A stretch of DNA of 64,000 bases from an uncultured Prevotellaceae bacterium (GCA_900319225.1 ONNV01000001.1:96663-160662); one strand, 5' to 3'; positions 1 to 64,000 are shown, counted from the stretch's first letter. Notes: generated by a model from the sequence alone, not told the origin. Translations and numbers: made by a program.

Positions 1-2608
1 GTGTGGGGGCATATCGTGCCGCTTTCATATATTATGCCCTGGTCAGAAATGTCACTCTGGAACGGTTCCGAGCCCAGGCATGCCTCCATGACGTTATATA
101 TGGAGCCGGAGTTATGCGGGCGGCTGCTCAGTATCACCAGGTTGCTTTCGGCACGTGTCAGGGCTACATAAAGCAGGTTGAGGTTATCTACGGCCTGCAG
201 TCCGGCCTCACTTTTATAATTATCCTCAAAGACGGATTTCTTTAGTGAACCGTTGAATCCTACCGGAATGAACGGCATACCGTCAAACTGGGCCTCATTG
301 GGCTTGATCCAGAGACGTTTTTCAGTCTTGCTGCCGGTGTCAATGATGGGCCAGTTGCATAAGGGTACTATCACCGTATGGAACTCCAATCCTTTGGATT
401 TGTGTATGGTAAGCAGACGGATTCCGTTGATATCGGTGGCAGGTATGGGTGTCTTGTACAGTTTTTCATCCCATTCAACGATAAATTGCGCCAGGTCACC
501 GGGGTTGCGGCTGAGCCATTGGCAGACGGTATCCTGGAATGCCATCATATACTGGTCCTGGCCCTCAATACGGTCCAACTGTAGTATGCTGTACAGCTTC
601 TCAGTCAGTTCATAAAGCGGGAGATGACGGATGGAGTCAGCCTGCTCTGTGAACGGCTGGGGCAGGGCGTTCTCCAATCCGTTGGCGTAGATATGGTCAA
701 AAGTCTCATCTGTGCCGTCAACGGCGTTCTTGTACTCCCAGGCAAGCTGCGCCAGAGATATCCGGTCAGTGCTGTCAGAGAGCCAACGCAGGGCATTTAC
801 CATAATCCTTACAGAGACGGATGAATCCAGTTGGAAAGCCTCACTGGATATCATGTTGTAGTCAGGACGGTTCTGTGCAAACCATCCCGCGATATCGGCT
901 ATCTGGTTCTTTGTGCGGCAGAGTATGGCAATATCGGTCTGCAGGACTCCGGCCTCAGTGAGTCTGTCCAGATGCTCTGCAATCCTGGGGTATATCTTAT
1001 CGGGGTACTCTTTTGTCTTGACCTCATCACTGATGGTCTGGACATGGACATAACCGGTGCCGTCATTATTGGTGCATTCCTGCTTTACGCCGTCATATGC
1101 CAGTTTCAAATCAGGGTACTCAAGACCGGTCTGCTCCCGGTAGAACTGGGATGTGAATTCCACCGCCTTGGGGAACAACGCGTTATTGAAGTCAATCACC
1201 TGCTGGCGGCTGCGGTGGTTGCTGTCCATTGATACTACCTTGGGGCTGAATCTGGCAAGTTCCCGTTCTATGCCGGTGTTGAGTATGTTCCAGTCACTGT
1301 TTCGCCAGCGGTAGATTGATTGCTTTACGTCACCCACCACCAGACAGTCCTGACCGGTGGCAAGGCATTCATTAAGCAGAATGGCCAGGTTGCGCCATTG
1401 CAGGTCCGATGTATCCTGGAACTCATCTATCATGACGTGACGGGTAAAACTGCCTGTCTTTTCATACACGAATGATGTGTCTCCGTCTTCCATCTGATGC
1501 AGAAGCTGGGGCGTGTCTGCCAGTATGAAACGGCCCTGCTCCTGGCTCTGGGTGTCAATCTCCCGGCGTATGCTCAGCAGGAGACTCAGCTCATGCAGAT
1601 ACTTTAGTGCGGAGTCAAAGGAGTTGCCGGTGTATATGTATTCGTCATACTCCTTTAAGACATCTTCAAATAACGGCATCAGTATCTCCTGTGCCAGAGG
1701 CCCCAGGAACGGCATTTTCTTTACCACGGTTTTGCCGAATATCTTATCCGGGTTGGTGGCGCAGTTCCCCAGTGTCTTGCTTTTGGGATCCATATCCACC
1801 ACCGTGCCGTCAGCAATCCTTGTCACCAGAGGCTTTGCGTATCGGTCCATCATGTCAAACGCAGAACCTACGGCACCGAGTAACTCTTGTCCCAGCTCTT
1901 TTATATGATCCAGGATGGCCGACAGCTTACTGTCACGGGCGGCTATGAGGTTCTGCTTGTAATCGGTGACGGCGTCGGGGTTATCGGTCATGATGCGGCG
2001 TAACTCCTGCCCATATTGCATGAAAATCTCGCTGAAAAGCTCACGTGAGAAACTCTTTATGGTCTTGTCAATGGACCAGCTGCGGTCATTCTCAATGTTG
2101 CTTTCCACAAATTTCATGATGTTGCGCTTATCGGGAGAGTCAGGCTCAACATCGGCCAGGAACGCATCGACGGCCTCATCAATGGCGGCATCAGTATCCA
2201 GCTCAAGAGTCAGGTTGCCGCCTATGTTCAGCTCACGGGCCAGACCGCGCAGGACTGTCTGGAAGAAACTGTCAATGGTCTCGACGCGGAAACGGCCGTA
2301 ATCCTGCAGGATGTTGTCAAGGGCCAGGATGGCATTGTGCCGTATGGTCTGCTCATCCAGACTGACAGAATTCTTTACCTCCTCAAAGTATCCCTGTGAG
2401 CTTTTAAGACCATGTCCGATACCGTACAGCTGCGACATTATTCGCTGCTTCATCTCGGCAGTGGCCTTGTTTGTAAAAGTTACTGCAAGTATGCTGCGGT
2501 AGTTCTCAGGGTTGTTCACAAGCATGACAATATACTGCACCGCCAGCCGGAAGGTTTTGCCCGATCCGGCCGATGCCTTATACACAGTCAGGTGAGAATT
2601 GTTACCCA
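1..2608 (-). CDS. UvrD/AddA-type ATP-dependent DNA helicase, N-terminal part (about 869 codons); the C-terminus lies beyond the left window edge
   Basis: Absent from the ORF track because it has no stop codon inside the window. Hand translation of the reverse strand from the ATG at 2606-2608 gives MGNNSHLTVYKASAGSGKTFRLAVQYIVMLV..AVTFTNKATAEMKQRI..RVETIDSFFQTVLRGLAREL. This contains a Walker A (GSGKT) and UvrD-family motifs. Only the first ~150 codons were translated. The + strand over 1-2600 carries only short overlapping ORFs. Confidence 0.8.
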
Positions 2609-2690
2609 TAGGAGTTTAAACTATCCAAATTTAGTGATTCCTTTTTATAAAAGAGTTATCTTCGCGGTCCAATTATAAACACGTGATAAT

Positions 2691-3509
2691 ATGGGATACA
2701 TTACTGAAGACAAACGTAAGGTTACCACACAGCGTCTCAGAGAGATGAAACAGCGTGGCGAGAAGATTGCAATGCTTACCGCCTATGACTACACCATGGC
2801 CAGGATGGTCGATGGTGCCGGTATCGACGTTATTCTGGTTGGAGACTCGGCATCGAACGTGATGGCCGGAAACCAGACTACACTGCCTATTACGCTTGAC
2901 CAGATGATATATCACGCCAAGTCTGTTGTACGCGGCGTGCAGCGCGCCCTGGTGGTTGTGGATATGCCTTTCGGCACCTATCAGATCAATGATTCCGAGG
3001 CTGTTACCAATGCCATCAAGATAATGAAGGTGTCACATGCCGATGCACTCAAACTGGAAGGCGGCGAGGAGATCCTGCCTCAGGTGCGTCATTTGATAGA
3101 AATAGGTATCCCTGTTATGGGACATCTGGGTCTGACACCCCAATCCATCAATAAATTCGGAACATATGCCGTTCGCGCCAAGGAGGAGGCCGAGGCTGAG
3201 AAACTCATTTCCGATGCCCACAAACTTGAGGAGGCAGGTTGTTTCTCAATCACACTGGAGAAAATCCCCGCCAAGCTTGCCGAGCGCGTAGCCAAGGAGG
3301 TCTCAATTCCTATTATAGGCATTGGTGCAGGAAACGGCGTTGACGGTCAGGTCCTGGTATGCGCCGATATGCTGGGCATGAACAACGATTTCAGTCCCCG
3401 GTTCCTGCGTCGTTACGCCAACCTCTACGAGACCATCACCAGCGCGGTAGGTCATTACGTGGAGGATGTCAAGAACTCTGACTTCCCCAACGAGAAGGAA
3501 CAATACTGA
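2691..3509 (+). CDS. panB: 3-methyl-2-oxobutanoate hydroxymethyltransferase (ketopantoate hydroxymethyltransferase)
   Basis: The 272-aa ORF reads ..[57 protein letters not shown].., a typical PanB signature and length. Confidence 0.93.
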
Positions 3510-3576
3510 TGACCCATTAGGGACAGTCCCCCTGTGCCATCTTGCATGGCACAGGGGGACTGTCCCTAATGGGTCA
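3510..3576. terminator. Bidirectional hairpin with a perfect 31-bp stem and 5-nt loop, shared by convergent panB and the DEAD-box helicase gene
   Basis: TGACCCATTAGGGACAGTCCCCCTGTGCCAT (3510-3540), loop CTTGC, then the exact reverse complement (3546-3576). The helicase stop codon is the last 3 nt (TCA at 3574-3576). A second in-frame TGA for panB is the first 3 nt. Confidence 0.75.
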
Positions 3577-4785
3577 TTTCTTGGGTTTGTGGAAGAACTT
3601 CCTTTTCCCTTTGTAGGGAGTTCTGGGACGTTCTGCTTTGTACTCCGGAGCCTCGCCAAGCTCGGCGGGGAGGGGGACTTTGTAGACGTCTTTGCCTAGG
3701 AAACGCTCTATCTGGCGGAACTTGGGCTGGTCGTCCAGGCTGATGAAGGTGATGGCGCAGCCTTCGGCGCCGGCGCGGGCGGTTCGGCCTATGCGGTGGA
3801 CGTAGTCTTCGGGGTCGTGGGGGACGTCAAAGTTGATGACAAGGTCTATGTCATCTATGTCTATTCCGCGTGATACGATATCGGTGGCTACGAGTATGTT
3901 GATGTGACCGTTGCGGAACTTGTGCATGATTTCATCACGCTCTGCCTGAGCCAGGTCGGAGTGCATCTCGCCTACGTTCAGACCAAGGCGGCGCAGTGAT
4001 TTGGTTATCTCCTTGACCTTGAGTTTGGACGATGCAAACGCAATTACCCTCTTGGGGGCGTTGGCGCTGAACAGACTCTGTATGATGGGCAGTTTCTGGG
4101 CCTCGTAGCATACGTAGGCGGCCTGCAGGATCTTTTCGGCCGGCTTGGAGACGGCCAGTTTGACCTCTACCGGGTTGTGCAGGATGGTGCGGGCCATGCG
4201 CTGTATCTCATCGGGCATGGTGGCGGAAAAGAGCATGTTCTGGCGCTTGGCGGGCAGCTGCTTTACAATCTGCATGATGTCATCATAGAAACCCATATCG
4301 AGCATGCGGTCGGCCTCGTCAAGGATAAAGAATGATACCTTGCTCAGGTCTATGTTGCCCAGACTGATATGGCTGATAAGACGGCCGGGAGTGGCTACCA
4401 CGATATCGGTACCCATGGCAAAGCCGCGTTTTTCCTGCTCAAAGCGGATTCCGTCATTGCCTCCGTAGACGGCGGTTCCGGATATGTTGGTGAAGTAGGA
4501 GAATCCCTCTATCTGCTGGTCTATCTGCTGTGCCAGCTCGCGGGTGGGTACCATGATGAGGCAGTTCACCGCGTCCTGGGGGTAGTCTCCACTTGACAGT
4601 TTGTCAAGTACGGGCAGCAGGTAGGCGGCGGTCTTGCCGGTTCCGGTCTGTGCTATGCCTATAAGGTCATGTCCTTCTAAAAGTATGGGTATGGCTTTCT
4701 CCTGGATGGGAGTGCACTCCTGAAAATTCATTGCGTCTATGGCGTCAAGTAACGCCGGCTGGAAATCTAGCTCGTCAAATCTCAC
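3574..4785 (-). CDS. DEAD-box ATP-dependent RNA helicase (RhlE-like)
   Basis: 403 aa with a Q-motif region, AQTGTGKT (motif I), DEAD (..FFILDEADRMLD..), SAT and HRIGRTARAG motifs. Confidence 0.92.
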   Translation of the reverse strand: MRFDELDFQPALLDAIDAMNFQECTPIQEKAIPILLEGHDLIGIAQTGTGKTAAYLLPVLDKLSSGDYPQDAVNCLIMVPTRELAQQIDQQIEGFSYFTNISGTAVYGGNDGIRFEQEKRGFAMGTDIVVATPGRLISHISLGNIDLSKVSFFILDEADRMLDMGFYDDIMQIVKQLPAKRQNMLFSATMPDEIQRMARTILHNPVEVKLAVSKPAEKILQAAYVCYEAQKLPIIQSLFSANAPKRVIAFASSKLKVKEITKSLRRLGLNVGEMHSDLAQAERDEIMHKFRNGHINILVATDIVSRGIDIDDIDLVINFDVPHDPEDYVHRIGRTARAGAEGCAITFISLDDQPKFRQIERFLGKDVYKVPLPAELGEAPEYKAERPRTPYKGKRKFFHKPKK

Positions 4786-4795
4786 GGTGAAATGG

Positions 4796-5914
4796 TTATT
4801 TTGGTGCTTTTATGTAAAGGAATATAGCAATCGGTATGTAAATGAAATTGGGAAGCCACTCGGCCATGAAAGCAGACATGGAGCCTGTTATGGCAAAGTT
4901 TGATGAGACTATCTGGAATAGTATGTATCCGAAACTCAGTCCCAGACCTATGCCCAGATAGAGTCCCATGCCGCCCTTACGTTTACGGCTGGAGAGCGAT
5001 ACGCCCATCACGGTCAGGATGAATGCGGCGAATGACATGGCGTAACGTTTATGGTACTCAATTTCAAAGTCCTGTATGTTGCCCATGCCGCGCTCTTTCT
5101 GGCGACGTATGTATTCACGCAGTTCGGCCGATGACATGGTCTCCTGCTGGCCGTTCTCAATCAAGAAATCTGCCGGCTCAAAGTGGATTATGGTATCCAT
5201 GTCATTGCCCTGGCTTATGGATTCTATGTTGCTTGAAAGGTCACGGATCAAATAGTTGCGCACTTTCCAGTGGTATTTATCGGCTGCGAGAGTGTCATAT
5301 GTGACGCTGCGGGCGGTCATGTGTGATACCAGTTTCTTGCCTTCAAACTTGTCAAGCGTAAAGCGGTAACCGGTACGGGTCTCGTGGTTGTAGCTCTCCA
5401 TGTAGGCTATGATACCTTCCTCAACTTCAAGCTGTATGTTGTAGGCGCCACTTGAGTTGTCACGGTTGTAGTGGCTCATTCCGTACTTGTTCTCAAACGT
5501 AAGTCTTTTTATGCTGGCCTTGGGTATGACCTGTGATCCCAGATAGAGGGTGAAAGCGGCGATAAGGGCTGCGGACAGCATATACGGAATCATCATCCTC
5601 TTAAAACTCATTCCCGTTGAGAACATGGCGATTATCTCAGAGTTCTCGGCCAGTTTTGAGGTGAAGAATATGATGGCTATGAATACGAACAGCGGACTGA
5701 AAAGATTGATGAAATAGGGGATAAAGTTGAGATAGTAATCAAATATGATCTCCTTGGCCGATGCTGCATTGAGCTTGTCAATCTTCTCATTGAAGTCAAA
5801 GACCACCAGGATCACGATGATGAGCGCAATGGTAAAGAAGTAGGTTCCAAGGAACTTCTTTATGATGTACCAGTCAAGGCGTTTGAGCAGTCTGTGTCTG
5901 AAAGGACTTTTCAT
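4796..5914 (-). CDS. LptF/LptG family permease (YjgP/YjgQ)
   Basis: 372 aa. The N-terminus LLKRLDWYIIKKFLGTYFFTIALII is typical of LptF/G, with multiple TM segments flanking a large periplasmic loop. Confidence 0.8.
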   Translation of the reverse strand: MKSPFRHRLLKRLDWYIIKKFLGTYFFTIALIIVILVVFDFNEKIDKLNAASAKEIIFDYYLNFIPYFINLFSPLFVFIAIIFFTSKLAENSEIIAMFSTGMSFKRMMIPYMLSAALIAAFTLYLGSQVIPKASIKRLTFENKYGMSHYNRDNSSGAYNIQLEVEEGIIAYMESYNHETRTGYRFTLDKFEGKKLVSHMTARSVTYDTLAADKYHWKVRNYLIRDLSSNIESISQGNDMDTIIHFEPADFLIENGQQETMSSAELREYIRRQKERGMGNIQDFEIEYHKRYAMSFAAFILTVMGVSLSSRKRKGGMGLYLGIGLGLSFGYILFQIVSSNFAITGSMSAFMAEWLPNFIYIPIAIFLYIKAPK

Positions 5915-5926
5915 ATCTCCAAAAGG

Positions 5927-7066
5927 TTACAGGCGTTGCATTACTCGTTTTACCATGACATCCTTCCAGGTGTGGTAATCATCGGCCAGGATATGCTTGC
6001 GGGCCTCGCCTACGAGCCACAGGTAGAATGCCAGATTATGTATGGATGCTATCATCAGTGCAAGGTACTCCTGCGCCTTGAACAGGTGATGCAGGTATGC
6101 CTTGGTGTAGAGGGCGTCAACATATGAAGCTCCATCGGGCTCGATGGGATCAAACACATCCTCCCATTTCTTGTTGCGTATGTTTATGATGCCGTCCTTG
6201 GTGAACAGCATGGCGTTACGGCCGTTGCGGGTGGGCATGACGCAGTCAAACATATCCACTCCAAGGCCGATAGCCTCAAGTATGTTGGCTGGGGTGCCTA
6301 CACCCATCAGGTAACGGGGTTTGTCCTTGGGCAGGATGTCATGCACCAGGTCAATCATCTCATACATGACATCTGTGGGCTCACCTACGGCCAGTCCGCC
6401 TATTGCATTGCCCTCGGCTCCTTTTGATGCAATATATTCGGCCGATTTGGCTCGCAGGTCCTTGTAGACGCAGCCCTGGACAATGGGGAACAGGGCCTGA
6501 TGGTATCCGTACTTGGGCTCTGTTGAATTGAAACGCTCAAAACAGCGGTCAAGCCAGCGGTGAGTACGCTCCATGGACTGCTTGGCATACTTGTAATCGG
6601 CAGTGCCGGGACAGCACTCATCGAACGCCATGATGATATCGGCACCGATGGTACGCTCTATATCCATGACGCGCTCAGGGGTGAACAGGTGGCGTGATCC
6701 GTCTATGTGTGACTGGAATTTGACACCCTCCTCAGTCATCTTCCTGAGTCCCGTTAGTGAGAATACCTGGAAACCGCCGCTGTCAGTGAGCATGGGGCGG
6801 TCAAATCCGTTGAATTTATGCAATCCACCGGCCTTTTCCAGCACATCCAGACCCGGACGCAGGTAGAGGTGGTATGTATTACCCAGTATGATCTGGGCTT
6901 TTATGTCATCCTTGAGCTCATTCACATGGACGGCCTTGACCGAGCCTACGGTACCTACAGGCATGAAAATGGGGGTCTCAATAACTCCGTGGTCTGTGGT
7001 AATGCGTCCGGCTCTGGCGTGGCTGGTGCCGTCTGTGTGCTGAAGTTCAAATGTCAGTGCGTTCAA
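5927..7066 (-). CDS. tgt: Queuine tRNA-ribosyltransferase
   Basis: 379 aa: ..ARAGRITTDHGVIETPIFMPVGTVGSVKAV..LGNTYHLYLRPG..TDSGGFQVFSL.. Confidence 0.95.
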   Translation of the reverse strand: MNALTFELQHTDGTSHARAGRITTDHGVIETPIFMPVGTVGSVKAVHVNELKDDIKAQIILGNTYHLYLRPGLDVLEKAGGLHKFNGFDRPMLTDSGGFQVFSLTGLRKMTEEGVKFQSHIDGSRHLFTPERVMDIERTIGADIIMAFDECCPGTADYKYAKQSMERTHRWLDRCFERFNSTEPKYGYHQALFPIVQGCVYKDLRAKSAEYIASKGAEGNAIGGLAVGEPTDVMYEMIDLVHDILPKDKPRYLMGVGTPANILEAIGLGVDMFDCVMPTRNGRNAMLFTKDGIINIRNKKWEDVFDPIEPDGASYVDALYTKAYLHHLFKAQEYLALMIASIHNLAFYLWLVGEARKHILADDYHTWKDVMVKRVMQRL

Positions 7067-7073
7067 AACAGAG

Positions 7074-9545
7074 TTACTTTTCAGGTTGCTGAATAGGGAC
7101 TATCTCAAGTGCGTCGGATACCTTCTCATCCAGAAGCGCAATCTTCCAAACCTCACTTATGTTGCCTACGTAGTGGAACTCCAGGCCTTTCAGATACTCT
7201 GCTGGAATCTCCTCAATGTCACGGCGGTTCTCAGAGCAGAGTATGATATCGGTAATTCCGGCACGCTTGGCTGCCAGGATTTTCTCACGGATTCCGCCCA
7301 CTGGCAGCACCTTACCGCGCAGTGTAATCTCACCGGTCATGGCCAGGTTTGCACGTACCTTACGCTGGGTAAAGGCCGATGCAATTGACGTAGCCATGGT
7401 GATACCGGCCGACGGGCCGTCCTTGGGAATGGCGCCCTCTGGTACGTGGATATGTACGTTCCATGAGTTGAATACGGCGGGGTCAAGTGAGAGCAGCTTG
7501 GCATGTGCGCGGATATACTCCATGGCCAGCATGGCAGACTCTTTCATCACGTCACCCAGATTGCCGGTGAGGGTAAGCTTACCCTCCTTTCCGCGGCTCA
7601 GGCTGGTCTCTACAAAGAGAATCTCACCGCCTACGGCTGTCCAGGCAAGTCCGGTTACCACGCCGGCATAGTCATTACCCTGATACTTGTCACGGGTGTA
7701 GGGCTTGGTACCCAGCAGTTCCTTAAGGTCTGCAGGCTTCACGGTCATCTTGCCGAAATCACCGTCATTGGCGTAACGGCAGGCGGCCTTACGGCATATC
7801 TTGCCAAGTTTCTTGTCAAGTTCACGGACCCCTGACTCACGGGTGTAGCTCTCAATGATAGCCTCGATTGCGGGCTTGGTTACGTTAAGGCTGCCTTTCT
7901 TGAGTCCGTTGGCCTCCATCTCCTTGGGCAGGAGGTGACGGCGGGCAATCTCAATCTTCTCCTCGGTGATGTAACCGCTCACCTCAATCAGCTCCATACG
8001 GTCCAGAAGCGGAGCGGGTATGGTGTTGATATTGTTGGCGGTAGCTATGAACATAACCTTTGACAGGTCATAGTCAATATCCAGATAATTATCGTGGAAT
8101 GCACTGTTCTGCTCAGGGTCAAGCACCTCAAGCAGGGCCGATGAGGGATCACCCTGGTTGGTCATCTGGCTCACTTTATCGATTTCATCGAGGATAAAGA
8201 CCGGATTGGATGAGCCGGCCTTGGCCAGACCTTTGATGATACGGCCGGGCATGGCGCCTATGTATGTCTTGCGGTGACCGCGGATCTCGGCCTCATCATG
8301 CAGACCGCCCAGTGATATGCGTACGTACTTGCGTTTGAGTGCGTTGGCGATGGAAAGTCCCAGTGATGTCTTACCTACTCCGGGAGGGCCGTAGAGGCAG
8401 AGTATGGGTGATTTGAAATCACCGCGCAGCTTCATTACCGCCAGATGCTCCAGGATACGCTCCTTGACTTTCTCCAGACCGTAATGGTCCTTGTCAAGGG
8501 CCTTGCGGGCGTTGGCCATGTCAAGGTTGTCCTTGGTGTATTCACCCCATGGCAGGCTCAGCACGGTCTGCAGGTATGAGAGCTGTACGTTATAGTCAGG
8601 TGACTGTGAGTTGGTGCGTTCCAGCTTAACCAGCTCCTTGTCAAAGATCTTGCGTACATCGGCACTCCATTTCTTCTGGTTTGCCTTGAGGCGCATCTCC
8701 TCGATATCCTGGTCCTGGACGCTGCCGCCCAGCTCATCCTGTATGTTCTTGAGCTCCTGCTGCAGGAAATACTCTTTCTGCTGCTTGTCAATGTCCTCAT
8801 GCGTGCGGCGCTGTATGCTCATCTTGAGCTCTGCCAGCTGGATCTCACGGTTCAGTATGGAGAGCAGACGCAGGGCACGGCTGGAACAGGTTCCTTCACG
8901 CAGCAGATGCACCTTCTCCTTGATGTCAAAGGGCAGGTTGGCGCATATGAAATTTATCAGGAACAGCCCGTTGGATATGTTCTTGAGCGCAAATGCGGCA
9001 TCGGGCTGGATGCTGTCCGACAGTTTCACGTACTTTATGGCAGCCTCCTTGCATGAGTCTACTATAGCCTTGAACTCCTTGCTGCGGGTAGGGGGCAGGA
9101 CCTCGGGGAATATCTCGGCACTGCCTATCAGATAGGGGTCGTCATTGACTATGCTCTTGAGCTTGATACGCTGCATACCCTGCAGTACCACGGTGGTGGT
9201 CTGGTCCGGCATATCAAATACTCGTATTATCTTGGCCAGCACTCCGGCGGAGTAGAGGTCGTTGAATCCCGGGTTCTCGGTATCAGGCTCTTTCTGACAG
9301 AATACGGCAATCTGCTTTCCTTCAGCAAATGCGTTCTGTACCAGTTTAAGTGATGATTTGCGGCCTACGGTTACGGGCATGACCACTGTGGGGAACAGCA
9401 CCATGTTGCGGAGCGGGAGCACCGGCACGATGTCATCCATGTCCGTGTCAAAGAGACCGCTCTCATTGCCGTCAAAATCGGCTATCATGGAAAAGGCCGG
9501 ATTTGACTCGTCAAAAGCGTCTTCTGGATGTTTCTTGGTAAACAT
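7074..9545 (-). CDS. lon: ATP-dependent Lon protease (LonA type)
   Basis: LON N-domain ([20 protein letters not shown]), AAA+ Walker A (GPPGVGKTS) and protease-domain [11 protein letters not shown]. The start is trimmed from the track's 9701 to the ATG at 9543-9545 (MFTKKHPED..). A minus-strand TAccTTTG box sits 21 nt upstream of that ATG, and the longer form would overlap the divergent gene. Confidence 0.9.
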
Positions 9546-9565
9546 ATAGTTCTGTAAATATCGTG

Positions 9566-9573
9566 CAAAGGTA
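9566..9573 (-). promoter_or_regulatory. Bacteroidetes -7 promoter box (TAccTTTG) for lon
   Basis: The + strand reads CAAAGGTA, so the minus strand reads TACCTTTG, matching the TAnnTTTG consensus. It lies 21 nt upstream of the proposed lon ATG. Confidence 0.55.
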
Positions 9574-9635
9574 AGAAAATACGCGCACGTAGCAGTCATT
9601 TGCCACCCCAAAAGCCGTGAATAAAACAAAAAAAG

Positions 9636-9643
9636 TACATTTG
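9636..9643 (+). promoter_or_regulatory. Bacteroidetes -7 promoter box (TAcaTTTG) for the tRNA methyltransferase gene
   Basis: TACATTTG matches TAnnTTTG and lies 24 nt upstream of the ATG at 9667. Confidence 0.5.
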
Positions 9644-9666
9644 CATCCGTAAAACCATTGTCCCGG

Positions 9667-10371
9667 ATGTCAAACAGCTGGTTCAGATTCAAACGTTTCA
9701 TGGTAAATCAGGAGGATTGTGCCATGAAAGTGGGTACCGACGGCGTGCTGCTGGGCGCGTGGGCCGATGTCCGCCCCAGATGCAGTGTGCTGGATATAGG
9801 GACCGGAACAGGTCTGGTGGCGCTGATGGTTGCACAGAGAGGCGCGGGTAGGGTAACTGCCATAGAGATAGATGCCGCGGCCGCAGCCCAGGCCACACGT
9901 AATGCCGCCGGCTCGGAGTGGGCCGACAGGATTGAAGTTGTTGCTGTCGATATAGCTGATTATAAAAGCGATACGCTGTTTGACAGGATCCTTTCCAATC
10001 CGCCATATTTCCGCGATTCGCTGCGGTCTCCCGATGCGGGACGCAATACGGCCAGGCATAATGATACGCTCAGTTATGAGACCCTGGTCAAGTGCTCGGC
10101 TTCACTGCTGGCTCCGGGCGGACAGCTCTGTGTGGTACTGCCGTATGATGCGGTGGATGAGTTCATGCGTCACGCTCAGCTGGCCGGATTCTGCCTGGCA
10201 AGACGTACCGATGTGGTGACTGCTCCGGGACGTGAGCCCAAACGCTCGTTGCTGGCCTTGGGGACAGAATACGTACAGTCCGTGACTGATGTGCTGAGTA
10301 TGCGTGACGATGACGGAAACGAATCGGCCCGGTATGTGGAACTTGTAAAAGACTTTTACCTTAAATACTGA
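9667..10371 (+). CDS. tRNA1(Val) (adenine37-N6)-methyltransferase (YfiC/TrmN6 family)
   Basis: FRFKRFMVNQEDCAMKVGTDGVLLGAWA is the family N-terminus. A SAM-binding GTGTG loop and an NPPY catalytic motif (LSNPPYF) are present. The start could be 9658 or 9667. Confidence 0.8.
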   Translation: MSNSWFRFKRFMVNQEDCAMKVGTDGVLLGAWADVRPRCSVLDIGTGTGLVALMVAQRGAGRVTAIEIDAAAAAQATRNAAGSEWADRIEVVAVDIADYKSDTLFDRILSNPPYFRDSLRSPDAGRNTARHNDTLSYETLVKCSASLLAPGGQLCVVLPYDAVDEFMRHAQLAGFCLARRTDVVTAPGREPKRSLLALGTEYVQSVTDVLSMRDDDGNESARYVELVKDFYLKY

Positions 10372-11265
10372 TCAGATACCGCGACGTTTATCGGGTATGA
10401 GAACCTTGAGTCCGTTGGGTACCATCTCTATGTCTATCACCTTACCCAACTGTATGGGATCACCGTCAAAATGGGCGGGTCCTTCCTTCTCTCTGGTTAT
10501 GGTCAGACGGCGGCATTTGCGGATGGTCACCTTCTCATTCCTGTCAAGCTGCTTGTTGAACAGCTGGAATGCCAGCAGCGGTGCGTCGAGCGGTGTGAAC
10601 GGATGTATCACAACTACGTCCATAAGACCGTCCTGCATGGATGCGGTGGGTGCTATAAAGGCATTGTTGCCCCACTGGTCGGCGTTGGCGCAGGTAACTA
10701 TGAATGACTCAAATGTCTCACTTGAATTATCGAAAGAGAGCTTGTATAGCTCATCCTTGTAGTTGGCGATATTAAGCAGAATGCTCTCCATATATGTCAG
10801 CACTCCGCGTGATCCTGAATTGGAGAATGTCTCACTTACCGTGGCGTCAAAACCAACGCCGCAGGTACAGAAGAACGGGTGCCCGTTAATGGTTCCGTAA
10901 TCGATGTCGGTGATGATTGATTTGTTTAACCATTTTACTGCCTTGAAGGGGTCAATGGGGATACCCAGATGACGTGCCATACCGTTACCTGAACCGCAGG
11001 GGATAATGCCCATTGCAGTGTCGGTGCCTATCAGACCGCAACCAACCTCATTTACGGTTCCGTCACCGCCCACGGCAATGACCGCGTCATATTTCTTATC
11101 GGCATACTCACGTGCCAACTCCGTGGCATGGCCCTTATGATCGGTGGAAATGACGGAATAGTCATAGAGATCTGTGTTGATGAATCTCTCTATGATGGGC
11201 AGTACCGGTATCAGGCGGCGGCTGCCGGAGATGGGGTTGTATACGAACAGGACCTTTCTCTTCAT
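10372..11265 (-). CDS. Diacylglycerol-kinase-fold lipid kinase (YegS/BmrU family)
   Basis: 297 aa: KVLFVYNPISGS..AVGGDGTVNEV..GIIPCGSGNG. Its stop codon abuts the stop of the convergent methyltransferase gene (TGATCA at 10369-10374). Confidence 0.85.
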   Translation of the reverse strand: MKRKVLFVYNPISGSRRLIPVLPIIERFINTDLYDYSVISTDHKGHATELAREYADKKYDAVIAVGGDGTVNEVGCGLIGTDTAMGIIPCGSGNGMARHLGIPIDPFKAVKWLNKSIITDIDYGTINGHPFFCTCGVGFDATVSETFSNSGSRGVLTYMESILLNIANYKDELYKLSFDNSSETFESFIVTCANADQWGNNAFIAPTASMQDGLMDVVVIHPFTPLDAPLLAFQLFNKQLDRNEKVTIRKCRRLTITREKEGPAHFDGDPIQLGKVIDIEMVPNGLKVLIPDKRRGI

Positions 11266-11342
11266 GAACAGTTTGTCATTCCGTATGCGAAGATACTGAA
11301 AAAGATTGCACGAATCAGTAAATTATCTAATTTTGCGCCGAT

Positions 11343-12530
11343 ATGAACAAACTTAGCGAAAGATGCGCCCAATATACACTACCTCAGGAAGGTAAGGCGC
11401 AGGGAATTTATCCGTATCACAAGTGCTTGTCGACAATGCAGGATACGGAGGTTACCATGGAGGGACGAAAAGTTCTTATGTTCGGTTCAAACTCTTATCT
11501 GGGTCTGACCAATCATCCAAAAGTAATAGAGGCTTCAATTGAGGCAGTAAAGAAATACGGTACAGGTTGCGCCGGTTCACGTTATCTGAACGGCACGCTT
11601 GACCTGCATCAGCAGTTTGAGGCCGAGCTTGCGGAGTTTGTAGGTAAAGAGGACGCAATGATATTCTCAACCGGTTTCCAGACAAACCTGGGCACAATCT
11701 CATGTCTTATGGGGCGTGATGACTATGTTATCTGCGATGACCTGGACCATGCATCGATTGTGGACGGCCGCCGTCTCTCTTTCGCAAAGCCGCTCAAGTT
11801 CAAGCACAATGACATGGCGTCACTTGAGAAAACCCTTCAGCGCTGCGAACCCGATTCACTGAAACTGGTGGTTGTGGACGGCGTATTCAGTATGGAGGGT
11901 GACCTGGCCGATCTGCCCGGAATCATTGCTCTCAAGGACAAGTACAACTGCGCCGTCATGGTCGATGAGGCTCACGGACTTGGAGTTCTGGGTGATCACG
12001 GACGCGGCGTGTGCAACCATTTTGGCCTGACTGACCAGGTGGATATCATAATGGGTACATTCAGTAAGTCACTGGCTGCCATCGGCGGTTTTGTAGCTGC
12101 CGATGCAAGCGTGATCAACTGGATACGTCATCACTCACGCTCATACATTTTCAGTGCCAGCAACACTCCTGCAGCTACCGCTGCCGCACGTGCTGCCCTG
12201 CAGATTATGAAGAATGAGCCGGAGCGCATACAGCATCTGTGGGATCTTACCAATTACGCACTGAATAACTTCCGTCAGCTGGGATTTGAGATAGGAAAGA
12301 CTTCAACTCCTATCATCCCGCTCTACATAAGGGATTTCTACAAGACGTTCTTTATCACCAAGATGCTGTTTGAGGAGGGCGTGTTCGTGAATCCGGTTAT
12401 CCCGCCGGCATGTTCACCTGAGGATACCCTGATACGTTTCTCACTCATGGCAACCCACACCAAGGAGCAGATTGACATAGCTACCGAGAAGCTTGTCAAG
12501 TGCTTCAAGGCTTACGAGATTTTGAAATAA
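11343..12530 (+). CDS. spt: Alpha-oxoamine synthase family enzyme, most likely serine palmitoyltransferase
   Basis: 395 aa: ..VLMFGSNSYLGLTNHPKVIEA..GCAGSRYLNGTLDLH..GTFSKSLAAIGGF..SASNTPA... It is recalled as collinear with the Bacteroides sphingolipid Spt. The AONS/KBL alternative cannot be excluded without a search. Confidence 0.75.
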   Translation: MNKLSERCAQYTLPQEGKAQGIYPYHKCLSTMQDTEVTMEGRKVLMFGSNSYLGLTNHPKVIEASIEAVKKYGTGCAGSRYLNGTLDLHQQFEAELAEFVGKEDAMIFSTGFQTNLGTISCLMGRDDYVICDDLDHASIVDGRRLSFAKPLKFKHNDMASLEKTLQRCEPDSLKLVVVDGVFSMEGDLADLPGIIALKDKYNCAVMVDEAHGLGVLGDHGRGVCNHFGLTDQVDIIMGTFSKSLAAIGGFVAADASVINWIRHHSRSYIFSASNTPAATAAARAALQIMKNEPERIQHLWDLTNYALNNFRQLGFEIGKTSTPIIPLYIRDFYKTFFITKMLFEEGVFVNPVIPPACSPEDTLIRFSLMATHTKEQIDIATEKLVKCFKAYEILK

Positions 12531-12560
12531 AAAATATTTGCTTGTTCTGCTCTAAAAGCG

Positions 12561-12568
12561 TACCTTTG
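12561..12568 (+). promoter_or_regulatory. -7 promoter box (TAccTTTG) upstream of tRNA-Pro
   Basis: TACCTTTG lies 28 nt upstream of the mature tRNA 5' end. Confidence 0.55.
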
Positions 12569-12595
12569 TGCCGCTTTTCTGGACAGAGAGGCTTT

Positions 12596-12670
12596 CGGGA
12601 TGTAGTTCAGTCCGGTTAGAATGCCTGGTTTGGGACCAGGTGGTCGAAGGTTCGAATCCTTTCATCCCGA
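12596..12670 (+). tRNA. tRNA-Pro (anticodon TGG)
   Basis: Manual cloverleaf: acceptor CGGGATG/CATCCCG, anticodon stem CCTGG/CCAGG with loop TTTGGGA, T-arm GAAGG-TTCGAAT-CCTTT, discriminator A. No encoded CCA. Confidence 0.9.
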
Positions 12671-12674
12671 CTAT

Positions 12675-12710
12675 GAAACAGTGGCTCAAATAGCTGCTGT
12701 TTCTTTTTTT
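12675..12710 (+). terminator. Rho-independent terminator after tRNA-Pro
   Basis: Stem GAAACAG (12675-12681) / CTGTTTC (12697-12703), followed by a T7 run. Confidence 0.55.
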
Positions 12711-12741
12711 GCAATCTTAGCTGATTTTGGAAAGATTCCTG

Positions 12742-12759
12742 TCGGGATGAAAGGATTCG
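12742..12759. repeat. Inverted copy of the 3' end of tRNA-Pro (18/18 nt)
   Basis: TCGGGATGAAAGGATTCG is the exact reverse complement of 12653-12670 (T-loop, T-stem and acceptor 3' strand of the adjacent tRNA-Pro). Confidence 0.9.
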
Positions 12760-12780
12760 GACCGTGGGGCAAGGCCCCAC

Positions 12781-12894
12781 TTACCTCCTTTTATTTTGCT
12801 ACGCAAAAGCGCTCCATTTCATTTCGCTTGGCGGCCCTCCGGGACCGCGGTCTCGTTCGTCGCCTCACTCGCTCCGATACGTTTGTCCCTGCGT
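12781..12894. repeat. tRNA-downstream conserved element, copy 1 (homologous to 44984-45096)
   Basis: Shared blocks: TACCT.CTTTTA.TTTGCTA.CGCAAA ... GCGGCCCTCCGGGACCGCG.TCTCG ... CTCGCTC ... ATACGTT.G..CCTGCGT. Confidence 0.8.
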
Positions 12895-12977
12895 TATTCT
12901 TCAATTTTCAATTCTCCACTCTCAATTATTTTATAAAAAGGTTGGGGGGTAATAAAAAAGGTGTACCTTTGCGGTCA

Positions 12978-13065
12978 GGAAAGCAGAATGGATTGAATCA
13001 GAGTTTTCCTATTATTGAGTTGTGCGCATAACGCACATTGTGTACGGTAACGTACCCTTTTTTTT
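12978..13065 (+). ncRNA. Candidate small RNA (promoter-to-terminator unit of about 85-90 nt)
   Basis: A -7 box TACCTTTG at 12964-12971 is followed by hairpins TGTGCG/CGCACA (13021-13037) and GTACG-GTAA-CGTAC (13042-13055), then CC and T8 (13058-13065). No ORF longer than 2 codons starts at the only ATG. Confidence 0.35.
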
Positions 13066-13206
13066 GAGTTGGTTACTTTATAACCGATGGTTGTCAACAA
13101 CCGCCCGACTTGGAAAACGGTCAATAAGAAGAGTAGTAAAAGTATTTGTTTACTATATAGACTCTGATTTGAAAGTACAAAGGCATTGCTGCCTACGTAC
13201 CTGAGA

Positions 13207-13246
13207 CGTAAACAAGAGAGGTTTTATTGTTTATGTCTTTTTTTTG
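13207..13246 (+). terminator. Strong terminator/attenuator hairpin 65 nt upstream of the speA start
   Basis: ACGTAAACAA (13207-13216) pairs with TTGTTTATGT (13228-13237), including one G-U pair, with an 11-nt loop. CTTTTTTTT follows. A second hairpin CCCCTT-AAAA-AAGGGG comes immediately after. Confidence 0.5.
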
Positions 13247-13310
13247 TCCCCTTAAAAAAGGGGCGGGAAAAAGGCTGGATGGTTGAACTTTTAAAACGTT
13301 TTTGAAGTAG

Positions 13311-14768
13311 ATGGATCAGCGAAAAGCTCCCGTTTATGAAGCCCTTCAGGAGTTCCGCAGGAACAGAGTGGTACCATTCGATGTACCTGGTCACAAAAGA
13401 GGTAGGGGAAACCCCGAACTTGTAGCTCTGCTGGGTAAGCAGTGCGTTGAGTTGGATGTGAACTCAATGAAACCCCTGGACAATCTGTGTCATCCCATTT
13501 CAGTTATCAAAGAGGCTGAGGAACTGGCCGCCGAGGCATTCGGAGCCGCACATGCATTCCTTATGGTGGGCGGTACCACATCGGCCGTACAGACTATGGT
13601 GCTGACCGCATGCAAGAGCGGTGAGAAGATAATCCTGCCGCGTAACGTGCACCGCAGCGTCATCAACGCCCTGGTTGTGAATGGTGCAACTCCCATCTAT
13701 GTGAATCCCGATACGGACAACCGCCTGGGTATAGCTCTGGGCATGAAGATATCACAGGTGGAGCGTGCCATTGAGGAGAACCCCGAGGCAAAAGCCATCC
13801 TGGTGAACAACCCCACATACTACGGTATCTGCTCCAACCTTAAGAAGATTGTGGAACTGGCCCATGAGCACGGCATGATGGTGCTGGTGGATGAGGCTCA
13901 CGGAACACACTTCTACTTTGGTGAGAACATGCCTTTGACGGCCATGGCAGCCGGGGCCGATATGTCATCGGTCTCAATGCACAAATCAGGCGGAAGCCTT
14001 ACGCAGAGCTCATTCCTGCTTACAGGCCCTAACGTCAGCGCCGGTTATGTGCGTCAGGTAATCAACCTCACCCAGACCACAAGCGCATCATATCTGCTTA
14101 TCTCAAGTCTTGACATATCACGCCGTAATCTGGCCCTGCGCGGTAAGGAACTCTTTGCCGAGGTTATGCGTATTGCCGATTACGCCCGCACAGAGATCAA
14201 CAAGATAGGCGGTTACTACGCATACGGCAAGGAGCTGATAAACGGTGACAGTGTATATGACTTTGACCCCACCAAACTGACTGTCTACACACTGGATATC
14301 GGCCTGGCCGGCATTGAGGTGTATGACCTGCTGCGTGACGAGTATGACATCCAGCTGGAGTTGGGTGATATGGGTAACGTGCTGGCTTACATATCGATAG
14401 GTGACCGTATGCGTGAGGTGGAGCGTTTGGTTAGCGCGCTGGTTGACGTGAAGCGCCGATACAGCAAGGACCGCACCGGTCTGTTTGACCATGAGTATAT
14501 CAACCCTTCGGTGGTTATGACTCCGCAGGAGGCTTTCTATGCTCCCAAGGAGGAGATGATTCCCATTCGTGAGACCAACGGACGTATCTGTACGGAGTTC
14601 GTGATGTGTTATCCTCCCGGAATTCCTATCCTGGCACCGGGTGAGCGTATCACGCAGGAAATCATCGATTATATCCTTTATGCAAAGGAGAAAGGCTGCC
14701 AGCTCACCGGCCCCGAGGATGAGAAGGTTGAGCGTCTGAATGTGATTAGGGAAAGTACAACATATTGA
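13311..14768 (+). CDS. speA: PLP-dependent Orn/Lys/Arg decarboxylase (aminotransferase-fold, Bacillus SpeA-like arginine decarboxylase)
   Basis: 485 aa: ..VPFDVPGHKRG..VGGTTSAVQ..VDEAHGTHF..SMHKSGGSLTQSS (PLP lysine). It is the first gene of the polyamine operon. Confidence 0.8.
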   Translation: MDQRKAPVYEALQEFRRNRVVPFDVPGHKRGRGNPELVALLGKQCVELDVNSMKPLDNLCHPISVIKEAEELAAEAFGAAHAFLMVGGTTSAVQTMVLTACKSGEKIILPRNVHRSVINALVVNGATPIYVNPDTDNRLGIALGMKISQVERAIEENPEAKAILVNNPTYYGICSNLKKIVELAHEHGMMVLVDEAHGTHFYFGENMPLTAMAAGADMSSVSMHKSGGSLTQSSFLLTGPNVSAGYVRQVINLTQTTSASYLLISSLDISRRNLALRGKELFAEVMRIADYARTEINKIGGYYAYGKELINGDSVYDFDPTKLTVYTLDIGLAGIEVYDLLRDEYDIQLELGDMGNVLAYISIGDRMREVERLVSALVDVKRRYSKDRTGLFDHEYINPSVVMTPQEAFYAPKEEMIPIRETNGRICTEFVMCYPPGIPILAPGERITQEIIDYILYAKEKGCQLTGPEDEKVERLNVIRESTTY

Positions 14769-14780
14769 TTCTGACTGACA

Positions 14781-15644
14781 ATGGAATTCTGGTTTACTGA
14801 GCTTCATACTCCAAACGTAAAGTTCTCCGTAAAGGTTGACAAGCACCTTTACACTTCCGAGAATGACTTGGGTCGTGTTGATATTTTTGAGTCGCCTGAG
14901 TTTGGCCGTTTCCTGGCCGTTGACGGTTACATCATTTTCACCCAGCGTGATGAGTTTATCTATGATGAGATGCTGTCACACGTGCCTATGGCCGTGAATC
15001 CCGCCATTGAGAGGATATTGGTATTCGGATCAGGTGACGGAGGTGTGGTACGCGAGCTGCTCAAGTACAAGACGGTCAAGACCATTGACCTTATTGAGAT
15101 AAATGAGGGTGTGGTTCAGGCCTGCCGTGAGTATTTCCCCGAGATGGCCGAGTCACTGGATGATCCGCGCGTGACCATCTACACTGAGAACGCCCTGCGT
15201 TTTATCCGCCACATTGAGAATGAGTATGACCTTATTATAGTTGACTCGGCCGGTTTCTACGGACCTGGTGAGAGTCTGCTTACCCGTGAGTTCTACGGCA
15301 GTTGCTACAAGGCTCTAAAGGCCGATGGAATCATGGTAAATCAGCATCAGAGTCCCTTCTATGAGGAGGACCGCATTGAGACCCAGAAGGCCCATAAGCG
15401 TATCGTGAACAGCTTCCCCATAAGCCGCGTATATCAGGCTCATATCCCCACATACCCGTCGGGTTACTGGCTGTTCGGATTCGCATCCAAGAAGTTCCGT
15501 CCGGTGATTGACCTGGATGCCGAGGCCTGGAACCAGCTTGGAATCAAGACCGATTATTACACAACCAACCTCCATAAAGGTTGTTTTGCACTCCCCGCAT
15601 ATGTGGAGCGCATGCTGTCAGATGTGGAGCGTATATATGATTAA
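14781..15644 (+). CDS. speE: Spermidine synthase-family aminopropyltransferase homologue with a non-canonical active-site motif
   Basis: 287 aa: MEFWFTE..FGRFLAVDGYIIFTQRDEFIYDEML.HVP..VFGSGDGGVVRELLK..IDLIEIN... The canonical DS(T/S)DP box reads DSAGF here. Confidence 0.75.
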   Translation: MEFWFTELHTPNVKFSVKVDKHLYTSENDLGRVDIFESPEFGRFLAVDGYIIFTQRDEFIYDEMLSHVPMAVNPAIERILVFGSGDGGVVRELLKYKTVKTIDLIEINEGVVQACREYFPEMAESLDDPRVTIYTENALRFIRHIENEYDLIIVDSAGFYGPGESLLTREFYGSCYKALKADGIMVNQHQSPFYEEDRIETQKAHKRIVNSFPISRVYQAHIPTYPSGYWLFGFASKKFRPVIDLDAEAWNQLGIKTDYYTTNLHKGCFALPAYVERMLSDVERIYD

Positions 15645-15647
15645 GCC

Positions 15648-16502
15648 ATGCTGCAGAGGAACGTTGAGACTTTTATAGGTTGTGATGCCTCATATGATGA
15701 TGCACGCATAGTACTGTTCGGAGCACCGTTTGACTCCACCACGTCATTCCGCCCCGGTACCCGTTTTGCCCCGCATGCCATCCGCTCCGAGTCATTCGGA
15801 CTTGAGACCTACAGCCCCTGGCTGGACCGCGACCTAGAGGATATAAGCGTGTTTGACAGCGGTGACATTGAACTCTGCATCGGTAGTGCCGATAAGGCCC
15901 TTGACCAGATATCGGAGCGTACCGCCACCATACTTAAGGACGGCAAGATTCCGTTCATGATAGGAGGTGAGCATCTGGTAACGCTTGGCGCATTCCGTGA
16001 GGTATTCAAAAAATACCCCGACATACACATAATCCACTTTGACGCCCATACAGACCTGCGTGACGACTATCTGGATGTGAAGCTCTCACACGCCTGTGTA
16101 ATCCGCCGCTGCCATGACCTGGTGGGCGACGGCCGCATACACCAGTTCGGAATCCGTTCCGGCGAGCGTGCCGAGTGGCGTTGGGCCCGCCAAGGCCACA
16201 CTGACCTGCATCCGTTCAGCTTTGACGGACTTGCAGAGACCGTGAAGGGACTGGGTTCCACGCCCGTCTATTTTACTATAGACCTGGATGTGATGGATCC
16301 CTCAGTATTCCCCGGCACAGGCACCCCAGAGTACGGAGGCGTTACATTCATTCAGCTCTTTGAGGCATTAAAGACCGTATGTGGCGGTTGCAACATAGTA
16401 GGCCTTGACGTAAACGAGCTCTGCCCGCCTTACGATCAGACAGGAGCGTCTACAGCCGCTGCCTGCAAAATAATTCGTGAATTACTATTAAGCATCAGAT
16501 AA
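15648..16502 (+). CDS. speB: Ureohydrolase family enzyme (agmatinase or aminopropylagmatine ureohydrolase)
   Basis: 284 aa with Mn-binding blocks GGEHLVTLG, HFDAHTDL and DLDVMDPS. Confidence 0.85.
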   Translation: MLQRNVETFIGCDASYDDARIVLFGAPFDSTTSFRPGTRFAPHAIRSESFGLETYSPWLDRDLEDISVFDSGDIELCIGSADKALDQISERTATILKDGKIPFMIGGEHLVTLGAFREVFKKYPDIHIIHFDAHTDLRDDYLDVKLSHACVIRRCHDLVGDGRIHQFGIRSGERAEWRWARQGHTDLHPFSFDGLAETVKGLGSTPVYFTIDLDVMDPSVFPGTGTPEYGGVTFIQLFEALKTVCGGCNIVGLDVNELCPPYDQTGASTAAACKIIRELLLSIR

Positions 16503-16503
16503 A

Positions 16504-17769
16504 ATGGGAAAGGTATTGGTTATAGGCTGCGGAGGTGTAGCCCAGGTTGCGATTCAGAAATGCGCCCAGAACGACGCAGTTTTTGACGAGATTTGCATTG
16601 CCAGCCGTACGGTTAGCAAGTGTGACGACCTTAAGAAGAAGATTGAGGCCCAGGGTAAGAGCCGCTCCAAGATTACCACAGCTAAGGTGAATGCTGACAG
16701 CGTGGATGAGTTGATAGCCCTGATCAAGAGCGTAAAGCCCGATGTAGTACTGAACCTGGCCCTGCCGTATCAGGACCTGACCATCATGGATGCCTGCCTG
16801 GCATGCGGCGTTCATTACGTTGACTCAGCCAACTATGAGCCCGAGGATACCGAGGATCCCACTTGGCGCAAGATTTATGAGAAGCGCTGCAAAGAGCAAG
16901 GTTTCACCGCCTATTTTGACTACTCCTGGCAGTGGGCATACCAGAAGCGTTTCCAGGATGCCGGCATCATGGGTATTCTGGGTACCGGATTTGATCCGGG
17001 CGTAACCAGCGTATTCACGGCATACGCACTCAAGCACTATTTTGACCAGATTGATACCATCGATATCCTGGACTGCAACGGCGGTGACCACGGTTATCCC
17101 TTTGCAACCAACTTCAACCCCGAGATCAACCTGCGTGAGGTATCGGCCAACGGTTCATACTGGGAGAACGGCCACTGGGTAGAGACCAAGCCCATGGAGA
17201 TAAAGCGCGAGTACAACTTTGAGCAGGTAGGTATGAAGGATATGTATTTGCTTCATCATGAGGAGATTGAGTCACTCGCCAAGAACATTCCCGGCGTAAA
17301 GAGAATCCGTTTCTTCATGACATTCGGCCAGAGCTACCTTACTCACATGAAGTGTCTTGAGAACGTAGGTATGCTGCGCACCGACCCCGTTATGTTTGAG
17401 GGCCGTGAGATTGTTCCCATTCAGTTCCTCAAGGCTCTGCTGCCCGATCCCGCATCGCTGGGCCCGCGCACAGTAGGCAAGACCAACATAGGCTGCATCT
17501 ATACCGGTACCAAGGACGGCAAGAAACGCAGCATCAAGATATACAACGTTTGTGACCATCAGGAGTGCTATAAGGAGCTGGGCTCACAGGCCATCTCTTA
17601 TACCACCGGTGTCCCCGCCATGATCGGTACCGCAATGGTTATGACCGGCACATGGAAGGGCGCAGGCGTGTTCAACGTTGAGGAGTTTGATCCGGATCCC
17701 TACATGGAGGGCCTGAACAAGTGGGGCCTGCCTTGGGTTGTGGATGAGAATCCCGTACTTGTAGACTGA
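16504..17769 (+). CDS. Saccharopine-dehydrogenase-family carboxy(nor)spermidine dehydrogenase/synthase
   Basis: 421 aa with an N-terminal Rossmann motif KVLVIGCGGVAQ. It lies directly upstream of the carboxynorspermidine decarboxylase gene, which is the usual pairing. Confidence 0.8.
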   Translation: MGKVLVIGCGGVAQVAIQKCAQNDAVFDEICIASRTVSKCDDLKKKIEAQGKSRSKITTAKVNADSVDELIALIKSVKPDVVLNLALPYQDLTIMDACLACGVHYVDSANYEPEDTEDPTWRKIYEKRCKEQGFTAYFDYSWQWAYQKRFQDAGIMGILGTGFDPGVTSVFTAYALKHYFDQIDTIDILDCNGGDHGYPFATNFNPEINLREVSANGSYWENGHWVETKPMEIKREYNFEQVGMKDMYLLHHEEIESLAKNIPGVKRIRFFMTFGQSYLTHMKCLENVGMLRTDPVMFEGREIVPIQFLKALLPDPASLGPRTVGKTNIGCIYTGTKDGKKRSIKIYNVCDHQECYKELGSQAISYTTGVPAMIGTAMVMTGTWKGAGVFNVEEFDPDPYMEGLNKWGLPWVVDENPVLVD

Positions 17770-17777
17770 TTCTTCTG

Positions 17778-18920
17778 ATGGACGTAAAGCAACTGCATAC
17801 ACCGTGTTACGTCATTGACCGTGACCGCCTGGAGGCTAACCTCAAGGTGCTGCGCGGCGTAATGGACCGTACCGGCTGCCGAATCCTGCTGGCACAGAAG
17901 GCGTTCAGCTGCTATGCCGTCTATCCGCTTATATCACAATATCTCTGTGGCGCAACCGCAAGCGGGCTCTTTGAGGCCCGCCTGTGCCACGAGGAGATGC
18001 CCGGTCGTGAGAATCACATATTCTCTCCTGCGTTCCGTGAGGAGGATATGCCGGAGATCCTGAAAATATGCGACCATATTGTTTTCAATTCCATTAGGCA
18101 GCTTGAATTGTTTGGCTTTAGAGCCAAGGAGGCTGGGCAGCAGGTTGGCTTGCGTATCAATCCGCAGATTTCTACCCAGCCGGCTGAGCATGCAATCTAT
18201 GATCCTTGCGCTCCCGGGAGTAGGTTGGGTGTAACTTTGGCGGAGTTCCTTGATGTACCTGCTGAGTTGCTTTCTTTGCTTGATGGCCTCCATTTCCATA
18301 CTCTCTGTGAGCAGAATTCCGATGATCTGGAAATAACTCTGAACGGCTTTGAGGAGCAGTTCCGTGAGTGGCTCCCGCAGATGAAATGGGTAAACTTTGG
18401 CGGCGGACACCATATTACCCGCGCTGATTACGATATTCCGCGTCTGGAGCGTTGCATCAAACGTATGAGCGAAGGTTATGGCCTTATGGTCTATCTTGAG
18501 CCGGGTGAGGCAATCGCCCTCAACGCCGGTTATCTGCATACCCAGGTGCTTGAGGTGCAGCATCACGCAGGAGCAATGGATATCGCAATCGTGGATACAT
18601 CGGCCGCATGTCATATGCCCGATGTGCTTGAGATGCCTTATCGGCCTCCGCTCAGAGACAGCGGTCAGCCTCAGGAAAAGAAATACACCTACCGCCTGGG
18701 AGGCCCCACATGCTTATCGGGCGATATAATAGGGGAGTACTCGTTCGATACCCCATTAAAAGAAGGTCAGACCCTCATATTCGAGGATATGGCCATCTAC
18801 TCCATGGTCAAGAACAACACCTTTAACGGTATGCCCCTGCCGTCAATCTACCTTAAGCAGGGTTCAGACTACACTCTGATCAAATCCTTCACTTACACTG
18901 ACTTCAAGTCCCGCCTTTGA
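17778..18920 (+). CDS. nspC: Carboxy(nor)spermidine decarboxylase
   Basis: 380 aa, alanine-racemase-fold decarboxylase: TPCYVIDRDRLEANLKVL..AQKAFS..NFGGGHHIT..GGPTCLSGD. Its stop codon TGA is the first 3 nt of a hairpin repeat. Confidence 0.85.
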   Translation: MDVKQLHTPCYVIDRDRLEANLKVLRGVMDRTGCRILLAQKAFSCYAVYPLISQYLCGATASGLFEARLCHEEMPGRENHIFSPAFREEDMPEILKICDHIVFNSIRQLELFGFRAKEAGQQVGLRINPQISTQPAEHAIYDPCAPGSRLGVTLAEFLDVPAELLSLLDGLHFHTLCEQNSDDLEITLNGFEEQFREWLPQMKWVNFGGGHHITRADYDIPRLERCIKRMSEGYGLMVYLEPGEAIALNAGYLHTQVLEVQHHAGAMDIAIVDTSAACHMPDVLEMPYRPPLRDSGQPQEKKYTYRLGGPTCLSGDIIGEYSFDTPLKEGQTLIFEDMAIYSMVKNNTFNGMPLPSIYLKQGSDYTLIKSFTYTDFKSRL

Positions 18921-18946
18921 CACAGAAGGATCAGTTCCCTGTGTTA
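18918..18946. repeat. TGACACAG-family hairpin repeat, copy 1 (left direct repeat flanking the ATPase gene)
   Basis: TGACACAGAAGGATCAGTTCCCTGTGTTA: stem of about 8 bp and a 13-nt loop. It is 28/29 identical to 20386-20414. Confidence 0.9.
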
Positions 18947-19038
18947 CACGTGAGCAAAAACTATGAATTAATCAGAGTTTATATGATTTTTTTATAGTTT
19001 TGATTATATTTGCCTCAAAAATAATGGCAGTAATTGCA

Positions 19039-20388
19039 ATGAAAAGAAAAATTACACAGCAACTTATAGACTGGAAAAACAGGCCTGACCATAAGCCTCT
19101 CATCCTGCAGGGTGCCCGTCAGGTTGGTAAAACATACATTCTTGAAGAATTCGGGCGCCAACACTATAAGAATTATATCAAGGTGAGCCTTGATCTGGTT
19201 CCTGATGTTCGCAATTTCCTTAAGGACAATATCAATCCTTTGGAAATAATCGCTTATCTGGAAACATTGTACAATGTCAGGATTATCCCGCATGATACAC
19301 TTGTCATACTGGATGAGATTCAGGACTGCAAACGGGCGCTGCTTGCCCTCAAATATTTCCAGGAGGATTATCCACAGTATGATGTCGTGGCCGCAGGAAG
19401 CCTTCTGGGTGTTGCCGTCAATCAGGGAAACAAGCCGGATCAGGAAGAAACTCAAGAAAAGCAGGAAGAAGAGTTTTCATATCCGGTAGGTAAGGTCGAT
19501 GAGTTGCGCCTTTACCCTATGGATTTTGAAGAGTTCCTGTGGGCTATGAATATGGATGTTCTGGCTGAGGATATCCGCACTCACTTCAATTCAAATGAGG
19601 CAATGCCGGCTTCAGTTCATCAGTTGGCTCTGGATTATTATCAGCGGTACCTTATAATTGGAGGTATGCCTGAGAGCGTAGGAAAATACGTTGAGACCCA
19701 CAGTTACCTTGAGTGCCGTACTGTACAGCAGTCCATTCTGCTTGGTTACAATGCCGATATGGCCAAATACGCCAAACCGGGAACCACAGTCAAGATCAGA
19801 GCCTGCTTTAACTCCATTCCTGCGCAGTTGGCCAAAGAGAACCGCAAGTTCCAATACAAGCTTGCGCAAAAAGGCGGTACTGCCAAGATATTCGGTGAGG
19901 CAATAGAATGGCTCATCCTGGCCGGGGTAGTCCACAAGTGCAAATTGATATCCCATGGTTTCATTCCCATCTCGGCACAGGAAGATGACAGTGATTTCAA
20001 GATCTATATGTCCGATATCGGCCTACTTAACACAAAAGCCCAGATGCCTGCCCAGATGCTCCTCAATTCCATTGAAACTGATAACACCTTCCTTGGTTCC
20101 GTAGCAGAGAACTACGTTGCTCAGGCTCTCTCTGCCAACGGCATTACGCTCCGTTATTGGAAAAACGATAATACTCAGGAGGTGGAGTACATCCTGCAGG
20201 ATGGTATGAGTGTCATTCCATTGGAGGTCAAGAAAGGCAGGAAGGTTGATGCAATCAGCATGAACAATTTCAAGAAAACCTACAAGTGTCCTTTTGCTTA
20301 CCGCATATCAGGAAAAAACTTCGGGATGGCCAATGATATAAAGTCAGTTCCCCTTTATGCTGTTTTCTGCATTGAGGCTAGAGAATGA
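19039..20388 (+). CDS. AAA+ ATPase with a C-terminal DUF4143-like domain (AAA_14 family)
   Basis: MKRKITQQLIDWKNRPDHKPLILQGARQVGKTYIL (Walker A) and LVILDEIQ (Walker B). The start is trimmed to the ATG at 19039 because a TAtaTTTG -7 box (19005-19012) lies inside the track ORF. The ATG at 19024 is an alternative. The gene is visibly more AT-rich than the polyamine genes. Confidence 0.8.
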   Translation: MKRKITQQLIDWKNRPDHKPLILQGARQVGKTYILEEFGRQHYKNYIKVSLDLVPDVRNFLKDNINPLEIIAYLETLYNVRIIPHDTLVILDEIQDCKRALLALKYFQEDYPQYDVVAAGSLLGVAVNQGNKPDQEETQEKQEEEFSYPVGKVDELRLYPMDFEEFLWAMNMDVLAEDIRTHFNSNEAMPASVHQLALDYYQRYLIIGGMPESVGKYVETHSYLECRTVQQSILLGYNADMAKYAKPGTTVKIRACFNSIPAQLAKENRKFQYKLAQKGGTAKIFGEAIEWLILAGVVHKCKLISHGFIPISAQEDDSDFKIYMSDIGLLNTKAQMPAQMLLNSIETDNTFLGSVAENYVAQALSANGITLRYWKNDNTQEVEYILQDGMSVIPLEVKKGRKVDAISMNNFKKTYKCPFAYRISGKNFGMANDIKSVPLYAVFCIEARE

Positions 20389-20414
20389 CACAGAAGGATC
20401 AGTTCCCTGTGTCA
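20386..20414. repeat. TGACACAG-family hairpin repeat, copy 2 (right direct repeat flanking the ATPase gene)
   Basis: TGACACAGAAGGATCAGTTCCCTGTGTCA. Its first 3 nt are the ATPase stop codon. Confidence 0.9.
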
Positions 20415-20501
20415 TTCGTAGAGGTGGACCTTTAGCTTAAAAAGTAAGGCGGACGCTTTCGCGCCCGCCACATACCTTTGTCGGACTATTGTAGTCACCA
20501 A

Positions 20502-20594
20502 TCAGAGCATTTGTGCAGATTTCCTGTCCACCTTGCCGCACAGCAATATGCTAACGGCTGCTACGGTGGCTGTCAGTATGATTACGGTAATCAT
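20502..20594 (-). CDS. Candidate 30-aa hydrophobic peptide (MITVIILTATVAAVSILLCGKVDRKSAQML)
   Basis: ATG..TGA ORF found by hand; it is below the track's size cut-off. It encodes one predicted TM helix followed by a basic tail. Its first 17 nt form the palindrome ATGATTAC-C-GTAATCAT. A + strand -7 box (TACCTTTG, 20473-20480) would drive antisense transcription across it. Confidence 0.25.
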   Translation of the reverse strand: MITVIILTATVAAVSILLCGKVDRKSAQML

Positions 20595-20715
20595 GAATAA
20601 AATAGAGACAAACTATTGCATGCATCCGGCAATTTGTTCGTATATTTGTATATTTTTCATTATGTAAATTCTTGTACAAAAGGACTATAGAGGTAAAAAC
20701 TGTAAAATTTGATAA

Positions 20716-20762
20716 GTGACGCAAAGTGAAAGACGCAAAGTGAAACGACCCCAATGCGTCAC
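20716..20762. repeat. TGACGCA-family hairpin repeat with an internal tandem duplication
   Basis: GTGACGCAAAGTGAAA-GACGCAAAGTGAAA-CGACCCCAATGCGTCAC. The last 31 nt match 30031-30061 with one mismatch. It lies in the leader of the 1574-aa gene. Confidence 0.85.
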
Positions 20763-20802
20763 GTCATGTATTTGATTTTTAAATAATTAAACAAATATCA
20801 AC

Positions 20803-23800
20803 ATGCAAAGAAGTAAGTTTCTATTGATCTTTGCCTTGTTCTGCGGCTTGGTGCAGGAGGGTTGGGCACAGATTACTTTTCCCATCGTCTATGACGACGT
20901 GTGGGACGGTTCTTCGAAAACGAAGCCGGTGTATGATGTCGGCAGTGGCTATGTCATCATTAACCGTGCATCAGAACTGGCTTATATACACGAGCATTGG
21001 ACTGATGCCTCTGGTGACGGTGATTATGATAAGAAATATTTCAGGCATAAGTATTTGCTCAATGCAAACATTGACATGGGAGATGCTGTTTCGTGGACAC
21101 CTTTGGACAAAGACTTTGTCTCATCATTCGCAGGTGAATTTCATGGTGAAAATCACACCATTCGCATACACATTTGGGGGACGGACGACAATAATCAAGG
21201 TCTTTTTGCCACTAATGGCGGCAAAGTGCAAGATCTTCATTTGACAGGCAAAATAGAAGTCGGGAACTGTAAAAATGTAGGTGGAATTGCTGGGCAGAAT
21301 TTCGGAGTCATCAAAAACTGTTGGGTGAGTGCCGACATCAGTTCATCCAATAGCTATTTGGGTGGCATTGCCGGGGACAACGCCGAAAGTGATAACGGTA
21401 ATGCCGGAATAATAGAGTACTGCTGCATGACGGGTAATGTGACGAACACCGGAGGAAATTCCTATGTGGGTGGAATTGCCGGGAAAAGCGGTGATGGAAA
21501 TGGAGCAAAGACAGAGCTCCAGCACTGCACTTTCTACGGCACCGTGTCGGTGAACCACGACCAGCGCGATAAATACTTAGGTGCTGCATACGGAACTGTG
21601 CAGGATTTGTACGACGCATTCAACCAGAACGAGTACAACAATGCCAGCGGCATGGGCCTGTACCGCCAATCTATCAGTTATCCCTACGCCATCAACGTCA
21701 ACATTGTGGGAATCGGCACAGTCACGGTCAGTGCCGGTGGCGAGACTGGCATTACGCGTTGGCGCCCCGGCGAAACCGTCACGCTGACAAGGGAGTTAAT
21801 CCCGGTGAGTAGTGTCACCGTCACCGATACCAGTGGCAACAACGTTTCTGTTAGCGGCAATGAGACAAGCGGCTATACCTTCACAATGCCGAACAAAAGC
21901 GTCAACGTAGCGTGCGTCTTCGACTACGCCAACTGGCCCACGCAGGGCGATGGCACCGAGGACAGCCCATACCTTATCAGCAGTGCTGAGGACTGGCTCT
22001 TCTTTGCCCACAACGTCACCCTCGGCCGCTCGTACAGCGGCAAGGTCATCAGGTTGACCGACAACATCAACGTGAATGTGTCGGTGGGCAGTTGCAATGC
22101 AGCCAACGATAACGATTACAAGCCTTTCAGCGGCACATTTGACGGCTACGGCCACACACTGACCGTTAACCTGAGCAACCAGAGCCGCTTCGGTGCACCG
22201 TTCAAGTGCATCGAGAATGCTACCATCAGGAACCTGCGCACAGCAGGCACAATCGACGGGACGGGCAATGATAACGGCAAGTTGCTGTCAGGCTTAGTGG
22301 GCATCAGTTTTGGCAACACGACCATCACCGGGTGCATCAGCAGTGTGACGCTCACCACAGACTTCGGAGCCCGAGGCTATATAGACGCTGCCCTCGCTGG
22401 CTTTGTGGCCGGTACTGCAGGCGGCAGTCTTACCGTCAGCGGCTGTGTGTTCAACGGCTCGATGACGGGTGCTGGCAATCAGCGTTGCGCCGGAATCTCT
22501 GGCTATGAGTATTCCGATGTCGGAAAAGGTTACACCACTACTTCCATAAGCAACAGCCTCTTTGTCCCCGCCACGCTGACCGTCTCCACCATAGATGACG
22601 GCTATACGAAGACTCTCACCCGCGACCCCGATGCCATCATTACCAACTGCTACTACACCCAGACCCTCGGCACGACGCAGGGCACCGAGGCAAGTACGCC
22701 CACCGGCGACCCTGGCAACGTCGGTGACTTGGTGGAGGACTATGGCTTGGTAAAGGTATACGAGAACGCCATCTTCTTCAACGGCAAATACTGCGTGGTT
22801 CCCACTGCCACCACCGTCATCCAGCCCAAAGACGAATGGGATGCCGTCTGCTGGCAGACGCAGACCGCCCAGACAGACTGGACACCACTTAGTGCAGGCT
22901 CCACCACGGGGCAGACGCTCGGCAGCGTAGGCACCACGACATACTATTACATCACGGACAACCTCAACATCACCAACAGCAACGCTGGCGGCAGCGGCCT
23001 GACCGTCCGGGGCACGGTGTTTCTCTACATCCCCTCCGGCAAGACGCTCACCAGCACAGGTGCCAATGCCAGCGGACAGACGGGCGCAGGTGCCGGCGTT
23101 GAACTGACGGAGGGCAACACGCTCAACCTAATCGGTAGCGGCACGCTGAATGCCACGGGCGGCAATGCAGCCAATGGCGGCAATGGCGGCAGCGGCGATG
23201 ATGCATTTCTGATTTCTGGTAATACCATCCTCGGCGGCTCCGGTGGAACCGGTGGCAATGGCGGCGGCGGTGCCGGTGCAGGCATCGGCACACGCGGTGC
23301 GAATGGCGGCAGTGGCGGCACAGGCGGTCAACGCACTGGAAGCACTGGAGATGAGAAGACACAGAAAGGCGTTGATGGCAATGCCGGCAGTGTCGGTAGT
23401 ACTGCGGCTGCTATGGGTAACCTCTATGTGTACAAGGTATTTCAGCAGACCGAAGCCATAACGGTGAATGCCACTGGTGGCTCTGCAGGCTCAAACGGCA
23501 CTGGTGGCAATGGAGGCAGAACCGCTTCCCAGCACCCCGGTTCGATTGTATATATGGCTGCTGGTGGTGGTGGCGGCGGTGCCGGCGGCTTCGGCGGCGC
23601 AGCCAGCAACATCGGCACCGGTGGCCCCGGCGGTGGCGGCGGTGGCGGCGGTGCCGCAGGTAACGTGGCATGGGTGCTTTACTCCGGAACCCTGAATGGT
23701 TACTACTATGCAGGAGCCAAAGGCGGTAAAGGCGGCACCAATGCTAATGGCAGTTCTGCCCCCGATGGTGCTCAGGTTTTCTTGGACAATCCTAAGCATG

Positions 23801-25527
23801 CCGATCAACAAGGAGACGGCCTTAGAGCTTCTGCTGACGACTATGACGATTGTGATGGCTGGGAGAACGGCAACGCCTGGCATGACGGCGGGGCTGGCGG
23901 CGGCTGTGGCAATGCCAGCAGCGTCGGCACAGTCCAACGCGTGTGGGGCTCGCTGGTGCTGGGCAGCGGCACTGAGAATGCCCCGTACCAAATCAAGTGT
24001 ACCGCCGACTTCGACCAGTTGGCTGCCAATGTGAACGGCGGAACGACCTACGCGAACAAGTATTTCGTTCTGGTCAACGACATCAGCGTGACTACAATGG
24101 TAGGCACGGGCGATGCCGACTCGTTCCAAGGCACCTTCGACGGCAACGGCAAGACGCTGACCGTTGACTACAACACCACCGAGAATAACACCGCACCGTT
24201 CCGCCACGTGAAGAACGCCACCATAAAGAAACTGCACGTCACGGGCACCATCACCACCAGCGCACCATTCGCCGGCGGCATCGTGTCAGAGTCGCACGGT
24301 GCGCTGACCCTCACGGGTTGCGTCAGTTCGGTAGCCATCCATAGCAGCAAGAGCGGCGACGGTACCCACAGCGGAATAGTCAGCGTACTGAGCGGAAGGG
24401 GCAACACCATCCTCATTGACGGCTGTGTGTTTGACGGTTCCTTTGCCTCCACTACCGGCACTGTGGGCTGCGGCGGATTCGTGGGTTGGGGAGTATATAA
24501 CAAGCCTACCATCAAGAACTCACTGCTGAAGCCTAGTAGCGTCGATGCAAATATGATGGGCAGCAACTTCGCCCGCTGGCACACGGGCGATGAAGGCATT
24601 TACGAGCCTACCATCATCAACTGCTACTACGTTGCCACCAACAACCTGCCCACCGACCAAGGCATGGAGCCCGTCATCCTCAACAACACTCCCAGTAACC
24701 TTGGTGAACTGGTGTCTGATTATGACATGGTAAAGGCATACGCTAACGGCATCCTTTACGACGGCAAGTACTACATGTCATTCGTCAGGATCAGCCTGGC
24801 CGACGATGCCGACAACAGCACGGCCATCAGCGATGCCGACAGTTACTTTGCCGATGTGACGCTTCAGGGCCGCACGCTCTACAAGGACGGGGATTGGAAT
24901 ACACTCTGTCTGCCGTTTGACCTGACCGTGAGCGGCAGCGTGCTGGACGGTGACAACGTCAATGTGATGGTACTGGATGATGCAAACTCAAATCTCACCG
25001 GAACCACTCTTACGTTGGACTTCGCCGACGCTCCTGCCACCATTCCCGCCGGCACCCCGTTCATAATCAAGTGGGGTGCAGAGGGCGATGACATCTCGGC
25101 TCCAGTGTTCAATAATGTAATTATCAATGCACAGGCTTCGACCAGTGTTGGTTTTAACGGCGGTCAGTTTGTAGGCTGCTACTCACCGTTTGAGATAACT
25201 AACGATAACATAGGTGAGATAGTCTATCTTGGTGCCAATAACATAGTAGGTTACGCAGAGGCTCCCAGAACGTTGCGTTCCTGCCGTGCCCACTTCTATC
25301 TGCCCGAACCACCTTCCGGTAACCGTGCTATGATGCGTGCCGTTGTCAGATTCCACGGCTCAGACGGCACCACCACCGTAGTATATGATATCCCGAGTGG
25401 TGCCGGCAGTAAGTCCATGCTTGAAGGCTGGTACACTATAGACGGCCGTCAGCTACAGGAGGAGCCTACAGAGAACGGCATCTATCTGTATAACGGTAAT
25501 AAGGTACTAATCAATGAAAGGAGGTAA
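20803..25527 (+). CDS. Giant secreted or cell-surface protein with GLUG-type repeats, an internally duplicated module and a glycine-rich core
   Basis: 1574 aa. Signal peptide MQRSKFLLIFALFCGLVQEGWAQ. GLUG-like units (NVGGIAGQNFGVIKNC, YLGGIAGDN, YVGGIAGKS). Two paralogous modules (about 21946-22800 and 23962-24780) flank a GGxGGxG-rich segment (about 23050-23935). The C-terminal tail is WYTIDGRQLQEEPTENGIYLYNGNKVLI. Confidence 0.85.
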   Translation: MQRSKFLLIFALFCGLVQEGWAQITFPIVYDDVWDGSSKTKPVYDVGSGYVIINRASELAYIHEHWTDASGDGDYDKKYFRHKYLLNANIDMGDAVSWTPLDKDFVSSFAGEFHGENHTIRIHIWGTDDNNQGLFATNGGKVQDLHLTGKIEVGNCKNVGGIAGQNFGVIKNCWVSADISSSNSYLGGIAGDNAESDNGNAGIIEYCCMTGNVTNTGGNSYVGGIAGKSGDGNGAKTELQHCTFYGTVSVNHDQRDKYLGAAYGTVQDLYDAFNQNEYNNASGMGLYRQSISYPYAINVNIVGIGTVTVSAGGETGITRWRPGETVTLTRELIPVSSVTVTDTSGNNVSVSGNETSGYTFTMPNKSVNVACVFDYANWPTQGDGTEDSPYLISSAEDWLFFAHNVTLGRSYSGKVIRLTDNINVNVSVGSCNAANDNDYKPFSGTFDGYGHTLTVNLSNQSRFGAPFKCIENATIRNLRTAGTIDGTGNDNGKLLSGLVGISFGNTTITGCISSVTLTTDFGARGYIDAALAGFVAGTAGGSLTVSGCVFNGSMTGAGNQRCAGISGYEYSDVGKGYTTTSISNSLFVPATLTVSTIDDGYTKTLTRDPDAIITNCYYTQTLGTTQGTEASTPTGDPGNVGDLVEDYGLVKVYENAIFFNGKYCVVPTATTVIQPKDEWDAVCWQTQTAQTDWTPLSAGSTTGQTLGSVGTTTYYYITDNLNITNSNAGGSGLTVRGTVFLYIPSGKTLTSTGANASGQTGAGAGVELTEGNTLNLIGSGTLNATGGNAANGGNGGSGDDAFLISGNTILGGSGGTGGNGGGGAGAGIGTRGANGGSGGTGGQRTGSTGDEKTQKGVDGNAGSVGSTAAAMGNLYVYKVFQQTEAITVNATGGSAGSNGTGGNGGRTASQHPGSIVYMAAGGGGGGAGGFGGAASNIGTGGPGGGGGGGGAAGNVAWVLYSGTLNGYYYAGAKGGKGGTNANGSSAPDGAQVFLDNPKHADQQGDGLRASADDYDDCDGWENGNAWHDGGAGGGCGNASSVGTVQRVWGSLVLGSGTENAPYQIKCTADFDQLAANVNGGTTYANKYFVLVNDISVTTMVGTGDADSFQGTFDGNGKTLTVDYNTTENNTAPFRHVKNATIKKLHVTGTITTSAPFAGGIVSESHGALTLTGCVSSVAIHSSKSGDGTHSGIVSVLSGRGNTILIDGCVFDGSFASTTGTVGCGGFVGWGVYNKPTIKNSLLKPSSVDANMMGSNFARWHTGDEGIYEPTIINCYYVATNNLPTDQGMEPVILNNTPSNLGELVSDYDMVKAYANGILYDGKYYMSFVRISLADDADNSTAISDADSYFADVTLQGRTLYKDGDWNTLCLPFDLTVSGSVLDGDNVNVMVLDDANSNLTGTTLTLDFADAPATIPAGTPFIIKWGAEGDDISAPVFNNVIINAQASTSVGFNGGQFVGCYSPFEITNDNIGEIVYLGANNIVGYAEAPRTLRSCRAHFYLPEPPSGNRAMMRAVVRFHGSDGTTTVVYDIPSGAGSKSMLEGWYTIDGRQLQEEPTENGIYLYNGNKVLINERR

Positions 25528-25538
25528 TCACTATCACT

Positions 25539-25670
25539 ATGAAAAAGAGACAATATACAAAACCCTCAACTGATATAATTAAGCTGTCAAACACCACCAG
25601 TCTGCTGCAGGCCAGCAATTTGGATAGTAACATACCCTTAGATTGGGGCGTTCCCGTTTTTGACCGCTAA
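25539..25670 (+). CDS. Candidate 43-aa ORF 11 nt downstream of the giant gene (MKKRQYTKPSTDIIKLSNTTSLLQASNLDSNIPLDWGVPVFDR)
   Basis: Hand-translated ATG (25539) to TAA (25668-25670); too short for the ORF track. It has no signal peptide. Its 3' end (GATTGGGGCGTTCCCGTTT) resembles the repeat superfamily, which lowers confidence. Confidence 0.3.
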   Translation: MKKRQYTKPSTDIIKLSNTTSLLQASNLDSNIPLDWGVPVFDR

Positions 25671-25672
25671 AT

Positions 25673-25701
25673 GTGACACAGGGAACTGATCCTTTTGTGT
25701 C
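25673..25701. repeat. TGACACAG-family hairpin repeat, copy 3 (inverted orientation)
   Basis: TGACACAGGGAACTGATCCTTTTGTGTCA is the reverse complement of the 18918/20386 copies, with 2 differences from 18918 and 1 from 20386. Confidence 0.85.
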
Positions 25702-25710
25702 ATCAGTAGA

Positions 25711-25749
25711 TGTGGAATTGGGGACTGTCCCCAATTCCACATTTTCACA
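25711..25749. repeat. GGGGAC-N-GTCCCC hairpin repeat (TGTGGAATTGGGGAC T GTCCCCAATTCCACA + TTTTCACA)
   Basis: 15-bp perfect arms. The same element, with an internal insertion, recurs at 43258-43312. Confidence 0.85.
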
Positions 25750-25757
25750 GCATCGTT

Positions 25758-26867
25758 TTACTTAATATTGTAGATGACTAAAACAGGATTGGATTCCATG
25801 GTCATGTCAGGGAACTTTTTCCTGAGCGTTTCATCTTTCTCAATATCTTCATAATCAATTACATCGGCCAATCTGCCGTTGTAGGTGTGATGTGCATAAG
25901 GGAACAGGTCGTTTAAAGAATTGTCTTTGAGATATTCAGACATGTGTAACCTGTAAAGATGGTTTTTCTTATTGTCATAGAAGACCGTAACCCATACGTC
26001 CATATTGAAAAGAGTAACGCTCATGAATCTCTCTGTCTCGCAGAATAGAATCTTTGAGTATTCTCTATCCATATTATCCCATAGTTTGCTCATTTCCATT
26101 ACCTCACGTGGCATCACAATATCCGTATTGATCTTGAATGCGGGACGGAGCGAATCATTCTCAAAGTGATAAATGATATTGCTATCCTCTAATCCACGAC
26201 AACTGATTACATCATTATTCAGGTGAATAAGAAATGGCTCTTCGTGATAGACGTGTTTGAAGTAAGCTGGTATTTCAAACAATGTTCTTATGACATTCCC
26301 ATCATTGTCAATCTCAAACAGTCCTTTAATGGCGACATCCTCATAGTTGAATAAAAGATAATGCCCGTTGGATAACGCAGCAAAACTACATATATATTGA
26401 CTTATAGGGATTTTCTTTACAAAATCGCCGTTGAATGAGTATTCATAGATGCTTGCTGTCTGCAGATCATATATACTGACAATCTTCCGCTCTTCCTGTA
26501 TATCATAACATTTCATGGACAGATATTCTCCGTGTCCACGGCCTATTTTGTTGATTCTCCTTACATACTTTCCTTGGTAATCAAACAGATACACTCCGCT
26601 ATTATATTGAATGAAAATATAATCGCTGGCACATTTAATATTCATGCTGTAGCCTATGTAGCTTTCCAGAACAGAATCATCAAGTCTGATGGTGTCAATA
26701 GACTCTATGTAGTCAGAAAATACAGGTTTGTCTGTCGGGGTTTCATTAAGCAAGGGCGCTTCAATGATGATTCCGTCAAAATCATCGGTTTGAGCGCTCT
26801 GGCTCTTACAGGAGTAAACCAGCAAGGCCGATAACAGGGCGGCCGAAAAGGACAATTCTAGTTTCAT
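25758..26867 (-). CDS. 6-bladed beta-propeller lipoprotein (BF3164-like family)
   Basis: 369 aa with a lipobox (LLVYSC). It has a GRGHGEY motif (compare G.GPGE in this family) and repeated hydrophobic/aromatic blade-like segments. The gene is conspicuously AT-rich. Confidence 0.6.
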   Translation of the reverse strand: MKLELSFSAALLSALLVYSCKSQSAQTDDFDGIIIEAPLLNETPTDKPVFSDYIESIDTIRLDDSVLESYIGYSMNIKCASDYIFIQYNSGVYLFDYQGKYVRRINKIGRGHGEYLSMKCYDIQEERKIVSIYDLQTASIYEYSFNGDFVKKIPISQYICSFAALSNGHYLLFNYEDVAIKGLFEIDNDGNVIRTLFEIPAYFKHVYHEEPFLIHLNNDVISCRGLEDSNIIYHFENDSLRPAFKINTDIVMPREVMEMSKLWDNMDREYSKILFCETERFMSVTLFNMDVWVTVFYDNKKNHLYRLHMSEYLKDNSLNDLFPYAHHTYNGRLADVIDYEDIEKDETLRKKFPDMTMESNPVLVIYNIK

Positions 26868-26917
26868 AATACTCTCAGAAATAGGATTTTACTGCGTAAA
26901 GATAGTTGTTTTTGCAG

Positions 26918-26999
26918 GGAGGGAGCCAAAGGGGACGGTTCTATTTGGCCCCTTTTTGAAAAATGGGGCCAAATAGAACCGTCCCCTTTGGCTCCCTCC
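26918..26999. repeat. 35-bp perfect-stem hairpin of the GGGGACGGTTCTATTTGGCC family (terminator position)
   Basis: GGAGGGAGCCAAAGGGGACGGTTCTATTTGGCCCC (26918-26952), a 12-nt loop, then the exact reverse complement (26965-26999). It starts 4 nt after the stop of the 27003-27437 gene. Confidence 0.85.
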
Positions 27000-27002
27000 T
27001 CT

Positions 27003-27437
27003 TCAGATGCGCGGAGTGCGGATGATGTAGAGGATGCGGGATATCAGGTAGTTGAAAGTGCTCCAGAATAATACCGCGAAGGCACTGGCAAGGGGTGAAG
27101 TTATGTATCTCCAGATGCTATCAATAGAGTTAAGATCTTCTCTGGTAATGGGCTGACCACTCTCAAACTGTTGATATATCAAATCATAAAAATCAGTATA
27201 ATGGCCCTTCTGGAACTCATCGAACACCTGGATCATAGCGACAAAGAAACAGAGGAATCCGAACACCATTATTATGCTTCCCAGTGAGTGCAGCTTGGCG
27301 GGATACTTCCAGGCAATATAGCAGATGGCAATCAACAGCAATACGGATGTTATGGCTGTGAATGCAGTTGTGTGATACAGTATAAACCCCATGTTTGAGG
27401 CATACTGATTAATGCTAAGGCTGATTAAAGTATTCAT
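27003..27437 (-). CDS. Small integral membrane protein, unknown function
   Basis: 144 aa with about 3-4 hydrophobic helices. No recognisable motif. Confidence 0.55.
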   Translation of the reverse strand: MNTLISLSINQYASNMGFILYHTTAFTAITSVLLLIAICYIAWKYPAKLHSLGSIIMVFGFLCFFVAMIQVFDEFQKGHYTDFYDLIYQQFESGQPITREDLNSIDSIWRYITSPLASAFAVLFWSTFNYLISRILYIIRTPRI

Positions 27438-27461
27438 AGCGCTTGTCTGTATAAAGGTTGA

Positions 27462-27773
27462 TTAATGGCCCGGTTTCTGGATGAAACTGATAATGTGTGA
27501 AATAAAATAGATGATAAATCCGTATATTAAAGTAAAGGTCATAAGTTTTAATCCTCCACCCAATACGGAAATGCTAATGTCACCTGCTTTCCAGATATCG
27601 GACAATGCAATCATAGTGTCAAAAAGGAGGAACAGAACACAGGATCCTAATGCGATAGAGCCGATGGGACGGACCCAACGTGGAGCTTTCCAGGCGCTGA
27701 GGAATATCAGCACCAGCAGAATGGTAAGGATAGCAAGAACGCCTCCCGGTTGTTGTGCGATGATTTGTTGCAT
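27462..27773 (-). CDS. Small integral membrane protein, unknown function
   Basis: 103 aa with about 3 hydrophobic helices. It lies 24 nt upstream of the 144-aa gene, so an operon is likely. Confidence 0.55.
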   Translation of the reverse strand: MQQIIAQQPGGVLAILTILLVLIFLSAWKAPRWVRPIGSIALGSCVLFLLFDTMIALSDIWKAGDISISVLGGGLKLMTFTLIYGFIIYFISHIISFIQKPGH

Positions 27774-27843
27774 AGCGTTTGTTGTTAAAGGTTTGATGCA
27801 AAGTTAGCGGCCTATCTCCAAGGGCTCCCCATGTTTTGCCTTA

Positions 27844-27913
27844 CAAATCCCAATTGTCGGTTTGGGGACCGATGTCAAATCCCACGTTTCGGCCCCAAAT
27901 CCCCAATATCGGG
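27844..27913. promoter_or_regulatory. Three direct repeats CAAATCCC-N5/6-TCGG in the divergent promoter region (candidate LytTR operator)
   Basis: CAAATCCCAATTGTCGG (27844-27860), CAAATCCCACGTTTCGG (27876-27892) and CAAATCCCCAATATCGGG (27896-27913). They lie between the small membrane-protein operon and the LytTR gene. Confidence 0.4.
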
Positions 27914-27941
27914 CAATTGAACGGAGTTTTGCTGTGATAAT

Positions 27942-28715
27942 ATGGAGTGTTTTCATATCTTCGTGGATGATATGAGAACCCTTGTTACCATACTCTATTG
28001 GATGCTGTCCGTATTGATAGCGGCGCTGGTGGTTTCCAGTGCCGGTTACACTTTCCAGGAGTCACTGCTTATGGGCACGATGTTCCTTCCCGGTGCGCTG
28101 GGCGCCAAGTATCTGCTCCCCAAGGTCTCTTTCAAGAAACGCAGCGAGGGAATTCAGGGCGTGATATATATCGTTCTGGCAATCCTGGTGCTTGAGTATC
28201 TGCTTATAATTGGTACGAACATACTAATTGAGGACATCCGTCATGGCATCCCATTCGGATATAGTGGCTCGTACTTTCCTTATTATCAGCCTCAGCTTCC
28301 GTCCATAATGGTCAATCCGTTCTTCATAACCATATTGGTATCAATCCTGGCCATAGGCGGATCTCTTATAGACCGATGGCTCACCGTAAAGCACCCTGAG
28401 ATTGAGACTCCGGTCACATTCTGCTCCATGCGCAAGAAGGTCACGCTGTTCCCAAGTGAAATCCTATATGTGGAATCATGTGATACAGAGGTGATTATCC
28501 ATTCTACCGATGGCCGCTCACTGAATAACCGCACCGGCATCTCTCAATGGGAGGCGTTGCTGGGTCCCGGATTTATCCGTATTCATCGGGCTTTTCTGGT
28601 AAACGGCAAGTACGCAAAACCGGAATCACAGGACACAGTGTCTGTGGGCGATACCAGACTTCCCGTCTCCCGCAAATACCAGCCTAAAGTCAAGGACCTC
28701 ATTTCAAACAGTTAA
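27942..28715 (+). CDS. Membrane-anchored LytTR-family DNA-binding protein
   Basis: 257 aa. The N-terminal ~150 aa has 4-5 TM segments. The C-terminal LytTR domain reads (..ILYVESCDTEVIIHSTDGRSL..ISQWEALLGPGFIRIHRAFLVN..). No receiver domain. The start may be at M11. Confidence 0.8.
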   Translation: MECFHIFVDDMRTLVTILYWMLSVLIAALVVSSAGYTFQESLLMGTMFLPGALGAKYLLPKVSFKKRSEGIQGVIYIVLAILVLEYLLIIGTNILIEDIRHGIPFGYSGSYFPYYQPQLPSIMVNPFFITILVSILAIGGSLIDRWLTVKHPEIETPVTFCSMRKKVTLFPSEILYVESCDTEVIIHSTDGRSLNNRTGISQWEALLGPGFIRIHRAFLVNGKYAKPESQDTVSVGDTRLPVSRKYQPKVKDLISNS

Positions 28716-28718
28716 GAA

Positions 28719-29480
28719 ATGGAACAGGAATCGTTTACAGATGATGGGTGGTATGTGGCCGGAACAGAAGGGAAGCCCTTTCTTTTGCTGTTGCCAGGTC
28801 TGGGAGTATCGTACCAGATATTCTTTCCGCTGATTGAATTGCTAAAGGAGGAGTTCCGGATTTACGCCTTCCAGGTGGATGGTTTTACTCTGGGCCGATG
28901 CACGCGGTTTGATTCCATCGACGGTCAGGCCGGGCGTGTGATTGAATTCATCCGCACTCAATGTGGGGGAAGGGTGGATTGCGTATACGGACTGTCGCTG
29001 GGCGGAAAGATACTGTCGCGTGTGCTTGAGCGCAACGAGGTCACTATTGATCACGCAATCCTGGATGCGGCACCGCTTTTGCCGCTACCGCGTTGGCTGG
29101 AGGGACCGCTGCGCTATTACCAGAGCATCAACGTTTGGACCTGCTATCACTGGACCGGGTTCTGGCGTTTTGTGTTTCACTCACACTATTTTGACGTGCT
29201 GCTTGACGAGTGCCGCAAGGTCTTTCCGTTTGGTGGACGGAGGTCTGTGCTGGACGGTTACAAATCAGTCTACACCAATAAACTTGAAGCAATATTCGGG
29301 GCCGATATCCATTTCTGGTACGGCACCAAAGAGGCATTCGTGGCCAAACCGCAGGCGGAGCATCTGCTCAGGTTGTGCCCATCGGCCCATGTCGAGGTGT
29401 TCAAGGGTATGAATCACGGTCAGTTGCTGGTGGACCATCCCGATGAGGTTGCCCGCCGCATTATTTTGACGCATTCTTAA
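28719..29480 (+). CDS. Alpha/beta hydrolase
   Basis: 253 aa with nucleophile elbow GLSLGG, a C-terminal His (NHGQLL) and LLLPGLG near the N-terminus. Confidence 0.75.
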   Translation: MEQESFTDDGWYVAGTEGKPFLLLLPGLGVSYQIFFPLIELLKEEFRIYAFQVDGFTLGRCTRFDSIDGQAGRVIEFIRTQCGGRVDCVYGLSLGGKILSRVLERNEVTIDHAILDAAPLLPLPRWLEGPLRYYQSINVWTCYHWTGFWRFVFHSHYFDVLLDECRKVFPFGGRRSVLDGYKSVYTNKLEAIFGADIHFWYGTKEAFVAKPQAEHLLRLCPSAHVEVFKGMNHGQLLVDHPDEVARRIILTHS

Positions 29481-29498
29481 ACGACCCCTTTGCGTCAC
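29467..29498. repeat. TGACGCA-family hairpin repeat
   Basis: TGACGCATTCTTAAACGACCCCTTTGCGTCA(C): 7-bp stem and a 17-nt loop containing AAACGACCCC. It is 29/31 identical to 33755-33785 and overlaps the hydrolase stop region. Confidence 0.85.
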
Positions 29499-29502
29499 TT
29501 TT

Positions 29503-30069
29503 ATGATTATGGAGAATTTTGAGACAGAGAGATTAAGGTTCAGGGCTTGGAGGGAGGCCGATGCAGAGGATTTGTTCCTGTGTGCATCGGACCCTGATAT
29601 TGGCGAGCGTGCCGGTTGGCCTCCGCATAAGACGGTTGATGACAGCCTGATGGTGATTAAGAATATCTTTTCAAACGGGCATACCTGGGCGCTGGAGCTT
29701 AAGGAGACCGGCCACGTGATAGGGTGCATGGGGTATTATCCGTATGGAGAGAGCAATATTGAGATAGGTGAGCAGGATGTCGAGGTGGGCTACTGGATAG
29801 GTAAGTCGTACTGGAACAAGGGGCTTTGCACCGAGGCCCTGCGTGCCATGATAGACTACTGTTTCCGCAGGAGAGGGTTCAACAACATCTGGGCCGATTA
29901 CTTTGTGGATAATCCCGCATCGGGCCGCGTGATGGAGAAATGCGGGTTCCGTGACACCGGACGCACCAACATCCTGAGCAAACTGTATCACAGCGACTCC
30001 CGTCCCGTCAAGATAATGATACTTGAAAACGACGCAAAGGGAAACGACCCCAATGCGTCACTTTTTTAA
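29503..30069 (+). CDS. GNAT family N-acetyltransferase (RimJ/RimL-like)
   Basis: 188 aa: ETERLRFRAWREADAEDLF..GYWIGKSYWNKGLCTEA... The last ~13 codons (..ENDAKGNDPNASLF) are encoded by a hairpin repeat. Confidence 0.8.
   Translation: MIMENFETERLRFRAWREADAEDLFLCASDPDIGERAGWPPHKTVDDSLMVIKNIFSNGHTWALELKETGHVIGCMGYYPYGESNIEIGEQDVEVGYWIGKSYWNKGLCTEALRAMIDYCFRRRGFNNIWADYFVDNPASGRVMEKCGFRDTGRTNILSKLYHSDSRPVKIMILENDAKGNDPNASLF
30031..30061. repeat. TGACGCA-family hairpin repeat
   Basis: GACGCAAAGGGAAACGACCCCAATGCGTCAC. It contains the stop codon (TCA at 30058-30060) of the minus-strand radical SAM gene and encodes the tail of the GNAT ORF. Confidence 0.85.
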
Positions 30070-30954
30070 CAATTCATTGAAAGTGTGGGGTTTGATGCCC
30101 CAGGCGGGGGCTATCAGGAGGGATTTGGGAGTCTCGGATACAAAGCGGTCATAGAAGAGGTCCCGGCGGGCTCTCTTAATGAAGGCCGATACTACTGCGG
30201 CGTATTCTTGCGGAGTTTCAAACAGTCTTATGCTTGTGTGGTCCTGCTCATACATTTGTGCCAGCGCAGTGCCTTTTACCACCTGTAGCTGATGCAGTTT
30301 GAGCGTTTTGATGGGCAGGGCCGATACGCGCTCAGCGTGAGCCATCCAGTCCTGCTCAGTCTCGCCGGGCAGGCCTAAGATCAGATGTGCTCCGGTATCT
30401 ATTCCGCGCTCGTAAAGGTCATTAATACAGTCTGATGCACACTGGAATGTGTGGTGTCGGTTGATGAGTTGCAGAGTGCGGTCCAGAGTGGTTTCAATGC
30501 CAATCTCAACCAGCAGATGCGGGTGACCGGCTGGCGCCTTGCGTCCAAACCTCTGCTCAAACCAATCTGCCAGGTCCGGTTTGATGCAGTCGGGACGTGT
30601 GGCAATGACCAACCCCTTTACTCCTGGAAACCTTAGTGCCTCCTCATAGAGCTCAATCAACCGTCCGGTAGGTCCGTAAGTATTGGTATATGATTGGAAA
30701 TATGCCAGATACCCGTAGCATTCACCCTTGCGGCTGTTGAACTTAACGCCTTTCTCCAATTGAGCGGTAATGCCGCCGGACAAATCATTTGCAGCGTACG
30801 ATGGATTGAATGACAGGTTGTTGCAGTATATGCATCCGTCGCGGCCCAATGTGCCGTCACGGTTGGGGCATCCCAGTCCCGCATTTACCGCAATCTTGAT
30901 TACCCGTCCGGGAAACACCTCGCTCAGGTAATCATTCATGGTCCTGTATTCCAT
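30058..30954 (-). CDS. Radical SAM protein, TIGR01212 (YhcC) family
   Basis: 298 aa: ..AGLGCPNRDGTLGRDGCIYCNN.. cysteine cluster plus the family-typical length. Confidence 0.8.
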   Translation of the reverse strand: MEYRTMNDYLSEVFPGRVIKIAVNAGLGCPNRDGTLGRDGCIYCNNLSFNPSYAANDLSGGITAQLEKGVKFNSRKGECYGYLAYFQSYTNTYGPTGRLIELYEEALRFPGVKGLVIATRPDCIKPDLADWFEQRFGRKAPAGHPHLLVEIGIETTLDRTLQLINRHHTFQCASDCINDLYERGIDTGAHLILGLPGETEQDWMAHAERVSALPIKTLKLHQLQVVKGTALAQMYEQDHTSIRLFETPQEYAAVVSAFIKRARRDLFYDRFVSETPKSLLIAPAWGIKPHTFNELLKK

Positions 30955-30967
30955 CAGTAAAAGACTC

Positions 30968-31519
30968 TTAGTTAGAGAGTTTCTTCATCTCGTAACCCAG
31001 GCGGTGGAGCTCAATGGCGGCGCCTATTGAGAACATCACCTGGACGGTGCGGGCATAGACGTAAAATGCGCGCTTGCTTTGAGGCTCAATGTGCTCCTGG
31101 CGGATGAACGTTACGGCAGTCTGCGCGCAACTCTGCATCACAGCGGTTATCTGCTGCGCCTGCTTGCCGTCCGGCAAAAGCCCCAGTATGTCTTTCATGA
31201 TGTGGTCATCCATATCATCAAATCCGTTGGGGCCAAGCAGTACGCTGTAGGGCTGGTCTTTAAGTTTGTTCCAGTCGCGGTTCCACCAGCAGGCCACAGC
31301 CAGACCTATGTATCCGGCCCAGGCAACTGAAACGGTAGGATATTCTGCAATCTCCTTAACGCCGTCGGCCATATACTCCGGCGCAAGTTCCTTCCATTTA
31401 AGGTCGATGTCATCGGACCGGAGCAATATGCCCTCAAGCATCCCGGCATCGGTGCAGATCTTGAGCATCTCCTTGCAGAGCCTGTCCTCAAACATTGTAT
31501 AGTAAAGCTGATCTTCCAT
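30968..31519 (-). CDS. Hypothetical cytoplasmic protein
   Basis: 183-aa ORF, tightly packed between conserved genes on the same strand. No motif recognised. Confidence 0.55.
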   Translation of the reverse strand: MEDQLYYTMFEDRLCKEMLKICTDAGMLEGILLRSDDIDLKWKELAPEYMADGVKEIAEYPTVSVAWAGYIGLAVACWWNRDWNKLKDQPYSVLLGPNGFDDMDDHIMKDILGLLPDGKQAQQITAVMQSCAQTAVTFIRQEHIEPQSKRAFYVYARTVQVMFSIGAAIELHRLGYEMKKLSN

Positions 31520-31526
31520 CAGTAAA

Positions 31527-32876
31527 TCAGTATATGAGTTTGGTAATAAGTGTAGCTACGATGGTGCTGGTGATAACGCTCACAAGTCCGGGCATCATGA
31601 ACGAGTGGTTGAGCAGATATTTGCCGATGCGGGTGGTGCCGGAGCGGTCAAAGGTTACCGTTGCGATATCGGACGGATAGTTGGGTATGAAAAAGTATCC
31701 GTAGACCGATGGCAACACGCCCAGAAGCACCGGGCCGGGAATGCCCAGGGAGTAGGCCAGAGGCAGCATGGCAACCACAACGGCACCCTGGCTGTTGACC
31801 AGTACCGATACCGCAAAGAATACCAGTGATATTGCCCAGTGATATTTGCTTACGATGCCTTCAAGGCTGTCCTGCATCTGAGGCAGGTAGTTGCCGAAAT
31901 AGGTATCGGCCAGCCATGCAATTCCGTAAATGGCTATTACGGCTACCATACCTGACTGCCATACGTTGCCTATGATTGCCTGGCGCGGATTGGCCTTGGC
32001 TATTATGATCATCAATGCGGCGGCCGTTATCATCACAATCTGGATGATGATGTTCATGCCTATGGGCTTGCTGTTTACCGTGGGACGGATATCACAGCCT
32101 ATAATCTGGAAGAATGAGTATAGGGTGATGACCAGAAGTGCGCCCAAAAAGATGTAAACTGATATCTTGGCGCTCTTGGTGACCTCCTTGTCAAGCACGG
32201 ATGCGGTCTCACCGTACATGTACTTGTACATCTTGGGGTTGGCCTTGCGCTCCTGGAATACGGGATCCTTGTCCAGGTCCTTGCCGCGTTTGTAAGAGCA
32301 GAGTGCGGCAGCCATCAGTCCGCACAAGCATGCCGGGATGGTAACTGCAATTACTTGTAAGTTATTAATATCAAACCCGTTACTGTTGCTTATTATTACG
32401 AATGATGCCACCGCGGCGGCTATAGGCGAGCAGGTTATACCCACCTGTGATGCGACCGATGCCACACCGCAGGGACGCTCCGGACGTATGCCTTTTTTAA
32501 GGGAAATATCGCAGATGATGGGCATCAGGGTATAGACCACATGACCCGTTCCAACCAGAACCGTAAGGAAGAATGTGCACAGAGGAGCCAGGAAGGTGAT
32601 GTGCTCGGGATGCTTTCTAAGCAGCTTCTCGGCAATCTGTATGAGCCAGTCCATACCGCCTGCGGCCTGCATGATTCCGGCGCAGGTGACGGCTGCTATT
32701 ATGATGTATATGACATCGGTAGGCGGATTGCCCGGTTTCATGCCGAAACCCAGAACCAGAATGGCCAGACCAATTCCCGATATGGCACCCAGTGCAAGAC
32801 TGCCATAGCGTGAACCTACATAAAGCGCAGCCAAGACTATGAGCAACTGCAAGATCATAACAAAAGTCATAAGCAA
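31527..32876 (-). CDS. Anaerobic C4-dicarboxylate transporter (Dcu family)
   Basis: 449 aa, polytopic: ..VGSRYGSLALGAISGIGLAILV..GGMDWLIQIAEKLLRKHP..FLAPL.. is typical of DcuA/DcuB. Confidence 0.85.
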   Translation of the reverse strand: MLMTFVMILQLLIVLAALYVGSRYGSLALGAISGIGLAILVLGFGMKPGNPPTDVIYIIIAAVTCAGIMQAAGGMDWLIQIAEKLLRKHPEHITFLAPLCTFFLTVLVGTGHVVYTLMPIICDISLKKGIRPERPCGVASVASQVGITCSPIAAAVASFVIISNSNGFDINNLQVIAVTIPACLCGLMAAALCSYKRGKDLDKDPVFQERKANPKMYKYMYGETASVLDKEVTKSAKISVYIFLGALLVITLYSFFQIIGCDIRPTVNSKPIGMNIIIQIVMITAAALMIIIAKANPRQAIIGNVWQSGMVAVIAIYGIAWLADTYFGNYLPQMQDSLEGIVSKYHWAISLVFFAVSVLVNSQGAVVVAMLPLAYSLGIPGPVLLGVLPSVYGYFFIPNYPSDIATVTFDRSGTTRIGKYLLNHSFMMPGLVSVITSTIVATLITKLIY

Positions 32877-32882
32877 AACAAT

Positions 32883-33725
32883 TTAATCAATACCTATCAT
32901 CTGATGGACAGCGGGACGGATTGGGGGAACGGCATAACCCATCATCTTCTCTACGCAGAGTATGCGCAGCAGGGAGATTGGGGTAAGTTGACGGTTGATT
33001 TCATCGATATCGGCATCGGGCCCGAAATACTCCTTTACAAAAATGCTCCAGAACCGGGTGGACACATCCTTGGTGATGTGGTAGAGTTCCAGCTCCAACT
33101 CGTCGGGGATGGTACAGCATTGCATATATATTATTCCCAGGTCAAACAGAGGGTTGCCGATGCTGAACTCGCTCAAGTCAATAAGGTACTTGCGGCCCTC
33201 CTCATCAAAAATCACGTTGCCTATGTGAAGGTCACCGTGCAGGGCTGTGTTGCCATCAGGTAGGGTATCAATGAAACGGATTACGCCGCTCCTCTCCTGA
33301 TCGGTCAGGTATGGGTTCTCCAGTATGTACTGCTTGCATTGGTCCTTTATGCCGGGGAACAGTCCGGGTGGGGGTGTAGTGGAGTGGAGTTTCTTGCAGA
33401 TAGCGGCAAACTCTGCGGCATACTGCTCCATATTTTCCGGGTGGATGCTCAGCGCGCGTGCATAGGAGAGCTTGCCGTGAATGCGTTTGAACTGTATGCC
33501 TACACGATTATCGGGGGTGTGTACCACCTGGCCGGGCTCGGGGCAGGGCAGTCCCAAATCATATACTTTACGGGCCCTTTCATACTCATCGAGCCCCATC
33601 TGCTCCAAATTTGTGGAGTAGAGTTTGAGCAGCACATCAGGGTCATCCTTTTTAATATAACTCTCACCAAGCTTTCCTCCTCCGGAGAGCTCATAGTCCT
33701 TTAGGTCAATAATAGTAGGTTTCAT
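32883..33725 (-). CDS. Aminoglycoside/choline-kinase-fold phosphotransferase family protein
   Basis: 280 aa with catalytic loop HGDLHIGNV and metal-binding IDLSEF. Confidence 0.7.
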   Translation of the reverse strand: MKPTIIDLKDYELSGGGKLGESYIKKDDPDVLLKLYSTNLEQMGLDEYERARKVYDLGLPCPEPGQVVHTPDNRVGIQFKRIHGKLSYARALSIHPENMEQYAAEFAAICKKLHSTTPPPGLFPGIKDQCKQYILENPYLTDQERSGVIRFIDTLPDGNTALHGDLHIGNVIFDEEGRKYLIDLSEFSIGNPLFDLGIIYMQCCTIPDELELELYHITKDVSTRFWSIFVKEYFGPDADIDEINRQLTPISLLRILCVEKMMGYAVPPIRPAVHQMIGID

Positions 33726-33754
33726 AACGCAAACTTAAATAAAAATGCTGATTT

Positions 33755-33785
33755 TGACGCGTTCTTAAACTACCCCTTTGCGTCA
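33755..33785. repeat. TGACGCA-family hairpin repeat
   Basis: TGACGCGTTCTTAAACTACCCCTTTGCGTCA. Its last 3 nt (TCA at 33783-33785) are the stop codon of the ABC ATPase gene. Confidence 0.85.
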
Positions 33786-34856
33786 AATCAGGATCTTGAT
33801 ACGGAACCCGCGGGTGGTGGGCTCCTGGATGATATCCTTTGCCTGAGCGCGGATGGCGTCCGGGAACTTGCCGGCGGCAAAGGGTGATTCAGTCATACCT
33901 TCCACCATGAAATCCAGGGCGGTCTCAGAGGTGAGTTCAGTGTACGTGAGCCTGAAGGTCAGGGGACGGACGGATGCCATGTGATTCTGTATCATGTCAT
34001 CTGCTATGGATATTGCCTGGGCGGCTTTATCGGCTATGTTATATTTGATGCAGAAAGCGTTGATACCGGAATGCATGTCAAGTTGGTCAAACTCATCACT
34101 GCCTATCTCATAAACCAGTTTCTGGATACGGTTTACAAAAGCCTTTGTGGCACTGCGGACTGGATGCTCAAATATCTGCTCTGCCGATCCGTCTTCATAT
34201 ATGATACCCTCGTTCATAAAGAATATGCGGGTGCTCACGTCACGGGCAAAACGCATCTCATGAGTCACAATAAGCATGGTCATGCCCTCTGATGCCAGCT
34301 GACGTATTACGCTCAGTACCTCACCAACCATTGTGGGGTCCAGGGCCGATGTAGGCTCGTCAAAAAGTATCACATCGGGGTGCATGGCAAGTGACCGGGC
34401 TATGGCCACACGCTGCTTCTGTCCGCCGGAGAGTGATGAGGGATAGACATCAGCCTTCTGTGACATTCCCACTTTTTTGAGCAGGGTCATGGCCTCGGCA
34501 CGGGCATCGGCATCACTGATTCCGAGCAGACGGATGGGGGCATAGATTATGTTCTCAATGACCGTCATGTGATCAAACAGGTTGAAACTCTGGAATACCA
34601 TACCCATACGGCGGCGCAGGGCATCCAGACGGTATCCCTTGGCAGTTATATCCTGCCCGTCAAAGAGAATCTGTCCGCTGGTGGGCGGCTCCAGCATGTT
34701 GAGCGCTCTGAGCAGGGTACTCTTACCGGTTCCCGAGGGGCCGATAATGCTTATTACCTCGCCCTTGTCAATATCGCAGTTAACATCCTTGAGAACGTTT
34801 ACAACGCTGCCGTCAGGATTATGGAAAGTCTTGCTTAAGTGTCTGATGCTTATCAT
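33783..34856 (-). CDS. Amino-acid ABC transporter ATP-binding protein with an extra C-terminal domain of about 110 aa
   Basis: GPSGTGKST (Walker A), [15 protein letters not shown] (signature), [11 protein letters not shown] (Walker B). At 357 aa it is about 110 aa longer than GlnQ-type ATPases. Confidence 0.88.
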
Positions 34857-34857
34857 G

Positions 34858-36306
34858 TTACTTTCTGATTAAGAGGAGGTTCAACAATTTGCGTATCAAC
34901 CAAGCCAGGACAAAATAGATTATGGTGATGATGAGCAGAGGAATGAGTGCATCAAACGTGCGGCTACGGATAAGGTCGCTGGCACGGGTCAGGTCCTGGA
35001 TAGCTATGTATCCCACTATTGATGTACTCTGCAACAGTTTGACGCAATCGCCGGCATACAGCGGAAGACCATGGCGGAGCGCCTGCGGCAGTACTATACC
35101 GGTAAAGGTCTTGAAAGGTGTGAAACCCAGACTCAATCCGGCCTCGGTTTGTCCTACAGGTACAGTGGATATGGATGAGTTAAAGATATTTCCGGCCGAT
35201 GAGGCAAAGCTGAATGCAAATGTGATGATTGCCACAGACGACGCGCTCAAACCGGAACTTGCAAATACCACGTAGAACATGATGAGCAGCAGCACCAGAG
35301 TAGGGGTTCCCTGTATGAATGAACCGTATAGACCGGCTGCCGACCTAACCCAACGGCGGCGGCTGCGCAGTGCGGCACACACACCCATTCCCAGAATGGT
35401 TCCAATCAGGATTGCAAGCACGGTTATCTTTATGGTCTCCACGAAACCGTCTGTTATCAGTTTCCAGCGATTCTCCTTAATAAGGTTCATCCTGAACCGT
35501 TCTCCTATTCCGATATGTGCACGCTTGCCATGATCTGCAACTACAAATACCGGATGGCACAAGTAATAAGAATCAGTGAAATCCACGAAAGTCTTTCTCT
35601 CCTCGGTTATAAAGATGTTGCCGCCTACCATATCTACTTGTCCGGTCTGTACGGCTGTAAGGGCACCGCCAAGATCCTGTAACATTATCTCTATGGGACG
35701 CCCTAAATAATTGGCAAAACGGGTCAGCAGATCAGGGGTAAGCCCCATCCATTCACCACCTTCACCAACATAACATACGGGATCCAGATTGGCGCATACC
35801 GCACAGCGCAAGGGCTGGGTATTCTTTATTTGTCCGGCATTGGGATCGGGTACCTGGGGGCCATCCTTTGTCCAGTGTTCTATGATATCCTGTACTGGGA
35901 TTGAGGCAAGGAACGTATTGAACTGCCCGGCTAACTCTGTGTTTCCTTTTTTTACGCAGTACGCAACCTCAAACAAGTCTTCTCCGTAAAAAGCTACTTT
36001 CAATCCCAAATCTTTCAGCGTACGCTCCGGAACCTCAATGTCATCGGCCACAAATACATCTGCCAGGCCCTGACGTATGGCCTGTAGGGCATCGGCTTGG
36101 GTGGCGGCAGCAAACACTTTGACATCTGAGCGTTTAGAGAACTTGTGCTCGTAGTAATTGCCTACTGCAGTACTAAGTGTCAGACCGGAAAGGTCGGCCT
36201 CAGAGTTCAGTTCAATACTCTTTTGCTTATTGCCTGAACAAGAACAACTGATTGCAAGAAGTATAATTCCAGCAATCATTTGTTGTGCAAAAGTCCTATT
36301 TGTCAT
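34858..36306 (-). CDS. Fused substrate-binding / permease component of an amino-acid ABC transporter
   Basis: 482 aa with a lipoprotein-like N-terminus (LLAISCSC) and a periplasmic-binding region. The C-terminal permease carries an EAA-like loop (..[29 protein letters not shown]..). Confidence 0.8.
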
Positions 36307-36342
36307 TTATCAGATATTAAGTGTCAGGAAATCTGAACAGTG

Positions 36343-38904
36343 TTATTTAATCTCGTATTTCAAACTCTTAAGAACCGTCAGGTCCGATGACGGCCCGTAC
36401 AGAATCTCATACTTACCCGGCATGGTGGCCATCACGTTGTGGTTGGTGTCAAACCACTCAAATGACTCAGAGGTGAGTTCAAACTCAACATCCACGCTGT
36501 TGCCGGCAGGAATTGACACGCGCTTGAATCCGCGCAGGGCGTGGCTGGGACCCTCTGTGTCACCGGGACGGCGCAGATAGAGCTGCACAACCTCATCACC
36601 GTCAACCTTTGATGTGTTCTTTACGTTAACCGTAACGTAAACCTTATCTCCATCCTTGCGGATCTTGGCCTTGCCGTACTTGAATGTGCTGTAGCTCAGA
36701 CCGTATCCGAACGGATAGAGAGGCTTCTCTGTCATATAGCGGTAGGTACGTCCCTTCATTGAGTAGTCCTCAAAGTCAGGCAGCTGGTCTGTAGATGCAT
36801 AGAAGGTAACGGGCAGACGGCCACCGGGGTTGTATGTTCCGTACAGGACCGATGCAACCGCGTTACCGCCCTCCTCACCGGGATACCAAGCCTGCAGTAT
36901 GGCGTCACAGGCAGGCTCTACATCGGTCAGACCCATGGCTGATCCGCTGAAGTTTACGAATACCACCTTCTTGCCGGCAGCCTTGAGTGCCTTAACAAGC
37001 TCTGTCTGGGCAGCGGGGAGCTCAATCTTGGTGCGGTCACCGCCGCGGAATCCGTCAATGCTTACCGGCATCTCCTCACCCTCAAGTGAGGGAGAGATAC
37101 CTCCTGCAAATATCACTACGTCTGCATCGGCACATGCGGCTACGGTCTTGTCAACGCTAACCTCCTCTTCATAACCCAGATCGAATGAGAGTGAGGCAAG
37201 ACCGCTGCGGCAGCTGTAATTTATTACGATCTCATAGTCCTGACCGGCCTTGGCATCCAGGGTGTATACCTTACGTGACTCGGTGCTGTTACGTCCGGTT
37301 GCCACGCGGCGTCCGTTGACGCTGATTGATGCCTGGCCCTGGTTCTGCATGTAGAATGCCACCTGGCCGTCCTCATTGGCATGGAAGGTGGATGTGTAAC
37401 GGGCTGCAAAGTTCTCCAGGTTTACATTGGGTGCAAAAACGGTAGCACCGCCGGTTGAGAATCTCAAAGGAGTGGCATTGTGACGCAGCACGTCGGGCTC
37501 ACCATCGGCACGGGCGTTGTTCCAGTACTGGGCATCAAAGCCCTGCTGGCCGCTTGCACTGGTCTGGCTGAACAGGCTTATCAGAGCCAGTGAGTTTGAT
37601 GCGTAGTCACAACCGCGCATATACTCAACCTTGGCACCGGTAGCTTTGACTGCCTCAAGCAGGGTCACGGTGCGTGAGGGAGTACCGTTGTAGTTACCCC
37701 ACTGCATTACGGAGTCATTGGCGTTGGGTCCCATGACCACCACCTTATTAATTGTATTAAGGGGCAGGATGCCGTTGTTCTTGAGCAATACCATGCTCTC
37801 CTGAGCCATCTTGAGCGCCAGGGCACGGTGCTCCTTGCTGTCAACCACGCTGTATGGGATCTTGCTCCACTCAACCTGGCTGGGATCATCCATCTCGCCA
37901 AGCTCAAAACGGGCGGTCATGAGGCGTGTGATTGATACGTCTATATCAGACTCCTTGATAAGACCGTCCTTTACAGCCTGAACCAGCTGGGCGTATGAGC
38001 TTCCGCACTCCAGGTCAGTACCTGTGAGTACGGCCTTGGCTGTGGCGTGCTTGGCATCGGGCTCAGTGTTGTGATGACCCTGTGTAAAGAAGTCATTGAT
38101 GGCCCAGCAGTCCGATACCACAATACCCTTGTAACCCCATTCGTTGCGCAGTATCTGCTGGAGCAGACGGTTGCTGCCGCAGCATGGCTCATCCTCATAG
38201 CGGTTGTAGGCGCACATCACTTCTTTGACATCGGCCTCCTGAACCAGTGCCTTGAAGGCTGGCAGGTAGGTCTCACGCAGGTCACGGGGTGCAATGTTCT
38301 CGGCATTGAACTCATGACGGTTCCACTCCGGGCCGCTGTGCACCGCAAAATGCTTGGCGCAGGCGTGCAGCTTGTCATACTTGGAACCGGCAGGGCCTTG
38401 CAGTCCGTTTACTACCGATACACCCATCCTGGATGTAAGGTAGGGGTCCTCACCGTATGTCTCCTGACCGCGGCCCCAGCGGGGATCACGGAAAATATTC
38501 ACGTTTGGGGTCCAGAATGTAAGACCCTGATAGCGGCGCAGTCCGCCGTTCTCACTGTACTGTGCTGATTTGGCGCGGGCCTCATCACTTACTGCGGTAA
38601 ATACATCCAGCAGCAGTGCATCGTCAAATGATGCAGCCATACCTATGGCCTGCGGGAAAACGGTAGCAATGCCGGCGCGACCAACTCCGTGCAGAGCCTC
38701 GTTCCACCAGTCATAAGCTTTGATTCCAAACTCAGGGATAGCTGGCGATCCGTTCTGCATAAGAGCGACCTTCTGCTCCAGCGTAAGGCGGCTCACCAGG
38801 TCGGCGGCACGATCGGCTGCCGGCAGATCGGCATTCTTGTAAGGTTGGGCGTAACAGATGACTCCCGTGAAAGCGCATACGAGCGCTGTAAAAATTCTCT
38901 TCAT
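36343..38904 (-). CDS. Glycoside hydrolase family 3 (beta-glucosidase/beta-xylosidase type)
   Basis: 853 aa with a signal peptide: ..NEALHGV..KHFAVHSGPE..GIVVSDCWA.., C-terminal Fn3-like region. A minus-strand TAtaTTTG box lies at 38940-38947. Confidence 0.88.
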   Translation of the reverse strand: MKRIFTALVCAFTGVICYAQPYKNADLPAADRAADLVSRLTLEQKVALMQNGSPAIPEFGIKAYDWWNEALHGVGRAGIATVFPQAIGMAASFDDALLLDVFTAVSDEARAKSAQYSENGGLRRYQGLTFWTPNVNIFRDPRWGRGQETYGEDPYLTSRMGVSVVNGLQGPAGSKYDKLHACAKHFAVHSGPEWNRHEFNAENIAPRDLRETYLPAFKALVQEADVKEVMCAYNRYEDEPCCGSNRLLQQILRNEWGYKGIVVSDCWAINDFFTQGHHNTEPDAKHATAKAVLTGTDLECGSSYAQLVQAVKDGLIKESDIDVSITRLMTARFELGEMDDPSQVEWSKIPYSVVDSKEHRALALKMAQESMVLLKNNGILPLNTINKVVVMGPNANDSVMQWGNYNGTPSRTVTLLEAVKATGAKVEYMRGCDYASNSLALISLFSQTSASGQQGFDAQYWNNARADGEPDVLRHNATPLRFSTGGATVFAPNVNLENFAARYTSTFHANEDGQVAFYMQNQGQASISVNGRRVATGRNSTESRKVYTLDAKAGQDYEIVINYSCRSGLASLSFDLGYEEEVSVDKTVAACADADVVIFAGGISPSLEGEEMPVSIDGFRGGDRTKIELPAAQTELVKALKAAGKKVVFVNFSGSAMGLTDVEPACDAILQAWYPGEEGGNAVASVLYGTYNPGGRLPVTFYASTDQLPDFEDYSMKGRTYRYMTEKPLYPFGYGLSYSTFKYGKAKIRKDGDKVYVTVNVKNTSKVDGDEVVQLYLRRPGDTEGPSHALRGFKRVSIPAGNSVDVEFELTSESFEWFDTNHNVMATMPGKYEILYGPSSDLTVLKSLKYEIK

Positions 38905-38958
38905 GACGTATTATTTGGTTATATCTAAAGTTTCAGGTTCAAATATACTACTTTTTGG

Positions 38959-39903
38959 TCACTCCAGACTTACGGCAGGCCAACCATAGTCCTTATAATA
39001 GCGGTAAGGCAGGTCGTTGAAACGGATATACTCGCTCAGCTGCTCGCGGCGAACGGCCTCGCGAACATCCTGGTTGGAGTGCATGTTGCTGAATATATCA
39101 TAGTAGTCACGGAATATACGTTTGGCACTGGGAGTATAGCCGGCACCATCGGCCACCTGAACAAATGAAGTTACAGTAAAGGTGCCATCCTTGTAATCCA
39201 GAGTCATCATGCCGGCGTGGTTTCCGCCCGATACACACTTGAGCGTATCGCCCGCCGCCTCATACCAGTACACCCAGAAATCACCCCAGACCTGGTCATC
39301 CTCCTCATTGACAATCATCAGGGTGGGGATGCATATCTCTCCCTGCCTGTAATAGGGCGCTACCTCACTTATCAGATAATCACTTATAGCCTTGCGTACG
39401 GCCTGCTCGCGGCGGTTGATGGCTATATAACGTATGCAGTCATCCTTATGTCCGTCAAAATCCGCCATCAGCCACTCTCCATTCACCTTCTCCATAAACA
39501 TCAGGTGCTGCTCAATGTCATGTGCCTCATCAAATGATCCGTCCTCCCATATCTGACGGACGTTGATGGTGGCTATGGCATGGGTGCGGTCTGTCTTCTC
39601 AACGCGGTCCACGTCATAATCGGCAATAGTGCCGCCGTTGCCGGTCACAAAGTAGTAGAGCCACTCATGGTCCAATGCCTCATGCGCGGGCAGACGGTAG
39701 AACATGGTGTCCAGTAGGGAATAGAAATCCGTGGTCATGTAATCACGTGACTTCTCCAGCAACTCATGGTCCGGGATATATTTGCAGAGTTCAAATGCGC
39801 GTTGCTCCAACTGCTTCTCTGTGTCATTGCATGCAGTGGTCAGTAGGGCAATTATGATCAAGGGAGTGATGGTATGTCTCATTTTCATATCATTATTGTT
39901 CAT
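38959..39903 (-). CDS. Hypothetical lipoprotein
   Basis: 314 aa with a lipobox (LLTTAC). No recognised motif. The start is ambiguous (39903, 39888 or 39882). Confidence 0.55.
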   Translation of the reverse strand: MNNNDMKMRHTITPLIIIALLTTACNDTEKQLEQRAFELCKYIPDHELLEKSRDYMTTDFYSLLDTMFYRLPAHEALDHEWLYYFVTGNGGTIADYDVDRVEKTDRTHAIATINVRQIWEDGSFDEAHDIEQHLMFMEKVNGEWLMADFDGHKDDCIRYIAINRREQAVRKAISDYLISEVAPYYRQGEICIPTLMIVNEEDDQVWGDFWVYWYEAAGDTLKCVSGGNHAGMMTLDYKDGTFTVTSFVQVADGAGYTPSAKRIFRDYYDIFSNMHSNQDVREAVRREQLSEYIRFNDLPYRYYKDYGWPAVSLE

Positions 39904-39993
39904 GATTACAAACTTACAAAAAATAGATAAAAGAACACCTCTCGGCTTTTTTTACTATGTTTGCATAATAGAACCAATTATAAATGCCTGCTT

Positions 39994-41982
39994 ATGAAAC
40001 GTTTCGGTATATTGTCTCTTGTGCTTGTATCTGTTCTGGCACTTAATTCATGTGATAAGGATGACCTGGAAAAAGGTAAGGGCGGTGACTATCAGTTCGG
40101 CGCCTCATTCCGTAAGGCCGATCTTTCCGGTGCAACTTCACTGGTACTTGCTTCAGGCAAGAGTGAAACCCGCAGTTCAATAACCAAAGGTGACGGCGGT
40201 GATGACGGTCACGACGGTCACGGCGGTGGTGAGCAGCATATCGACTACGGTTATTCCGCTCCGCTGTATAAGGTATCGGCCGATGGAAGCATGGTTGAGG
40301 TTAATTACGAGATTGAGGTTACCACAACCGGTGAGACCGATGAGGGTGAGTCATATGAACTGAAGGATTCCCTGCAAGCCAACCTGAGACTTAAGATAGA
40401 GTATATCTACGGCATAAATGACAAGTGGCTGATGCTCTATAACTGCAGCTATGACTATCCCGGTTATGAAGAACTGCCGGAAGGCCATTTCAAGAATGCA
40501 CTTAGACGCCTGCTGGAAGAAGACAATAATATGAGGCGGAACTATATGGTTCGTCTGGAAGACGGTGCGCTGTTCCTGCTTGAAAAAGGCGGGCATACTC
40601 CCGGTCTAGGCAGAACGCAGACTCACACCCAGACTGAGAGTGTGGCGGCTATGGAGATGATAGGCAATGATATCTATTATCTTGACCATGGGCCAAGGTT
40701 GATAAGGATGGAGGATCGTGGCAATACATTGAATGTTGTACAGGTTCTCAGTGACAATATCTATAATGATTATATCCTGAATAATGGTTCTGTATTGGGA
40801 GTGGTTCCCAAGTTTGAGACCTCAGGCAGAGAAACTCAATTTGGAAAGCCGTCCATAGTATTCCCCGGACGTAATTCAACCGTTCAGGTAAGCGGCATAG
40901 GCCTTGATGATAGGGACGTTGAGCTGTTTATGGTAGATAATGAATACTATGTGTCAAGAAACAACGGAGCTGTATTAGATGAGATTGACTATCCTAAGGG
41001 GAATGCATACCTTATAATTGGAGAGAATGAATACCAGATGAATATAATGGAAGACAGTTCTTATTATTCCGTATATAATGTCTCTGTTCCGGCTGGTTCC
41101 AAGATTTATTTTAAGAAAGAGGATGGAGAGAAGGTACTACTTTGCAAGGACACCTACGGCGGTTATGATGTAGAAGGTGCCATTGTAGGTGATCTGCGCA
41201 ATGAGAATAATCTTCCTCAAAGCTACGTACCAATGACTGTTGCAGAAACAGGTAATTATGAGTTTTATGTTAGTATTTTTAGCCAGATTTTGCTGTATGC
41301 CCCTGAAGGCTGGAGCAAGGATGTATTTCCGTCACATAACATTACATTCGGTTATGACAGATACGAGCGTGGTGACGAGGCTGCTGTCTACAAGGTTGGG
41401 ATATCGGGCTATACGGCATCATTAAGTGAGGAGCCTGTATTAAGGTATATAGGCAGTAGACCCCATTTCACAAGGAACGGTAGTAACGGTCAGCAAGGTG
41501 AATCGGATTATGATACAAGGCACAGAAGGATAATTACCGGTGGAATCTTGACTTGGATAGATGAATTAGCGGACTACTATGCAGTTGTTAACCGTATTGA
41601 CTTTACCACCAGGACATACAGTAAAATGGAACTCACAGGCCATTTCCCTTATGATATATCAAAATATTATGACGGTACGGCTTATGTGGCCGATGGTAAC
41701 AAGGGCTATTATGTATGCACGCTTGCTGATGGCATAGAGAAATACGTGCCCTTTGATTTGTCGGTTTTGAGTCAATACTCAGACGGAATGGCTACATCAC
41801 CATCTGAAGCGGTCTTTATGCCTGAAATCATGCAGTTTAAGATGACTGCTTTCATGAATGACGGTACTCAGCTTGATTTCTATGTCGATATCCAGGGCGA
41901 TGATGCCGGTAAGGCTCGTGTCTATGCAACAGAAGGCAGTGGCTCCGGTATGGTCATCTCATCACTGGTACGTCTTAATTAA
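39994..41982 (+). CDS. Hypothetical lipoprotein (662 aa)
   Basis: MKRFGILSLVLVSVLALNSC lipobox. The start is trimmed from 39961 because a TAtgTTTG box lies at 39956-39963. It has a Gly/Asp/His-rich linker (GDGGDDGHDGHGGGEQH). No other motif recognised. Confidence 0.6.
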   Translation: MKRFGILSLVLVSVLALNSCDKDDLEKGKGGDYQFGASFRKADLSGATSLVLASGKSETRSSITKGDGGDDGHDGHGGGEQHIDYGYSAPLYKVSADGSMVEVNYEIEVTTTGETDEGESYELKDSLQANLRLKIEYIYGINDKWLMLYNCSYDYPGYEELPEGHFKNALRRLLEEDNNMRRNYMVRLEDGALFLLEKGGHTPGLGRTQTHTQTESVAAMEMIGNDIYYLDHGPRLIRMEDRGNTLNVVQVLSDNIYNDYILNNGSVLGVVPKFETSGRETQFGKPSIVFPGRNSTVQVSGIGLDDRDVELFMVDNEYYVSRNNGAVLDEIDYPKGNAYLIIGENEYQMNIMEDSSYYSVYNVSVPAGSKIYFKKEDGEKVLLCKDTYGGYDVEGAIVGDLRNENNLPQSYVPMTVAETGNYEFYVSIFSQILLYAPEGWSKDVFPSHNITFGYDRYERGDEAAVYKVGISGYTASLSEEPVLRYIGSRPHFTRNGSNGQQGESDYDTRHRRIITGGILTWIDELADYYAVVNRIDFTTRTYSKMELTGHFPYDISKYYDGTAYVADGNKGYYVCTLADGIEKYVPFDLSVLSQYSDGMATSPSEAVFMPEIMQFKMTAFMNDGTQLDFYVDIQGDDAGKARVYATEGSGSGMVISSLVRLN

Positions 41983-42019
41983 TAAATCATAATAAGGGCA
42001 TATCTATCCTGTTTTTGTG

Positions 42020-42027
42020 TACCTTTG
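42020..42027 (+). promoter_or_regulatory. -7 promoter box (TAccTTTG) for yhhQ-queF
   Basis: TACCTTTG lies 64 nt upstream of the yhhQ ATG. Confidence 0.55.
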
Positions 42028-42056
42028 CGCCCGAGTAGCGGGAAGTGTCCGCTGCA

Positions 42057-42085
42057 AGTGTGCTTGGAACCACTATAAAAACAAG
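42057..42085 (+). promoter_or_regulatory. Candidate preQ1-I-like riboswitch (H-type pseudoknot)
   Basis: P1 is AGUG (42057-60) / CACU (42071-74). The 10-nt loop UGCUUGGAAC ends in AAC. The A-rich tail is AUAAAAA. CAAG (42082-85) can pair with CUUG in the loop. It sits 5 nt before the ATG of a queuosine-precursor transporter gene. Confidence 0.4.
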
Positions 42086-42090
42086 TAGTT

Positions 42091-42810
42091 ATGTCCTTAA
42101 AAAATGATTCAAATGGACAGCAGGGTCTGTCCGTGACTTTCGTTGTACTGGCAGTGACATTCTGTGTCTGCCTTATAACATCAAACCTTTTTGTGCCAAG
42201 GCTTTGGCGAGTTGGAAACACCTGGATGCAGCTGTCAGGCGCTGTTGTCATTTTCCCTATCTCTTACATAATCAATGACCTGCTGACCGAGGTTTACGGT
42301 TACCGCAAGGCCATGAAGGTTATCTGGATGGGTTTTGCCATGAGCGCGTTCGTGGCTCTGGCTGCAGGTCTTGTAAGTATCCTTCCGGCCCCCATCGATC
42401 CCGGGAATCAGGCTGTTGCCGACAGTTTCAACCATCTTTTCGGCCTCATCCCGCGCACCACAGCCGCATCTCTGCTGGCATTCATACTGGGCTCACACAT
42501 GAATGCATGGGTGCTGTCAACCATGAAGATTGCAACAAAAGGCAAGGGATTCGGCTGGAGAGCTGTTGTATCGAGCATTGTAGGTGAACTGTCCGATTCA
42601 GTGATTTTTTACCCGCTCGCGTTCATCGGCGCAATGCCTTTCAAGACTATCCTGTCAATAATAGTAACTCAGGTGACCGTCAAGACTCTTTATGAGGTGA
42701 TAATCCTGCCTGTGACTGCCTTGATTTCACGCAAACTCAAGGAGAAAGAGGGTATAGACACTTTTGACTACGACATCAAATACAATCCGTTCAAGATAAA
42801 GACCGAATAA
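42091..42810 (+). CDS. yhhQ: Queuosine precursor transporter (VUT/YhhQ family)
   Basis: 239 aa, polytopic: ..[20 protein letters not shown].. is typical of YhhQ. It lies directly upstream of queF. Confidence 0.8.
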
Positions 42811-42812
42811 AC

Positions 42813-43325
42813 ATGTCCCAAGACAGAAAGCAGGAGGGCTTGACCGCCCTTGGTAACAAGACAGCATATTCAAACACTTACAATCCGGATGTCCTGGAGG
42901 CGTTTGAGAATCTTAATAAGGAGAATGACTACTGGGTGCGTTTTAACTGCCCGGAGTTTACAAGTCTCTGCCCTATAACCGGACAGCCCGATTTTGCGGA
43001 GATTCGCATCAGCTATATCCCTGATGTAAAGATGGTTGAGAGCAAGTCACTCAAACTCTATCTGCACAGTTACCGCAATCACGGCGGATTCCACGAGGAC
43101 TGCGTGAACCGCATCATGAAGGACCTTATCAAACTGATGGATCCCAAGTACATAGAGGTGACCGGTTTCTTTGTTCCGCGTGGCGGCATATCGATATATC
43201 CCTATGCCAACTACGGCCGCAAGGGCACCAAGTACGAGACTCTTGCCGAGCAGAGAATGTGGAATTGGGGACAGTCCCCTTTTCCACATGTCCCCAATTC
43301 CACATTTTCACATGACAAAGACTGA
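42813..43325 (+). CDS. queF: NADPH-dependent 7-cyano-7-deazaguanine (preQ0) reductase
   Basis: ..[58 protein letters not shown]... The last ~22 codons ([22 protein letters not shown]) are encoded by a hairpin repeat. Confidence 0.9.
43258..43312. repeat. GGGGAC-N-GTCCCC hairpin repeat (expanded copy of 25711-25749)
   Basis: TGTGGAATTGGGGACAGTCCCC-TTTTCCACATGTCCCC-AATTCCACATTTTCACA. Confidence 0.85.
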
Positions 43326-43896
43326 ACTTGTATTGAGTTGGTTGGAGGAGCACGGGATAGAGTACCAGGTGCACTATCATCCGCCGTTGCCCACCATTGA
43401 GGAGGCTCTGGCTTATTGGAAAAACATAGACTCCACGCACTGCAAGAACCTGTTTTTCCGCAACCACAAGGGTAACCGTCACTATATGGCCAGTTTTGAG
43501 TGCCATAAGAACCTGGATATCCACGGCCTGGAGCATATAGTAAGGCAGGGTAAGCTGAGTTTTGCCAGCCCCGAGCGTATGGACCGATGTCTGGGCGTTG
43601 CTCCCGGATCAGTCTGCGCCTACGGCCTAATAAATGATATGAACCTGGTGGAGCACGCGGCTGTCATCGCGCCCGACGGCTCACGTGATTTTGGTCAGGT
43701 GAAAGAGGGTGTGAACCCCAAGGAACTGTTCGATAACGGTCACCGCGTAAAATACTTTCTTGACGCAGACCTCAAGAACGCCGATCGCGTATCATTCCAC
43801 CCCTGCGAGAATACAGCCAGCGTTGTAGTAAGCAATGCCGGCTTTATGCGCTTCCTGGAGATCTGGGGCGGTGAGGTGGAGTGGATTGAAGTGTAA
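43312..43896 (+). CDS. YbaK/prolyl-tRNA-synthetase-associated (aminoacyl-tRNA deacylase) domain protein
   Basis: 194 aa from [47 protein letters not shown]... The track ORF start (43171) lies inside queF. The ATG at 43312 is in frame and lies at the end of the repeat. Confidence 0.7.
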
Positions 43897-43931
43897 AATG
43901 TGGAAAAGGGGACAGTCCCCTTTTTCACATT
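43897..43931. repeat. GGGGAC-N-GTCCCC hairpin repeat at a convergent gene junction
   Basis: AATGTGGAAAAGGGGA-CAG-TCCCCTTTTTCACATT (one arm mismatch). It starts 1 nt after the ybaK-like stop and ends 1 nt before the stop of the minus-strand gene. Confidence 0.8.
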
Positions 43932-44714
43932 TCAGCGAATTATATCCCTAATTATGTCGGTGGGGACGGATAGGGTGGTGATACCCGTTGCGTACGGTGC
44001 AATGTCGTACTGGTTGAATATGAAATCAATGGTATCCTCACGTATCTCAAAGTTCTCCGGTACAAACATGGGCTCATTGCTGAAATAGCCGTGCTCGTCA
44101 AGCTCGTCGCGGCTGCTGCATTCGGCATATTCCAGGAGTAACTGATCCAGGACCGGAATCAGTTTGCTCTCATATCCCGGTTTGAAATAGTTGTCAAGTG
44201 TCACTACGCTGCCATCCTCAAGACGATAGTTGCGGCAGGTAATGAACGTGCCGCCGTGGGCACCGCCCGTATATTGGTAGAAATTGATGAAATGACCTAT
44301 TATGTCCTTGCGGTTGCCGTAATGGACCTCAGTATTAAGCACGTATTCATAGTCAATGTTACGAGGCTCAAAACCCTCCTCCTTGGCATAACGTATCTGC
44401 TCCTTGTTATCCTCTTTGAATATGTTAATCACGGAGTCTATGAATGATATCATCGCGGCACGTACATCGGTAGTACGTTTTCCGAACATGAATTCCGATA
44501 TGTCCCGGTTGAAAGCGTCGGCAAATACCGTATCTGCACCGTGTGCCTTGAGTACGTGCATGTCAAACGAGCATGACGGGTGCTCCTTGCCTTGGGTGTA
44601 GGGCAGGGTCTCCTTGAATGATACATACTGGAACGCATAATCGTCACCCTTGCTACGGCAGGCGGCAAGTGACAGTATTGCGGTGAGCGCAATTATGATT
44701 TTATGGGCTTTCAT
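43932..44714 (-). CDS. DUF3298/DUF4163-type lipoprotein
   Basis: MKAHKIIIALTAILSLAAC lipobox, with the start trimmed to M10 of the track ORF. YQYTGGAHGG is the hallmark of DUF3298. Confidence 0.7.
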   Translation of the reverse strand: MKAHKIIIALTAILSLAACRSKGDDYAFQYVSFKETLPYTQGKEHPSCSFDMHVLKAHGADTVFADAFNRDISEFMFGKRTTDVRAAMISFIDSVINIFKEDNKEQIRYAKEEGFEPRNIDYEYVLNTEVHYGNRKDIIGHFINFYQYTGGAHGGTFITCRNYRLEDGSVVTLDNYFKPGYESKLIPVLDQLLLEYAECSSRDELDEHGYFSNEPMFVPENFEIREDTIDFIFNQYDIAPYATGITTLSVPTDIIRDIIR

Positions 44715-44810
44715 ATCCTTGGTTTTTGTGCGAATATACATAAAACGCAGTTCCGCTACAAAAAAGTGCAGAAAAATGGTTGCTTTGAGTTGTTTTGTCG
44801 CGAAATGTTG

Positions 44811-44818
44811 CTATCTTT
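44811..44818 (+). promoter_or_regulatory. -7 promoter box (TAtcTTTG) upstream of tRNA-His
   Basis: TATCTTTG lies 30 nt upstream of the tRNA 5' end. Confidence 0.55.
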
Positions 44819-44847
44819 GCACCGCTTTAACAGAAAAGCGGTATATG

Positions 44848-44924
44848 GTGCCCGTAGTTCAGTTGGTTAGAGCGTCAGATTGTGGTTCTGAATGTCGTGG
44901 GTTCGAGTCCCACCGGGCACCCCA
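44848..44924 (+). tRNA. tRNA-His (anticodon GTG), with G-1 and an encoded CCA
   Basis: Acceptor GTGCCCG/CGGGCAC with an extra 5' G opposite the discriminator C. Anticodon stem TCAGA/TCTGA with loop TTGTGGT. T-arm GTGGG-TTCGAGT-CCCAC. CCA at 44922-44924. Confidence 0.9.
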
Positions 44925-44961
44925 AAAGAAAAAAGAGGTCATTCGGCCTCTTTTTTCTTTT
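44924..44961. terminator. 15-bp-stem hairpin terminator after tRNA-His
   Basis: AAAAGAAAAAAGAGG - TCATTCGG - CCTCTTTTTTCTTTT. Confidence 0.65.
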
Positions 44962-44980
44962 GGGGTGTCCGGTGGGACTC
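44962..44980. repeat. Inverted copy of the 3' end of tRNA-His (18/19 nt)
   Basis: GGGGTGTCCGGTGGGACTC compared with the reverse complement of 44905-44923 (GGGGTGCCCGGTGGGACTC). Together with the terminator this makes 44905-44980 a near-perfect palindrome with 34-bp arms. Confidence 0.9.
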
Positions 44981-44983
44981 CAG

Positions 44984-45096
44984 TACCTTCTTTTAGTTTG
45001 CTAACGCAAACCCGTTCACTTCGTTCACTCAGCGGCCCTCCGGGACCGCGTTCTCGCTCCAAGCATTCGCTCGCCCCAATACGTTAGCACCTGCGT
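44984..45096. repeat. tRNA-downstream conserved element, copy 2 (homologous to 12781-12894)
   Basis: The same ordered blocks as copy 1, including the identical 19-mer GCGGCCCTCCGGGACCGCG and the terminal CCTGCGT. Confidence 0.8.
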
Positions 45097-45280
45097 GAAT
45101 ATCCAATACCTACGGCATTGGATTGAATGGGAGAACATGCGGATTACCCAGCCATTAAAATGGCTGGCTACCCATATCTTGTGCCTAGCGGCACAACAAC
45201 ATGCCGTAGGCATGGGATTAAGGTAGCCAGCCAATTCATTGGCTGGATCTTTCCAATTATAAATACATTTCCCTTTTGGT

Positions 45281-46147
45281 TTACAGGCGCTCTCCGCAAT
45301 GCTTGCAATAATTAGCACTAAGGTCAGTCTTTTGGTTGCAGCGGGGGCATCGGCCGTTCTTGCCCTTCTTCTGGGTGGTGTCAATCATTGTGGCCGATAC
45401 GATACCGGTGGGCACGGCAATGATGGTGTAACCCAGGATCATCACTATTCCTGACAGGAACTTGCCCAGTGCCGTTACAGGCGTTATATCACCGTAACCT
45501 ACGGTGGTGAGCGTCACTATAGCCCAATAGATGCTGGTGGGGATGCTGGTGAACCGGGTTTGCGGGGTGCCGCTCTCCACTATGTACATTATGGTGCCCA
45601 GAATGCATACCAGCACTACCACGAACATGAAATAGACCAGAATCTTGGTAAGGCTCTTGCGTATGCTCTCCAGCAGCAGGTAGCCCTCATTGAGGAATGA
45701 GAACAACTTGAGTACCCTGAATATGCGGAACAGACGGAACGTACGCATCAGGGACAGGTATCTGAGCGGCGGGAACACAACACTGAGCAGCTGGGGCAGG
45801 GTGGCCATCAGGTCTATGATACCAAAGAAACTCAGGACATACTCCCGTTTTACAGGTGAGCAGTATACCCTGAGAATATACTCAATGGCAAAGAGTATGC
45901 TCAGTACGTATTCAAGAACGATAATTGAGGCCTTGAGTATACCTACACCGTCCAGCTCCAGGTTAACAAGGGCCTTGAAAGAGAAATCATCCACCTTGAC
46001 CACGCTTTCCAATGACGCCATTATTATGCATAGCGCAATGGCAATCATTATGGCTATGTCAACAGGCTTGGAAAGCCGATCGGTTCCCTCAAACAGGATC
46101 CTGTACAGTCTCTTTTTGTCTTTGATTATAGATATCAGCTTTTTCAT
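45281..46147 (-). CDS. Voltage-gated-type (6TM) potassium channel with a C-terminal zinc-ribbon tail
   Basis: 288 aa with a TTVGYGD selectivity filter and an S4-like segment RTFRLFRIFRVLKLF. The C-terminus is GRCPRCNQKTDLSANYCKHCGERL (CxxC..CxxC). Confidence 0.85.
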   Translation of the reverse strand: MKKLISIIKDKKRLYRILFEGTDRLSKPVDIAIMIAIALCIIMASLESVVKVDDFSFKALVNLELDGVGILKASIIVLEYVLSILFAIEYILRVYCSPVKREYVLSFFGIIDLMATLPQLLSVVFPPLRYLSLMRTFRLFRIFRVLKLFSFLNEGYLLLESIRKSLTKILVYFMFVVVLVCILGTIMYIVESGTPQTRFTSIPTSIYWAIVTLTTVGYGDITPVTALGKFLSGIVMILGYTIIAVPTGIVSATMIDTTQKKGKNGRCPRCNQKTDLSANYCKHCGERL

Positions 46148-46149
46148 CT

Positions 46150-47523
46150 TTATTTTGCGTTTTTCCCCTCATAGTCTTTAAGTGCACGGATGGCCTTGGG
46201 GTAGAGCAGTATGATGGATATGAGCGTTCCCCACGCCATCAGTCCTACGCCTATATCGCCCATTTGCCAGACCACATCGGCCTCACGGACGGCTCCATAA
46301 ATGACCGATGCCAGCAATACCGCCTGGGCTATGCGAATCACTACCTTGACACGGTTGGAGTGCTTGTTCCTGAACAGGTATATTATGCTGGATTCTGCAT
46401 AGAAATAGTAGGCCATGATGGTGCTGTAGACAAAGAATATCATGGCAATCGATACGAACTGGCTGCCAAAACCGGCAAAAACGGAATCGACCGCGCTCTG
46501 GGTGAATGCGGCGTAGTTGTTGCCCAGTTCAGGGGCGCTTGCAAGCAGCATGTTGCCATCGGCATCTATTATGTTGTAGGTACCGGATGTGAGTATCATC
46601 AGGGCTGTGGCCGTGCATACAAAGAGCGTATCCACATAGACAGAGAATGATTGAGCCAGGCCCTGCTGTGCCGGGGCGTCTACATCGGCTGCGGCCGATA
46701 CGATGGCTCCCGTTCCTTGGCCGGCCTCATTTGAGAATATGCCGCGCTTTACGCCCATGGATATGGTTGAACCTATTATTCCGCCGGTGATGGGATTGAT
46801 TCCGAATGCCCCTTTTACAATGCTGCCCAGAACTGCAGGCACGTCATGTATGTGGTAGCCTACCACGATAAGGGCAAGTATGATATAGCCCAATGCCATG
46901 AACGGAGTGACGATTGATGCTACCATTGCTATGCGCTTTATACCGCCTATTATGACTATTCCCAGCAGAACCGCCATGATTATGCCCGATGTGAGTGTGG
47001 ATACGGGGAATGCGTTATTCATGGTTGTGGAGGCTCCGTTGGACTGTACCATGGGGAGGCAGATGCCGCAAGCTATGAGTGTGATAATGGCAAATATGAC
47101 TCCCAGCCTGTGTCTGCCCAGTCCGTCATCAAAGAGATTGAACGGTCCGCCGCGGAACTCACCGTTATGGCGGAACTTGTACATCTGTGACAGGGTGGAT
47201 TCTACAAAGGCGGTCGATGCCCCCAGAAATGCAACTATCCACATCCAGAATACGGCTCCTGGACCGCCGAATGCGATGGCTGTGGCCACACCAACTATGT
47301 TTCCGGTACCCACTCTGCCTGACAGGGCGATGCAGAAAGCCTCAAATGATGATATGCCGTCAGCGCCGCGTCTCTTGCTGAACAGAGAACGCACCATAAG
47401 TCCCAGACGGCGTACCTGCACCATACGTGTGCAGATGGAGAAGAACAGTCCGGCTCCCAGCAGCAGTACAACCAATGCCGGGTTCCAGACAATCTTGTTA
47501 ATACTTGAAACTATATCGTTCAT
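46150..47523 (-). CDS. Alanine/glycine:cation symporter (AGCS family)
   Basis: 457 aa, polytopic: ..SSFEAFCIALSGRVGTGNIVGVATAI..GGPGAVFWMW.. Confidence 0.85.
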   Translation of the reverse strand: MNDIVSSINKIVWNPALVVLLLGAGLFFSICTRMVQVRRLGLMVRSLFSKRRGADGISSFEAFCIALSGRVGTGNIVGVATAIAFGGPGAVFWMWIVAFLGASTAFVESTLSQMYKFRHNGEFRGGPFNLFDDGLGRHRLGVIFAIITLIACGICLPMVQSNGASTTMNNAFPVSTLTSGIIMAVLLGIVIIGGIKRIAMVASIVTPFMALGYIILALIVVGYHIHDVPAVLGSIVKGAFGINPITGGIIGSTISMGVKRGIFSNEAGQGTGAIVSAAADVDAPAQQGLAQSFSVYVDTLFVCTATALMILTSGTYNIIDADGNMLLASAPELGNNYAAFTQSAVDSVFAGFGSQFVSIAMIFFVYSTIMAYYFYAESSIIYLFRNKHSNRVKVVIRIAQAVLLASVIYGAVREADVVWQMGDIGVGLMAWGTLISIILLYPKAIRALKDYEGKNAK

Positions 47524-47536
47524 ATTTTTCCCTAAT

Positions 47537-47625
47537 ACGCGAACAGAAGGTTTAGCTCGACGAAGTCAACCGTCCCCAACGCGAACAGAACCGTCCCCAA
47601 CGCGAACAGAACCGTCCCCTTTGCG
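47537..47625. repeat. Tandem array of ACGCGAACAGAACCGTCCCCA units filling the intergenic gap
   Basis: Full units lie at 47579-47599 and 47600-47619. An upstream unit (47537-47578) is split by an 18-nt insertion. The array ends CCCCTTTGCG and shares the AGAACCGTCCCC core with the 26918 and 56142 elements. Confidence 0.85.
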
Positions 47626-49716
47626 TTATTTATACGGATCCTTGTTGCCCGGTTTCCACGTGCAGCCACCGGCCAGGATGGGGTAGACAACCGACGGGAA
47701 ACAGAGACTCTGATAAATTGTATACTCGTTGTTCTGGTAATTGTCCAGGATATCTATGTAAGCACGCTCACGGGGTGTCCTGTTGCGGCTAATTGCCGGA
47801 TAACTAGGATAGTTACGTACGTAATTGCCTGCTCCGAATACCAGTATTCCCGGACGCGGACCCCATCCCTTCTCAATAGTGTATGCACTCTCGCGGTCAT
47901 GCGGCCAGTGTACCTGATTGAATCCCAGGGTAGTCATGTAGCACTTGCCCAGCGGGTTCAGTCCAAGGGCGTAGTCCATCATCTGGCTTACCACATCAAT
48001 GTACTCCTGATTGCCGGTGAGCCTCCACATAAGAACTATGGGAAATGAGTATTGTCCCTGGGCCACGTTGCTGCCCCACCAGTTCACGTTGATGGATACT
48101 CCGTTGGGGTAGGCGTTCTCTTTGAATGCAGCCATCTGGGATGCAACGGTTACGGTAAGTACATCCATGAACTTCAGTACGGTTGCCGGGTCAGTCTTGT
48201 TGGCAGGGGCAAGCAGGTAACTGAAAAAATAGGATGTCAGCCAGCCGCGCTCGGCAAATATCTCCGATCCCTGATTATAGGTATCCTTCATTGTCATGGC
48301 GTCATAGGCATGCTCCTTTACATACTCGTGGCAGGCCTCATCGCCGGTCATCAGGTATTTCTCCACATTGTAATACATCTGGAATGTGGCAGGCATCTGG
48401 CGGTTACGCTCGGCATAAACCCTTTCTGATGCGCTGTGTGCCAGCTCTGCACGCTCAGCATACTCCTTGCTCTTGGCCTCGTCATAAGGCTTTATGATGC
48501 GGGCAAAATGGTAGAACAGGCCCGATGCCCAGGCCGATGTACGCGGGTCAAGCACCTCGGACCCGAACAGATGGTCCTCAAAGTCATATGTGGTAAAGGG
48601 CGAGTAGCCGTTGGTCTCGGTTCCCCATGGAATCTGGCCGTCCTCCTCCTGGAAGTATTTCCAGAACATGGTGCCCCATTCAGCCTCGTCAAGGATATCG
48701 GGAATGCCGTTGCCCTTGCCCAGTATGTTAAACTGATTGTCAAACTTATCGGGTATATTGAACTGGTCATCGGTAAAGAGGCTGGGGAATGCCTCGAACG
48801 TGGTGAGCAAGGTGCTGGGTACGTCCATGTGGTAGGTGCGGCGGTCTGCATCGCCTGCATCATGGTAACCGCCCCATGCCTGGATGGTGGGCTCATCGCC
48901 CTTTACTACCAGGCTGGCCTCATTGATGCGGTAATAGGTCTGGTAGATTGTCTCATGACAGCGCTTGGTGCGGTAGCTGAAATCAGAGTAGGGCTCTATA
49001 ATCTGGATTCCGCAGCGCTGGTTGAACAGGGAGCGGAAACTGGTGTATGAGAGCTTCTGTGAGAACTGTCCGCCTACGCCAAATGGGTATGATGAACCGT
49101 AACCGTCAACTACGATCTTGTAGGGACCGCCCTCAGGTACCTGTGAGAGGTCAATGCGGTAGACATAATCTCCCGATGAACGGTCATCGCCAATCTCCAC
49201 AAGACGGCCCGACGTCACTTTCTTGCTCAGTTTGGACTTCTTGTACTGATATACGGTATACTTGGGCAGGTCACCCTCAATCTTCTTTACGCCGCCGTCG
49301 CCCAGATAGATGGCAAAGTTTGCAAAACGTTTGGTAGAGAGGGCACTGTATGCAACCTGATTGGTCTTGATGGCCTCACAGAATATATCCCTGTCATTGA
49401 AATTGAAGATGTAGCTGCCGTAGGGGGTATCAATAATGTATTTCTTTCCGTTAGTGAGGGTGGGCACGGTAAGGTAGATGAAATGGTCACACTGGTCTGC
49501 AGCTGCGGCAACACGGTTCACAGCCAGTGCCGGGGTCCCGTTCACCTTCCACTGGGTGGAATCAGATATGTCCACCTCATTGACATCGAGCGTGTCACTC
49601 TGATAGAAGAGTTCAATTACATTGTTTGAGGCTGTACGTATTTCACGTAAAGTAAGCCCGGCGCTGGCTGAGAGGGTTATCAGCTGGCTCAAAAATGCGG
49701 TTAGCAAGGTTTTCAT
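47626..49716 (-). CDS. Glycoside hydrolase family 9-like protein with an N-terminal Ig-like domain
   Basis: WGGYHDAGDADRR (compare the GH9 DAGD catalytic aspartates) and C-terminal ..NNEYTIYQS... The start is trimmed to MKTLLTAF.. because a minus-strand TAtcTTTG box (49740-49747) lies inside the longer track ORF. Confidence 0.65.
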   Translation of the reverse strand: MKTLLTAFLSQLITLSASAGLTLREIRTASNNVIELFYQSDTLDVNEVDISDSTQWKVNGTPALAVNRVAAAADQCDHFIYLTVPTLTNGKKYIIDTPYGSYIFNFNDRDIFCEAIKTNQVAYSALSTKRFANFAIYLGDGGVKKIEGDLPKYTVYQYKKSKLSKKVTSGRLVEIGDDRSSGDYVYRIDLSQVPEGGPYKIVVDGYGSSYPFGVGGQFSQKLSYTSFRSLFNQRCGIQIIEPYSDFSYRTKRCHETIYQTYYRINEASLVVKGDEPTIQAWGGYHDAGDADRRTYHMDVPSTLLTTFEAFPSLFTDDQFNIPDKFDNQFNILGKGNGIPDILDEAEWGTMFWKYFQEEDGQIPWGTETNGYSPFTTYDFEDHLFGSEVLDPRTSAWASGLFYHFARIIKPYDEAKSKEYAERAELAHSASERVYAERNRQMPATFQMYYNVEKYLMTGDEACHEYVKEHAYDAMTMKDTYNQGSEIFAERGWLTSYFFSYLLAPANKTDPATVLKFMDVLTVTVASQMAAFKENAYPNGVSINVNWWGSNVAQGQYSFPIVLMWRLTGNQEYIDVVSQMMDYALGLNPLGKCYMTTLGFNQVHWPHDRESAYTIEKGWGPRPGILVFGAGNYVRNYPSYPAISRNRTPRERAYIDILDNYQNNEYTIYQSLCFPSVVYPILAGGCTWKPGNKDPYK

Positions 49717-49828
49717 CAGCAAAATGATTATAAATGCTACAAAGATAAGATTCAAATCCTATTTTTTCCCATCAGGAGTGCCGTTATTACAGATATTAGT
49801 GCGATTTTTGCAGAAAACCTTATTCTAT

Positions 49829-52800
49829 ATGTTTCTAACCAATATCAAAACCATTTTCCGCAAGCGTGCGGTTGCAATTTTAGGGTTGTTTGCATTATCA
49901 ATTCCTGTTCATTCACAGTATTTTGCCTTAACAGGTGAAAAGTCATTCTCAGGCTGGTCACAGATTACGACTAGCAAGTACAACATCATATATCCCGCGG
50001 GGTTGGACAGTCTTGGCTTGAAATATGCCGACTCTTTTGAGACCTATTACCGTCTGTTGGGTGCATCGGCCGGTTATTATCCGGGTCAGTTGTTGAATTA
50101 TCCCATTCCGGTAGTGCTGCATACGCGATATCCTAAAGGAAACGGTGTTGCAGAGGTGGCACCAAGCCGAATGGAGCTGTTTACGATAGGAGATCCGTAC
50201 AGCACGTTCACTAATTTGCCGTTTGACAAGATGCTGGCTATCCATGAGGGACGCCATTTGGCCCAGTTCCAGTTCTCCAGAGACGGCTCATGGGATTGGA
50301 TGAAGGTGCTGTTCGGTGAGAGTTTGTCATTTTATGTGAGCCGTCTGTATGCCAATGTAGCGCTCTTGGAGGGTGATGCCGTGGTTATGGAGACTGCGTT
50401 GACCGATGGCGGTCGCGGACGTATGGCTAACTTCCTGGAGTATTACCGTATGGCACTGGACAGGAATGATTACCGTAACTGGTTCCGTTGGAGATATGGC
50501 TCACAGCGCTTCTATACCCCTGATTATTACAAGATAGGTTATATGACGGTGGCAGGAACGAGATATCTGTCACACAGATGGGACTTTACAAGAAACTATC
50601 TGTCAAGAAACACCAGAATATTCAGTTTCCATGCTTTTGAGAAGACTCTCTTTGATTACACCCATACTGACATAAACAATTCATGGAGACAGATTGCCGA
50701 TGCATTCAGGACCATCTGGACTGAGGATGATAAGGTGCGCGGTCCGTTCCAGGATGTGGAGAGTCTTGTTGCAGATAACTCCAGGTTCTTTCCCACTTAC
50801 AAGAGTCTGGTACAGACTGCCGACGGCCGCCTGATGGCAGTACGTTCGGATATGGATAAGACAATGGAGCTGGTAGAGATACTTCCTGACGGTAGTGAGA
50901 ACCACGTGAGGTATTTCAATGCTGCCAGCAAACTTGCCTACTCAGCCGCCACAAACTGCATTTACTGGTCTGAGGCTGTTTGGGATACCCGATGGGGAAT
51001 GTACGGAGATTCCCGTATCAGACAGCTCAAGGTAGGTTCAAAAAGCATACAGGACTTTACAAAGGATGGTTACTTTGTCAGCCCTGCTGTGTCGGCCGAT
51101 GGCAAGACCCTGGCCGCTGTACAGCTCTTTGAGGACGGAACAAGCAGTGTGGTAATCCTGGATATGAATGACGGCCATGTAGTCCGTTCCATCCGTCCTC
51201 TTGCCGGTACAAATGCCAGGGAGGTGGCATTTCTGGCCGATGAGGTGGTATTCACCGCAATGGGTGATGACGGTACAGGCCTTTATTCCACAGATTTTGA
51301 CAAGGTAAAGGTTCTGGTGGAGCCTGCCATATTGCTGACCCGTGGCCTGATATCACATGATGATGCCGTCTATTTCACGTCCGATAGGAACGGTACCGAT
51401 GAGATATACTCATACTCGCATGCAGAGGGCGTCAGACAGCAGACTAACACCAAATACGGTGTGTCAAATGCATTCTTCAAGGATGACAAGCTCTGTTTCA
51501 CGGCATTGACCCCTAATGGCAGAATGCCGGCAACGGTGCAGGAGCCATTAGGCAGGAGCGTTGATTACGGTGACCGTTACACCTATCCCATAGCCGAATT
51601 CCTGTCAAAACAGGAGAGCGGCATTGAGCGTTTCCCGGTATTGACTGAACATGGTACGCCCCAGAAGCATTCCGGAATGGACGGACTCATGATACATTCA
51701 TGGATACCGCTATATATTAACCAGGAAGGTGTCATGGTAGGATCGGAGTCATATCTTCCTGCTGAGACATCATCTCTGGGCTTTACGGCCTATTTCCAGA
51801 ACATGCCTACCACACTGAGCGGTAGCCTGGCGTTCTCTGTTACCAGTGACCCGTTCCAAACAATCGACAAAGAGAAACAGACCTCAACGCATTATCTTCT
51901 GCCGGGACTGCATCTCAAGATGAATTATAGCGGTCTCTATCCGGTGTTTGACATAGCTTTTGATATGGGTAAGAGATACTCGGCCGATACATTCTGGGGT
52001 TACATCTATGAAGATGGAATGGATAAGTATAAACTGATGAGCCAGAAATCCCAGGATGGCGGCATCTTTATGGGCGGACGTGCAACCGTCTCTATCCCTC
52101 TTTATTTCTCATCGGGCGGATGGAACAGGGCGGTTCAGCCGTTTGTAGGTGTCCAGACCAGCACGGATATGGTCGCAGCCGAATACCGCACTCTCAGACT
52201 CAGTGAAGTTGATGAAAAGACATACAGCCCCATTGAACCTGTCAACACCGGTCTCTATCCCACAACCCGTATGATTGCCGGCTTGTCTGCAGATATCAGC
52301 CTGGATGTACCTCAGTCATGCATCATTCCCAAATGGGGTATAGGTGGCGGCCTGCAGTATTCAATGAACTCATTCGCCAATTCATTCTATGCAATGATTT
52401 ATGGATATCTGCCCGGTTTCATGTCCACTCACGGCATCGCGCTCAGTGCCAGTATGCAGAAAAAGAATATGAAACTGCATTCCACCAAGGCCGATGTGTG
52501 GTCATTTGACATGTATGACATGACTCCCCGCGGTTATTACAACTCCGATGCCTGGGCCCGTATAAAACTTGACTATACTGACACCTATCACTTTACTGCC
52601 GATTACGTGTTCCCGCTGTTCTATATGGATATGGCGATAGGACAGTGCATCTATGTAAGGAACATGGAGGTGAATCCCTTTGTGGACTTTACCTATGCCA
52701 GCAAGCCCGGAAGGTCCGACCATATGCTGAGCACAGGAGTTGAGATGCTGTTCCGCTTTGAGAAACTGTTCTTCATGACCGGAACGTCAAGACTTGGCGT

Positions 52801-52891
52801 GAGATACAGTTATAACGATGATACTCTGGGTGATATGATTGATCGTCAGAGAATGATGACATTGCAGGCTGTAGCAGGTATCACATTCTGA
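49829..52891 (+). CDS. Large exported protein: HExxH region, TolB/PD40-like repeats and a beta-barrel-like C-terminus
   Basis: 1020 aa from MFLTNIKTIFRKRAVAILGLFALSIPVHSQ (signal peptide). The track start at 49622 overlaps the divergent GH9 gene. It contains LAIHEGRHLAQ followed by LLEGDAVVME, PD40-like segments (SADGKTLAAV, TSDRNGTDEIYSY), and a C-terminal third rich in alternating aromatics ending ..VAGITF. Confidence 0.6.
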   Translation: MFLTNIKTIFRKRAVAILGLFALSIPVHSQYFALTGEKSFSGWSQITTSKYNIIYPAGLDSLGLKYADSFETYYRLLGASAGYYPGQLLNYPIPVVLHTRYPKGNGVAEVAPSRMELFTIGDPYSTFTNLPFDKMLAIHEGRHLAQFQFSRDGSWDWMKVLFGESLSFYVSRLYANVALLEGDAVVMETALTDGGRGRMANFLEYYRMALDRNDYRNWFRWRYGSQRFYTPDYYKIGYMTVAGTRYLSHRWDFTRNYLSRNTRIFSFHAFEKTLFDYTHTDINNSWRQIADAFRTIWTEDDKVRGPFQDVESLVADNSRFFPTYKSLVQTADGRLMAVRSDMDKTMELVEILPDGSENHVRYFNAASKLAYSAATNCIYWSEAVWDTRWGMYGDSRIRQLKVGSKSIQDFTKDGYFVSPAVSADGKTLAAVQLFEDGTSSVVILDMNDGHVVRSIRPLAGTNAREVAFLADEVVFTAMGDDGTGLYSTDFDKVKVLVEPAILLTRGLISHDDAVYFTSDRNGTDEIYSYSHAEGVRQQTNTKYGVSNAFFKDDKLCFTALTPNGRMPATVQEPLGRSVDYGDRYTYPIAEFLSKQESGIERFPVLTEHGTPQKHSGMDGLMIHSWIPLYINQEGVMVGSESYLPAETSSLGFTAYFQNMPTTLSGSLAFSVTSDPFQTIDKEKQTSTHYLLPGLHLKMNYSGLYPVFDIAFDMGKRYSADTFWGYIYEDGMDKYKLMSQKSQDGGIFMGGRATVSIPLYFSSGGWNRAVQPFVGVQTSTDMVAAEYRTLRLSEVDEKTYSPIEPVNTGLYPTTRMIAGLSADISLDVPQSCIIPKWGIGGGLQYSMNSFANSFYAMIYGYLPGFMSTHGIALSASMQKKNMKLHSTKADVWSFDMYDMTPRGYYNSDAWARIKLDYTDTYHFTADYVFPLFYMDMAIGQCIYVRNMEVNPFVDFTYASKPGRSDHMLSTGVEMLFRFEKLFFMTGTSRLGVRYSYNDDTLGDMIDRQRMMTLQAVAGITF

Positions 52892-53857
52892 TTACCTGTC
52901 AGGCACTACTATAAAATCAGGACGGACTGTGCGGTTAGGATGAATATCGTAACCGCGCAGTTTTGTTATGTTTCCTATCTTGATGAGACGGGTGGTTACG
53001 GCAAGCCCCTGAAAGGTGTGCGGGGCGCTCATGTTTGATATGTAGTTGCCCAATGACCAGACCGTAAGACTGCTGCCGGCAGAGTAACGGTGCGGCAGTG
53101 TACGGACCGGCTGCACTACATGGGGGTGGCCTCCGATGATATGGTCCACACCTATGCTGTAGAGCCACTCCTCAAGCGTTTTCTGTGATTTGTCAGGCTC
53201 CAGCCGGTACTCGGTGCCCCAGTGCATGCAGGCTATGATGCAGTCTGCCTTAAGCTGGCGGGCGCGGATGACATCGGCCTTGATCTGTGTGGTGTCTATG
53301 TAGTTGACAATGCAGGGGGCTGCCACGGGAATGCCGTTGGTGGCGTAGGTGTAGTTGAGCAGTGCTATGCGCATGGAGTTCCGCTCAATGATATAGGGGT
53401 AAAGTGAGTCGCGCTCGGCCAGGTCACGGTATGTGCCCAGATGCGGTATGCCCAGACTGTCCAGCACATCCAGAGTGCGTACAAGACCGCGGGTGCGGCG
53501 GTCCAGGCAGTGGTTGTTGGCGGTCAGGAATATGTCAAAACCTGCATCACGCACGGCTGCTGCAAGCTCATCGGGTGAGCAGAACTGGGGGTATCCGGAG
53601 TAGGGGACGCCGCCCAGAGTGGTCTCAAAGTTGCATACAGCAATATCGGCTGCCTCAATCTCAGGGGTGACCTGGGTGAAACAGCCGGTATAATCATATG
53701 TGCCGTCTGCACGGAGAGCGGCTTTAAGCTGGGCCTCATGCTGCATTATGTCTCCGGCAAAGTAGATGGAGATACTGTCTATGGTCTGGGCCGATGCACA
53801 AACGGTGCATACAAACAGCGCCCCGATCAGAGTGGTAAACCTGGCAGCACGAGCCAT
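52892..53857 (-). CDS. CapA/PGA_cap family metallophosphoesterase-like protein
   Basis: 321 aa with a signal peptide: ..FAGDIMQHE..CNFETTLGG..LTANNHCLDRR..MHWGTEY... Its stop abuts the stop of the convergent gene. Confidence 0.75.
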   Translation of the reverse strand: MARAARFTTLIGALFVCTVCASAQTIDSISIYFAGDIMQHEAQLKAALRADGTYDYTGCFTQVTPEIEAADIAVCNFETTLGGVPYSGYPQFCSPDELAAAVRDAGFDIFLTANNHCLDRRTRGLVRTLDVLDSLGIPHLGTYRDLAERDSLYPYIIERNSMRIALLNYTYATNGIPVAAPCIVNYIDTTQIKADVIRARQLKADCIIACMHWGTEYRLEPDKSQKTLEEWLYSIGVDHIIGGHPHVVQPVRTLPHRYSAGSSLTVWSLGNYISNMSAPHTFQGLAVTTRLIKIGNITKLRGYDIHPNRTVRPDFIVVPDR

Positions 53858-53863
53858 CGCGGT

Positions 53864-54745
53864 TTACTTGTAGATTGCTTTCTGGCCTGCAAGAAGGGTG
53901 TTCTTCATAAGCGAGCAGATGGTCATGGGGCCAACGCCGCCGGGAACAGGGGTTATGAAGCTGCACTTGGGAGCTACCTCATCAAACTGGACGTCGCCGC
54001 TCAGGCGGAATCCGCTCTTCTTGGTGGCATCGGGAACTCGGGTGGTACCTACGTCGATGATTACGGCACCCTCCTTGACCATATCGGCCTTTACGAATCC
54101 GGGCTGGCCCAGAGCTGCTACAATGATATCGGCCTGCAGGCACTCCTCCTTGATGTTGGCGGTATGGCTGTGGCAAATGGTCACGGTGCAGTCACCGGGA
54201 TTGGCCTTCTGCATCAGAAGGCTGGCCATGGGCTTGCCTACGATGTTGCTGCGGCCCAGCACTACGGCCTTCTTGCCGCGGGTCTCAATGTTGTAACGCT
54301 TAAGCAGCTCCATTATGCCGTTGGGTGTGGCCGATATGAAACAGGGCAGACCTATGCTCATGCGGCCCACGTTGATGGGATGGAAACCGTCTACGTCCTT
54401 GCGGTAGTCAATGGCCTCAATCACGTGCTGCTCATTGATATGCTTGGGCAGGGGGAGCTGTACTATGAATCCGTCCACATCAGGATCGTTGTTGAGCTCT
54501 GCGACCTTAGCCAGCAGAGTCTCCTCTGTGATGTCGCTCTCGTAGCGGATAAGGGTTGACTTGAATCCGCATACCTCGCAAGCCTTGACCTTGGCTGCAA
54601 CATAAGTCTCAGAACCACCGTCATGACCTACCAGTATGGCGGCCAGATGGGGGCGTTTTTCACCTCTCTCTACCATTGCGGCCACCTGGGCTGCAATCTC
54701 CTGTTTTACCTGTTCGGCAACAGCTTTACCATCAATTAATTGCAT
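53864..54745 (-). CDS. folD: Bifunctional 5,10-methylenetetrahydrofolate dehydrogenase/cyclohydrolase
   Basis: 293 aa: [58 protein letters not shown]. Confidence 0.95.
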
Positions 54746-54758
54746 ATATTGAATGTGT

Positions 54759-56087
54759 TTATCTTCTCATCATTGCACCCAGGTTGGGCAGTTTGGCACC
54801 GGCCACGTTTTTCATCATCTTGCGGGTCTGCTCAAACTGCTTGAGCATGCGGTTAACCTCATTAAGCGGCACTCCGCTGCCCTTGGCTATGCGGTTCTTG
54901 CGTGACTGGCTCTTGTCCAGAAGCTCGGGGTTGCTGCGCTCCTGCGGGGTCATGGAGTATATCATGGCCTCAATGCCCTTGAACGCGTTGTCATCAATGT
55001 CTATATCCTTGATGGCCTTGCCCACACCGGGTATCATGCCCATCAGGTCTTTCATGTTACCCATCTTCTTGATCTGGCCAATCTGCTCCAGGAAGTCATT
55101 GAAATCAAACTTGCCCTTGCCCATCTTTTTCTGCAGGCGTTTGGCCTGCTCGGCATCGAACTGCTCCTGGGCACGCTCTACGAACGATACGATATCGCCC
55201 ATTCCCAGTATGCGGTCGGCCATACGGTCGGGATGGAATACATCGAACGCATCCATCTTCTCACCTGTTCCTACAAACTTGATGGGCTTGTTTACGACAG
55301 TACGTATTGAGAGGGCGGCACCGCCTCGGGTGTCACCGTCAAGTTTGGTCAATATCACACCGCTGAAGTCCAGACGCTCGTTGAACTCACGAGCTGTGTT
55401 TACGGCATCCTGACCGGTCATTGAATCTACTACGAAGAGTATCTCATTGGGTGAGACAGCCTCCTTAATCGCAGTAATCTCCTGCATCATCATCTCATCT
55501 ATGGCCAGACGGCCGGCGGTATCGATGATGACTACGTCATAACCCTTGGCGCGGGCCTCACGGATGGCGTTCTGAGCTATCTCTACGGGCTTGTTGTTGC
55601 CCTCCTCAGTATAGACCGTAACACCTATCTGCTCACCCAGGACCTTGAGCTGGTCTATGGCGGCGGGACGGTATACGTCGCAGGCTGCAAGCAGGGGCTT
55701 CTTGGCGCGCTTGGTCTTGAGCAGACCCGCCAGCTTGGCGCTGAATGTGGTCTTACCGGAGCCCTGCAGACCGGCCATCAGAATGACTGCGGGATGTCCC
55801 TTTACGTCTATGTCAACGGCCTCGCCGCCCATCAGGGTTGCCAGCTCATCATGAACCACCTTGACCATGAGCTGTCCGGGACGCAGGGATGTGAGCACGT
55901 TCATGCCCAGCGCCTTCTCCTTTACGGTGTCGGTGAACTGCTTGGCAACCTTGTAGTTTACATCGGCATCAAGCAGGGCCTTGCGTACATCCTTCAGGGT
56001 TTCGGCAACGTTAACTTCGGTGATTTTACCTTCACCTTTCAGTATCTTAAGGGACCTTTCAAGTCTTTCTGATAGATTTTCAAACAT
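54759..56087 (-). CDS. ffh: Signal recognition particle protein
   Basis: [18 protein letters not shown].., [15 protein letters not shown], and an M-domain rich in Met. The start is trimmed from 56141 to the ATG at 56085-56087, because the longer form begins inside an intergenic repeat. Confidence 0.93.
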
Positions 56088-56141
56088 GGACTTATTTTTA
56101 GAGACTGCAAAGTTAGTAAAAAGACTGCGACTTGCAGCCAT

Positions 56142-56257
56142 GGGGACGGTTCTATTTGGCTCCTAGGTGCAGAATTCTTTCTGACTGCGTATCAGGGCCA
56201 AATAGAACCGTCCCCAGTGGCCCTGATCTTACCGAGGTGCCAAATAGAACCGTCCCC
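56142..56257. repeat. Cluster of three GGGGACGGTTCTATTTGGC units (one forward, two inverted)
   Basis: The forward copy is at 56142-56160 and reverse-complement copies are at 56197-56215 and 56239-56257. An additional inverted pair ATCAGGGCC/GGCCCTGAT (56191-56199 / 56219-56227) brackets the middle copy. Confidence 0.85.
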
Positions 56258-56267
56258 TTTGTGCCCC

Positions 56268-58379
56268 TCAGCGGCCGGAGAGGTAGAGCATCTGGCGGAT
56301 TTCGTCGTTGAATTTGCGGGCGGAGCAGAGCTTCTCAAGGGTTAGGTGCATGCGGTAGCGCCAGTAGTTGTTTGAGTCGGCAGGGACGTTTATGCGCTCG
56401 GCGGCGGGATCCTTGGCGCGCAGCGAGCTGCTCATGGAGAGCCAGTCCTGGAGCGGGAATATGGCCAGCATGGAGGGTGATGCCAGATGGGCCGATATCA
56501 CACTGGTGCAGGCTGCAACGGTTGCTTTCTTGGCGGTAATCACGTGGTTGGGTTCCATCTCATCCTCGATCCAGGTACGCAGCACGCTCATGTCATGCGT
56601 GGATGTGGTGCAGACTGACATGTAGGGGTAGGTGGCAGGGTCCGATACCTGGACACCCAGGGTCTTGGGCATGCGCTGAACCTCAAGAGCCATGATGCGC
56701 AGGCGGTCCATCACATCTGGAACGCAGGCGGGAATCATACCCAGATCCTCACCGCATACCAGCATATCGGTTGCCTCAATGAGTGCCGGTAGCTTGGCCA
56801 TGGCCGAACAGCTCCAGAAATCATTGTTGCGGTTGTAGTAGAAGTCCTCATGCAGGCGGCGGAACGCATCCTGAGCCTGGCTGTCAAGCGCCTTGAACAT
56901 GGTGGTGTCAAAAGCGTTTATACGCGGATGGTAAGTGCCCGGTTTGTGGGTGTCCTCCAGGAATAGCACGTTGGTCTGGGCTGTTCCGGCGGGTGCCTGG
57001 GCATGCAGTGCGGGGTTGAACGGGAATCCGCTGTCCCAAATCTCCTGCGGTGTGTAGGTCAGGGCAGGATTGAAACGTCCCATGAGCCCGCTGTCATATT
57101 TCAATGGAACCTCCCAGATACGGAAAAATCCCAACAGGTGGTCTATGCGGTAGGCGTCAAAGTAATCGGCCATCTTGCGGAAACGAGCCACAAACCAGGC
57201 ATAGCCGTCGCGGGCCATGTTATCCCAGTTGTATGTGGGCATTCCCCAGCGCTGTCCGTCTACGGCGAATGCGTCGGGCGGGGCGCCGGCCTGGCAATCA
57301 GTATGGAACAGCTCCGGGTGAATCCAGACGTCGGCACTGTGACGGTTTACTCCGATGGGTATGTCACCTTTGAGCAGGATGCCTTTACGGTTTGCATATT
57401 TCTTTACATCTGTAAGCTGTCTGTCCAGATGGTACTGTATGAAATAATACTTGCGGATATCATTGTAACAGGCGCCTTGGGGCATGCAGAAACGGTCCAG
57501 CAGGGCTGGGGTGTAACTGGCCTCTTTCCATTTGCTGAAATCAGGTGTGCCGTACTTGTCACGCAGGTAGCAGTAGAGAGCGTAGGGCTCAAGCCATGAG
57601 CGGTTGGCACTGAAAAATGCCTTGTACTCCCTTGTCTTAAGGTGCTTGTCACCAAACTCAGCATAGAGGCGGTCCAGATAGTCGTTCTTGGCTTTCTGAA
57701 CACGCTCAAAATCTATCTGGGGCAGGGCGTTGAGCTCACGGCGCAGCTTCTCCATCCGGCTAAGGAACTTGCTGTCAGATAGCTGGCCTACCATCTCCAG
57801 GTTTATGTATACCGGATTGAGCGCGAATGATGAGTTTGCGCTGTACGGGTATGAGTCCCTCCAGGTATATGTCATTGTGGTGTCATTTACCGGCAGGGTC
57901 TGGATTATGCTCTGTCCGGTGGCTGCGGCCCAGTCAACAAGCAGCTTAAGGTCTGTGAACTCACCTATGCCGAAATCCCTCTCACTGCGCAGCGAGAACA
58001 CCGGTATGGCGGTGCCGGCACCCTTCCAGTGCGGACGGTTGTTATGGTGAACGTATGGAATGGCTACGGTCCGCTGCTCCATGTCACGTCCCTGGCACTC
58101 TTTCCATCGGTCTGACAGGACCAGACGTTTGGCGCCGGTGTAGGGGATGGAGTGTACCGGACCCTCCTCGCGGCGGGTTATGTTGCCGTCAGTTAGTACC
58201 ATGTAGCTGTAGGTGATGTCACCAATGATGTCATCCTCCAGTTCATGGTCATAGAACCATGTTCCTGATCCGTTATTGTCCATCTCAAGGCACTGCTGTG
58301 TGCCGTCGGGCATGTTGAGACAGAGGTATAGGTTCTCACCCCAGCGGGTTATGTATTCTATCTGGAAATGTATCTGCAT
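56268..58379 (-). CDS. malQ: 4-alpha-glucanotransferase (GH77) with an N-terminal starch-binding (CBM20-like) domain
   Basis: ..IPVFSLRSERDFGIGEF.DL..LVDWAA..GQSIIQTLPVNDT..DIPIGV..DGQRWG.P.YNW..IDH..GF... The start is set to MQIHFQIEY.. (ATG 58377-58379) because a minus-strand TActTTTG box (58402-58409) lies inside the longer track ORF. The ATG at 58436 is an alternative. Confidence 0.85.
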   Translation of the reverse strand: MQIHFQIEYITRWGENLYLCLNMPDGTQQCLEMDNNGSGTWFYDHELEDDIIGDITYSYMVLTDGNITRREEGPVHSIPYTGAKRLVLSDRWKECQGRDMEQRTVAIPYVHHNNRPHWKGAGTAIPVFSLRSERDFGIGEFTDLKLLVDWAAATGQSIIQTLPVNDTTMTYTWRDSYPYSANSSFALNPVYINLEMVGQLSDSKFLSRMEKLRRELNALPQIDFERVQKAKNDYLDRLYAEFGDKHLKTREYKAFFSANRSWLEPYALYCYLRDKYGTPDFSKWKEASYTPALLDRFCMPQGACYNDIRKYYFIQYHLDRQLTDVKKYANRKGILLKGDIPIGVNRHSADVWIHPELFHTDCQAGAPPDAFAVDGQRWGMPTYNWDNMARDGYAWFVARFRKMADYFDAYRIDHLLGFFRIWEVPLKYDSGLMGRFNPALTYTPQEIWDSGFPFNPALHAQAPAGTAQTNVLFLEDTHKPGTYHPRINAFDTTMFKALDSQAQDAFRRLHEDFYYNRNNDFWSCSAMAKLPALIEATDMLVCGEDLGMIPACVPDVMDRLRIMALEVQRMPKTLGVQVSDPATYPYMSVCTTSTHDMSVLRTWIEDEMEPNHVITAKKATVAACTSVISAHLASPSMLAIFPLQDWLSMSSSLRAKDPAAERINVPADSNNYWRYRMHLTLEKLCSARKFNDEIRQMLYLSGR

Positions 58380-58607
58380 CCGGGCCTGATTGAATGAGTC
58401 ACAAAAGTATAATTTCTTTTTGGGTTTGACGCTCATTTTGATATTCAAAAAGGATGGCTGCCACACCTTATTGACAGCCCCTACTTAAGTTATCAACAAT
58501 TTGTAAAATTCAATGAATTTTTCTTTTGGGGTAATGACGCGGAAACTATTTTTGCGTATCCTGATATGACTTTTTTAAACATATTATAACACAAACCATT
58601 ATTAGTC

Positions 58608-60065
58608 ATGGATTTAAAGCAGGAAGGCATCTATGATGCCAGTACCCTAGGTGGTGGTAAAATGTTTGTGCTTGGTTGTCAGCACATGTTCGCAATGTTT
58701 GGCGCAACCGTTCTGGTTCCGCTTCTTACAGGTCTTTCAGTTTCAGCCACACTGCTTTTTGCAGGTATCGGCACACTGATTTTCCATTTCTTTACAAAGA
58801 TGAAAGTTCCGGCATTCCTGGGCTCATCATTCGCATTCCTGGGTGGTTACAGTGCCGTAAAAGCAATGGGACCCAAGTTCCTTGACCCCAACTTCAACCA
58901 GTCTGTTTTTGATTCAATGTCTGAGGCTGATCAGTTAAAGTACATCGGTGAGTTTGCTCCTGCAGCCCTTACCTATGCCTGCATCGGTGTGTTCTGCGCC
59001 GGTCTGCTTTACTTTGTTCTGGCTGCCCTGTTCAAGTTCTACGGTGTACGCCGCACCATGCGTTTCTTCCCGCCCGTAGTAACCGGTCCTATCATCATAT
59101 CGATTGGTCTTATCCTCTCATCAAGTGCCATCAACAACTGCCAGCATAACTGGTGGATTGCACTTCTTGCCATCGCAATCATTGTTATTTGCAACATATT
59201 CGGTAAGGGCATGATCAAAATCATTCCCATTATCCTGGGTGTTATCGGTTCTTACATCGTAGCCGCTTGCTTCGGTCAGGTGGATTTCACTGCGGTTGCC
59301 GAGGCCAAATGGTTCGGTCTGCCCATTGAGTGGAGCAACACCGGTCTGAGTACTGTGATCAATAAGCCCGACGGTGCATTCCTGACTACAGCCATCATCA
59401 CTATCATGCCTATTGCTATCGCAACCATGATTGAGCATATAGGTGATGTAGCTGCTATCTCATCAACCTGCAACCGCAACTTCATAGCCGATCCCGGTCT
59501 GCACCGCACTCTTATGGGTGACGGCTGCGCTACCGCTCTGGCTGCCCTGTTCGGTGCTCCCGCCAACACTACATACGGTGAAAATACAGGCGTGCTCAAC
59601 CTGACCAAGGTGTTTGATCCCAAGGTTGTACGTATTGCAGCACTGCTGGCTATAGTATTCTCATTCTGCCCCAAGTTCGCCCAGATAATCTACGCTATGC
59701 CTGTTGCAACAGTAGGTGGTGTATCTCTGGTGCTCTACGGTATGATATCAGCTGTAGGTGTACGTAACCTGGTTGAGAACAAGGTTGACTTTACAAATAA
59801 CCGTAACGTGCTTATCGCAGCTCTGATACTGGTACTTGCCATAGGTATCAACTTTGGTCCCGGCAGCGTATCATTCGGTAAGATTTCTCTGTCAGGTCTG
59901 GCTGTTGCCGCTCTGGTAGGTATCATCCTGAACGCAATACTGCCCGGTAACGACTTCCACTTTACTGGTGAATACACAAGCGGTAAGCGTGCCACAGCCG
60001 AGGGTCAGGATCTGCCTGAGGACTTCAAGAAGCCTCTGCATGATGATCCCAAGTTCAACGGATAA
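58608..60065 (+). CDS. NCS2-family nucleobase:cation symporter (uracil/xanthine permease type)
   Basis: 485 aa, polytopic: ..LGCQHMFAMFGATVLVP.. and ..GENTGVLNLTKV.. are typical of NCS2. Confidence 0.85.
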   Translation: MDLKQEGIYDASTLGGGKMFVLGCQHMFAMFGATVLVPLLTGLSVSATLLFAGIGTLIFHFFTKMKVPAFLGSSFAFLGGYSAVKAMGPKFLDPNFNQSVFDSMSEADQLKYIGEFAPAALTYACIGVFCAGLLYFVLAALFKFYGVRRTMRFFPPVVTGPIIISIGLILSSSAINNCQHNWWIALLAIAIIVICNIFGKGMIKIIPIILGVIGSYIVAACFGQVDFTAVAEAKWFGLPIEWSNTGLSTVINKPDGAFLTTAIITIMPIAIATMIEHIGDVAAISSTCNRNFIADPGLHRTLMGDGCATALAALFGAPANTTYGENTGVLNLTKVFDPKVVRIAALLAIVFSFCPKFAQIIYAMPVATVGGVSLVLYGMISAVGVRNLVENKVDFTNNRNVLIAALILVLAIGINFGPGSVSFGKISLSGLAVAALVGIILNAILPGNDFHFTGEYTSGKRATAEGQDLPEDFKKPLHDDPKFNG

Positions 60066-60111
60066 CAATTATTATTCAACAATATTCTTATTAACTCTAA
60101 AAAGTTTTGAT

Positions 60112-60837
60112 ATGAAAAAAATCGTAGCTTTTGCAGGTTTTGCCCTGCTGTCAGTTGGTGCTTTTGCACAGACAAACTTACAGGTGTTCTATGATTTCGG
60201 TGAGAACCGCAAGTACACAACAACCACTCTTGAGATGTTTAAGAGTGACAATTGGGGAAGCACCTTCTTCTTTGTTGATTACAACTACACAACTTCAGAT
60301 CAGCGTAAATATCAGGATATGTATGGTGCTACAAGCACATATATGGAGATTGAGCGTGCCCTGAACTTCTGGCAGGATTCAAAATTTGCTCCTCTGAGTG
60401 CACACGTAGAGTTCCAGGCAGGTTTGTTAGGCGGTACTCTGGGCAGCACCCGTAACTGGTTGCTTGGTGCCGATTATTTCATGCACAATGCTGATTTCTC
60501 AAATACATTCACCGTTAGCCTTCTGTTGAAGCTTTACAGCAAGGAGAATGATTGCAAGCTTCCTCTGCAGCTTTCAGGTGTTTGGGGTATGAACAACCTC
60601 TTTGGTGTTGAGGGCCTCAAGTTCTCAGGTTTCTTTGACCTGTGGGGTAACTATGTTGATTGGGGTGGTGACGACAGCTTCTTCAGCTTCCTCTCAGAGC
60701 CTCAGCTTTGGTACAACGTAGGTCAGTTCTTTGACTGCCCCAACCTCCATGTAGGTACTGAGATTGAGCTTTCTGCCAACTTTGTACAGAGTGGTTTTGT
60801 ATGCAACCCCTGTCTTGGTCTTAAGTGGGAATTCTAA
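60112..60837 (+). CDS. Small outer-membrane beta-barrel protein, Tsx-like / DUF5020-type candidate nucleoside channel
   Basis: 241 aa from MKKIVAFAGFALLSVGAFAQ (signal peptide), then NLQVFYDFGENRKYTTTTLEMFKSDNWGSTFFFVDYNY. It has alternating aromatic strands and a terminal ..LKWEF. The track start at 59968 overlaps the upstream gene. Confidence 0.6.
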   Translation: MKKIVAFAGFALLSVGAFAQTNLQVFYDFGENRKYTTTTLEMFKSDNWGSTFFFVDYNYTTSDQRKYQDMYGATSTYMEIERALNFWQDSKFAPLSAHVEFQAGLLGGTLGSTRNWLLGADYFMHNADFSNTFTVSLLLKLYSKENDCKLPLQLSGVWGMNNLFGVEGLKFSGFFDLWGNYVDWGGDDSFFSFLSEPQLWYNVGQFFDCPNLHVGTEIELSANFVQSGFVCNPCLGLKWEF

Positions 60838-60871
60838 TCATTTGAAGGTCTAACAATTACATCTGATTGTT

Positions 60872-62215
60872 ATGTCATTCCTTAAAATATTAGGTTTTGA
60901 CCCCCAGAAGCATAGCGTAAGGACAGAGATTGTGGCCGGTCTGACCACATTTCTGACAATGGCTTACATTCTGGCTGTTAACCCGCTTATCTTTGGCGAT
61001 CTGGAGGGCATGGGAATGCCTAAGGATTCTGTGTTCACTGCAACTGCACTGGCAGCCATCGTGGGTACTCTGATTATGGCATTATATGCAAAGAAGCCTT
61101 ATGCTCTGGCTCCCGGCCTGGGCCTGAACGCATTCTTTGTATATACCGTATGCTTTACTATGGGATACAGCTGGCAGTTTGCTTTGACCGCTGTCCTGAT
61201 AGAGGGTATCATCTTTATATTACTCACTGTAACCAATGTCCGTGAGGCTATCATCAACGCCATTCCTAAGGCTATGAAGAGTGCCGTATCAGCCGGTATA
61301 GGTCTGTTTATCGCATTCATCGGCCTTTACAATGCTCATATCGTTGTAGGTGGCGGCGGAACAGTTGTAGCTCTTGGTGATATCATGCACGGTACTGCTG
61401 CCGTGGCTCTCATCGGCCTGGTAATTACCTCTGTATTGATGATCCTCAAGATTCGTGGAGCTATGCTCATCGGTATCATTGCAACTTCAATAGTCGGCCT
61501 GTTCTTCCAGGAGCCGGTTGATTATGAAAACCTTGACGCTGGAATGAAGGCTGTTACCTTATTCGGAGGTGTAGTTGACAAGGTGCCGGATGTAACACCT
61601 ATCCTGTGCAAGTTTGAGTGGCACAACATATTCACCAAGGATATGCTGATTGTTGTGTTCACATTCCTCTTCATCGATATGTTTGATACCATCGGTACTG
61701 TTATCGGTGTATCAAAGAAGGCCAATGCCATTAACCCTGACGGCACCATCCCCGGTGTTAAGAAGGTTCTTATGGCCGATGCCATCGCTACCGTATTCGG
61801 TGCCATCTTTGGTACCAGCACCACTACAACATACGTTGAGAGTGCATCAGGTGTAGCAGAGGGTGGCCGTACAGGTCTTACATCATTCACTGTTGCAATC
61901 TGCTTTGCAATATCTCTGTTCTTTGCTCCGATATTCCTTGCAATACCGTCAGCAGCCACAGCTCCTGCCCTTATCCTGGTAGGTTGCATGATGATGACTT
62001 CAATACTTGATGTAGATTTCAATGACTTCTCAGAGAGTATTCCTGCTTACATCTGCATGATCATGATGCCTCTGGCATACAGCATATCCGATGGTATTAT
62101 GCTGGGTATGATCTCATACGTGGTTCTGAACGTTATCTGCGGCAAGGCTAAGAAGATTAACCTGATGACCTGGATTCTTGCAATCCTGTTCATCATACGT
62201 TATGCCTGCCTGTAA
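60872..62215 (+). CDS. NCS2/AzgA-family purine (adenine/guanine/hypoxanthine) permease
   Basis: 447 aa: ..SVRTEIVAGLTTFLTMAYILAVNP.. and ..TTTTYVESASGV.. are typical of PbuG/AzgA. Confidence 0.85.
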   Translation: MSFLKILGFDPQKHSVRTEIVAGLTTFLTMAYILAVNPLIFGDLEGMGMPKDSVFTATALAAIVGTLIMALYAKKPYALAPGLGLNAFFVYTVCFTMGYSWQFALTAVLIEGIIFILLTVTNVREAIINAIPKAMKSAVSAGIGLFIAFIGLYNAHIVVGGGGTVVALGDIMHGTAAVALIGLVITSVLMILKIRGAMLIGIIATSIVGLFFQEPVDYENLDAGMKAVTLFGGVVDKVPDVTPILCKFEWHNIFTKDMLIVVFTFLFIDMFDTIGTVIGVSKKANAINPDGTIPGVKKVLMADAIATVFGAIFGTSTTTTYVESASGVAEGGRTGLTSFTVAICFAISLFFAPIFLAIPSAATAPALILVGCMMMTSILDVDFNDFSESIPAYICMIMMPLAYSISDGIMLGMISYVVLNVICGKAKKINLMTWILAILFIIRYACL

Positions 62216-62246
62216 GGTAAGCGGTCAGCAATAGAGACCAAAAATT

Positions 62247-62274
62247 CAGGGCGGTTCCGGATGGAGCCGCCCTG
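62247..62274. terminator. Bidirectional terminator hairpin between convergent genes
   Basis: CAGGGCGG-TTCCGGATGGAG-CCGCCCTG followed by TTGTTTT. Confidence 0.65.
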
Positions 62275-62296
62275 TTGTTTTCTGTAAGAGTGATGA

Positions 62297-63388
62297 TTAC
62301 TCGTTTATTCCCAGGATATTTCCTGTCGTAGTATCAAACTTTATCTTGGTATCGGCACGCTTGCCCATCAGGGTGGATGATACCACCTCAACGTTACCGA
62401 ACTGTGCTATCTGCACATCCTGCTCGGTAAATACCGTGCGGTTGTTGTAAACCTTTACGATGGCGCGGCCCGGAATGCGGTAATAGAGGAACGCAGCCTC
62501 TTTCTTGTTTTTGCCTGGGGCGGCTTTCTTGAGTGCATCGGCACTGGGGTTGTAAGCCTGTGTCATGTTACGGTCCGTGATGTCTATCCATACGGGCTCA
62601 CCAGCCAGATTATCTACGGGCAGCACGCCTAACTTGGATGAGAAACGGAACAGCAACTGCTTGGAGGTGGCGGCATCGGGGGTGACATTGATGGTGAATG
62701 TCTCCTCCTGAGTCTCACTGGTACCGCTGAACAGGGTGAGCAGGGCGGCCTCCTGGGCCGACAGGGACTCAAGCATGAACTTGAGTGACTCGCCGTCAGT
62801 GGGGATATACTCAGCCTGGCCGCGCGTTATGGCATTGCGGCTCTCACGTATGTTGTATATCTCCTTGGCCGTAAGCTCCGCCATCTTGGCTGTGGAACCG
62901 GCCATGAGAATCTCCTCGGTCATGAAATCCTGCGGGTTCACCTTCTTGACCGGCTGGATGGGGGCAGGCTTGTCCTGCCGGGTGGGCTCGTCAACATGAA
63001 CGTTCACGGCGCTCAGTATGCCGTCGCGGGTCAGTTCTATGTATGGCCTTATACCGGTGGGACTGAATGTCAGAGTATAAAGCTTGTCCTGGTCAGGTAC
63101 TCCCTGGGTCTGGATCTGGATATCGGATATGGTCCAAACCTCCTCGGCCTTGTCACGAACGTCACTCAGACGCAGGTAACGCTCTGCATAACGGGAGAAC
63201 TCACCGGGCTTGAATATCTGTTTGCTAACCTTGACCCGGATGGTGATCTGGGTCTTGGGCAGCCAGTATGAAACCGCATCCTGTGTAATGCCCGGCTGGA
63301 ACGGGGCGGATACACCCTGGGCGCAAACGGGCGTGATGCCTAATGCCATACCCAGCAGAATAACTGAATTCCTTATCTTCATAGTCAT
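62297..63388 (-). CDS. Hypothetical exported protein (possibly DUF4831 family)
   Basis: 363 aa with a signal peptide (..LLGMALGITPVCAQG). Its ATG overlaps the upstream gene's stop (ATGA), suggesting translational coupling. The family assignment is from memory only. Confidence 0.55.
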   Translation of the reverse strand: MTMKIRNSVILLGMALGITPVCAQGVSAPFQPGITQDAVSYWLPKTQITIRVKVSKQIFKPGEFSRYAERYLRLSDVRDKAEEVWTISDIQIQTQGVPDQDKLYTLTFSPTGIRPYIELTRDGILSAVNVHVDEPTRQDKPAPIQPVKKVNPQDFMTEEILMAGSTAKMAELTAKEIYNIRESRNAITRGQAEYIPTDGESLKFMLESLSAQEAALLTLFSGTSETQEETFTINVTPDAATSKQLLFRFSSKLGVLPVDNLAGEPVWIDITDRNMTQAYNPSADALKKAAPGKNKKEAAFLYYRIPGRAIVKVYNNRTVFTEQDVQIAQFGNVEVVSSTLMGKRADTKIKFDTTTGNILGINE

Positions 63389-64000
63389 ATCATATTTTCA
63401 AATTGTTGCCAGACTTGGGGGAGACTTGCGGCAATATCGGCCGATGTCATGGCAGTCATGCCATATGTGTGGGCAGCGACGTCTCCGGCCAGTCCGTGTA
63501 TGTAAACCGCCGTATAGGCAGCCTTTTCCTGATCAAATCCCTGTGCAAGCAGAGCCAGCGTGATGCCGGTAAGTACATCGCCTGATCCGCCCGTAGCCAT
63601 ACCGGGATTGCCGGTGCTGTTCACGTATGCTCTGCCGTTGGGCGTTACGGTTACTGTGGGCGCTCCCTTGACTACTACCGTAATGCCGTACTCGGATGCC
63701 AGTACTGCGGCACGTTCAATCAGCTCCCTGTAACAGGTGGTGTCACCTACAAGCCTTTTAAGCTCTCCGGGATGTGGGGTGATGACGGATCCCGCGGGTA
63801 TTGCCTCCAGGAGTGACCGGTCCGCAGCCATTATGTTGAGAGCATCGGCATCAAGTACCATGGGGCACGTAGCGGATCTTAGCAGACGTCCAAGCAAAGC
63901 TGCCTGTGCGGCACCCCGGCCCAGTCCGGGACCTGCTCCGATGGCTTTGTATCGGTCCAGGATGGTGTTGGCGTATATGTCATCATCCGATACGGTCATG
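63385..64000 (-). CDS. NAD(P)H-hydrate dehydratase (YjeF C-terminal carbohydrate-kinase domain), C-terminal part; the N-terminus lies beyond the right window edge
   Basis: ..GPGLG..MVLDADALN..VITPHPGELKRL..NSTGNPGMATGGSGDVLTGI.. The reading frame stays open to position 64000. Confidence 0.85.
   Translation of the reverse strand, partial: MTVSDDDIYANTILDRYKAIGAGPGLGRGAAQAALLGRLLRSATCPMVLDADALNIMAADRSLLEAIPAGSVITPHPGELKRLVGDTTCYRELIERAAVLASEYGITVVVKGAPTVTVTPNGRAYVNSTGNPGMATGGSGDVLTGITLALLAQGFDQEKAAYTAVYIHGLAGDVAAHTYGMTAMTSADIAASLPQVWQQFENMI

Follow-up and report, generated by a model that had tools for sequence, protein, structure and literature searches.

REPs are short DNA hairpins whose copies are spread through bacterial genomes by a tyrosine (HUH/Y1) transposase. 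In the REP/REPIN-RAYT systems, such as the REP/BIME sequences of E. coli with TnpA-REP (PDB 4ER8) and the REPINs of Pseudomonas, short extragenic palindromes of 20–40 nt lie at gene ends, inverted dimers and clusters are formed, a low-copy Y1/HUH gene is bracketed by its own repeats and the repeat type co-varies with the enzyme; these features are shared by the elements described here, those of the Y1/HUH gene in other genomes. A second class comprises the TIRYT (TIR-associated tyrosine transposase) genes, whose flanking TIRs have GGGGWSAS in common and also form dispersed families in which single copies, dimers and clusters occur (Di Nocera et al. 2013, PMC3733652). This TIRYT/TIRtron class is equivalent to TnpA-Y1 subclass 2.1, which has the motifs NHVH and YIELNP and for which no REP-like sequences near the genes were reported (Quentin et al. 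2018, PMC6006769), and to RAYT group 1, whose flanking 16-mers are present in only ~12 copies (Bertels et al. 2017, PMC5581495). CGTC-tagged REPs without a known transposase were reported in Bacteroidetes (Di Nocera et al. 2013), but no description of TIRtron-type repeats in rumen Bacteroidales was found in the literature.

The window, i.e. the whole 64-kb stretch of DNA analysed here, is from an uncultured Prevotellaceae bacterium and contains ~22 hairpin units. They are distributed over 14 loci, each of which is either intergenic or on a gene terminus. An earlier note on this DNA had sorted such hairpins into four related families, and the sequence it described was present at every site it listed; the number of matches to the exact family patterns expected from shuffled sequence was 0. 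Family 1 has members at 18918, 20386 and 25672 (inverted) with 27–31 nt and 91–94% identity, family 2 at 29467, 30030 and 33755 and, as an internally duplicated variant, at 20716, family 3 at 3509–3577, 25710, 43257 (plus a half unit at 43290–43312) and 43898, and family 4 at 26918–26999, 47537–47630 and 56142–56269. We consider it likely that these hairpins are REP-like dispersed repeats whose cognate enzyme class is the single-domain Y1 HUH transposase (RAYT group 1/TnpA-Y1 2.1/“TIRYT”). The individual elements are:

3509–3577, no strand assigned: compound palindrome (REPIN-like dimer) of two inverted TGACCCATTAGGGACAGTCCCCCTGTGCCAT units with 32-nt arms, 100% complementary; fold −42.4 kcal/mol, z −14.6; occupies the whole convergent gap between panB and a DEAD-box helicase gene, whose stop codon is the terminal TCA (3574–3576).
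18918–18946, minus strand: family 1 hairpin TGACACAG-AAGGATCAGTTCC-CTGTGTTA, motif GGGAACTGATCC on the minus strand; covariance model 28.2 bits, E 1.8e-4; a carboxynorspermidine decarboxylase-like gene has its stop codon in the first TGA of the hairpin.
20386–20414, minus strand: family 1 hairpin; covariance model E 3.5e-4; the first TGA of the hairpin terminates an AAA_14/DUF4143 ATPase gene.
20716–20762, minus strand: family 2 variant with duplicated left arm (GTGACGCAAAGTGAAAGACGCAAAGTGAAACGACCCCAATGCGTCAC), outside the training set of the covariance model (31.1 bits, E 3.4e-5); a 1574-aa gene starts 40 nt downstream.
25672–25702, plus strand: family 1 hairpin found by repeat comparison, folding and covariance model, inverted relative to 18918, with which it makes a 31-nt inverted repeat pair (94%) enclosing 6.8 kb.
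25710–25742, no strand assigned: family 3 perfect palindrome ATGTGGAATTGGGGAC-T-GTCCCCAATTCCACAT; −16.7 kcal/mol, z −7.7.
26918–26999, no strand assigned: family 4 REPIN-like dimer of two inverted GGAGGGAGCCAAAGGGGACGGTTCTATTTGGCCCC units, both of which also form a hairpin of their own bearing the cross-phylum loop word; 40-nt arms, 98% complementary; fold −49.8 kcal/mol; units with 47.7 and 46.8 bits in the covariance model.
29467–29497, minus strand: family 2 hairpin TGACGCA-TTCTTAAACGACCCCTT-TGCGTCA, motif GGGGTCGTTT on the minus strand; the stop codon of a hydrolase gene (TAA, 29478–29480) is inside the loop.
30030–30060, minus strand: family 2 hairpin on the overlapping convergent ends of a GNAT and a radical-SAM gene; covariance model 36.4 bits; the final codons of the GNAT ORF lie in it, and TCA 30058–30060 is the radical-SAM stop codon.
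33755–33785, minus strand: family 2 hairpin with loop AAACTACCCC in place of AAACGACCCC; 94% to 29463–29497; covariance model E 0.012; TCA 33783–33785 is the stop codon of an ABC ATPase gene.
43257–43312, no strand assigned: family 3 hairpin and adjoining half unit (GTCCCCAATTCCACAT) found by repeat comparison, folding and covariance model; the QueF ORF continues through it, its last 22 codons being repeat-derived.
43898–43930, no strand assigned: family 3 palindrome ATGTGGAAAAGGGGAC-A-GTCCCCTTTTTCACAT in a convergent gap; covariance model 39.5 bits.
47537–47630, minus strand: family 4 tandem array of three 21-nt units (ACGCGAACAGAACCGTCCCCA on the plus strand), bordered by two minus-strand genes; covariance model 38.4 bits.
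56142–56269, no strand assigned: family 4 cluster of three units, 56142–56168 (plus), which abuts the ffh start codon, 56194–56227 (minus) and 56236–56269 (minus).

All four families could be aligned in a single register, with a variable outer stem and the conserved apical motif GGG[G/A][A/T]C; the outer stems were compensatory, and the proposed superfamily with common sub-blocks was thereby borne out. The joint alignment supported 13 stem pairs. Its paired cells amounted to 83.6%, compared with 72.2 ± 1.0% in shuffles and 43–65% in slid controls, and its covariation score was 0.322 vs 0.147. Every unit folded into a hairpin (z = −1.9 to −15). The apical word is GGGGTCGTTT in family 2, GGGGAC[A/T]GTCCCC in family 3 and GGGGACGGTTC in family 4 (pattern AAAGGGGACGGTTC[T/C]NTTT); for family 1 it is tentatively GGGAACTGATCC. 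The recurring pseudo-peptide GTVP, which had been attributed to the repeats, is indeed GGG ACN GTY CCN read in frame. Units were arranged as singles, as inverted dimers like REPINs (3509–3577 and 26918–26999) and as tandem arrays, and dimers and clusters recur in other phyla. A search with a covariance model gave 19 matches with E < 0.05 in the window, all at the sites above in spacers or on gene termini and 0 within gene bodies.

The extragenic location is evident from short words as well: 14 of the 16 occurrences of GGGGACNGT in the window are intergenic (intergenic DNA makes up 5.9% of it), the two others being in the tail of the QueF ORF, which is derived from repeats, and so are 9 of the 11 occurrences of GGGG[AT]CG[GT]TT. 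That nearly every longer intergenic gap contains a member was overstated, but members were present in 12 of ~20 gaps with a gene 3′ end and in none of the 6 divergent-promoter gaps. With their TGA...TCA termini, many copies coincide precisely with a gene end and provide its stop codon. This preference for 3′ ends is what ordinary Rho-independent terminators, some of them bidirectional and alike by chance, would give; A and T runs bracket some members (25710, 43898), and RNA contigs spanning 56179–56428 (unstranded metatranscriptome contigs of low depth) reach into the cluster found there. Intrinsic terminators have a G+C-rich stem and a loop of 3–8 nt, followed by a T tract. The loops of families 1, 2 and 4, however, have 13–17 nt, the stem-plus-T-tract rule did not apply apart from one incidental partial match inside the 47537–47630 array, and the number of sites from a terminator scan was at the level of shuffles (16 vs 16.1; 19 vs 16.7), in agreement with the earlier view that these hairpins are not plain terminators. 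Furthermore, copies face either way with respect to transcription, some lie immediately before a start codon (20716, 56142) and others make up tandem arrays. Termination also leaves unaccounted for a loop word of 11 nt that does not vary between phyla and that flanks Y1 transposase genes. We regard terminators as quite unlikely.

The loop word is conserved across phyla. Scanning 596 Gb of genomes for AAAGGGGACGGTTCNNTTT (17 specified bases) revealed at least 120 loci, with ~70 chance matches expected in the whole collection; nearly all matches listed were in hairpin context and came from Omnitrophota, Aminicenantes, Nitrospirae, Clostridia, Actinobacteria, Planctomycetia, Bacteroidales and others. 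The family 4 word was found in hairpin context in >10 phyla, where units stood singly, in inverted pairs or in tandem with a 21-nt period; the core GGGACGGTTC of this word was 97–100% invariant among variants with 1–2 mismatches, and 79% of the copies listed were intergenic. The motifs are thus present beyond the window, in other genomes as well as in contigs of the source metagenome. Extreme conservation of the loop word would also be expected of host-selected binding sites or structured RNA motifs of a conserved cellular factor, not mobile and with the Y1 protein as a domesticated partner or unrelated; conserved G–T/G–U positions in the apical stem, a weak sense bias to upstream genes (26 vs 16 among the matches listed) and the general view of RAYTs as domesticated (PMC5581495) are in line with this. 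On the other hand, the repeats matched no Rfam family, chance hairpin matches aside, both orientations were found, copy number and stem subfamilies vary by lineage, the inverted dimers and arrays are like REP/BIME, and the sole recurrent neighbour among the loci listed is a homologue of a DNA transposase with its gene bracketed by the repeats. Host-selected sites appear unlikely.

In other genomes, the repeats are physically linked to Y1 genes and co-vary with them. The commonest neighbour gene of the loop word encodes a Y1/HUH protein of 200–270 aa, found at 8 loci plus 2 fragments among the 120 loci listed, whereas ~0.1–0.5 would be expected from published frequencies. The protein matches the NCBIfam model of REP-associated tyrosine transposase, NF047646 (E 1e-18 to 1e-22), passes the PF01797 cutoff and has 4ER8, TnpA-REP, as sole PDB match. 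It carries the motifs NH[V/I]H and Y[I/V]ExNP (YxxxNP), of which N59, H60, H62 and Y120..N124 P125 (alignment A1) are invariant; Pfam revealed no C-terminal HTH. The Y1 gene was bracketed by inverted copies at locus L106, by inverted arrays of 6 and 4 units at L043, with the same 21-nt periodicity as the 47537–47630 array, by family 3-like and family 4 units at L127 and by a family 2-like, TGAC..GTCA-ended hairpin with a GGGGACGTTT loop at L238; Y1 genes flanked by such repeats were also observed at L157, L159, L160 and others. In the reciprocal test, 58 of 64 metagenomic Y1 homologues with both flanks available had a flanking inverted repeat of at least 12 nt, mostly 35–170 nt from the Y1 start codon, and 40 of the 64 had GGGG[A/T][C/G] (GGGGWS) upstream and the complement downstream. 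The motif subtype tracked the phylogeny of the Y1 protein (r = −0.49 with protein identity, reached by 0 of 2000 permutations). A sequence-specific partner, which the conserved loop had been taken to imply, is supported by these inverted flanks and by the co-variation of the subtype. Since the subtypes among 51 gene-flanking repeats include GGGGTCAGA (13), GGGGACAGA (9), GGGGACGGT (7), GGGGACGTT (2) and GGGGACAGT (2), the published GGGGWSAS consensus covers the majority subtypes only. The search for RAYT/IS200-IS605 TnpA-like genes was positive in other genomes, where Y1 genes are flanked by the repeats, but there was no Y1 gene in the window, its 17 kb of flanks or the 8-kb Bacteroidales loci.

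The GGGGAC loop motif that is common to repeats flanking Y1 transposase genes in many phyla supports the mobile, REP/MITE-like origin proposed before, in the form of the REP type. The inverted-repeat shape is also that of integron-like attC sites and of MITEs descended from an insertion sequence of the DDE type, which have terminal inverted repeats and a target-site duplication. Moreover, the AAA_14/DUF4143 gene has the look of a cassette, with an identical family 1 copy on either side. Yet the units have just ~30 nt, target-site duplications were not seen at family 1 or 2 flanks, a DDE transposase or integrase was neither present in the window nor recurrent near the motif among the loci listed, the genes flanking the repeats are housekeeping genes and attC R′/R″ boxes are absent, making such an origin highly improbable.

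The REP-like repeats match the published TIRYT/TIRtron class. They have in common an associated protein of ~200–270 aa with NH[V/I]H and Y-x3-NP, inverted repeats starting with GGGG[A/T][C/G] that flank the gene at ~40–170 nt, additional dispersal as singles, dimers and clusters and a wide, patchy phylogenetic spread. Proteins of the published class have NH[V/Y/F]H, a Y[I/V]xLNP-like Y motif and a length of ~240 aa. As to GGGGWSAS, GGGGACAG of family 3 fits on one strand, and families 4 (GGGGACGG) and 2 (GGGGTCGT) have G and not A at position 7. Unlike the plain TIRs of TIRtrons, the units described here are hairpins with an apical conserved word, and the subtype GGGGACGGTTC is near-invariant across >10 phyla. 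From REP/REPIN-RAYT systems they differ in that the 5′ GTAG/GT[AG]G foot is absent from all four families, conservation lies in the loop or apical stem and the associated proteins are of another RAYT group. IS200/IS605 ends and PATE-type derivatives share the Y1/HUH enzyme family and the recognition of subterminal hairpins formed by single-stranded DNA, a property established for IS608 and ISDra2, but the Y1 genes here are low-copy and not multicopy IS elements, tnpB is absent, the repeats flank the gene inverted instead of on the same strand and the NCBIfam IS200 model matches weakly (19.6–21.4 bits vs a cutoff of 55). CCGTC is found within the complement of the family 4 word as in CGTC-tagged REPs, but these are marked by stems of 8–9 bp, loops of 4–5 nt, a CCA tail and an unpaired terminal CGTC, and the units here agree with them in none of these features.

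Copy numbers were derived from contig depth in the source metagenome, and unit density in the window is ~1 per 3 kb. The 43898 palindrome had a depth excess of ~120–130-fold and was present on 49 contigs, and the 26918 dimer had an ~85-fold excess, which suggests ~60–130 copies of family 3 and ~40–85 of family 4; for family 2, ~5 copy-equivalents of 29467, at least 3 of them on other contigs, suggest ~5 copies. The copies of these three families each had many different flanks. Family 1, in contrast, is low-copy: beyond its 3 local copies, all within 7 kb, none was found in the 4 metagenomes searched. Tens to ~100 copies per subfamily are well above the ~12 copies of the flanking 16-mers in RAYT group 1, and since Quentin et al. 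reported no subclass 2.1 REPs and Bertels et al. only ~12 group 1 copies, this high-copy behaviour is not the published norm. Polymorphism between strains was clear at one orthologous site, the panB-helicase spacer, where different strains have different family members and other strains carry a 5.7-kb island instead of the 3509–3577 palindrome; the other sites were shared by close strains, and no transposition event or target signature was observed.

By analogy to IS608 TnpA and to the TnpA-REP of E. coli, a single-strand cut-and-paste mechanism can be pictured: the enzyme would recognise the hairpin once this has folded in DNA that is single-stranded at the replication fork, and would then cut and rejoin it. 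Copies would thereby spread into gene-end spacers, and subfamilies with their own stems appear to have multiplied to tens or ~100 copies in this rumen Bacteroidales genome. Since the window is without a transposase gene, we infer rather than observe mobilisation in this genome, in which the cognate enzyme presumably is or was present; the hairpins may have a side role as 3′ mRNA hairpins. A more far-reaching idea, which we put forward tentatively, is that GGGGACGGTTC is the recognition site of a horizontally travelling subclass 2.1 Y1 clade in >10 phyla that builds REP/REPIN-like populations of hundreds of units per genome, the units inserting on gene ends and donating stop codons. If so, REP-RAYT biology would be far more widespread and more sequence-uniform than the species-specific picture from Proteobacteria, and the subclass 2.1 clade, published as being without REPs, would make true high-copy REP populations.

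The intergenic hairpins of the window amount to 14 loci with ~22 units, about one hairpin per 3 kb, and each unit folds into a DNA hairpin (z-scores of -1.9 to -15). The earlier note had placed them in four families of one superfamily with a GGGGAC-type core; the sequences it gave were present at every one of its coordinates and, indeed, the four families align without gaps when read on the G-rich strand:

Family 4, G-rich strand: GCC-AAAGGGGACGGTTCTATTT-GGC
Family 2, G-rich strand: GACGC-AAAGGGGTCGTTTAAGAAT-GCGTC
Family 3, G-rich strand: TGTGGAAAAGGGGAC-A-GTCCCCTTTTTCACA
Family 1, G-rich strand: TGACAC-AGGGAACTGATCCTTCT-GTGTCA

The apical GGG[G/A][A/T]C block is constant across the families and the outer stem varies by compensatory substitution. 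In 58 aligned sequences, 83.6% of the pairing cells were paired compared to 72.2 ± 1.0% in shuffled sequences and 43–65% in slid controls, and the covariation score was 0.322 versus 0.147. Family 4 resembles a family 3 element with C-to-T changes on its 3' arm, where two fixed G-C positions would have become G-T. The covariance model derived from the gap-free four-family alignment gave 19 matches at E < 0.05, all on known sites and none within gene bodies; two of them (20725-20767 and 56128-56169) lay outside the training set. The recurrent pseudo-peptide GTVP was confirmed to be GGG ACN GTY CCN translated in frame.

The word GGGGACNGT occurs 16 times in the window, of which 14 copies are intergenic (intergenic DNA makes up 5.9% of the window) and two sit at the end of the QueF ORF, which stems from a repeat. 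Of ~20 spacers with a gene 3' end, 12 hold a member, compared to none of the six divergent-promoter spacers; therefore, the statement that nearly every longer gap holds a member was too strong as worded, although members are truly enriched there. The TGA/TCA at the end of an element serves as the stop codon of the neighbouring gene at five loci (3574, 18918, 20386, 30058 and 33783), and at 29478 the stop codon lies inside the hairpin loop. Elements are also read through by two ORFs, that of QueF (42813-43325) with its last 22 codons and that of GNAT (29503-30069) with its last ~13 codons, and, therefore, the annotated C-termini of both are probably repeat-derived. The G-rich word is found on the minus strand in 11 of the 14 asymmetric units, and GC skew suggests that the plus strand is leading; this excess may reflect a replication-strand bias of insertion, with a sample too small to judge.

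Hairpins at gene ends could be ordinary Rho-independent terminators, and the cluster at 56179-56428 is transcribed according to metatranscriptome contigs, below whose resolution the 3' ends lie. A scan for stems followed by a T-tract, however, revealed no excess over shuffles (16 vs 16.1 and 19 vs 16.7), and the repeats were not among the sites found. The units, like the REPs of E. coli, may also have a side role as 3' hairpins. Other identities were rejected. Rfam searches of the window at gathering score gave no real family besides two tRNA genes; with gathering and E-value thresholds, chance hairpin matches to miRNA models were seen in addition. The match to the archaeal sRNA41 (RF02905) at 3510-3623 on the minus strand (46.3 bits, gathering score 45) rests on the alignment of a long palindrome and is, therefore, most likely a false positive of the model. 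By eye, the hammerhead-like CTGATGA is a TGA+TGAC junction with no GAAA box after it, and a tRNA T-arm mimic, guanidine-II ACGR hairpins, Tn3-family GGGG inverted repeats, CRISPR repeats, integron attC sites, sigma-54 or ECF promoters and LexA/CtsR boxes were dropped in the same way. The subclass 2.6 (Bacteroidetes) REPs in Table S1 of Quentin have the form GCTAG+CGCGAGCG and are unrelated to the units of the window.

The tRNA genes, Pro-TGG and His-GTG, are each followed by an inverted copy of their own 3' end:

12649-12671/12741-12763: tRNA 3' end and inverted copy, in the region 12649-12900
44905-44938/44947-44980: tRNA 3' end and inverted copy, in the region 44905-45100

Past these copies, both loci share a segment of ~115 nt (~75% identical, core GCGGCCCTCCGGGACCGCG), which is a second repeat unrelated to the hairpins and might be a small RNA or the scar of an integration. 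Following tRNA-His, the spacer of 356 nt also holds an imperfect palindrome (45148-45246, 40-nt arms, 78% complementary) unrelated to the GGGGAC families.

The loop word of family 4, AAAGGGGACGGTTCNNTTT, was scanned in 596 Gb of species-representative genomes and found at at least 120 loci, where ~70 matches were expected by chance. Almost all matches listed share one hairpin context, e.g. GAGTCAAAGGGGACGGTTCTCTTTGACTC, and are arranged as single units, inverted pairs 10–100 nt apart or 21-nt tandem arrays. The hosts among the matches listed include Omnitrophota, Aminicenantes, Nitrospirae, Actinobacteria, Planctomycetia, CPR bacteria, Clostridia and Lachnospiraceae (among them the isolates Butyrivibrio sp. 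NC2007 and Caldanaerobacter subterraneus) as well as rumen Bacteroidales and Prevotella MAGs. In 866 kb around the listed loci, matches with 0, 1, 2, 3 and 4 mismatches numbered 138, 54, 33, 30 and 28, compared to 0, 0, 0, 0 and 6 in shuffled sequence, and GGGACGGTTC was 97–100% invariant in the class with one or two mismatches. At the listed loci 79% of the copies are intergenic, the orientation relative to neighbouring genes is weakly biased (single units, 26 vs 16) and flank pairing was 0.59 versus 0.41 ± 0.015 in shuffles. Matches to the 15-mer in viral contigs were mostly chance, and a full-text literature search with the motif as a sequence string retrieved unrelated primers only.

ORFs less than 2.5 kb from the motif at the 120 listed loci were compared all-against-all. 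The commonest neighbour, present at eight loci and as two fragments, is a protein of 200–270 amino acids starting with MPRxxR, which matches the NCBIfam model NF047646 "REP-associated tyrosine transposase" (E 1e-18 to 1e-22) and passes the cutoff of Pfam PF01797 (Y1_Tnp); the only structure solved for a relative is 4ER8, E. coli TnpA-REP in complex with a REP. It has an invariant NH[V/I]H and Y-x3-NP, and judged by these signatures it is a TnpA-Y1 of subclass 2.1 (PMC6006769). Subclass 2.1 genes are described in 14.9% of strains with 1.9 copies each (PMC6006769), frequencies from which fewer than 0.5 such genes would be expected in 866 kb. Several Y1 transposase ORFs of other phyla also terminate within the repeat (...KENRPL). 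The Y1 gene lies between AAAGGGGACGGTTCTATTT and its inverse at one locus (L106), between two arrays of 21-nt units in opposite orientation, one with six and one with four units, at a second (L043) and between family 3-like GGGGACAGTCAC..GTGACTGTCCCC hairpins, plus a family 4 unit, at a third (L127); a gene with bracketing inverted repeats is the hallmark of a REPtron.

Reciprocally, a search of metagenome contigs with the protein profile gave 80 loci, 64 of them with both flanks. An upstream/downstream inverted repeat of at least 12 nt was found in 58 of these 64, and GGGG[A/T][C/G] upstream with its complement downstream in 40. Many of the flanking repeats are hairpins of the same design, e.g. 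ATCAATGGGGTCAGACTCGATTGAT and AAACCGGGGACAGACCACGGTTT. At the 51 loci whose flanking 12-mer could be scored, the subtypes were, among others, GGGGTCAGA (13 loci), GGGGACAGA (9) and the family 4 word GGGGACGGT (7), and more rarely GGGGACGTT (2, near family 2) and GGGGACAGT (2, family 3). Protein identity was correlated with motif distance (r = -0.49; 0 of 2000 permutations as extreme). Sixteen Y1 homologues were found in viral contigs; one was informative (L238) and has, on its two sides, CATGACACGGGGACGTTTCGTTTGTCAT and the inverse of this sequence, a hairpin of the family 2 design with TGAC...GTCA ends and a GGGG[A/T]CGTTT loop. The RAYT/TnpA-like gene which the earlier note had considered as a partner was found, with flanking motif, in other genomes, but tblastn and an HMM (76 homologues) detected no cognate transposase in the window, its flanks or the Bacteroidales loci. 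In a protein-collection profile search, the best 120 of 3680 homologues came from environmental Omnitrophota, Patescibacteria and similar hosts.

The window (G+C content 51%) carries the housekeeping genes panB, lon, tgt, lptF/G, ffh, folD, queF, malQ and a polyamine operon as well as the Bacteroidales hallmarks DUF5128/DUF4934 proteins and TAnnTTTG promoter boxes; near-verbatim DNA is present in bovine and sheep gut metagenomes, and metagenome contigs of 0.28–0.51 Mb encode proteins identical to its own. The window is part of contig k127_603921 (511 kb) of ENA ERZ931635, and scaffold_27 of ERZ1051935 belongs to a related strain. Contigs of the source metagenome were mapped on short stretches around the hairpins, with a single-copy depth of ~16–18. 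Family 2 had a summed depth of 89, i.e. ~5 copies, at least three of them on other contigs. Family 4 (depth ~1400, 44 contigs) and family 3 (depth ~2140, 49 contigs) amounted to ~85 and ~130 copy-equivalents, values which the palindromic nature of the elements may have inflated by double counting and to which other community members may add. The three copies of family 1 are all in the window; those at 18918 and 25672 form a 31-nt inverted pair (94%) enclosing 6.8 kb (18918-25702). This segment contains an AAA_14/DUF4143 ATPase gene, which itself lies between family 1 copies identical to each other. It also encodes a Gly-rich repeat protein of 1574 aa without Pfam match, which has 1567 or 1574 aa in different strains and many repeat-length joints in metagenome contigs (23.0–24.9 kb).

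Polymorphism between strains was found in the spacer between panB and the helicase gene: the window and one other contig (L001) have the palindrome at 3509-3577, five further contigs an island of at least 5.7 kb, with family 4 units beside panB, a family 3 hairpin beside the helicase where it was reached (L002, L003) and both gene ends altered. The other hairpin sites did not differ between closely related strains, and the elements of one related locus (L008) are identical. As a hot spot of integration, the panB/DEAD-helicase spacer holds islands in other strains (L002–L006) that encode either a Ser/Thr kinase and an LRR protein, or a HicA toxin and a SLFN/AlbA_2 protein. Metagenome contigs aligned to the window mostly break at the repeats; an apparent deletion in one run (26944-27001) may stem from misassembly of the palindrome.

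In sum, the REP-like interpretation is supported. The units are neither canonical GTAG nor CGTC REPs but fit the TIRYT / subclass 2.1 / RAYT group 1 class, in which TIRYT genes between inverted repeats that share GGGGWSAS ("TIRtrons") come with "moderately abundant" dispersed families of singles, dimers or clusters (PMC3733652). To what is described for TIRtrons they add hairpins that carry the conserved word at their apex, a subtype that does not vary between phyla, a high copy number and a Bacteroidales host. By analogy with IS608 and TnpA-REP, a Y1 enzyme would recognise the single-strand hairpin and then cut and rejoin it. These repeats account for a conspicuous feature of the genome, about one hairpin per 3 kb with many fused to stop codons or read as spurious C-terminal tails, and knowing them aids gene calling in rumen Bacteroidales MAGs. 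Short-read assemblies are also broken by them, with contigs ending there. RAYT group 1 is reported to have the broadest range of hosts (21 classes) with only ~12 genome-wide copies of the flanking 16-mers (PMC5581495), and no REP-like sequences were found near the genes of subclass 2.1, which the same study equates with TIRYT (PMC6006769); our findings suggest that the description of this group as free of REP-like repeats merits revisiting. They tie a large, poorly characterised Y1 group to a specific DNA hairpin in which 11 nt form an invariant word, a concrete candidate substrate for biochemistry.

What the first reader, a model, noticed from the sequence alone, without database searches (positions are those of the whole stretch)
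12653..12759. tRNA-Pro is followed by an exact inverted copy of its own 3' end
The 18 nt at 12742-12759 are the perfect reverse complement of 12653-12670 (T-loop, T-stem and acceptor 3' strand). A terminator hairpin lies between them. Integrase att sites normally produce direct repeats of tRNA 3' ends, not inverted ones. The same architecture occurs at tRNA-His, using that tRNA's own sequence, so this is not one repeat copied twice. It is locus-specific complementarity. On the minus strand it reads as a tRNA-like 3' module (TCCGAATCCTTTCATCCCGA) at the end of a conserved element.
Basis: seen in the sequence. Interest (0 to 1): 0.7.

Follow-up and report, generated by a model that had tools for sequence, protein, structure and literature searches.

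The report
Inverted gene-end copies beside a terminator repeat
In a group of rumen and gut Prevotella-like bacteria, the terminator after tRNA and other highly expressed genes is followed by a backwards copy of that gene's own end, joined to a shared hairpin-rich repeat; this looks like the scar of an unusual, undescribed way of inserting DNA, not a working tRNA-like RNA.

Summary
Bases 12653-12670 and 12742-12759 are exact reverse complements (23 nt with 1 mismatch when extended), with a terminator between them. tRNA-His has 34-nt arms.

It is one case of a lineage-wide architecture. Of 49 low-GC Bacteroidales loci fetched with the 19-nt core of the shared downstream element (E, 65-115 nt), nearly all show this order: gene, terminator, T-run, reverse-complement copy of that gene's last 8-50 nt, then E. 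E is always joined by the same end. The genes include tRNAs with 13 anticodons, tmRNA, 5S rRNA, an unknown sRNA and one protein gene.

The copy matches the genomic trailer, not CCA. It decays, does not follow changes in its tRNA, has variable breakpoints, and is lost with E in near-identical relatives. Whole units flip strand between relatives.

I read the copy as a footprint: snap-back DNA synthesis on the terminator hairpin, coupled to arrival of a new mosaic hairpin repeat. That mechanism is inferred, not shown.

A guide RNA, a tRNA mimic, an integrase att site and a MITE are not supported. E itself shows covarying hairpins that make sense only on the strand antisense to the tRNA. No description was found in Rfam, phage or plasmid records, or the searched papers.

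The parts
12596..12671 (+). tRNA-Pro(TGG) gene; its last 23 nt (12649-12671) form the left arm of the inverted repeat
   Evidence: ARAGORN, Rfam RF00005 at 68.9 bits, the repeat finder I1
12675..12710 (+). Intrinsic terminator of the tRNA: 12-pair hairpin 12675-12703 followed by a T-run
   Evidence: Terminator scan; also in the near-identical relative L136
12711..12740 (.). 30-nt spacer that separates the terminator from the inverted copy; absent from the near-identical allele L136
   Evidence: Pairwise alignment of window and L136
12741..12763 (-). Reverse-complement copy of the tRNA-Pro 3' end, 22 of 23 matching (GGATTCGGACC versus the expected GGATTCGAACC). The identical variant is present in L097; L056 differs from it at one base.
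12764..12780 (.). Locus-specific GC hairpin GTGGGGCAAGGCCCCAC in front of the element's T-run. It is an optional module, different in sequence at each locus.
   Evidence: Comparison of 50 loci
12784..12894 (-). Element E, Pro copy. Parts: constant end ACCTCCTTTTA (12783-12793); hairpin H1 (12794-12808); H2 region (12809-12830); core hairpin (12831-12848); GA-rich hairpin D (12852-12871); terminal ATACG..CGT (12877-12894). The strand given is the one on which the covarying hairpins make sense.
   Evidence: Alignment A2; covariation; nhmmer profile hit 12784-12897
12900..12925 (.). Short TTCAATTTT-type tandem tail after E; also after E in L081, L082 and L111; absent from the E-less allele L136
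44848..44924 (+). tRNA-His(GTG) gene; its 3' end from 44905 is part of the left arm
44925..44961 (.). Bidirectional terminator (A-run, hairpin, T-run) at the centre of a 34-nt-arm palindrome; 100% identical in L140
44962..44980 (-). Reverse-complement copy of the tRNA-His 3' end, 1 mismatch; 17 of 19 positions identical in L140
44985..45096 (-). Element E, His copy (core at 45032-45050)

Best explanation
What it is (shown). The inverted 18-23 nt is one instance of a lineage-wide architecture in rumen and gut Prevotella-like Bacteroidales. The order is: a highly expressed gene, its intrinsic terminator and T-run, a reverse-complement copy of the 8-50 nt that precede the terminator, sometimes a private GC hairpin, then a modular 65-115-nt hairpin repeat (E). 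E is always attached by the same end (RACC-T7-A-hairpin H1).

How it arose (inferred). The copy is a footprint of DNA synthesis, not a working sequence. A DNA 3' end at the terminator's T-run snapped back on the terminator hairpin. It copied a variable stretch of the gene's own end, often stopping in the palindromic TTCGAA of the T-loop. It then switched to, or was joined to, the constant end of E. Each insertion therefore carries an inverted duplicate of its own target. Afterwards the duplicate drifts, suffers internal deletions and can be lost together with E. The whole unit can be inverted in place.

What it does now (inferred). At most it lengthens a bidirectional terminator hairpin and adds a second T-run. 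E is a new mosaic array of hairpins, REP/BIME-like in organisation, whose conserved folds exist on the strand antisense to the tRNA. That points to a single-stranded DNA or RNA intermediate, or a ligand for that strand.
For: Generality
- 49 low-GC Bacteroidales loci were found with E's 19-mer core. 36 have a tRNA or tmRNA called just upstream on the same strand, and further loci show the gene end at a contig edge.
- The genes include tRNAs with 13 anticodons, tmRNA, 5S rRNA (34-nt copy, 1 mismatch), an unknown sRNA (L012), and a protein gene (L095: 13 of 19 in register, with a 9-mer exact run).
- The inverted-repeat score between the gene tail and its downstream DNA has median 14, against 6 for a reversed, non-complemented control. 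The control never exceeds 8.

The copy derives from DNA or the primary sequence
- It starts right after the T-run and matches the genomic trailer, not CCA.

Constant element end against variable target breakpoints
-.
- No target-site duplication: 3 of 51 loci against 3.8 expected with shuffled partners.
- No terminal inverted repeats.

The copy behaves neutrally
- Between window and L140: tRNA 100%, terminator 100%, copy 17/19, coding sequences 84-91%.
- In L056 the tRNA changed but the copy did not follow.
- The copy is decayed in L030, L075 and L124-127.

E and the copy travel together
- The near-identical allele L136 lacks E and the outer 6 nt of the copy. L131 keeps only a stub of E.
- The outer part of the copy (GGATTCGGACC) is shared between the window and L097/L056.

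The centre turns over while the arms persist
- Window versus L097: terminator 25% identical, copy 23/23.

Strand-specific folds in E
- H1 covaries with Watson-Crick pairs only.
- Hairpin D has two covarying pairs (GC 27 / AU 6 and CG 24 / UA 9, none broken). On the + strand they are flanked by pyrimidine-pyrimidine mismatches. On the minus strand these become tandem G.A pairs closed by a GCGA loop.
- The minus strand is predicted to be the more stable in 30-31 of 33 copies.
Against: - No insertion event was caught in the act. The only E-less alleles are better read as deletions.
- No polymerase, reverse transcriptase or transposase has been linked to E.
- In several loci the T-run is an unpaired bulge between the terminator stem and the copy (L059, L054, L027). 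A simple snap-back primed from a fully paired 3' end does not fit these without an extra step.
- The predicted microhomology between the end of the terminator stem and the bases before E's T-run is weak.
- The strong preference for stable-RNA genes over ordinary protein genes is not explained by a purely DNA-level mechanism.
- E and the neighbouring modules are better conserved than the flanking coding sequence at the His locus (96-98% against 84-91%). The block, if not the copy, may therefore be under selection or concerted evolution.
Confidence: 0.45

Rival explanations
1. Selected RNA-level device. When RNA polymerase reads through the first terminator, the downstream complement pairs with the 3' part of the stable RNA. 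This gives a very long hairpin followed by a second U-run. It would act as a fail-safe or bidirectional terminator, or as an RNase III-type processing or quality-control signal. E would be an insulator or hairpin array kept by selection.
For: - Very stable predicted hairpins: -75 kcal/mol, z = -9 and -15.
- A T-run (CCTTTTTTTA) always follows the copy or a private GC hairpin.
- The terminal hairpin of E shows U-G wobble on the + strand in 10 copies.
- The architecture is present at both tRNAs of the window and at nearly every stable-RNA gene end within the fetched loci.
- E and the neighbouring modules are more conserved than the flanking coding sequence at the His locus.
Against: - The copy decays and does not compensate when the tRNA changes (L056, L030, L075, L124, L140).
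- Copy length ranges from 8 to 50 nt.
- Loci with an extra GC hairpin before the T-run have longer copies, not decayed ones, so there is no compensation pattern.
- Close relatives lack the copy and E altogether (L128, L123, L146).
- Pairing would compete with tRNA folding.
Confidence: 0.2
2. Remnant of a convergent twin gene. The stable-RNA gene was duplicated in inverted orientation around its bidirectional terminator, making a large palindrome. One arm was then truncated, often by E or by a deletion starting at E, leaving only its 3' end.
For: - The complete arm lies on opposite sides in relatives. For tRNA-Pro the window has the + strand gene and L122 the minus strand gene, with a decayed sense fragment next to the Spt stop codon.
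- tRNA-His is flipped in L143/L144.
- For tmRNA, L018 has the full gene to the left of the same terminator and E, whereas L091 has a 43-nt fragment on the left and the full gene to the right of E. L069 and L095 differ in the same way.
- Copies reach 41-50 nt.
Against: - No locus with two complete convergent copies was found.
- No 5' half of the gene lies beyond E in any locus (BLAST).
- The L122 and L143 flips are equally explained by inversion of the whole cassette, with fragment and even E moving along.
- The architecture also exists for the end of a protein-coding gene.
Confidence: 0.2
3. Minus-strand chimeric RNA: a conserved scaffold (E), then a locus-specific 3' module identical to the neighbour's 3' end, then the shared terminator. 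It would act as a guide, decoy or tRNA-like mimic.
For: - E's covarying hairpins make sense only on the minus-sense strand: tandem G.A pairs, GNRA-type and GNA loops (alignment).
- The minus strand is predicted to be the more stable.
- The order scaffold, variable module, terminator is the layout of known guide RNAs (my own knowledge, a lead only).
Against: - No TAnnTTTG promoter motif on the minus strand within 160 nt in 0 of 33 loci.
- Module length is variable and the module decays without compensation.
- The module can be the end of a coding sequence or of 5S rRNA.
- No conserved protein gene was seen next to E in the loci whose flanks were inspected (window, Pro and His relatives).
- ARAGORN and Rfam find nothing on the minus strand.
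- The fragment lacks any 5' acceptor partner.
Confidence: 0.07
4. Leftover att junction of tRNA-targeting integrative elements, with E as a conserved arm of the element.
For: - The DNA downstream of tRNA-Pro differs completely between strains that encode the identical Spt protein: Tex in L116, Abi_2 in L117. Other relatives have UmuDC or RNase T there. This is typical of an integration hot spot.
- Read on the minus strand, E, fragment and terminator look like an attR junction.
Against: - The repeat is inverted, not direct.
- Breakpoints vary for the same tRNA.
- No integrase was seen in the inspected flanks.
- Targets include 5S rRNA and the end of a protein gene.
- E is absent from the plasmid, phage and IMG/VR collections.
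Confidence: 0.03

Closest known systems
REP/BIME elements of enterobacteria and pseudomonads (repetitive extragenic palindromes, mobilised by RAYT Y1 transposases)
   Same: Extragenic and multi-copy. Built as a mosaic of small hairpin modules that occur in different combinations. Placed at the 3' ends of transcription units. Hairpins are kept by compensatory changes.
   Different: No sequence similarity and no clear GTAG/CGTC head. Association with a RAYT gene was not tested. REPs are not known (to my knowledge) to carry an inverted copy of the upstream gene's end. E is almost restricted to stable-RNA genes.
Hairpin-templated (quasipalindrome) mutation and short-inverted-repeat-initiated fold-back duplication (Ripley-type template switching; palindrome formation after a break next to a short inverted repeat)
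   Same: An inverted copy centred on a pre-existing hairpin. Variable extent. The copy derives from the DNA sequence including the trailer. Breakpoints fall at a palindromic motif.
   Different: Those are sporadic mutational events. Here the outcome is systematic, lineage-wide and always joined to one specific repeat by its constant end.
attL/attR junctions of integrative elements in tRNA and tmRNA genes
   Same: A duplicated 3' segment of a tRNA or tmRNA next to variable DNA. The flank of tRNA-Pro is a variable region.
   Different: Orientation is inverted. Breakpoints are variable. No integrase was seen. The architecture also occurs at 5S rRNA and at the end of a coding sequence.
Bacterial class C group II introns (insert just downstream of intrinsic terminator hairpins by target-primed reverse transcription)
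   Same: The site is immediately after a terminator hairpin and T-run, in a fixed orientation relative to the terminated gene. One end is constant. Many copies lack the far end.
   Different: E is 65-115 nt with no ribozyme domains or reverse-transcriptase ORF. No Rfam intron match. The resemblance concerns target choice only.
Retroviral primer-binding site
   Same: An 18-nt stretch complementary to the 3' end of tRNA-Pro.
   Different: The complement matches the genomic trailer, not the CCA end of mature tRNA. Length varies at other loci. Non-tRNA genes also have it.

Membership tests
Integrase att site in a tRNA gene | Direct repeat of the tRNA 3' segment at both ends of the inserted DNA | tested here: not met
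   The repeat is inverted and lies 25-70 nt from the gene.
Integrase att site in a tRNA gene | A fixed crossover position for a given tRNA, and an integrase gene at one end | tested here: not met
   Breakpoints differ among loci of the same tRNA (Gln -30, -35, -38; Ser -18 to about -50). No integrase Pfam family appears in the called genes of the Pro and His relatives.
MITE (miniature inverted-repeat transposable element) | Terminal inverted repeats | tested here: not met
   No inverted repeat joins the two ends of E; only internal hairpins were found.
MITE (miniature inverted-repeat transposable element) | Target-site duplication flanking each copy | tested here: not met
   Flanking matches of 7 nt or more in 3 of 51 copies, against a mean of 3.8 with shuffled partners.
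REP/BIME | Multi-copy extragenic imperfect palindromes combined into mosaics | tested here: met
   Modules H1, H2, core, D and the terminal hairpin occur in several combinations. There are at least 3 copies per MAG with the exact core, and 57 profile hits in the loci.
REP/BIME | Conserved GTAG or CGTC head, and a cognate RAYT (Y1 transposase) gene in the genome | not tested
   GTAG occurs only inside the H1 loop and in one optional module (GTAGCCCTTTGGGCTAC). No genome-wide search for RAYT was possible.
Intrinsic (bidirectional) terminator | GC-rich hairpin followed by a T-run; an A-run upstream for the opposite direction | tested here: met
   12675-12703 plus T-run. The His palindrome has an A-run and a T-run. 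This holds for the centre only; it does not account for the copy or for E.
Known structured RNA family (Rfam 15) | A match at or near a family's gathering score | tested here: not met
   Only the two tRNAs reach threshold. Nothing meaningful covers E even at E-value up to 10.
tRNA-like element / tmRNA on the minus strand | Acceptor stem formed by 5' and 3' strands plus a T-arm | tested here: not met
   ARAGORN finds nothing on the minus strand. The T-stem 5' strand is missing or mismatched, and there is no 5' acceptor partner.
Guide-RNA systems that home to tRNA genes (e.g. type V-K CAST homing guide, omega RNA, bridge RNA) | A guide of defined length kept complementary to its target, with an effector or transposase gene nearby | tested here: not met
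   Length runs from 8 to 50 nt. The copy decays and does not follow its target. The inspected flanks carry unrelated housekeeping genes. No promoter motif.
Retroviral-type primer-binding site | Complement of the mature tRNA 3' end including CCA | tested here: not met
   Copies read T-run + GTCGGG.. or GTGGGCG.., which is the genomic trailer, not TGG + the acceptor.

The most novel reading that the evidence does not exclude
E is a non-autonomous element that integrates at intrinsic terminators of very highly expressed genes by target-primed synthesis from a single-stranded (RNA or ssDNA) intermediate. The primer first snaps back on the terminator hairpin and then jumps to the constant A-rich 3' end of the element. 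This produces an inverted target duplication, an insertion signature not described for any bacterial mobile element, and makes E a kind of bacterial SINE-like or ssDNA hitch-hiker.
Probability: 0.2. Interest if true: 0.85.

Novelty: new variant of a known kind. Interest (0 to 1): 0.58.

Why it matters
If the reading is right, a whole clade of abundant rumen and gut bacteria marks the ends of its tRNA, tmRNA and rRNA operons with a repeat whose arrival leaves an inverted copy of the target. That would be a new insertion signature and a natural record of polymerase template switching at terminators.

Practical consequences:
- These 80-110-nt near-perfect palindromes sit inside or next to tRNA genes, where they can confuse tRNA annotation, att-site and genomic-island callers, and assemblers.
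- They give ready markers for strain-level rearrangements, such as units that flip strand and terminators that are swapped between fixed arms.
- E's strand-specific, covarying hairpins (tandem G.A pairs, GNA/GNRA loops) are a defined target for finding the protein or process that recognises them.

Tried and rejected
- **Rfam.** Searched at gathering and at permissive thresholds over both loci and 13 related loci. Only tRNA, tmRNA, 5S and 23S rRNA were found. A sub-threshold Acido-Lenti-1 match lies outside E.
- **Annotated collections.** E was searched against plasmid and phage records and IMG/VR viral contigs, with no match.
- **Target-site duplications.** No excess over shuffled partners. 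The one striking 8-mer, in L091, is explained by a full tmRNA lying beyond E.
- **Terminal inverted repeats.** None.
- **Minus-strand promoter.** The Bacteroidetes -7 motif TAnnTTTG is found in 0 of 33 loci. The sigma-70 scan gave one weak hit, at chance level.
- **Origin from CCA or mature tRNA.** Rejected, because copies match the genomic trailer.
- **5' halves of the genes beyond E.** None found by BLAST.
- **Microhomology.** I compared the end of the terminator stem with the bases before E's T-run, as a simple realignment model predicts. The agreement was not convincing.
- **A coding reading of E.** Rejected by inspection, because the variants differ by 1-nt indels.
- **Transposase between paired E copies.** In L018 the gene between them is an ordinary lipoprotein-like ORF.
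- **Literature.** Four full-text searches on tRNA-linked repeats, REP-like elements in Prevotella, and inverted duplication at tRNA genes found no description (one search failed on syntax).
- **Metagenome scan for tRNA-Pro loci with an inverted copy.** Only two relevant loci were found (L131, L136), so the frequency of copies without E remains poorly sampled.

Full report
**1. The observation**

tRNA-Pro(TGG) lies at 12596-12671 on the + strand, and tRNA-His(GTG) at 44848-44924. Bases 12653-12670 and 12742-12759 are exact reverse complements. With one mismatch the arms extend to 12649-12671 and 12741-12763. A terminator hairpin with a T-run sits between them at 12675-12703. At tRNA-His the arms are 34 nt with one mismatch around an 8-nt loop, so the tRNA end, the A-run, the terminator stem and the T-run form one long palindrome.

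As RNA, both regions fold far better than shuffled controls: -75.4 kcal/mol (z = -8.9) and -75.8 kcal/mol (z = -14.9). Only 12 inverted pairs of 18 nt or more within 150 nt exist in the whole window. Two of them are at its only two tRNA genes.

Both copies are followed by a shared element of about 112 nt, which I call E. It runs from 12784 to 12894 and from 44985 to 45096. Its invariant core, GCGGCCCTCCGGGACCGCG, occurs nowhere else in the window.

**2. It is a family-wide architecture**

A scan of one genome per species with the 19-mer core returned 115 loci. Of these, 49 are low-GC Bacteroidales/Prevotellaceae MAGs from rumen and gut. The rest are chance matches in high-GC genomes.

In 36 of the 49, a tRNA or tmRNA lies 90-240 nt upstream of the core on the same strand. 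Several of the remaining loci show the gene end at a contig edge or another gene type.

Every one of these has the reverse complement of that gene's own 3' end between its terminator and E. The copy is 8-50 nt long. The genes are:
- tRNAs: Ser(tga, cga), Val(tac, gac, cac), Pro, Gln, Arg, Met, Lys, Cys and Tyr, plus His in the window;
- tmRNA;
- 5S rRNA (L002: Rfam hit at 958-1066; 34-nt copy with one mismatch);
- an unidentified sRNA of about 75 nt (L012 and L115);
- one protein-coding gene, where the copy covers the last codons and the stop (L095 and L018: 13 of 19 in register with a 9-mer exact run).

The inverted-repeat score between the last 25 nt of the gene and the downstream 200 nt has median 14. 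A reversed, non-complemented control has median 6 and never exceeds 8.

It is not specific to tRNA.

**3. Anatomy**

Read on the gene's strand, the order is:
- the gene end;
- often an A-run;
- the terminator hairpin;
- a T-run;
- the inverted copy;
- 0-15 nt of filler, or a private GC hairpin;
- RACC-TTTTTTT-A;
- hairpin H1;
- the H2 region;
- a GC core hairpin;
- a CT-rich segment (D);
- ATACG..CGTAT-like hairpin ending in ACCTGCGT.

The T7-A-H1 end is always present and always faces the copy. The far end is often missing or replaced by other small hairpin modules, so E is a mosaic.

There are no terminal inverted repeats. There is no excess of target-site duplications: 3 of 51, against 3.8 with shuffled partners.

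**4. Which strand matters in E**

H1 shows strong covariation with Watson-Crick pairs only and no wobble pairs. For example, pair 16-33 is GC 16, UA 9, AU 8.

In segment D, two adjacent pairs covary without a single broken cell: GC 27 / AU 6 and CG 24 / UA 9. On the + strand they are flanked by pyrimidine-pyrimidine mismatches. On the opposite strand the same helix reads C-GA-NN-GA-G. That is two Watson-Crick pairs bracketed by tandem G.A pairs and closed by a GCGA loop. By my count on alignment A2, the H1 loop on that strand is a G-N-A triloop closed by C-G in 25 of 33 copies.

The antisense strand is predicted to be the more stable in 30 of 33 copies with RNA parameters and 31 of 33 with DNA parameters. 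This asymmetry is partly expected for a purine-rich strand.

Against this, the terminal hairpin shows U-G wobble on the + strand in 10 copies.

From general knowledge, GNA triloops and sheared tandem G.A pairs are classic features of very stable single-stranded DNA hairpins, and they also occur in RNA. I take this as evidence that the strand antisense to the tRNA is, at some stage, single-stranded and recognised.

It is not evidence for a gene. No Bacteroidetes -7 motif (TAnnTTTG) faces into E on that strand in any of 33 loci, while 12 of 33 have one on the other strand serving the next gene.

**5. The copy behaves as a relic**

- It begins right after the T-run and matches the genomic trailer (T-run + GTCGGG.., GTGGGCG..). 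It does not match a CCA-ended mature tRNA.
- Breakpoints differ among loci of the same tRNA. Many fall inside the T-loop, next to the palindromic TTCGAA. Some copies are the reverse complement of the tRNA with an internal deletion. Examples are Pro, GGATTCG[AACCTTC]GACC, and Ser(tga), where the L001 type equals the L054 type minus 19 nt.
- Between the window and L140, the tRNA and terminator are 100% identical and the copy is 17/19. The flanking coding sequences are 84-91%, E is 96.4% and the modules beyond E are 98.4%.
- In L056 the tRNA differs at acceptor and T-stem positions, but the copy stayed like that of its relatives.
- In L030, L075 and L124-127 the copy is heavily decayed.
- Loci with an extra GC hairpin before E's T-run have longer copies, not shorter ones, so nothing compensates for decay.

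**6. History at the two window loci**

*tRNA-Pro, downstream of the Spt-like gene:*
- L136 has flanks almost identical to the window. It keeps the terminator and a 17-nt copy. It lacks the 30-nt spacer (12711-12740) and everything from the outer 6 nt of the copy to the end of the TTCAATTTT tail, which is replaced by CAAGTA.
- The outer part of the copy (GGATTCGGACC) is shared between the window and L097/L056, both of which have E. The E-less allele is therefore best read as a deletion.
- L131 keeps a stub of E about 15 nt long.
- L116 and L117 encode the identical Spt protein. They have unrelated terminators, the same copy, and unrelated downstream genes. Only L117 has E.
- In L097 the copy is 23/23 identical to the window, while the terminator between the arms is unrelated.
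- L128/129, L123 and L118/119 have neither copy nor E.
- In L122, the closest relative (Spt 94% amino-acid identity), the whole unit is inverted. The tRNA, its promoter and a terminator lie on the minus strand, and a decayed sense fragment abuts the Spt stop codon.

*tRNA-His:*
- L140/141 match the window.
- L143/144 have the whole unit, with a different E variant, on the opposite strand between the same genes.
- L146/147 have neither copy nor E.

*tmRNA:*
- L018 and L091 share the same terminator and E, but carry the full gene on opposite sides. L091 keeps a 43-nt fragment joined to a second E.
- L069 and L095 differ in the same way.

In L122 and L143 the fragment moves with the unit, which fits cassette inversion. 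The tmRNA pair is not explained so simply and keeps a twin-gene intermediate in play.

**7. Explanation**

Four things have to be explained together:
- a constant element end joined to variable positions in an inverted copy of the local sequence;
- a copy centred on the terminator;
- derivation from the DNA-level sequence;
- neutral drift afterwards.

The simplest process is polymerase template switching. A 3' end at or near the T-run folds back on the terminator hairpin. It copies part of the gene end, often stopping in the self-complementary T-loop. It then continues on, or is joined to, the end of E.

Whether E arrives as single-stranded DNA, as RNA copied by a reverse transcriptase, or is merely the site of a break cannot be decided here.

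Weak points:
- no insertion was caught in progress;
- no enzyme has been linked to E;
- in some loci the T-run is an unpaired bulge in the palindrome;
- the preference for stable-RNA genes is unexplained;
- E is well conserved, which suggests E (not the copy) is used or homogenised.

Rivals, ranked in the fields above, are a selected fail-safe terminator or processing stem, a truncated convergent twin gene, a minus-strand guide or decoy RNA, and an integrase att remnant.

**8. Comparison and novelty**

E is organised like REP/BIME mosaics, but it has no sequence relation to them, no tested RAYT link, and a target-derived inverted copy that REPs lack. The copy resembles quasipalindrome or fold-back products, but here it is systematic.

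It fails the defining tests for att sites, MITEs, Rfam families, tRNA-like structures, homing guides and primer-binding sites (see the membership table).

Nothing similar turned up in Rfam, plasmid or phage records, IMG/VR, or four literature searches. I rate it a new variant of known kinds: a small extragenic hairpin repeat combined with hairpin-templated duplication. There is a modest chance that it reflects a new insertion mechanism.

Noticed in passing
window 12962-13070: A small separate transcription unit. It has a Bacteroidetes-type -7 motif TACCTTTG (12966-12973), about 70 nt of sequence identical in L122 and L136, then a hairpin with a T-run (13042-13055) whose stem changes compensatorily in L122 (GTACGCCTGGCGTAC). 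It is a candidate sRNA or leader upstream of the 485-aa ORF at 13311-14768. The L122 homologue of that ORF carries aminotransferase and Orn/Lys/Arg decarboxylase Pfam hits. No Rfam match.
   Followed up: partly
window 3509-3577, 26918-26999, 43253-43309, 43896-43932, 56141-56257: A second family of long, near-perfect palindromes built around GGGGAC..GTCCCC (arms 18-40 nt). Two copies (3509-3577 and 43896-43932) exactly fill the gap between convergent ORFs, and the first supplies a stop codon. The same motif occurs in L001, L051 and L113. In L113 it is nested between tRNA-Tyr and its inverted copy.
   Followed up: partly
window 45097-45280: A block of further hairpin modules after the His copy of E. 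It has 40-nt arms at 45148-45187 / 45207-45246 and a sub-threshold Acido-Lenti-1 match at 45200-45246 on the minus strand (30.1 bits against 37; E = 6e-5). It is 98.4% identical in L140 although the flanking coding sequences are 84-91% identical. Part of it follows E in L099.
   Followed up: partly
L012 about 545-657 and L115 about 5225-5302 (oriented coordinates): An unidentified conserved sRNA-like sequence of about 75 nt (..CACAGCACATCCAACTCTTCTATAAGTCTGGTTCGAAAACAGGTATCCTTCTGGGTAC). It has its own terminator, a 12-nt inverted copy and E. It is not called by ARAGORN or Rfam, and the flanking genes differ between the two loci.
   Followed up: partly
L116, L117, L124, L128 versus window 12900-14800: The DNA downstream of tRNA-Pro is a strain-variable region: Tex, Abi_2, UmuD/UmuC, RNase T or a decarboxylase-like gene in different relatives. 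L116 and L117 differ in this way even though they encode the identical Spt protein. The terminator between the fixed arms is swapped as well.
   Followed up: partly
L027 1966-2040; window 12900-12925; L087 5903-5950: Short tandem arrays directly after E: ACCTGCGTTAG repeated about 6 times in L027; TTCAATTTT-type repeats in the window, L081, L082 and L111; GTAGGTTTCCAGTT repeats in L087, L054 and L108. The right end of E seems prone to local repeat expansion.
   Followed up: no
L118/L119 3920-4400: In a more distant relative, tRNA-Pro is followed by a different nested palindrome (AAACAATCAAGAAGGGG .. CCCCTTCTTGATTGTTT) and tandem copies of another repeat (CCTTAAGGATGCGCGAACGCAGTGAGCGAATCCTT..). 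Other lineages therefore carry other repeat families at the same site.
   Followed up: no

Follow-up and report, generated by a model that had tools for sequence, protein, structure and literature searches.

The window, a stretch of 64,000 nucleotides from an uncultured Prevotellaceae bacterium (GCA_900319225.1, ONNV01000001.1:96663-160662), contains two tRNA genes on the + strand that are each followed by a copy of the same noncoding element. The first gene, tRNA-Pro(tgg), lies at 12596..12671 (ARAGORN; Rfam RF00005, 68.9 bits). An intrinsic terminator with a 12-bp stem and a T-run follows at 12675..12710 on the same strand (terminator scan, direct reading), then an inverted version of the 3' part of the tRNA gene at 12741..12763, and finally, at 12764..12780, a locus-specific GC hairpin read as GTGGGGC-AAG-GCCCCAC, which we call module H and which precedes the T-run of the element. 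The inverted segment pairs with 12649-12671 over 23 nt with 96% complementarity, the two arms lying 69 nt apart. The second gene, tRNA-His(gtg), lies at 44848..44924 (ARAGORN/Rfam) and runs into a 34-bp palindrome at 44905..44980 that joins the 3' part of the tRNA to a terminator (A-run/GC-stem/T-run) and to the inverted copy of the tRNA segment; its arms, 44905-44938 and 44947-44980, are 34 nt each, 97% complementary, and enclose an 8-nt loop. Neighboring genes in the window encode an aminotransferase, a decarboxylase, a PdaC/DUF3298 protein and an ion channel, with no integrase among them.

The two copies of the element occupy 12783-12894 and 44985-45096 on the + strand, each about 115 nt long, and are 77% identical. 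Global alignment of 12781-12894 with 44984-45096 gave 89 identities in 116 columns and a score of 57, compared to -2.7 ± 4.4 (maximum 11.5) for 500 shuffles, and a profile of relatives matched the window at 12783/4-12894 and 44984/5-45099 with E about 1e-21. The original prediction of a homologous element of about 115 nt 3' of both tRNAs is thus borne out, as is its inverted tRNA fragment ahead of each copy, since complementary arms were found at both loci. The 19-mer GCGGCCCTCCGGGACCGCG, predicted to be identical in both copies, occurs exactly twice in the window, at 12831 and 45032, even with up to 3 mismatches tolerated, against a chance expectation of 0.01 matches. A further block, TGGATTGAAT, had been proposed as common to both loci; the 10-mer is indeed present at 12989 and 45119, but we rejected it as part of the element because a third occurrence, at 30802, lies in unrelated sequence. 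The instance at 12989 belongs to the conserved leader of the decarboxylase gene that follows, the one at 45119 to a different palindromic repeat. As predicted, the copies have no ORF in common, and none is conserved in the element; a 24-codon ORF on the - strand, considered as a conserved small ORF, was rejected on finding it in D1-type copies only.

In copy 1, the left end consists of ACCT and a T-rich run ending in A (ACCTCCTTTTA, 12783..12793), followed by hairpin 1 (TTTTGC-TAC-GCAAAA, 12794..12808, defined by covariation), a pyrimidine-rich arm B (GCGCTCCATTTCATTTCGCTTG, 12809..12830), hairpin 3, which is the 19-mer with its loop TCC and a bulged A (12831..12849), an arm D of allele D2 built from the C-rich, G-poor heptamers CTCGTTC, CTCACTC and CTCGCTC (12850..12875), and the right end GATACG...CCCTGCGT (12876..12894), all on the + strand. 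Copy 2, on the same strand, shows the same order: a left end (ACCTTCTTTTA) with hairpin 1 (GTTTGC-TAAC-GCAAAC) at 44985..45011, an arm B that the family alignment reads as a direct repeat, GTTCAC-TTC-GTTCAC, forming no hairpin (45012..45031), hairpin 3 at 45032..45050, and an arm D of allele D1 (TTCTCGCTCCAAGCATTCGCTCGCCCC) with the right end AATACG...ACCTGCGT at 45051..45096.

Searches beyond the window showed that these copies belong to a large family. A 19-mer scan of one genome per species returned at least 115 loci, about half of them chance matches in high-GC genomes, and about 50 or more in Bacteroidales, Prevotellaceae or 'Bacteroidaceae' MAGs where the flanks were homologous too. Host MAGs among the matches listed came from cattle, sheep, yak, buffalo, deer and horse gut, several MAGs contained at least 3-4 exact 19-mer copies each, and the public runs that best matched the window were bovine and sheep gut metagenomes, which places its source in the rumen. 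Among the gathered loci, an iterated nhmmer profile identified at least 68 family copies and a covariance model yielded 72 matches; the check for further copies in Bacteroidales thus found the element in at least 68 places in rumen and hindgut MAGs and metagenome contigs, not only in two. The k-mer depth of the element in metagenomes, summed over species, is approximately 10-16x that of its flanks. Metagenome contigs end inside the element, and assemblies break at tRNA loci.

The position of the copies is strongly non-random. Among 56 copies (the genome-scan loci plus the window), 39 follow a tRNA or tmRNA gene of the same strand at 45-192 nt (median 66), the genes ahead being Ser, Val, Pro, Gln, Arg, Met, Lys, Cys, Tyr and His tRNAs and tmRNA. 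Two others follow the 5S rRNA gene that closes an rRNA operon, four are at contig ends that preserve part of a tRNA, and 11 have other positions. The predicted association with tRNA genes therefore holds, and extends to a co-oriented tRNA, tmRNA or 5S rRNA gene ahead of about 80% of copies. Twelve copies, comprising the 'other' positions and type-2 matches, have no stable-RNA gene ahead; nine of these have a co-oriented ORF of at least 100 aa ahead of them at a distance of 55-155 nt, one example being a Fic-domain gene in L012. All copies are extragenic. At four loci (L018, L054, L037, L108) two opposite copies lie within about 1 kb of each other, each behind its own upstream gene, which indicates that the polarity of the element tracks transcription of the upstream gene and not the direction of replication.

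The family shares a modular anatomy. Read along the + strand, an RNA gene is followed by an A-run, a GC hairpin and a T-run, which form a bidirectional terminator of locus-specific sequence, then by the inverted 3' part of the gene (15-46 nt), and often by a second locus-specific GC hairpin. The element proper begins with (A/T)CCT and a T-rich run of constant length ending in A, and continues through hairpin 1, arm B, hairpin 3 (the 19-mer) and arm D to AATACG...ACCTGCGT. Module H is optional, and its counterparts at L097, L128, L190, L023, L042 and L083 have other sequences. Of 68 members, 67 have an intact left end, where the T-run keeps its length and varies by point substitutions only, and the right end is ragged, with 38 of 68 copies at full length, 12 stopping at profile positions 100-109 and 18 at positions 45-89. 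Shortened copies often run into other hairpins. Copies differ in arm B, which may be a good hairpin or a C/T-rich direct repeat and is absent from four (L112, L099, L109, L091b); arm D is composed of CTCGCTC, CTCACTC and CTCGTTC heptamers in at least 4 alleles. The build is accordingly a mosaic of H, T-run, hairpin 1, B, hairpin 3, D alleles and alternative 3' modules, with tandem or convergent copy pairs at L037, L054, L018 and L091 and tandem repetition of the ACCTGCGT motif at the right ends of L027, L093 and L077. A type 2 subfamily behind protein genes carries a T-run, GTTTGGGGCG..CGCCCCAAAC, CCGGCCTTCCAGGCCGG and then a long GTAAAACG..CGTTTTAC hairpin.

The inverted tRNA fragments lie within exceptionally stable palindromes. 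The tRNA-Pro palindrome (12645-12794) folds at -76.5 kcal/mol (z = -10.6) and the tRNA-His palindrome (44905..44980) at -75.8 kcal/mol (z = -14.9). A metagenome scan with the 3' 30-mer of tRNA-Pro returned 84 loci. Both the inverted arm and the element are missing from human-gut Bacteroides-type tRNA-Pro loci, and all eight plain empty sites (L116, L118, L123, L136, L137, L168, L179, L185) retain both the terminator and the inverted arm. Arms without the element also occur at tRNA-Met (L002) and tRNA-Asn (L012), and protein-gene terminators in carrier genomes are likewise long palindromes (L012, L095). The inverted segment is always complementary to the local gene. Because it is also found at element-free sites, the inverted tRNA fragment is a feature apart from the element and outside the repeat family: it is an outward palindromic extension of the terminator, and together with the T-rich tract it may constitute a nested second terminator. 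Terminator palindromes that reach into the 3' end of a tRNA are an unexplained feature in their own right.

These arms bear on two alternative explanations. tRNA and tmRNA genes are classic integration targets, with att identity blocks that typically span the T-loop or the anticodon/variable region to the tRNA 3' end, and the duplicated tRNA segment here often covers the same regions at att-like lengths, as would the relic att end of an integrative element or prophage that inserted into tRNA or tmRNA genes. We regard such a relic as very improbable, and it is already largely refuted. The tRNA segment is inverted rather than a direct, att-type repeat and is present at element-free sites; moreover, the family flanks 5S rRNA and protein-gene terminators as well, nearly identical elements lie behind more than 10 different RNA genes, each is only about 115 nt long with metabolic and transport genes rather than an integrase as neighbors, and phage and plasmid collections contain no match. 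The second alternative is a composite RNA, with an antisense-tRNA guide joined to a scaffold for protein binding, that targets the neighboring tRNA or its gene; for it one could cite the variable 15-46 nt complementary segment directly 5' of a conserved structured module and its invariable match to the local gene. This explanation is scarcely credible given that the segment persists without the element at 8/8 empty Prevotella-type tRNA-Pro sites and at the tRNA-Met and tRNA-Asn loci, that a hairpin and T-run usually separate 'guide' from 'scaffold', and that neither a promoter nor an associated protein gene accompanies the arrangement.

We assessed the proposed hairpins by compensatory-mutation analysis across 44 distinct sequences, which supports hairpins 1 and 3. 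For hairpin 1, every cell is paired (100%), and 5 of the 6 pairs have changed on both sides (for example UA 20 / GC 15 / AU 9, and UA 28 / CG 16). Hairpin 3, which had been proposed as an imperfect hairpin within the 19-mer, is 98% paired and has independent compensatory variants (GCGACCC/GGGATCGC, GTGGCCC/GGGACCAC, GCGTCC/GGACGC, TGGCCC/GGGCCA and CCGGCCT/AGGCCGG), whereas a hairpin proposed for arm B is paired in only 59% of cells. The covariation score of 0.231 compares to 0.081 for shuffles, of which 0/500 reach it, and 0.025-0.07 for slid controls. Compensatory change therefore maintains hairpins 1 and 3. G-U wobble pairs are almost absent from the stems, so the stems cannot tell the strand, and the covariation is equally compatible with hairpins of RNA and of single-stranded DNA. 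As a whole, the element shows no unusual folding stability relative to shuffles, with z from -0.6 to -1.5 on the two strands. On the + strand, the C/G ratio is 1.58 for the whole element and 1.89 for arm D (46 copies) compared to 0.94 for the window; this sense strand is C-rich and G-poor, and two stable hairpins interrupt the stretch, where a rut-type Rho-dependent terminator would have about 70-100 nt of largely unstructured RNA of such composition. The 19-mer, with its fixed loop and bulge and its identity across many species, points to a putative specific binding partner.

Covarying hairpins and a C/U-rich single-stranded stretch could also be the parts of a small regulatory RNA, with arm D as seed and the hairpins as scaffold, produced from its own gene on either strand or as a trailer derived from tRNA read-through. 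In agreement with this, element words are present in many rumen metatranscriptome assemblies, and some shortened variants (L001, L018, L051) have a + strand hairpin and T-run after hairpin 3. However, the features of a gene are missing. The Bacteroidetes promoter form TTTG-N17-23-TAnnTTTG precedes both window tRNAs (background rate 0.012 per 150 nt), and was found in 0/65 distinct copies either upstream of the element on the + strand or to its right on the - strand. There is no conserved terminator in the element across the family: the right end is ragged, and only about one full copy in four has a T-run after its right-end hairpin. In contigs from RNA runs, which are unstranded and may include DNA, the element has a depth of about 3-7 (65 in one run) compared to 10-8000 for tRNAs. 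Strand and transcript ends are unreadable in these data because Logan contigs are unstranded, of low depth, and broken at repeat boundaries in DNA runs too. A covariance-model check against Rfam 15, whose families include rtT, group II introns and tmRNA-like and OMEGA-type RNAs, recovered tRNAs alone at the gathering threshold, with nothing credible at E up to 10 in 12500-13400, and hence no family for the element. The strong terminators that lie ahead of the element and its ordinary folding z-scores also argue against a small RNA, which we consider improbable. The predicted ncRNA gene, on either strand, fails on promoter, terminator, folding and RNA depth alike; what survives of the tRNA-associated ncRNA gene is a conserved, noncoding, tRNA-associated element in many copies, without its status as an independent gene.

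We then compared orthologous loci for presence of the element. Among approximately 27 Prevotella-type tRNA-Pro loci, about 11 carry the element, one (L143) carries a mini variant, and the rest are empty. The element is present at loci of the window type in L128, L187, L030, L097 and L056, and L179 and L185 are empty versions of the window locus with the same promoter and leader of the downstream Orn/Lys/Arg decarboxylase gene. In a second context, by the stop codon of a convergent gene, L141, L144, L151, L173 and L176 are filled and L116, L118, L137 and L168 are empty. Synteny is mostly lost at loci orthologous to that of copy 2, located via the ion-channel gene, and at the sole syntenic locus (L202) the tRNA-His gene is inverted and the element absent. 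This variation in presence and absence among orthologous tRNA-Pro loci indicates that the element is dispensable. Mean identity between copies is 74.6% within one MAG and 74.4% between MAGs, a comparison that shows no trace of recent spread. Similarity is highest among copies from different MAGs that follow the same isoacceptor (82.6%, compared to 75.6% for different tRNAs in different MAGs), so the family is old and mostly vertically inherited. At same-tRNA loci, identity is 76% in the element and 61% in the spacer that separates it from the tRNA, compared to 46% for unrelated spacers, taken as background; the family evolves more slowly than its noncoding surroundings.

Occupancy and structure also bear on whether the family is a non-autonomous mobile element that is aimed at a terminator hairpin and T-run, moved in trans, and without cellular function. 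Candidate agents for such movement are an HUH/RAYT or IS200/IS605-type single-stranded DNA transposase recognizing hairpins 1 and 3, or copying anchored at the left end. A mobile element would be in keeping with multiple mosaic copies that contain alternative modules and form tandem or convergent pairs, with orthologous tRNA-Pro loci both filled and empty, with the contrast between a left end intact in 67/68 copies and a right end ragged in 30/68, with the tandem ACCTGCGT repeats at some right ends, and with strictly Watson-Crick stems, as expected of DNA hairpins; a polar target of hairpin and T-run would also account for the fixed orientation. Against it, we found no TIR (the ends, ACCT-T-run and ...ACCTGCGT, are not inverted), no consistent TSD (filled and empty loci share (A)CCT at most), and no transposase, RT or integrase beside the copies examined in windows of up to 15 kb. 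Atypical copies are accompanied by lipoprotein-like and housekeeping ORFs only, with no partner gene, and neither phage and plasmid collections (blastn) nor viral contigs (19-mer scan) contain a match to the element. In addition, there are no recent bursts, copies group by tRNA locus, the T-run is not a variable tail, and the element is better conserved than the adjoining spacer. A selfish mobile element of this kind is a possible but doubtful explanation, and the main rival to the reading that we favor below. The original prediction of the end of a tRNA-targeting mobile element thus fails as far as known IS or integrative elements are concerned, for which TIR, clear TSD, integrase and collection match are all wanting, and survives in a weaker form, as a small non-autonomous repeat present or absent at orthologous loci. 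By inspection, the left junction does not fit a CTnDOT-type target, GTANNTTTGC.

A related possibility is a SINE-like or one-ended element that is copied, by RT or rolling-circle/HUH activity supplied in trans, from an anchor of T-run and hairpin 1 into the terminator T-runs of the most transcribed genes. Such copying would account for a left end that is always intact while the right end is ragged, as well as for the fixed polarity and the bias toward stable RNA genes; we nonetheless judge it highly improbable. The specific idea of TPRT with a poly(A) tail was rejected because the T-run varies by substitution at constant length and no matching T-rich target is present at the set A empty site.

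The best reading of the family is an undescribed group of extragenic, noncoding, hairpin-bearing mosaic repeats in Prevotella-type Bacteroidales of the rumen and hindgut. Its placement, polarity, covariation, composition and conservation are established by the counts above. As to what it does, we tentatively favor a composite reading, by analogy with REP/BIME repeats, of a post-terminator module that may act in cis on read-through transcription. This reading is suggested by the co-orientation of the element with its upstream gene, its terminator-proximal site and the strong, untranslated transcription units that it follows, as well as by the lack of a promoter, the conserved hairpins, the C-rich sense strand and the similar arms that flank hairpin 3. 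Only RNA polymerases that escape the intrinsic terminator or terminators of strongly transcribed, untranslated genes would read the element. The read-through RNA would present arms B and D as C-rich, G-poor single strands on either side of the conserved hairpin 3, and the arms and hairpin might together let Rho load or polymerase pause, and so act as a backup terminator or insulator. The element may also form a structured 3' block against exonucleases. Sequence downstream would presumably be shielded as a result.

Several observations count against a cis-acting post-terminator module. With one or two canonical intrinsic terminators ahead, little RNA should reach the element, and its depth in RNA-run contigs is low compared to that of tRNAs. 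The differences in occupancy, the ordinary folding energy of the whole element and the near absence of G-U pairs also weigh against it. Rho-loading sites are normally without sequence conservation, in contrast to the 19-mer of this family. The cis-acting module and the selfish element are compatible, however, because REP/BIMEs are both.

If the cis-acting reading holds, Prevotella-type bacteria of the rumen, which rank with the most abundant members of the livestock gut flora, carry a dedicated conserved module behind their tRNA, tmRNA and rRNA genes, providing a defined and testable case of how a genome is insulated from read-through of its strongest promoters and extending REP/BIME-like biology to Bacteroidota. 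The element could also serve as a clade marker and typing target.

Nothing equivalent to the family was found in Rfam or in the sequence collections and literature searched, and the literature on tRNA-downstream repeats in Prevotella yielded only PINSR and an unrelated Methanopyrus motif. PINSR of oral Prevotella, compared by description only, is similarly a lineage-specific, noncoding intergenic repeat without TIR whose position is largely kept between strains; in contrast to our family, it numbers about 180 copies per genome, has no reported link to tRNA genes, and belongs to an oral clade. The rtT repeats of E. coli (RF00391) lie in the tyrT trailer, where direct copies of the tRNA-Tyr end are co-transcribed and processed within one operon. 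They too are repeated noncoding sequences directly 3' of tRNA genes with a tRNA 3'-end fragment; here, however, that fragment is inverted and outside the repeat, the family lies behind many RNA genes, and the Rfam scan gave no rtT match. Bacterial class C group II introns insert after intrinsic terminators, and thus share with the element a site just 3' of a terminator hairpin and T-run and the orientation of the upstream gene, but the element is 115 nt long with no intron domains, RT ORF or Rfam group II match. MITEs and IS200/IS605-derived palindrome-associated elements resemble it in being small, noncoding and multi-copy, with subterminal hairpins and presence/absence variation, and differ in that the element has no TIR, clear TSD or cognate IS and is constant at its left end alone. 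The phage lambda tR1 Rho-dependent terminator has the order rutA-boxB-rutB, and the two C-rich, G-poor arms around a small conserved hairpin may be likened to it in architecture only, with no relation in sequence.

The closest likeness is to REP/BIME sequences of enterobacteria and pseudomonads, REPINs included, which are likewise extragenic, noncoding, imperfect GC-rich palindromes with a conserved bulge. As with REP/BIMEs, hairpins and linkers form a mosaic in the 3' flanks of transcription units, and long vertical persistence is combined with differences in occupancy; hairpin 3, a 19-mer with a bulged A, corresponds to the short, imperfect GC-rich palindrome (20-40 nt) of a REP. E. coli REPs are reported to serve as partly Rho-dependent terminators and mRNA stabilizers in 3' UTRs (bioRxiv 10.64898/2026.03.23.713779). 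The family nevertheless appears to number tens rather than hundreds of copies per genome, has no known RAYT partner, and lacks GTAG/CGTC at the hairpin foot, with hairpin 3 flanked by CTTG|G...G|GTCT and hairpin 1 by TTTA|...|GCGC. It occurs in another host phylum, strongly prefers stable-RNA genes, and has an orientation fixed to the upstream gene where REP units alternate. Fixed polarity and stable-RNA specificity are the traits that set this family apart from other extragenic palindromic mosaic repeats.

The terminators that follow tRNA, tmRNA and 5S genes in this clade are drawn out into long palindromes, to which the gene's own 3' end contributes 15-46 nt. Both window tRNAs carry one, at 12649-12763 behind tRNA-Pro (fold z = -10.6) and at 44905-44980 behind tRNA-His (fold z = -14.9). 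The palindrome is present also without the repeat, at ten of the related loci recovered from genome and metagenome scans (L002, L012, L116, L118, L123, L136, L137, L168, L179 and L185; L-numbers denote such loci and carry their own coordinates), and it was not seen at tRNA-Pro loci of the human-gut Bacteroides type. Template switching may have generated these extended terminators, which may serve as a nested second terminator or as an RNase III target.

Directly to the right of copy 1 of the element lie tandem heptamers (TCAATTT, TCAATTC, TCCACTC and TCAATTA; 12895-12927), also found at L081, L082, L111 and L128. A single CAATTAT is present at L179, the orthologous site that lacks the element. 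The heptamer stretch is itself repeated in metagenomes, with a k-mer depth 5-30 times that of its flanks. Two further repeat families share the slot downstream of tRNA-Pro with the element: one is palindromic, measures about 200 nt and has CGCCAAAGTGTCCCAC and GTGGGACACTTTGGCG at its boundaries, and the other consists of CAATTGGGGACAGACCCC palindromes. Their loci are L030, L056, L097, L132 and L170 (downstream of tRNA-Pro), together with L001, L024, L098, L134 and L162. The tRNA-Pro downstream slot is a hot spot for small repeats.

The original prediction included a further block, TGGATTGAAT, shared downstream of the two copies. This 10-mer does occur near both (12989 and 45119), but a third site at 30802 (three in the window versus 0.23 expected) falls in unrelated, apparently coding sequence, and the block is therefore probably not part of the element. 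Also downstream of copy 1, a leader of about 340 nt (12966-13310) precedes an Orn/Lys/Arg decarboxylase gene (13311-14768). It begins after a -7 box, TACCTTTG, is highly conserved in L179, L185, L162, L128, L030, L097 and L056, and contains a terminator-like hairpin with a T-run (13042-13065); the leader had no Rfam match and is a candidate attenuator or riboswitch.

Immediately after copy 2, another palindromic repeat family occupies 45101-45250, in which CCAGCCATTAAAATGGCTGG hairpins and CCTACGGCAT and ATGCCGTAGG arms make up a 40-nt inverted repeat (78%); it recurs at L099. The region around the window's tRNA-His is syntenic with L202 (2880-3606; GH9, Na/Ala symporter, ion channel and PdaC), where the tRNA-His has the opposite orientation, the inverted arm behind its terminator is only about 9 nt long, and no element is found at the tRNA.

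A related subfamily, type 2, is located in the 3' flanks of protein genes, with copies at L027 (7538-7628), L082 (3471-3571, behind an acetate-kinase-like gene), L108 (4534-4622), L054 (3037-3176) and L037 (4308-4447). Its layout begins with a T-run and continues with a hairpin 1 that is longer and GC-rich, CCGGCCTTCCAGGCCGG as hairpin 3, and lastly a 19-bp hairpin, GTAAAACG..CGTTTTAC. Type 2 copies are often convergent with a copy of the element itself (type 1).

The complex tmRNA locus L091 (4439-5160) comprises, in order, a full tmRNA (+ strand), an inverted element copy, a 46-nt tmRNA 3' fragment (- strand) with its own terminator, and a further copy of the element, on the + strand, whose hairpin 3 is a variant (TGGCCCTGTGGGCCA), an arrangement that suggests inverted duplication or nested insertion. 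At L012, a direct copy of the 3' end of tRNA-Asn (4069-4143, - strand), TCAAGTCCTGGAAGGAGCGC, lies about 130 nt downstream of that tRNA, and resembles the att-type remnant left by an element that integrated or was excised.
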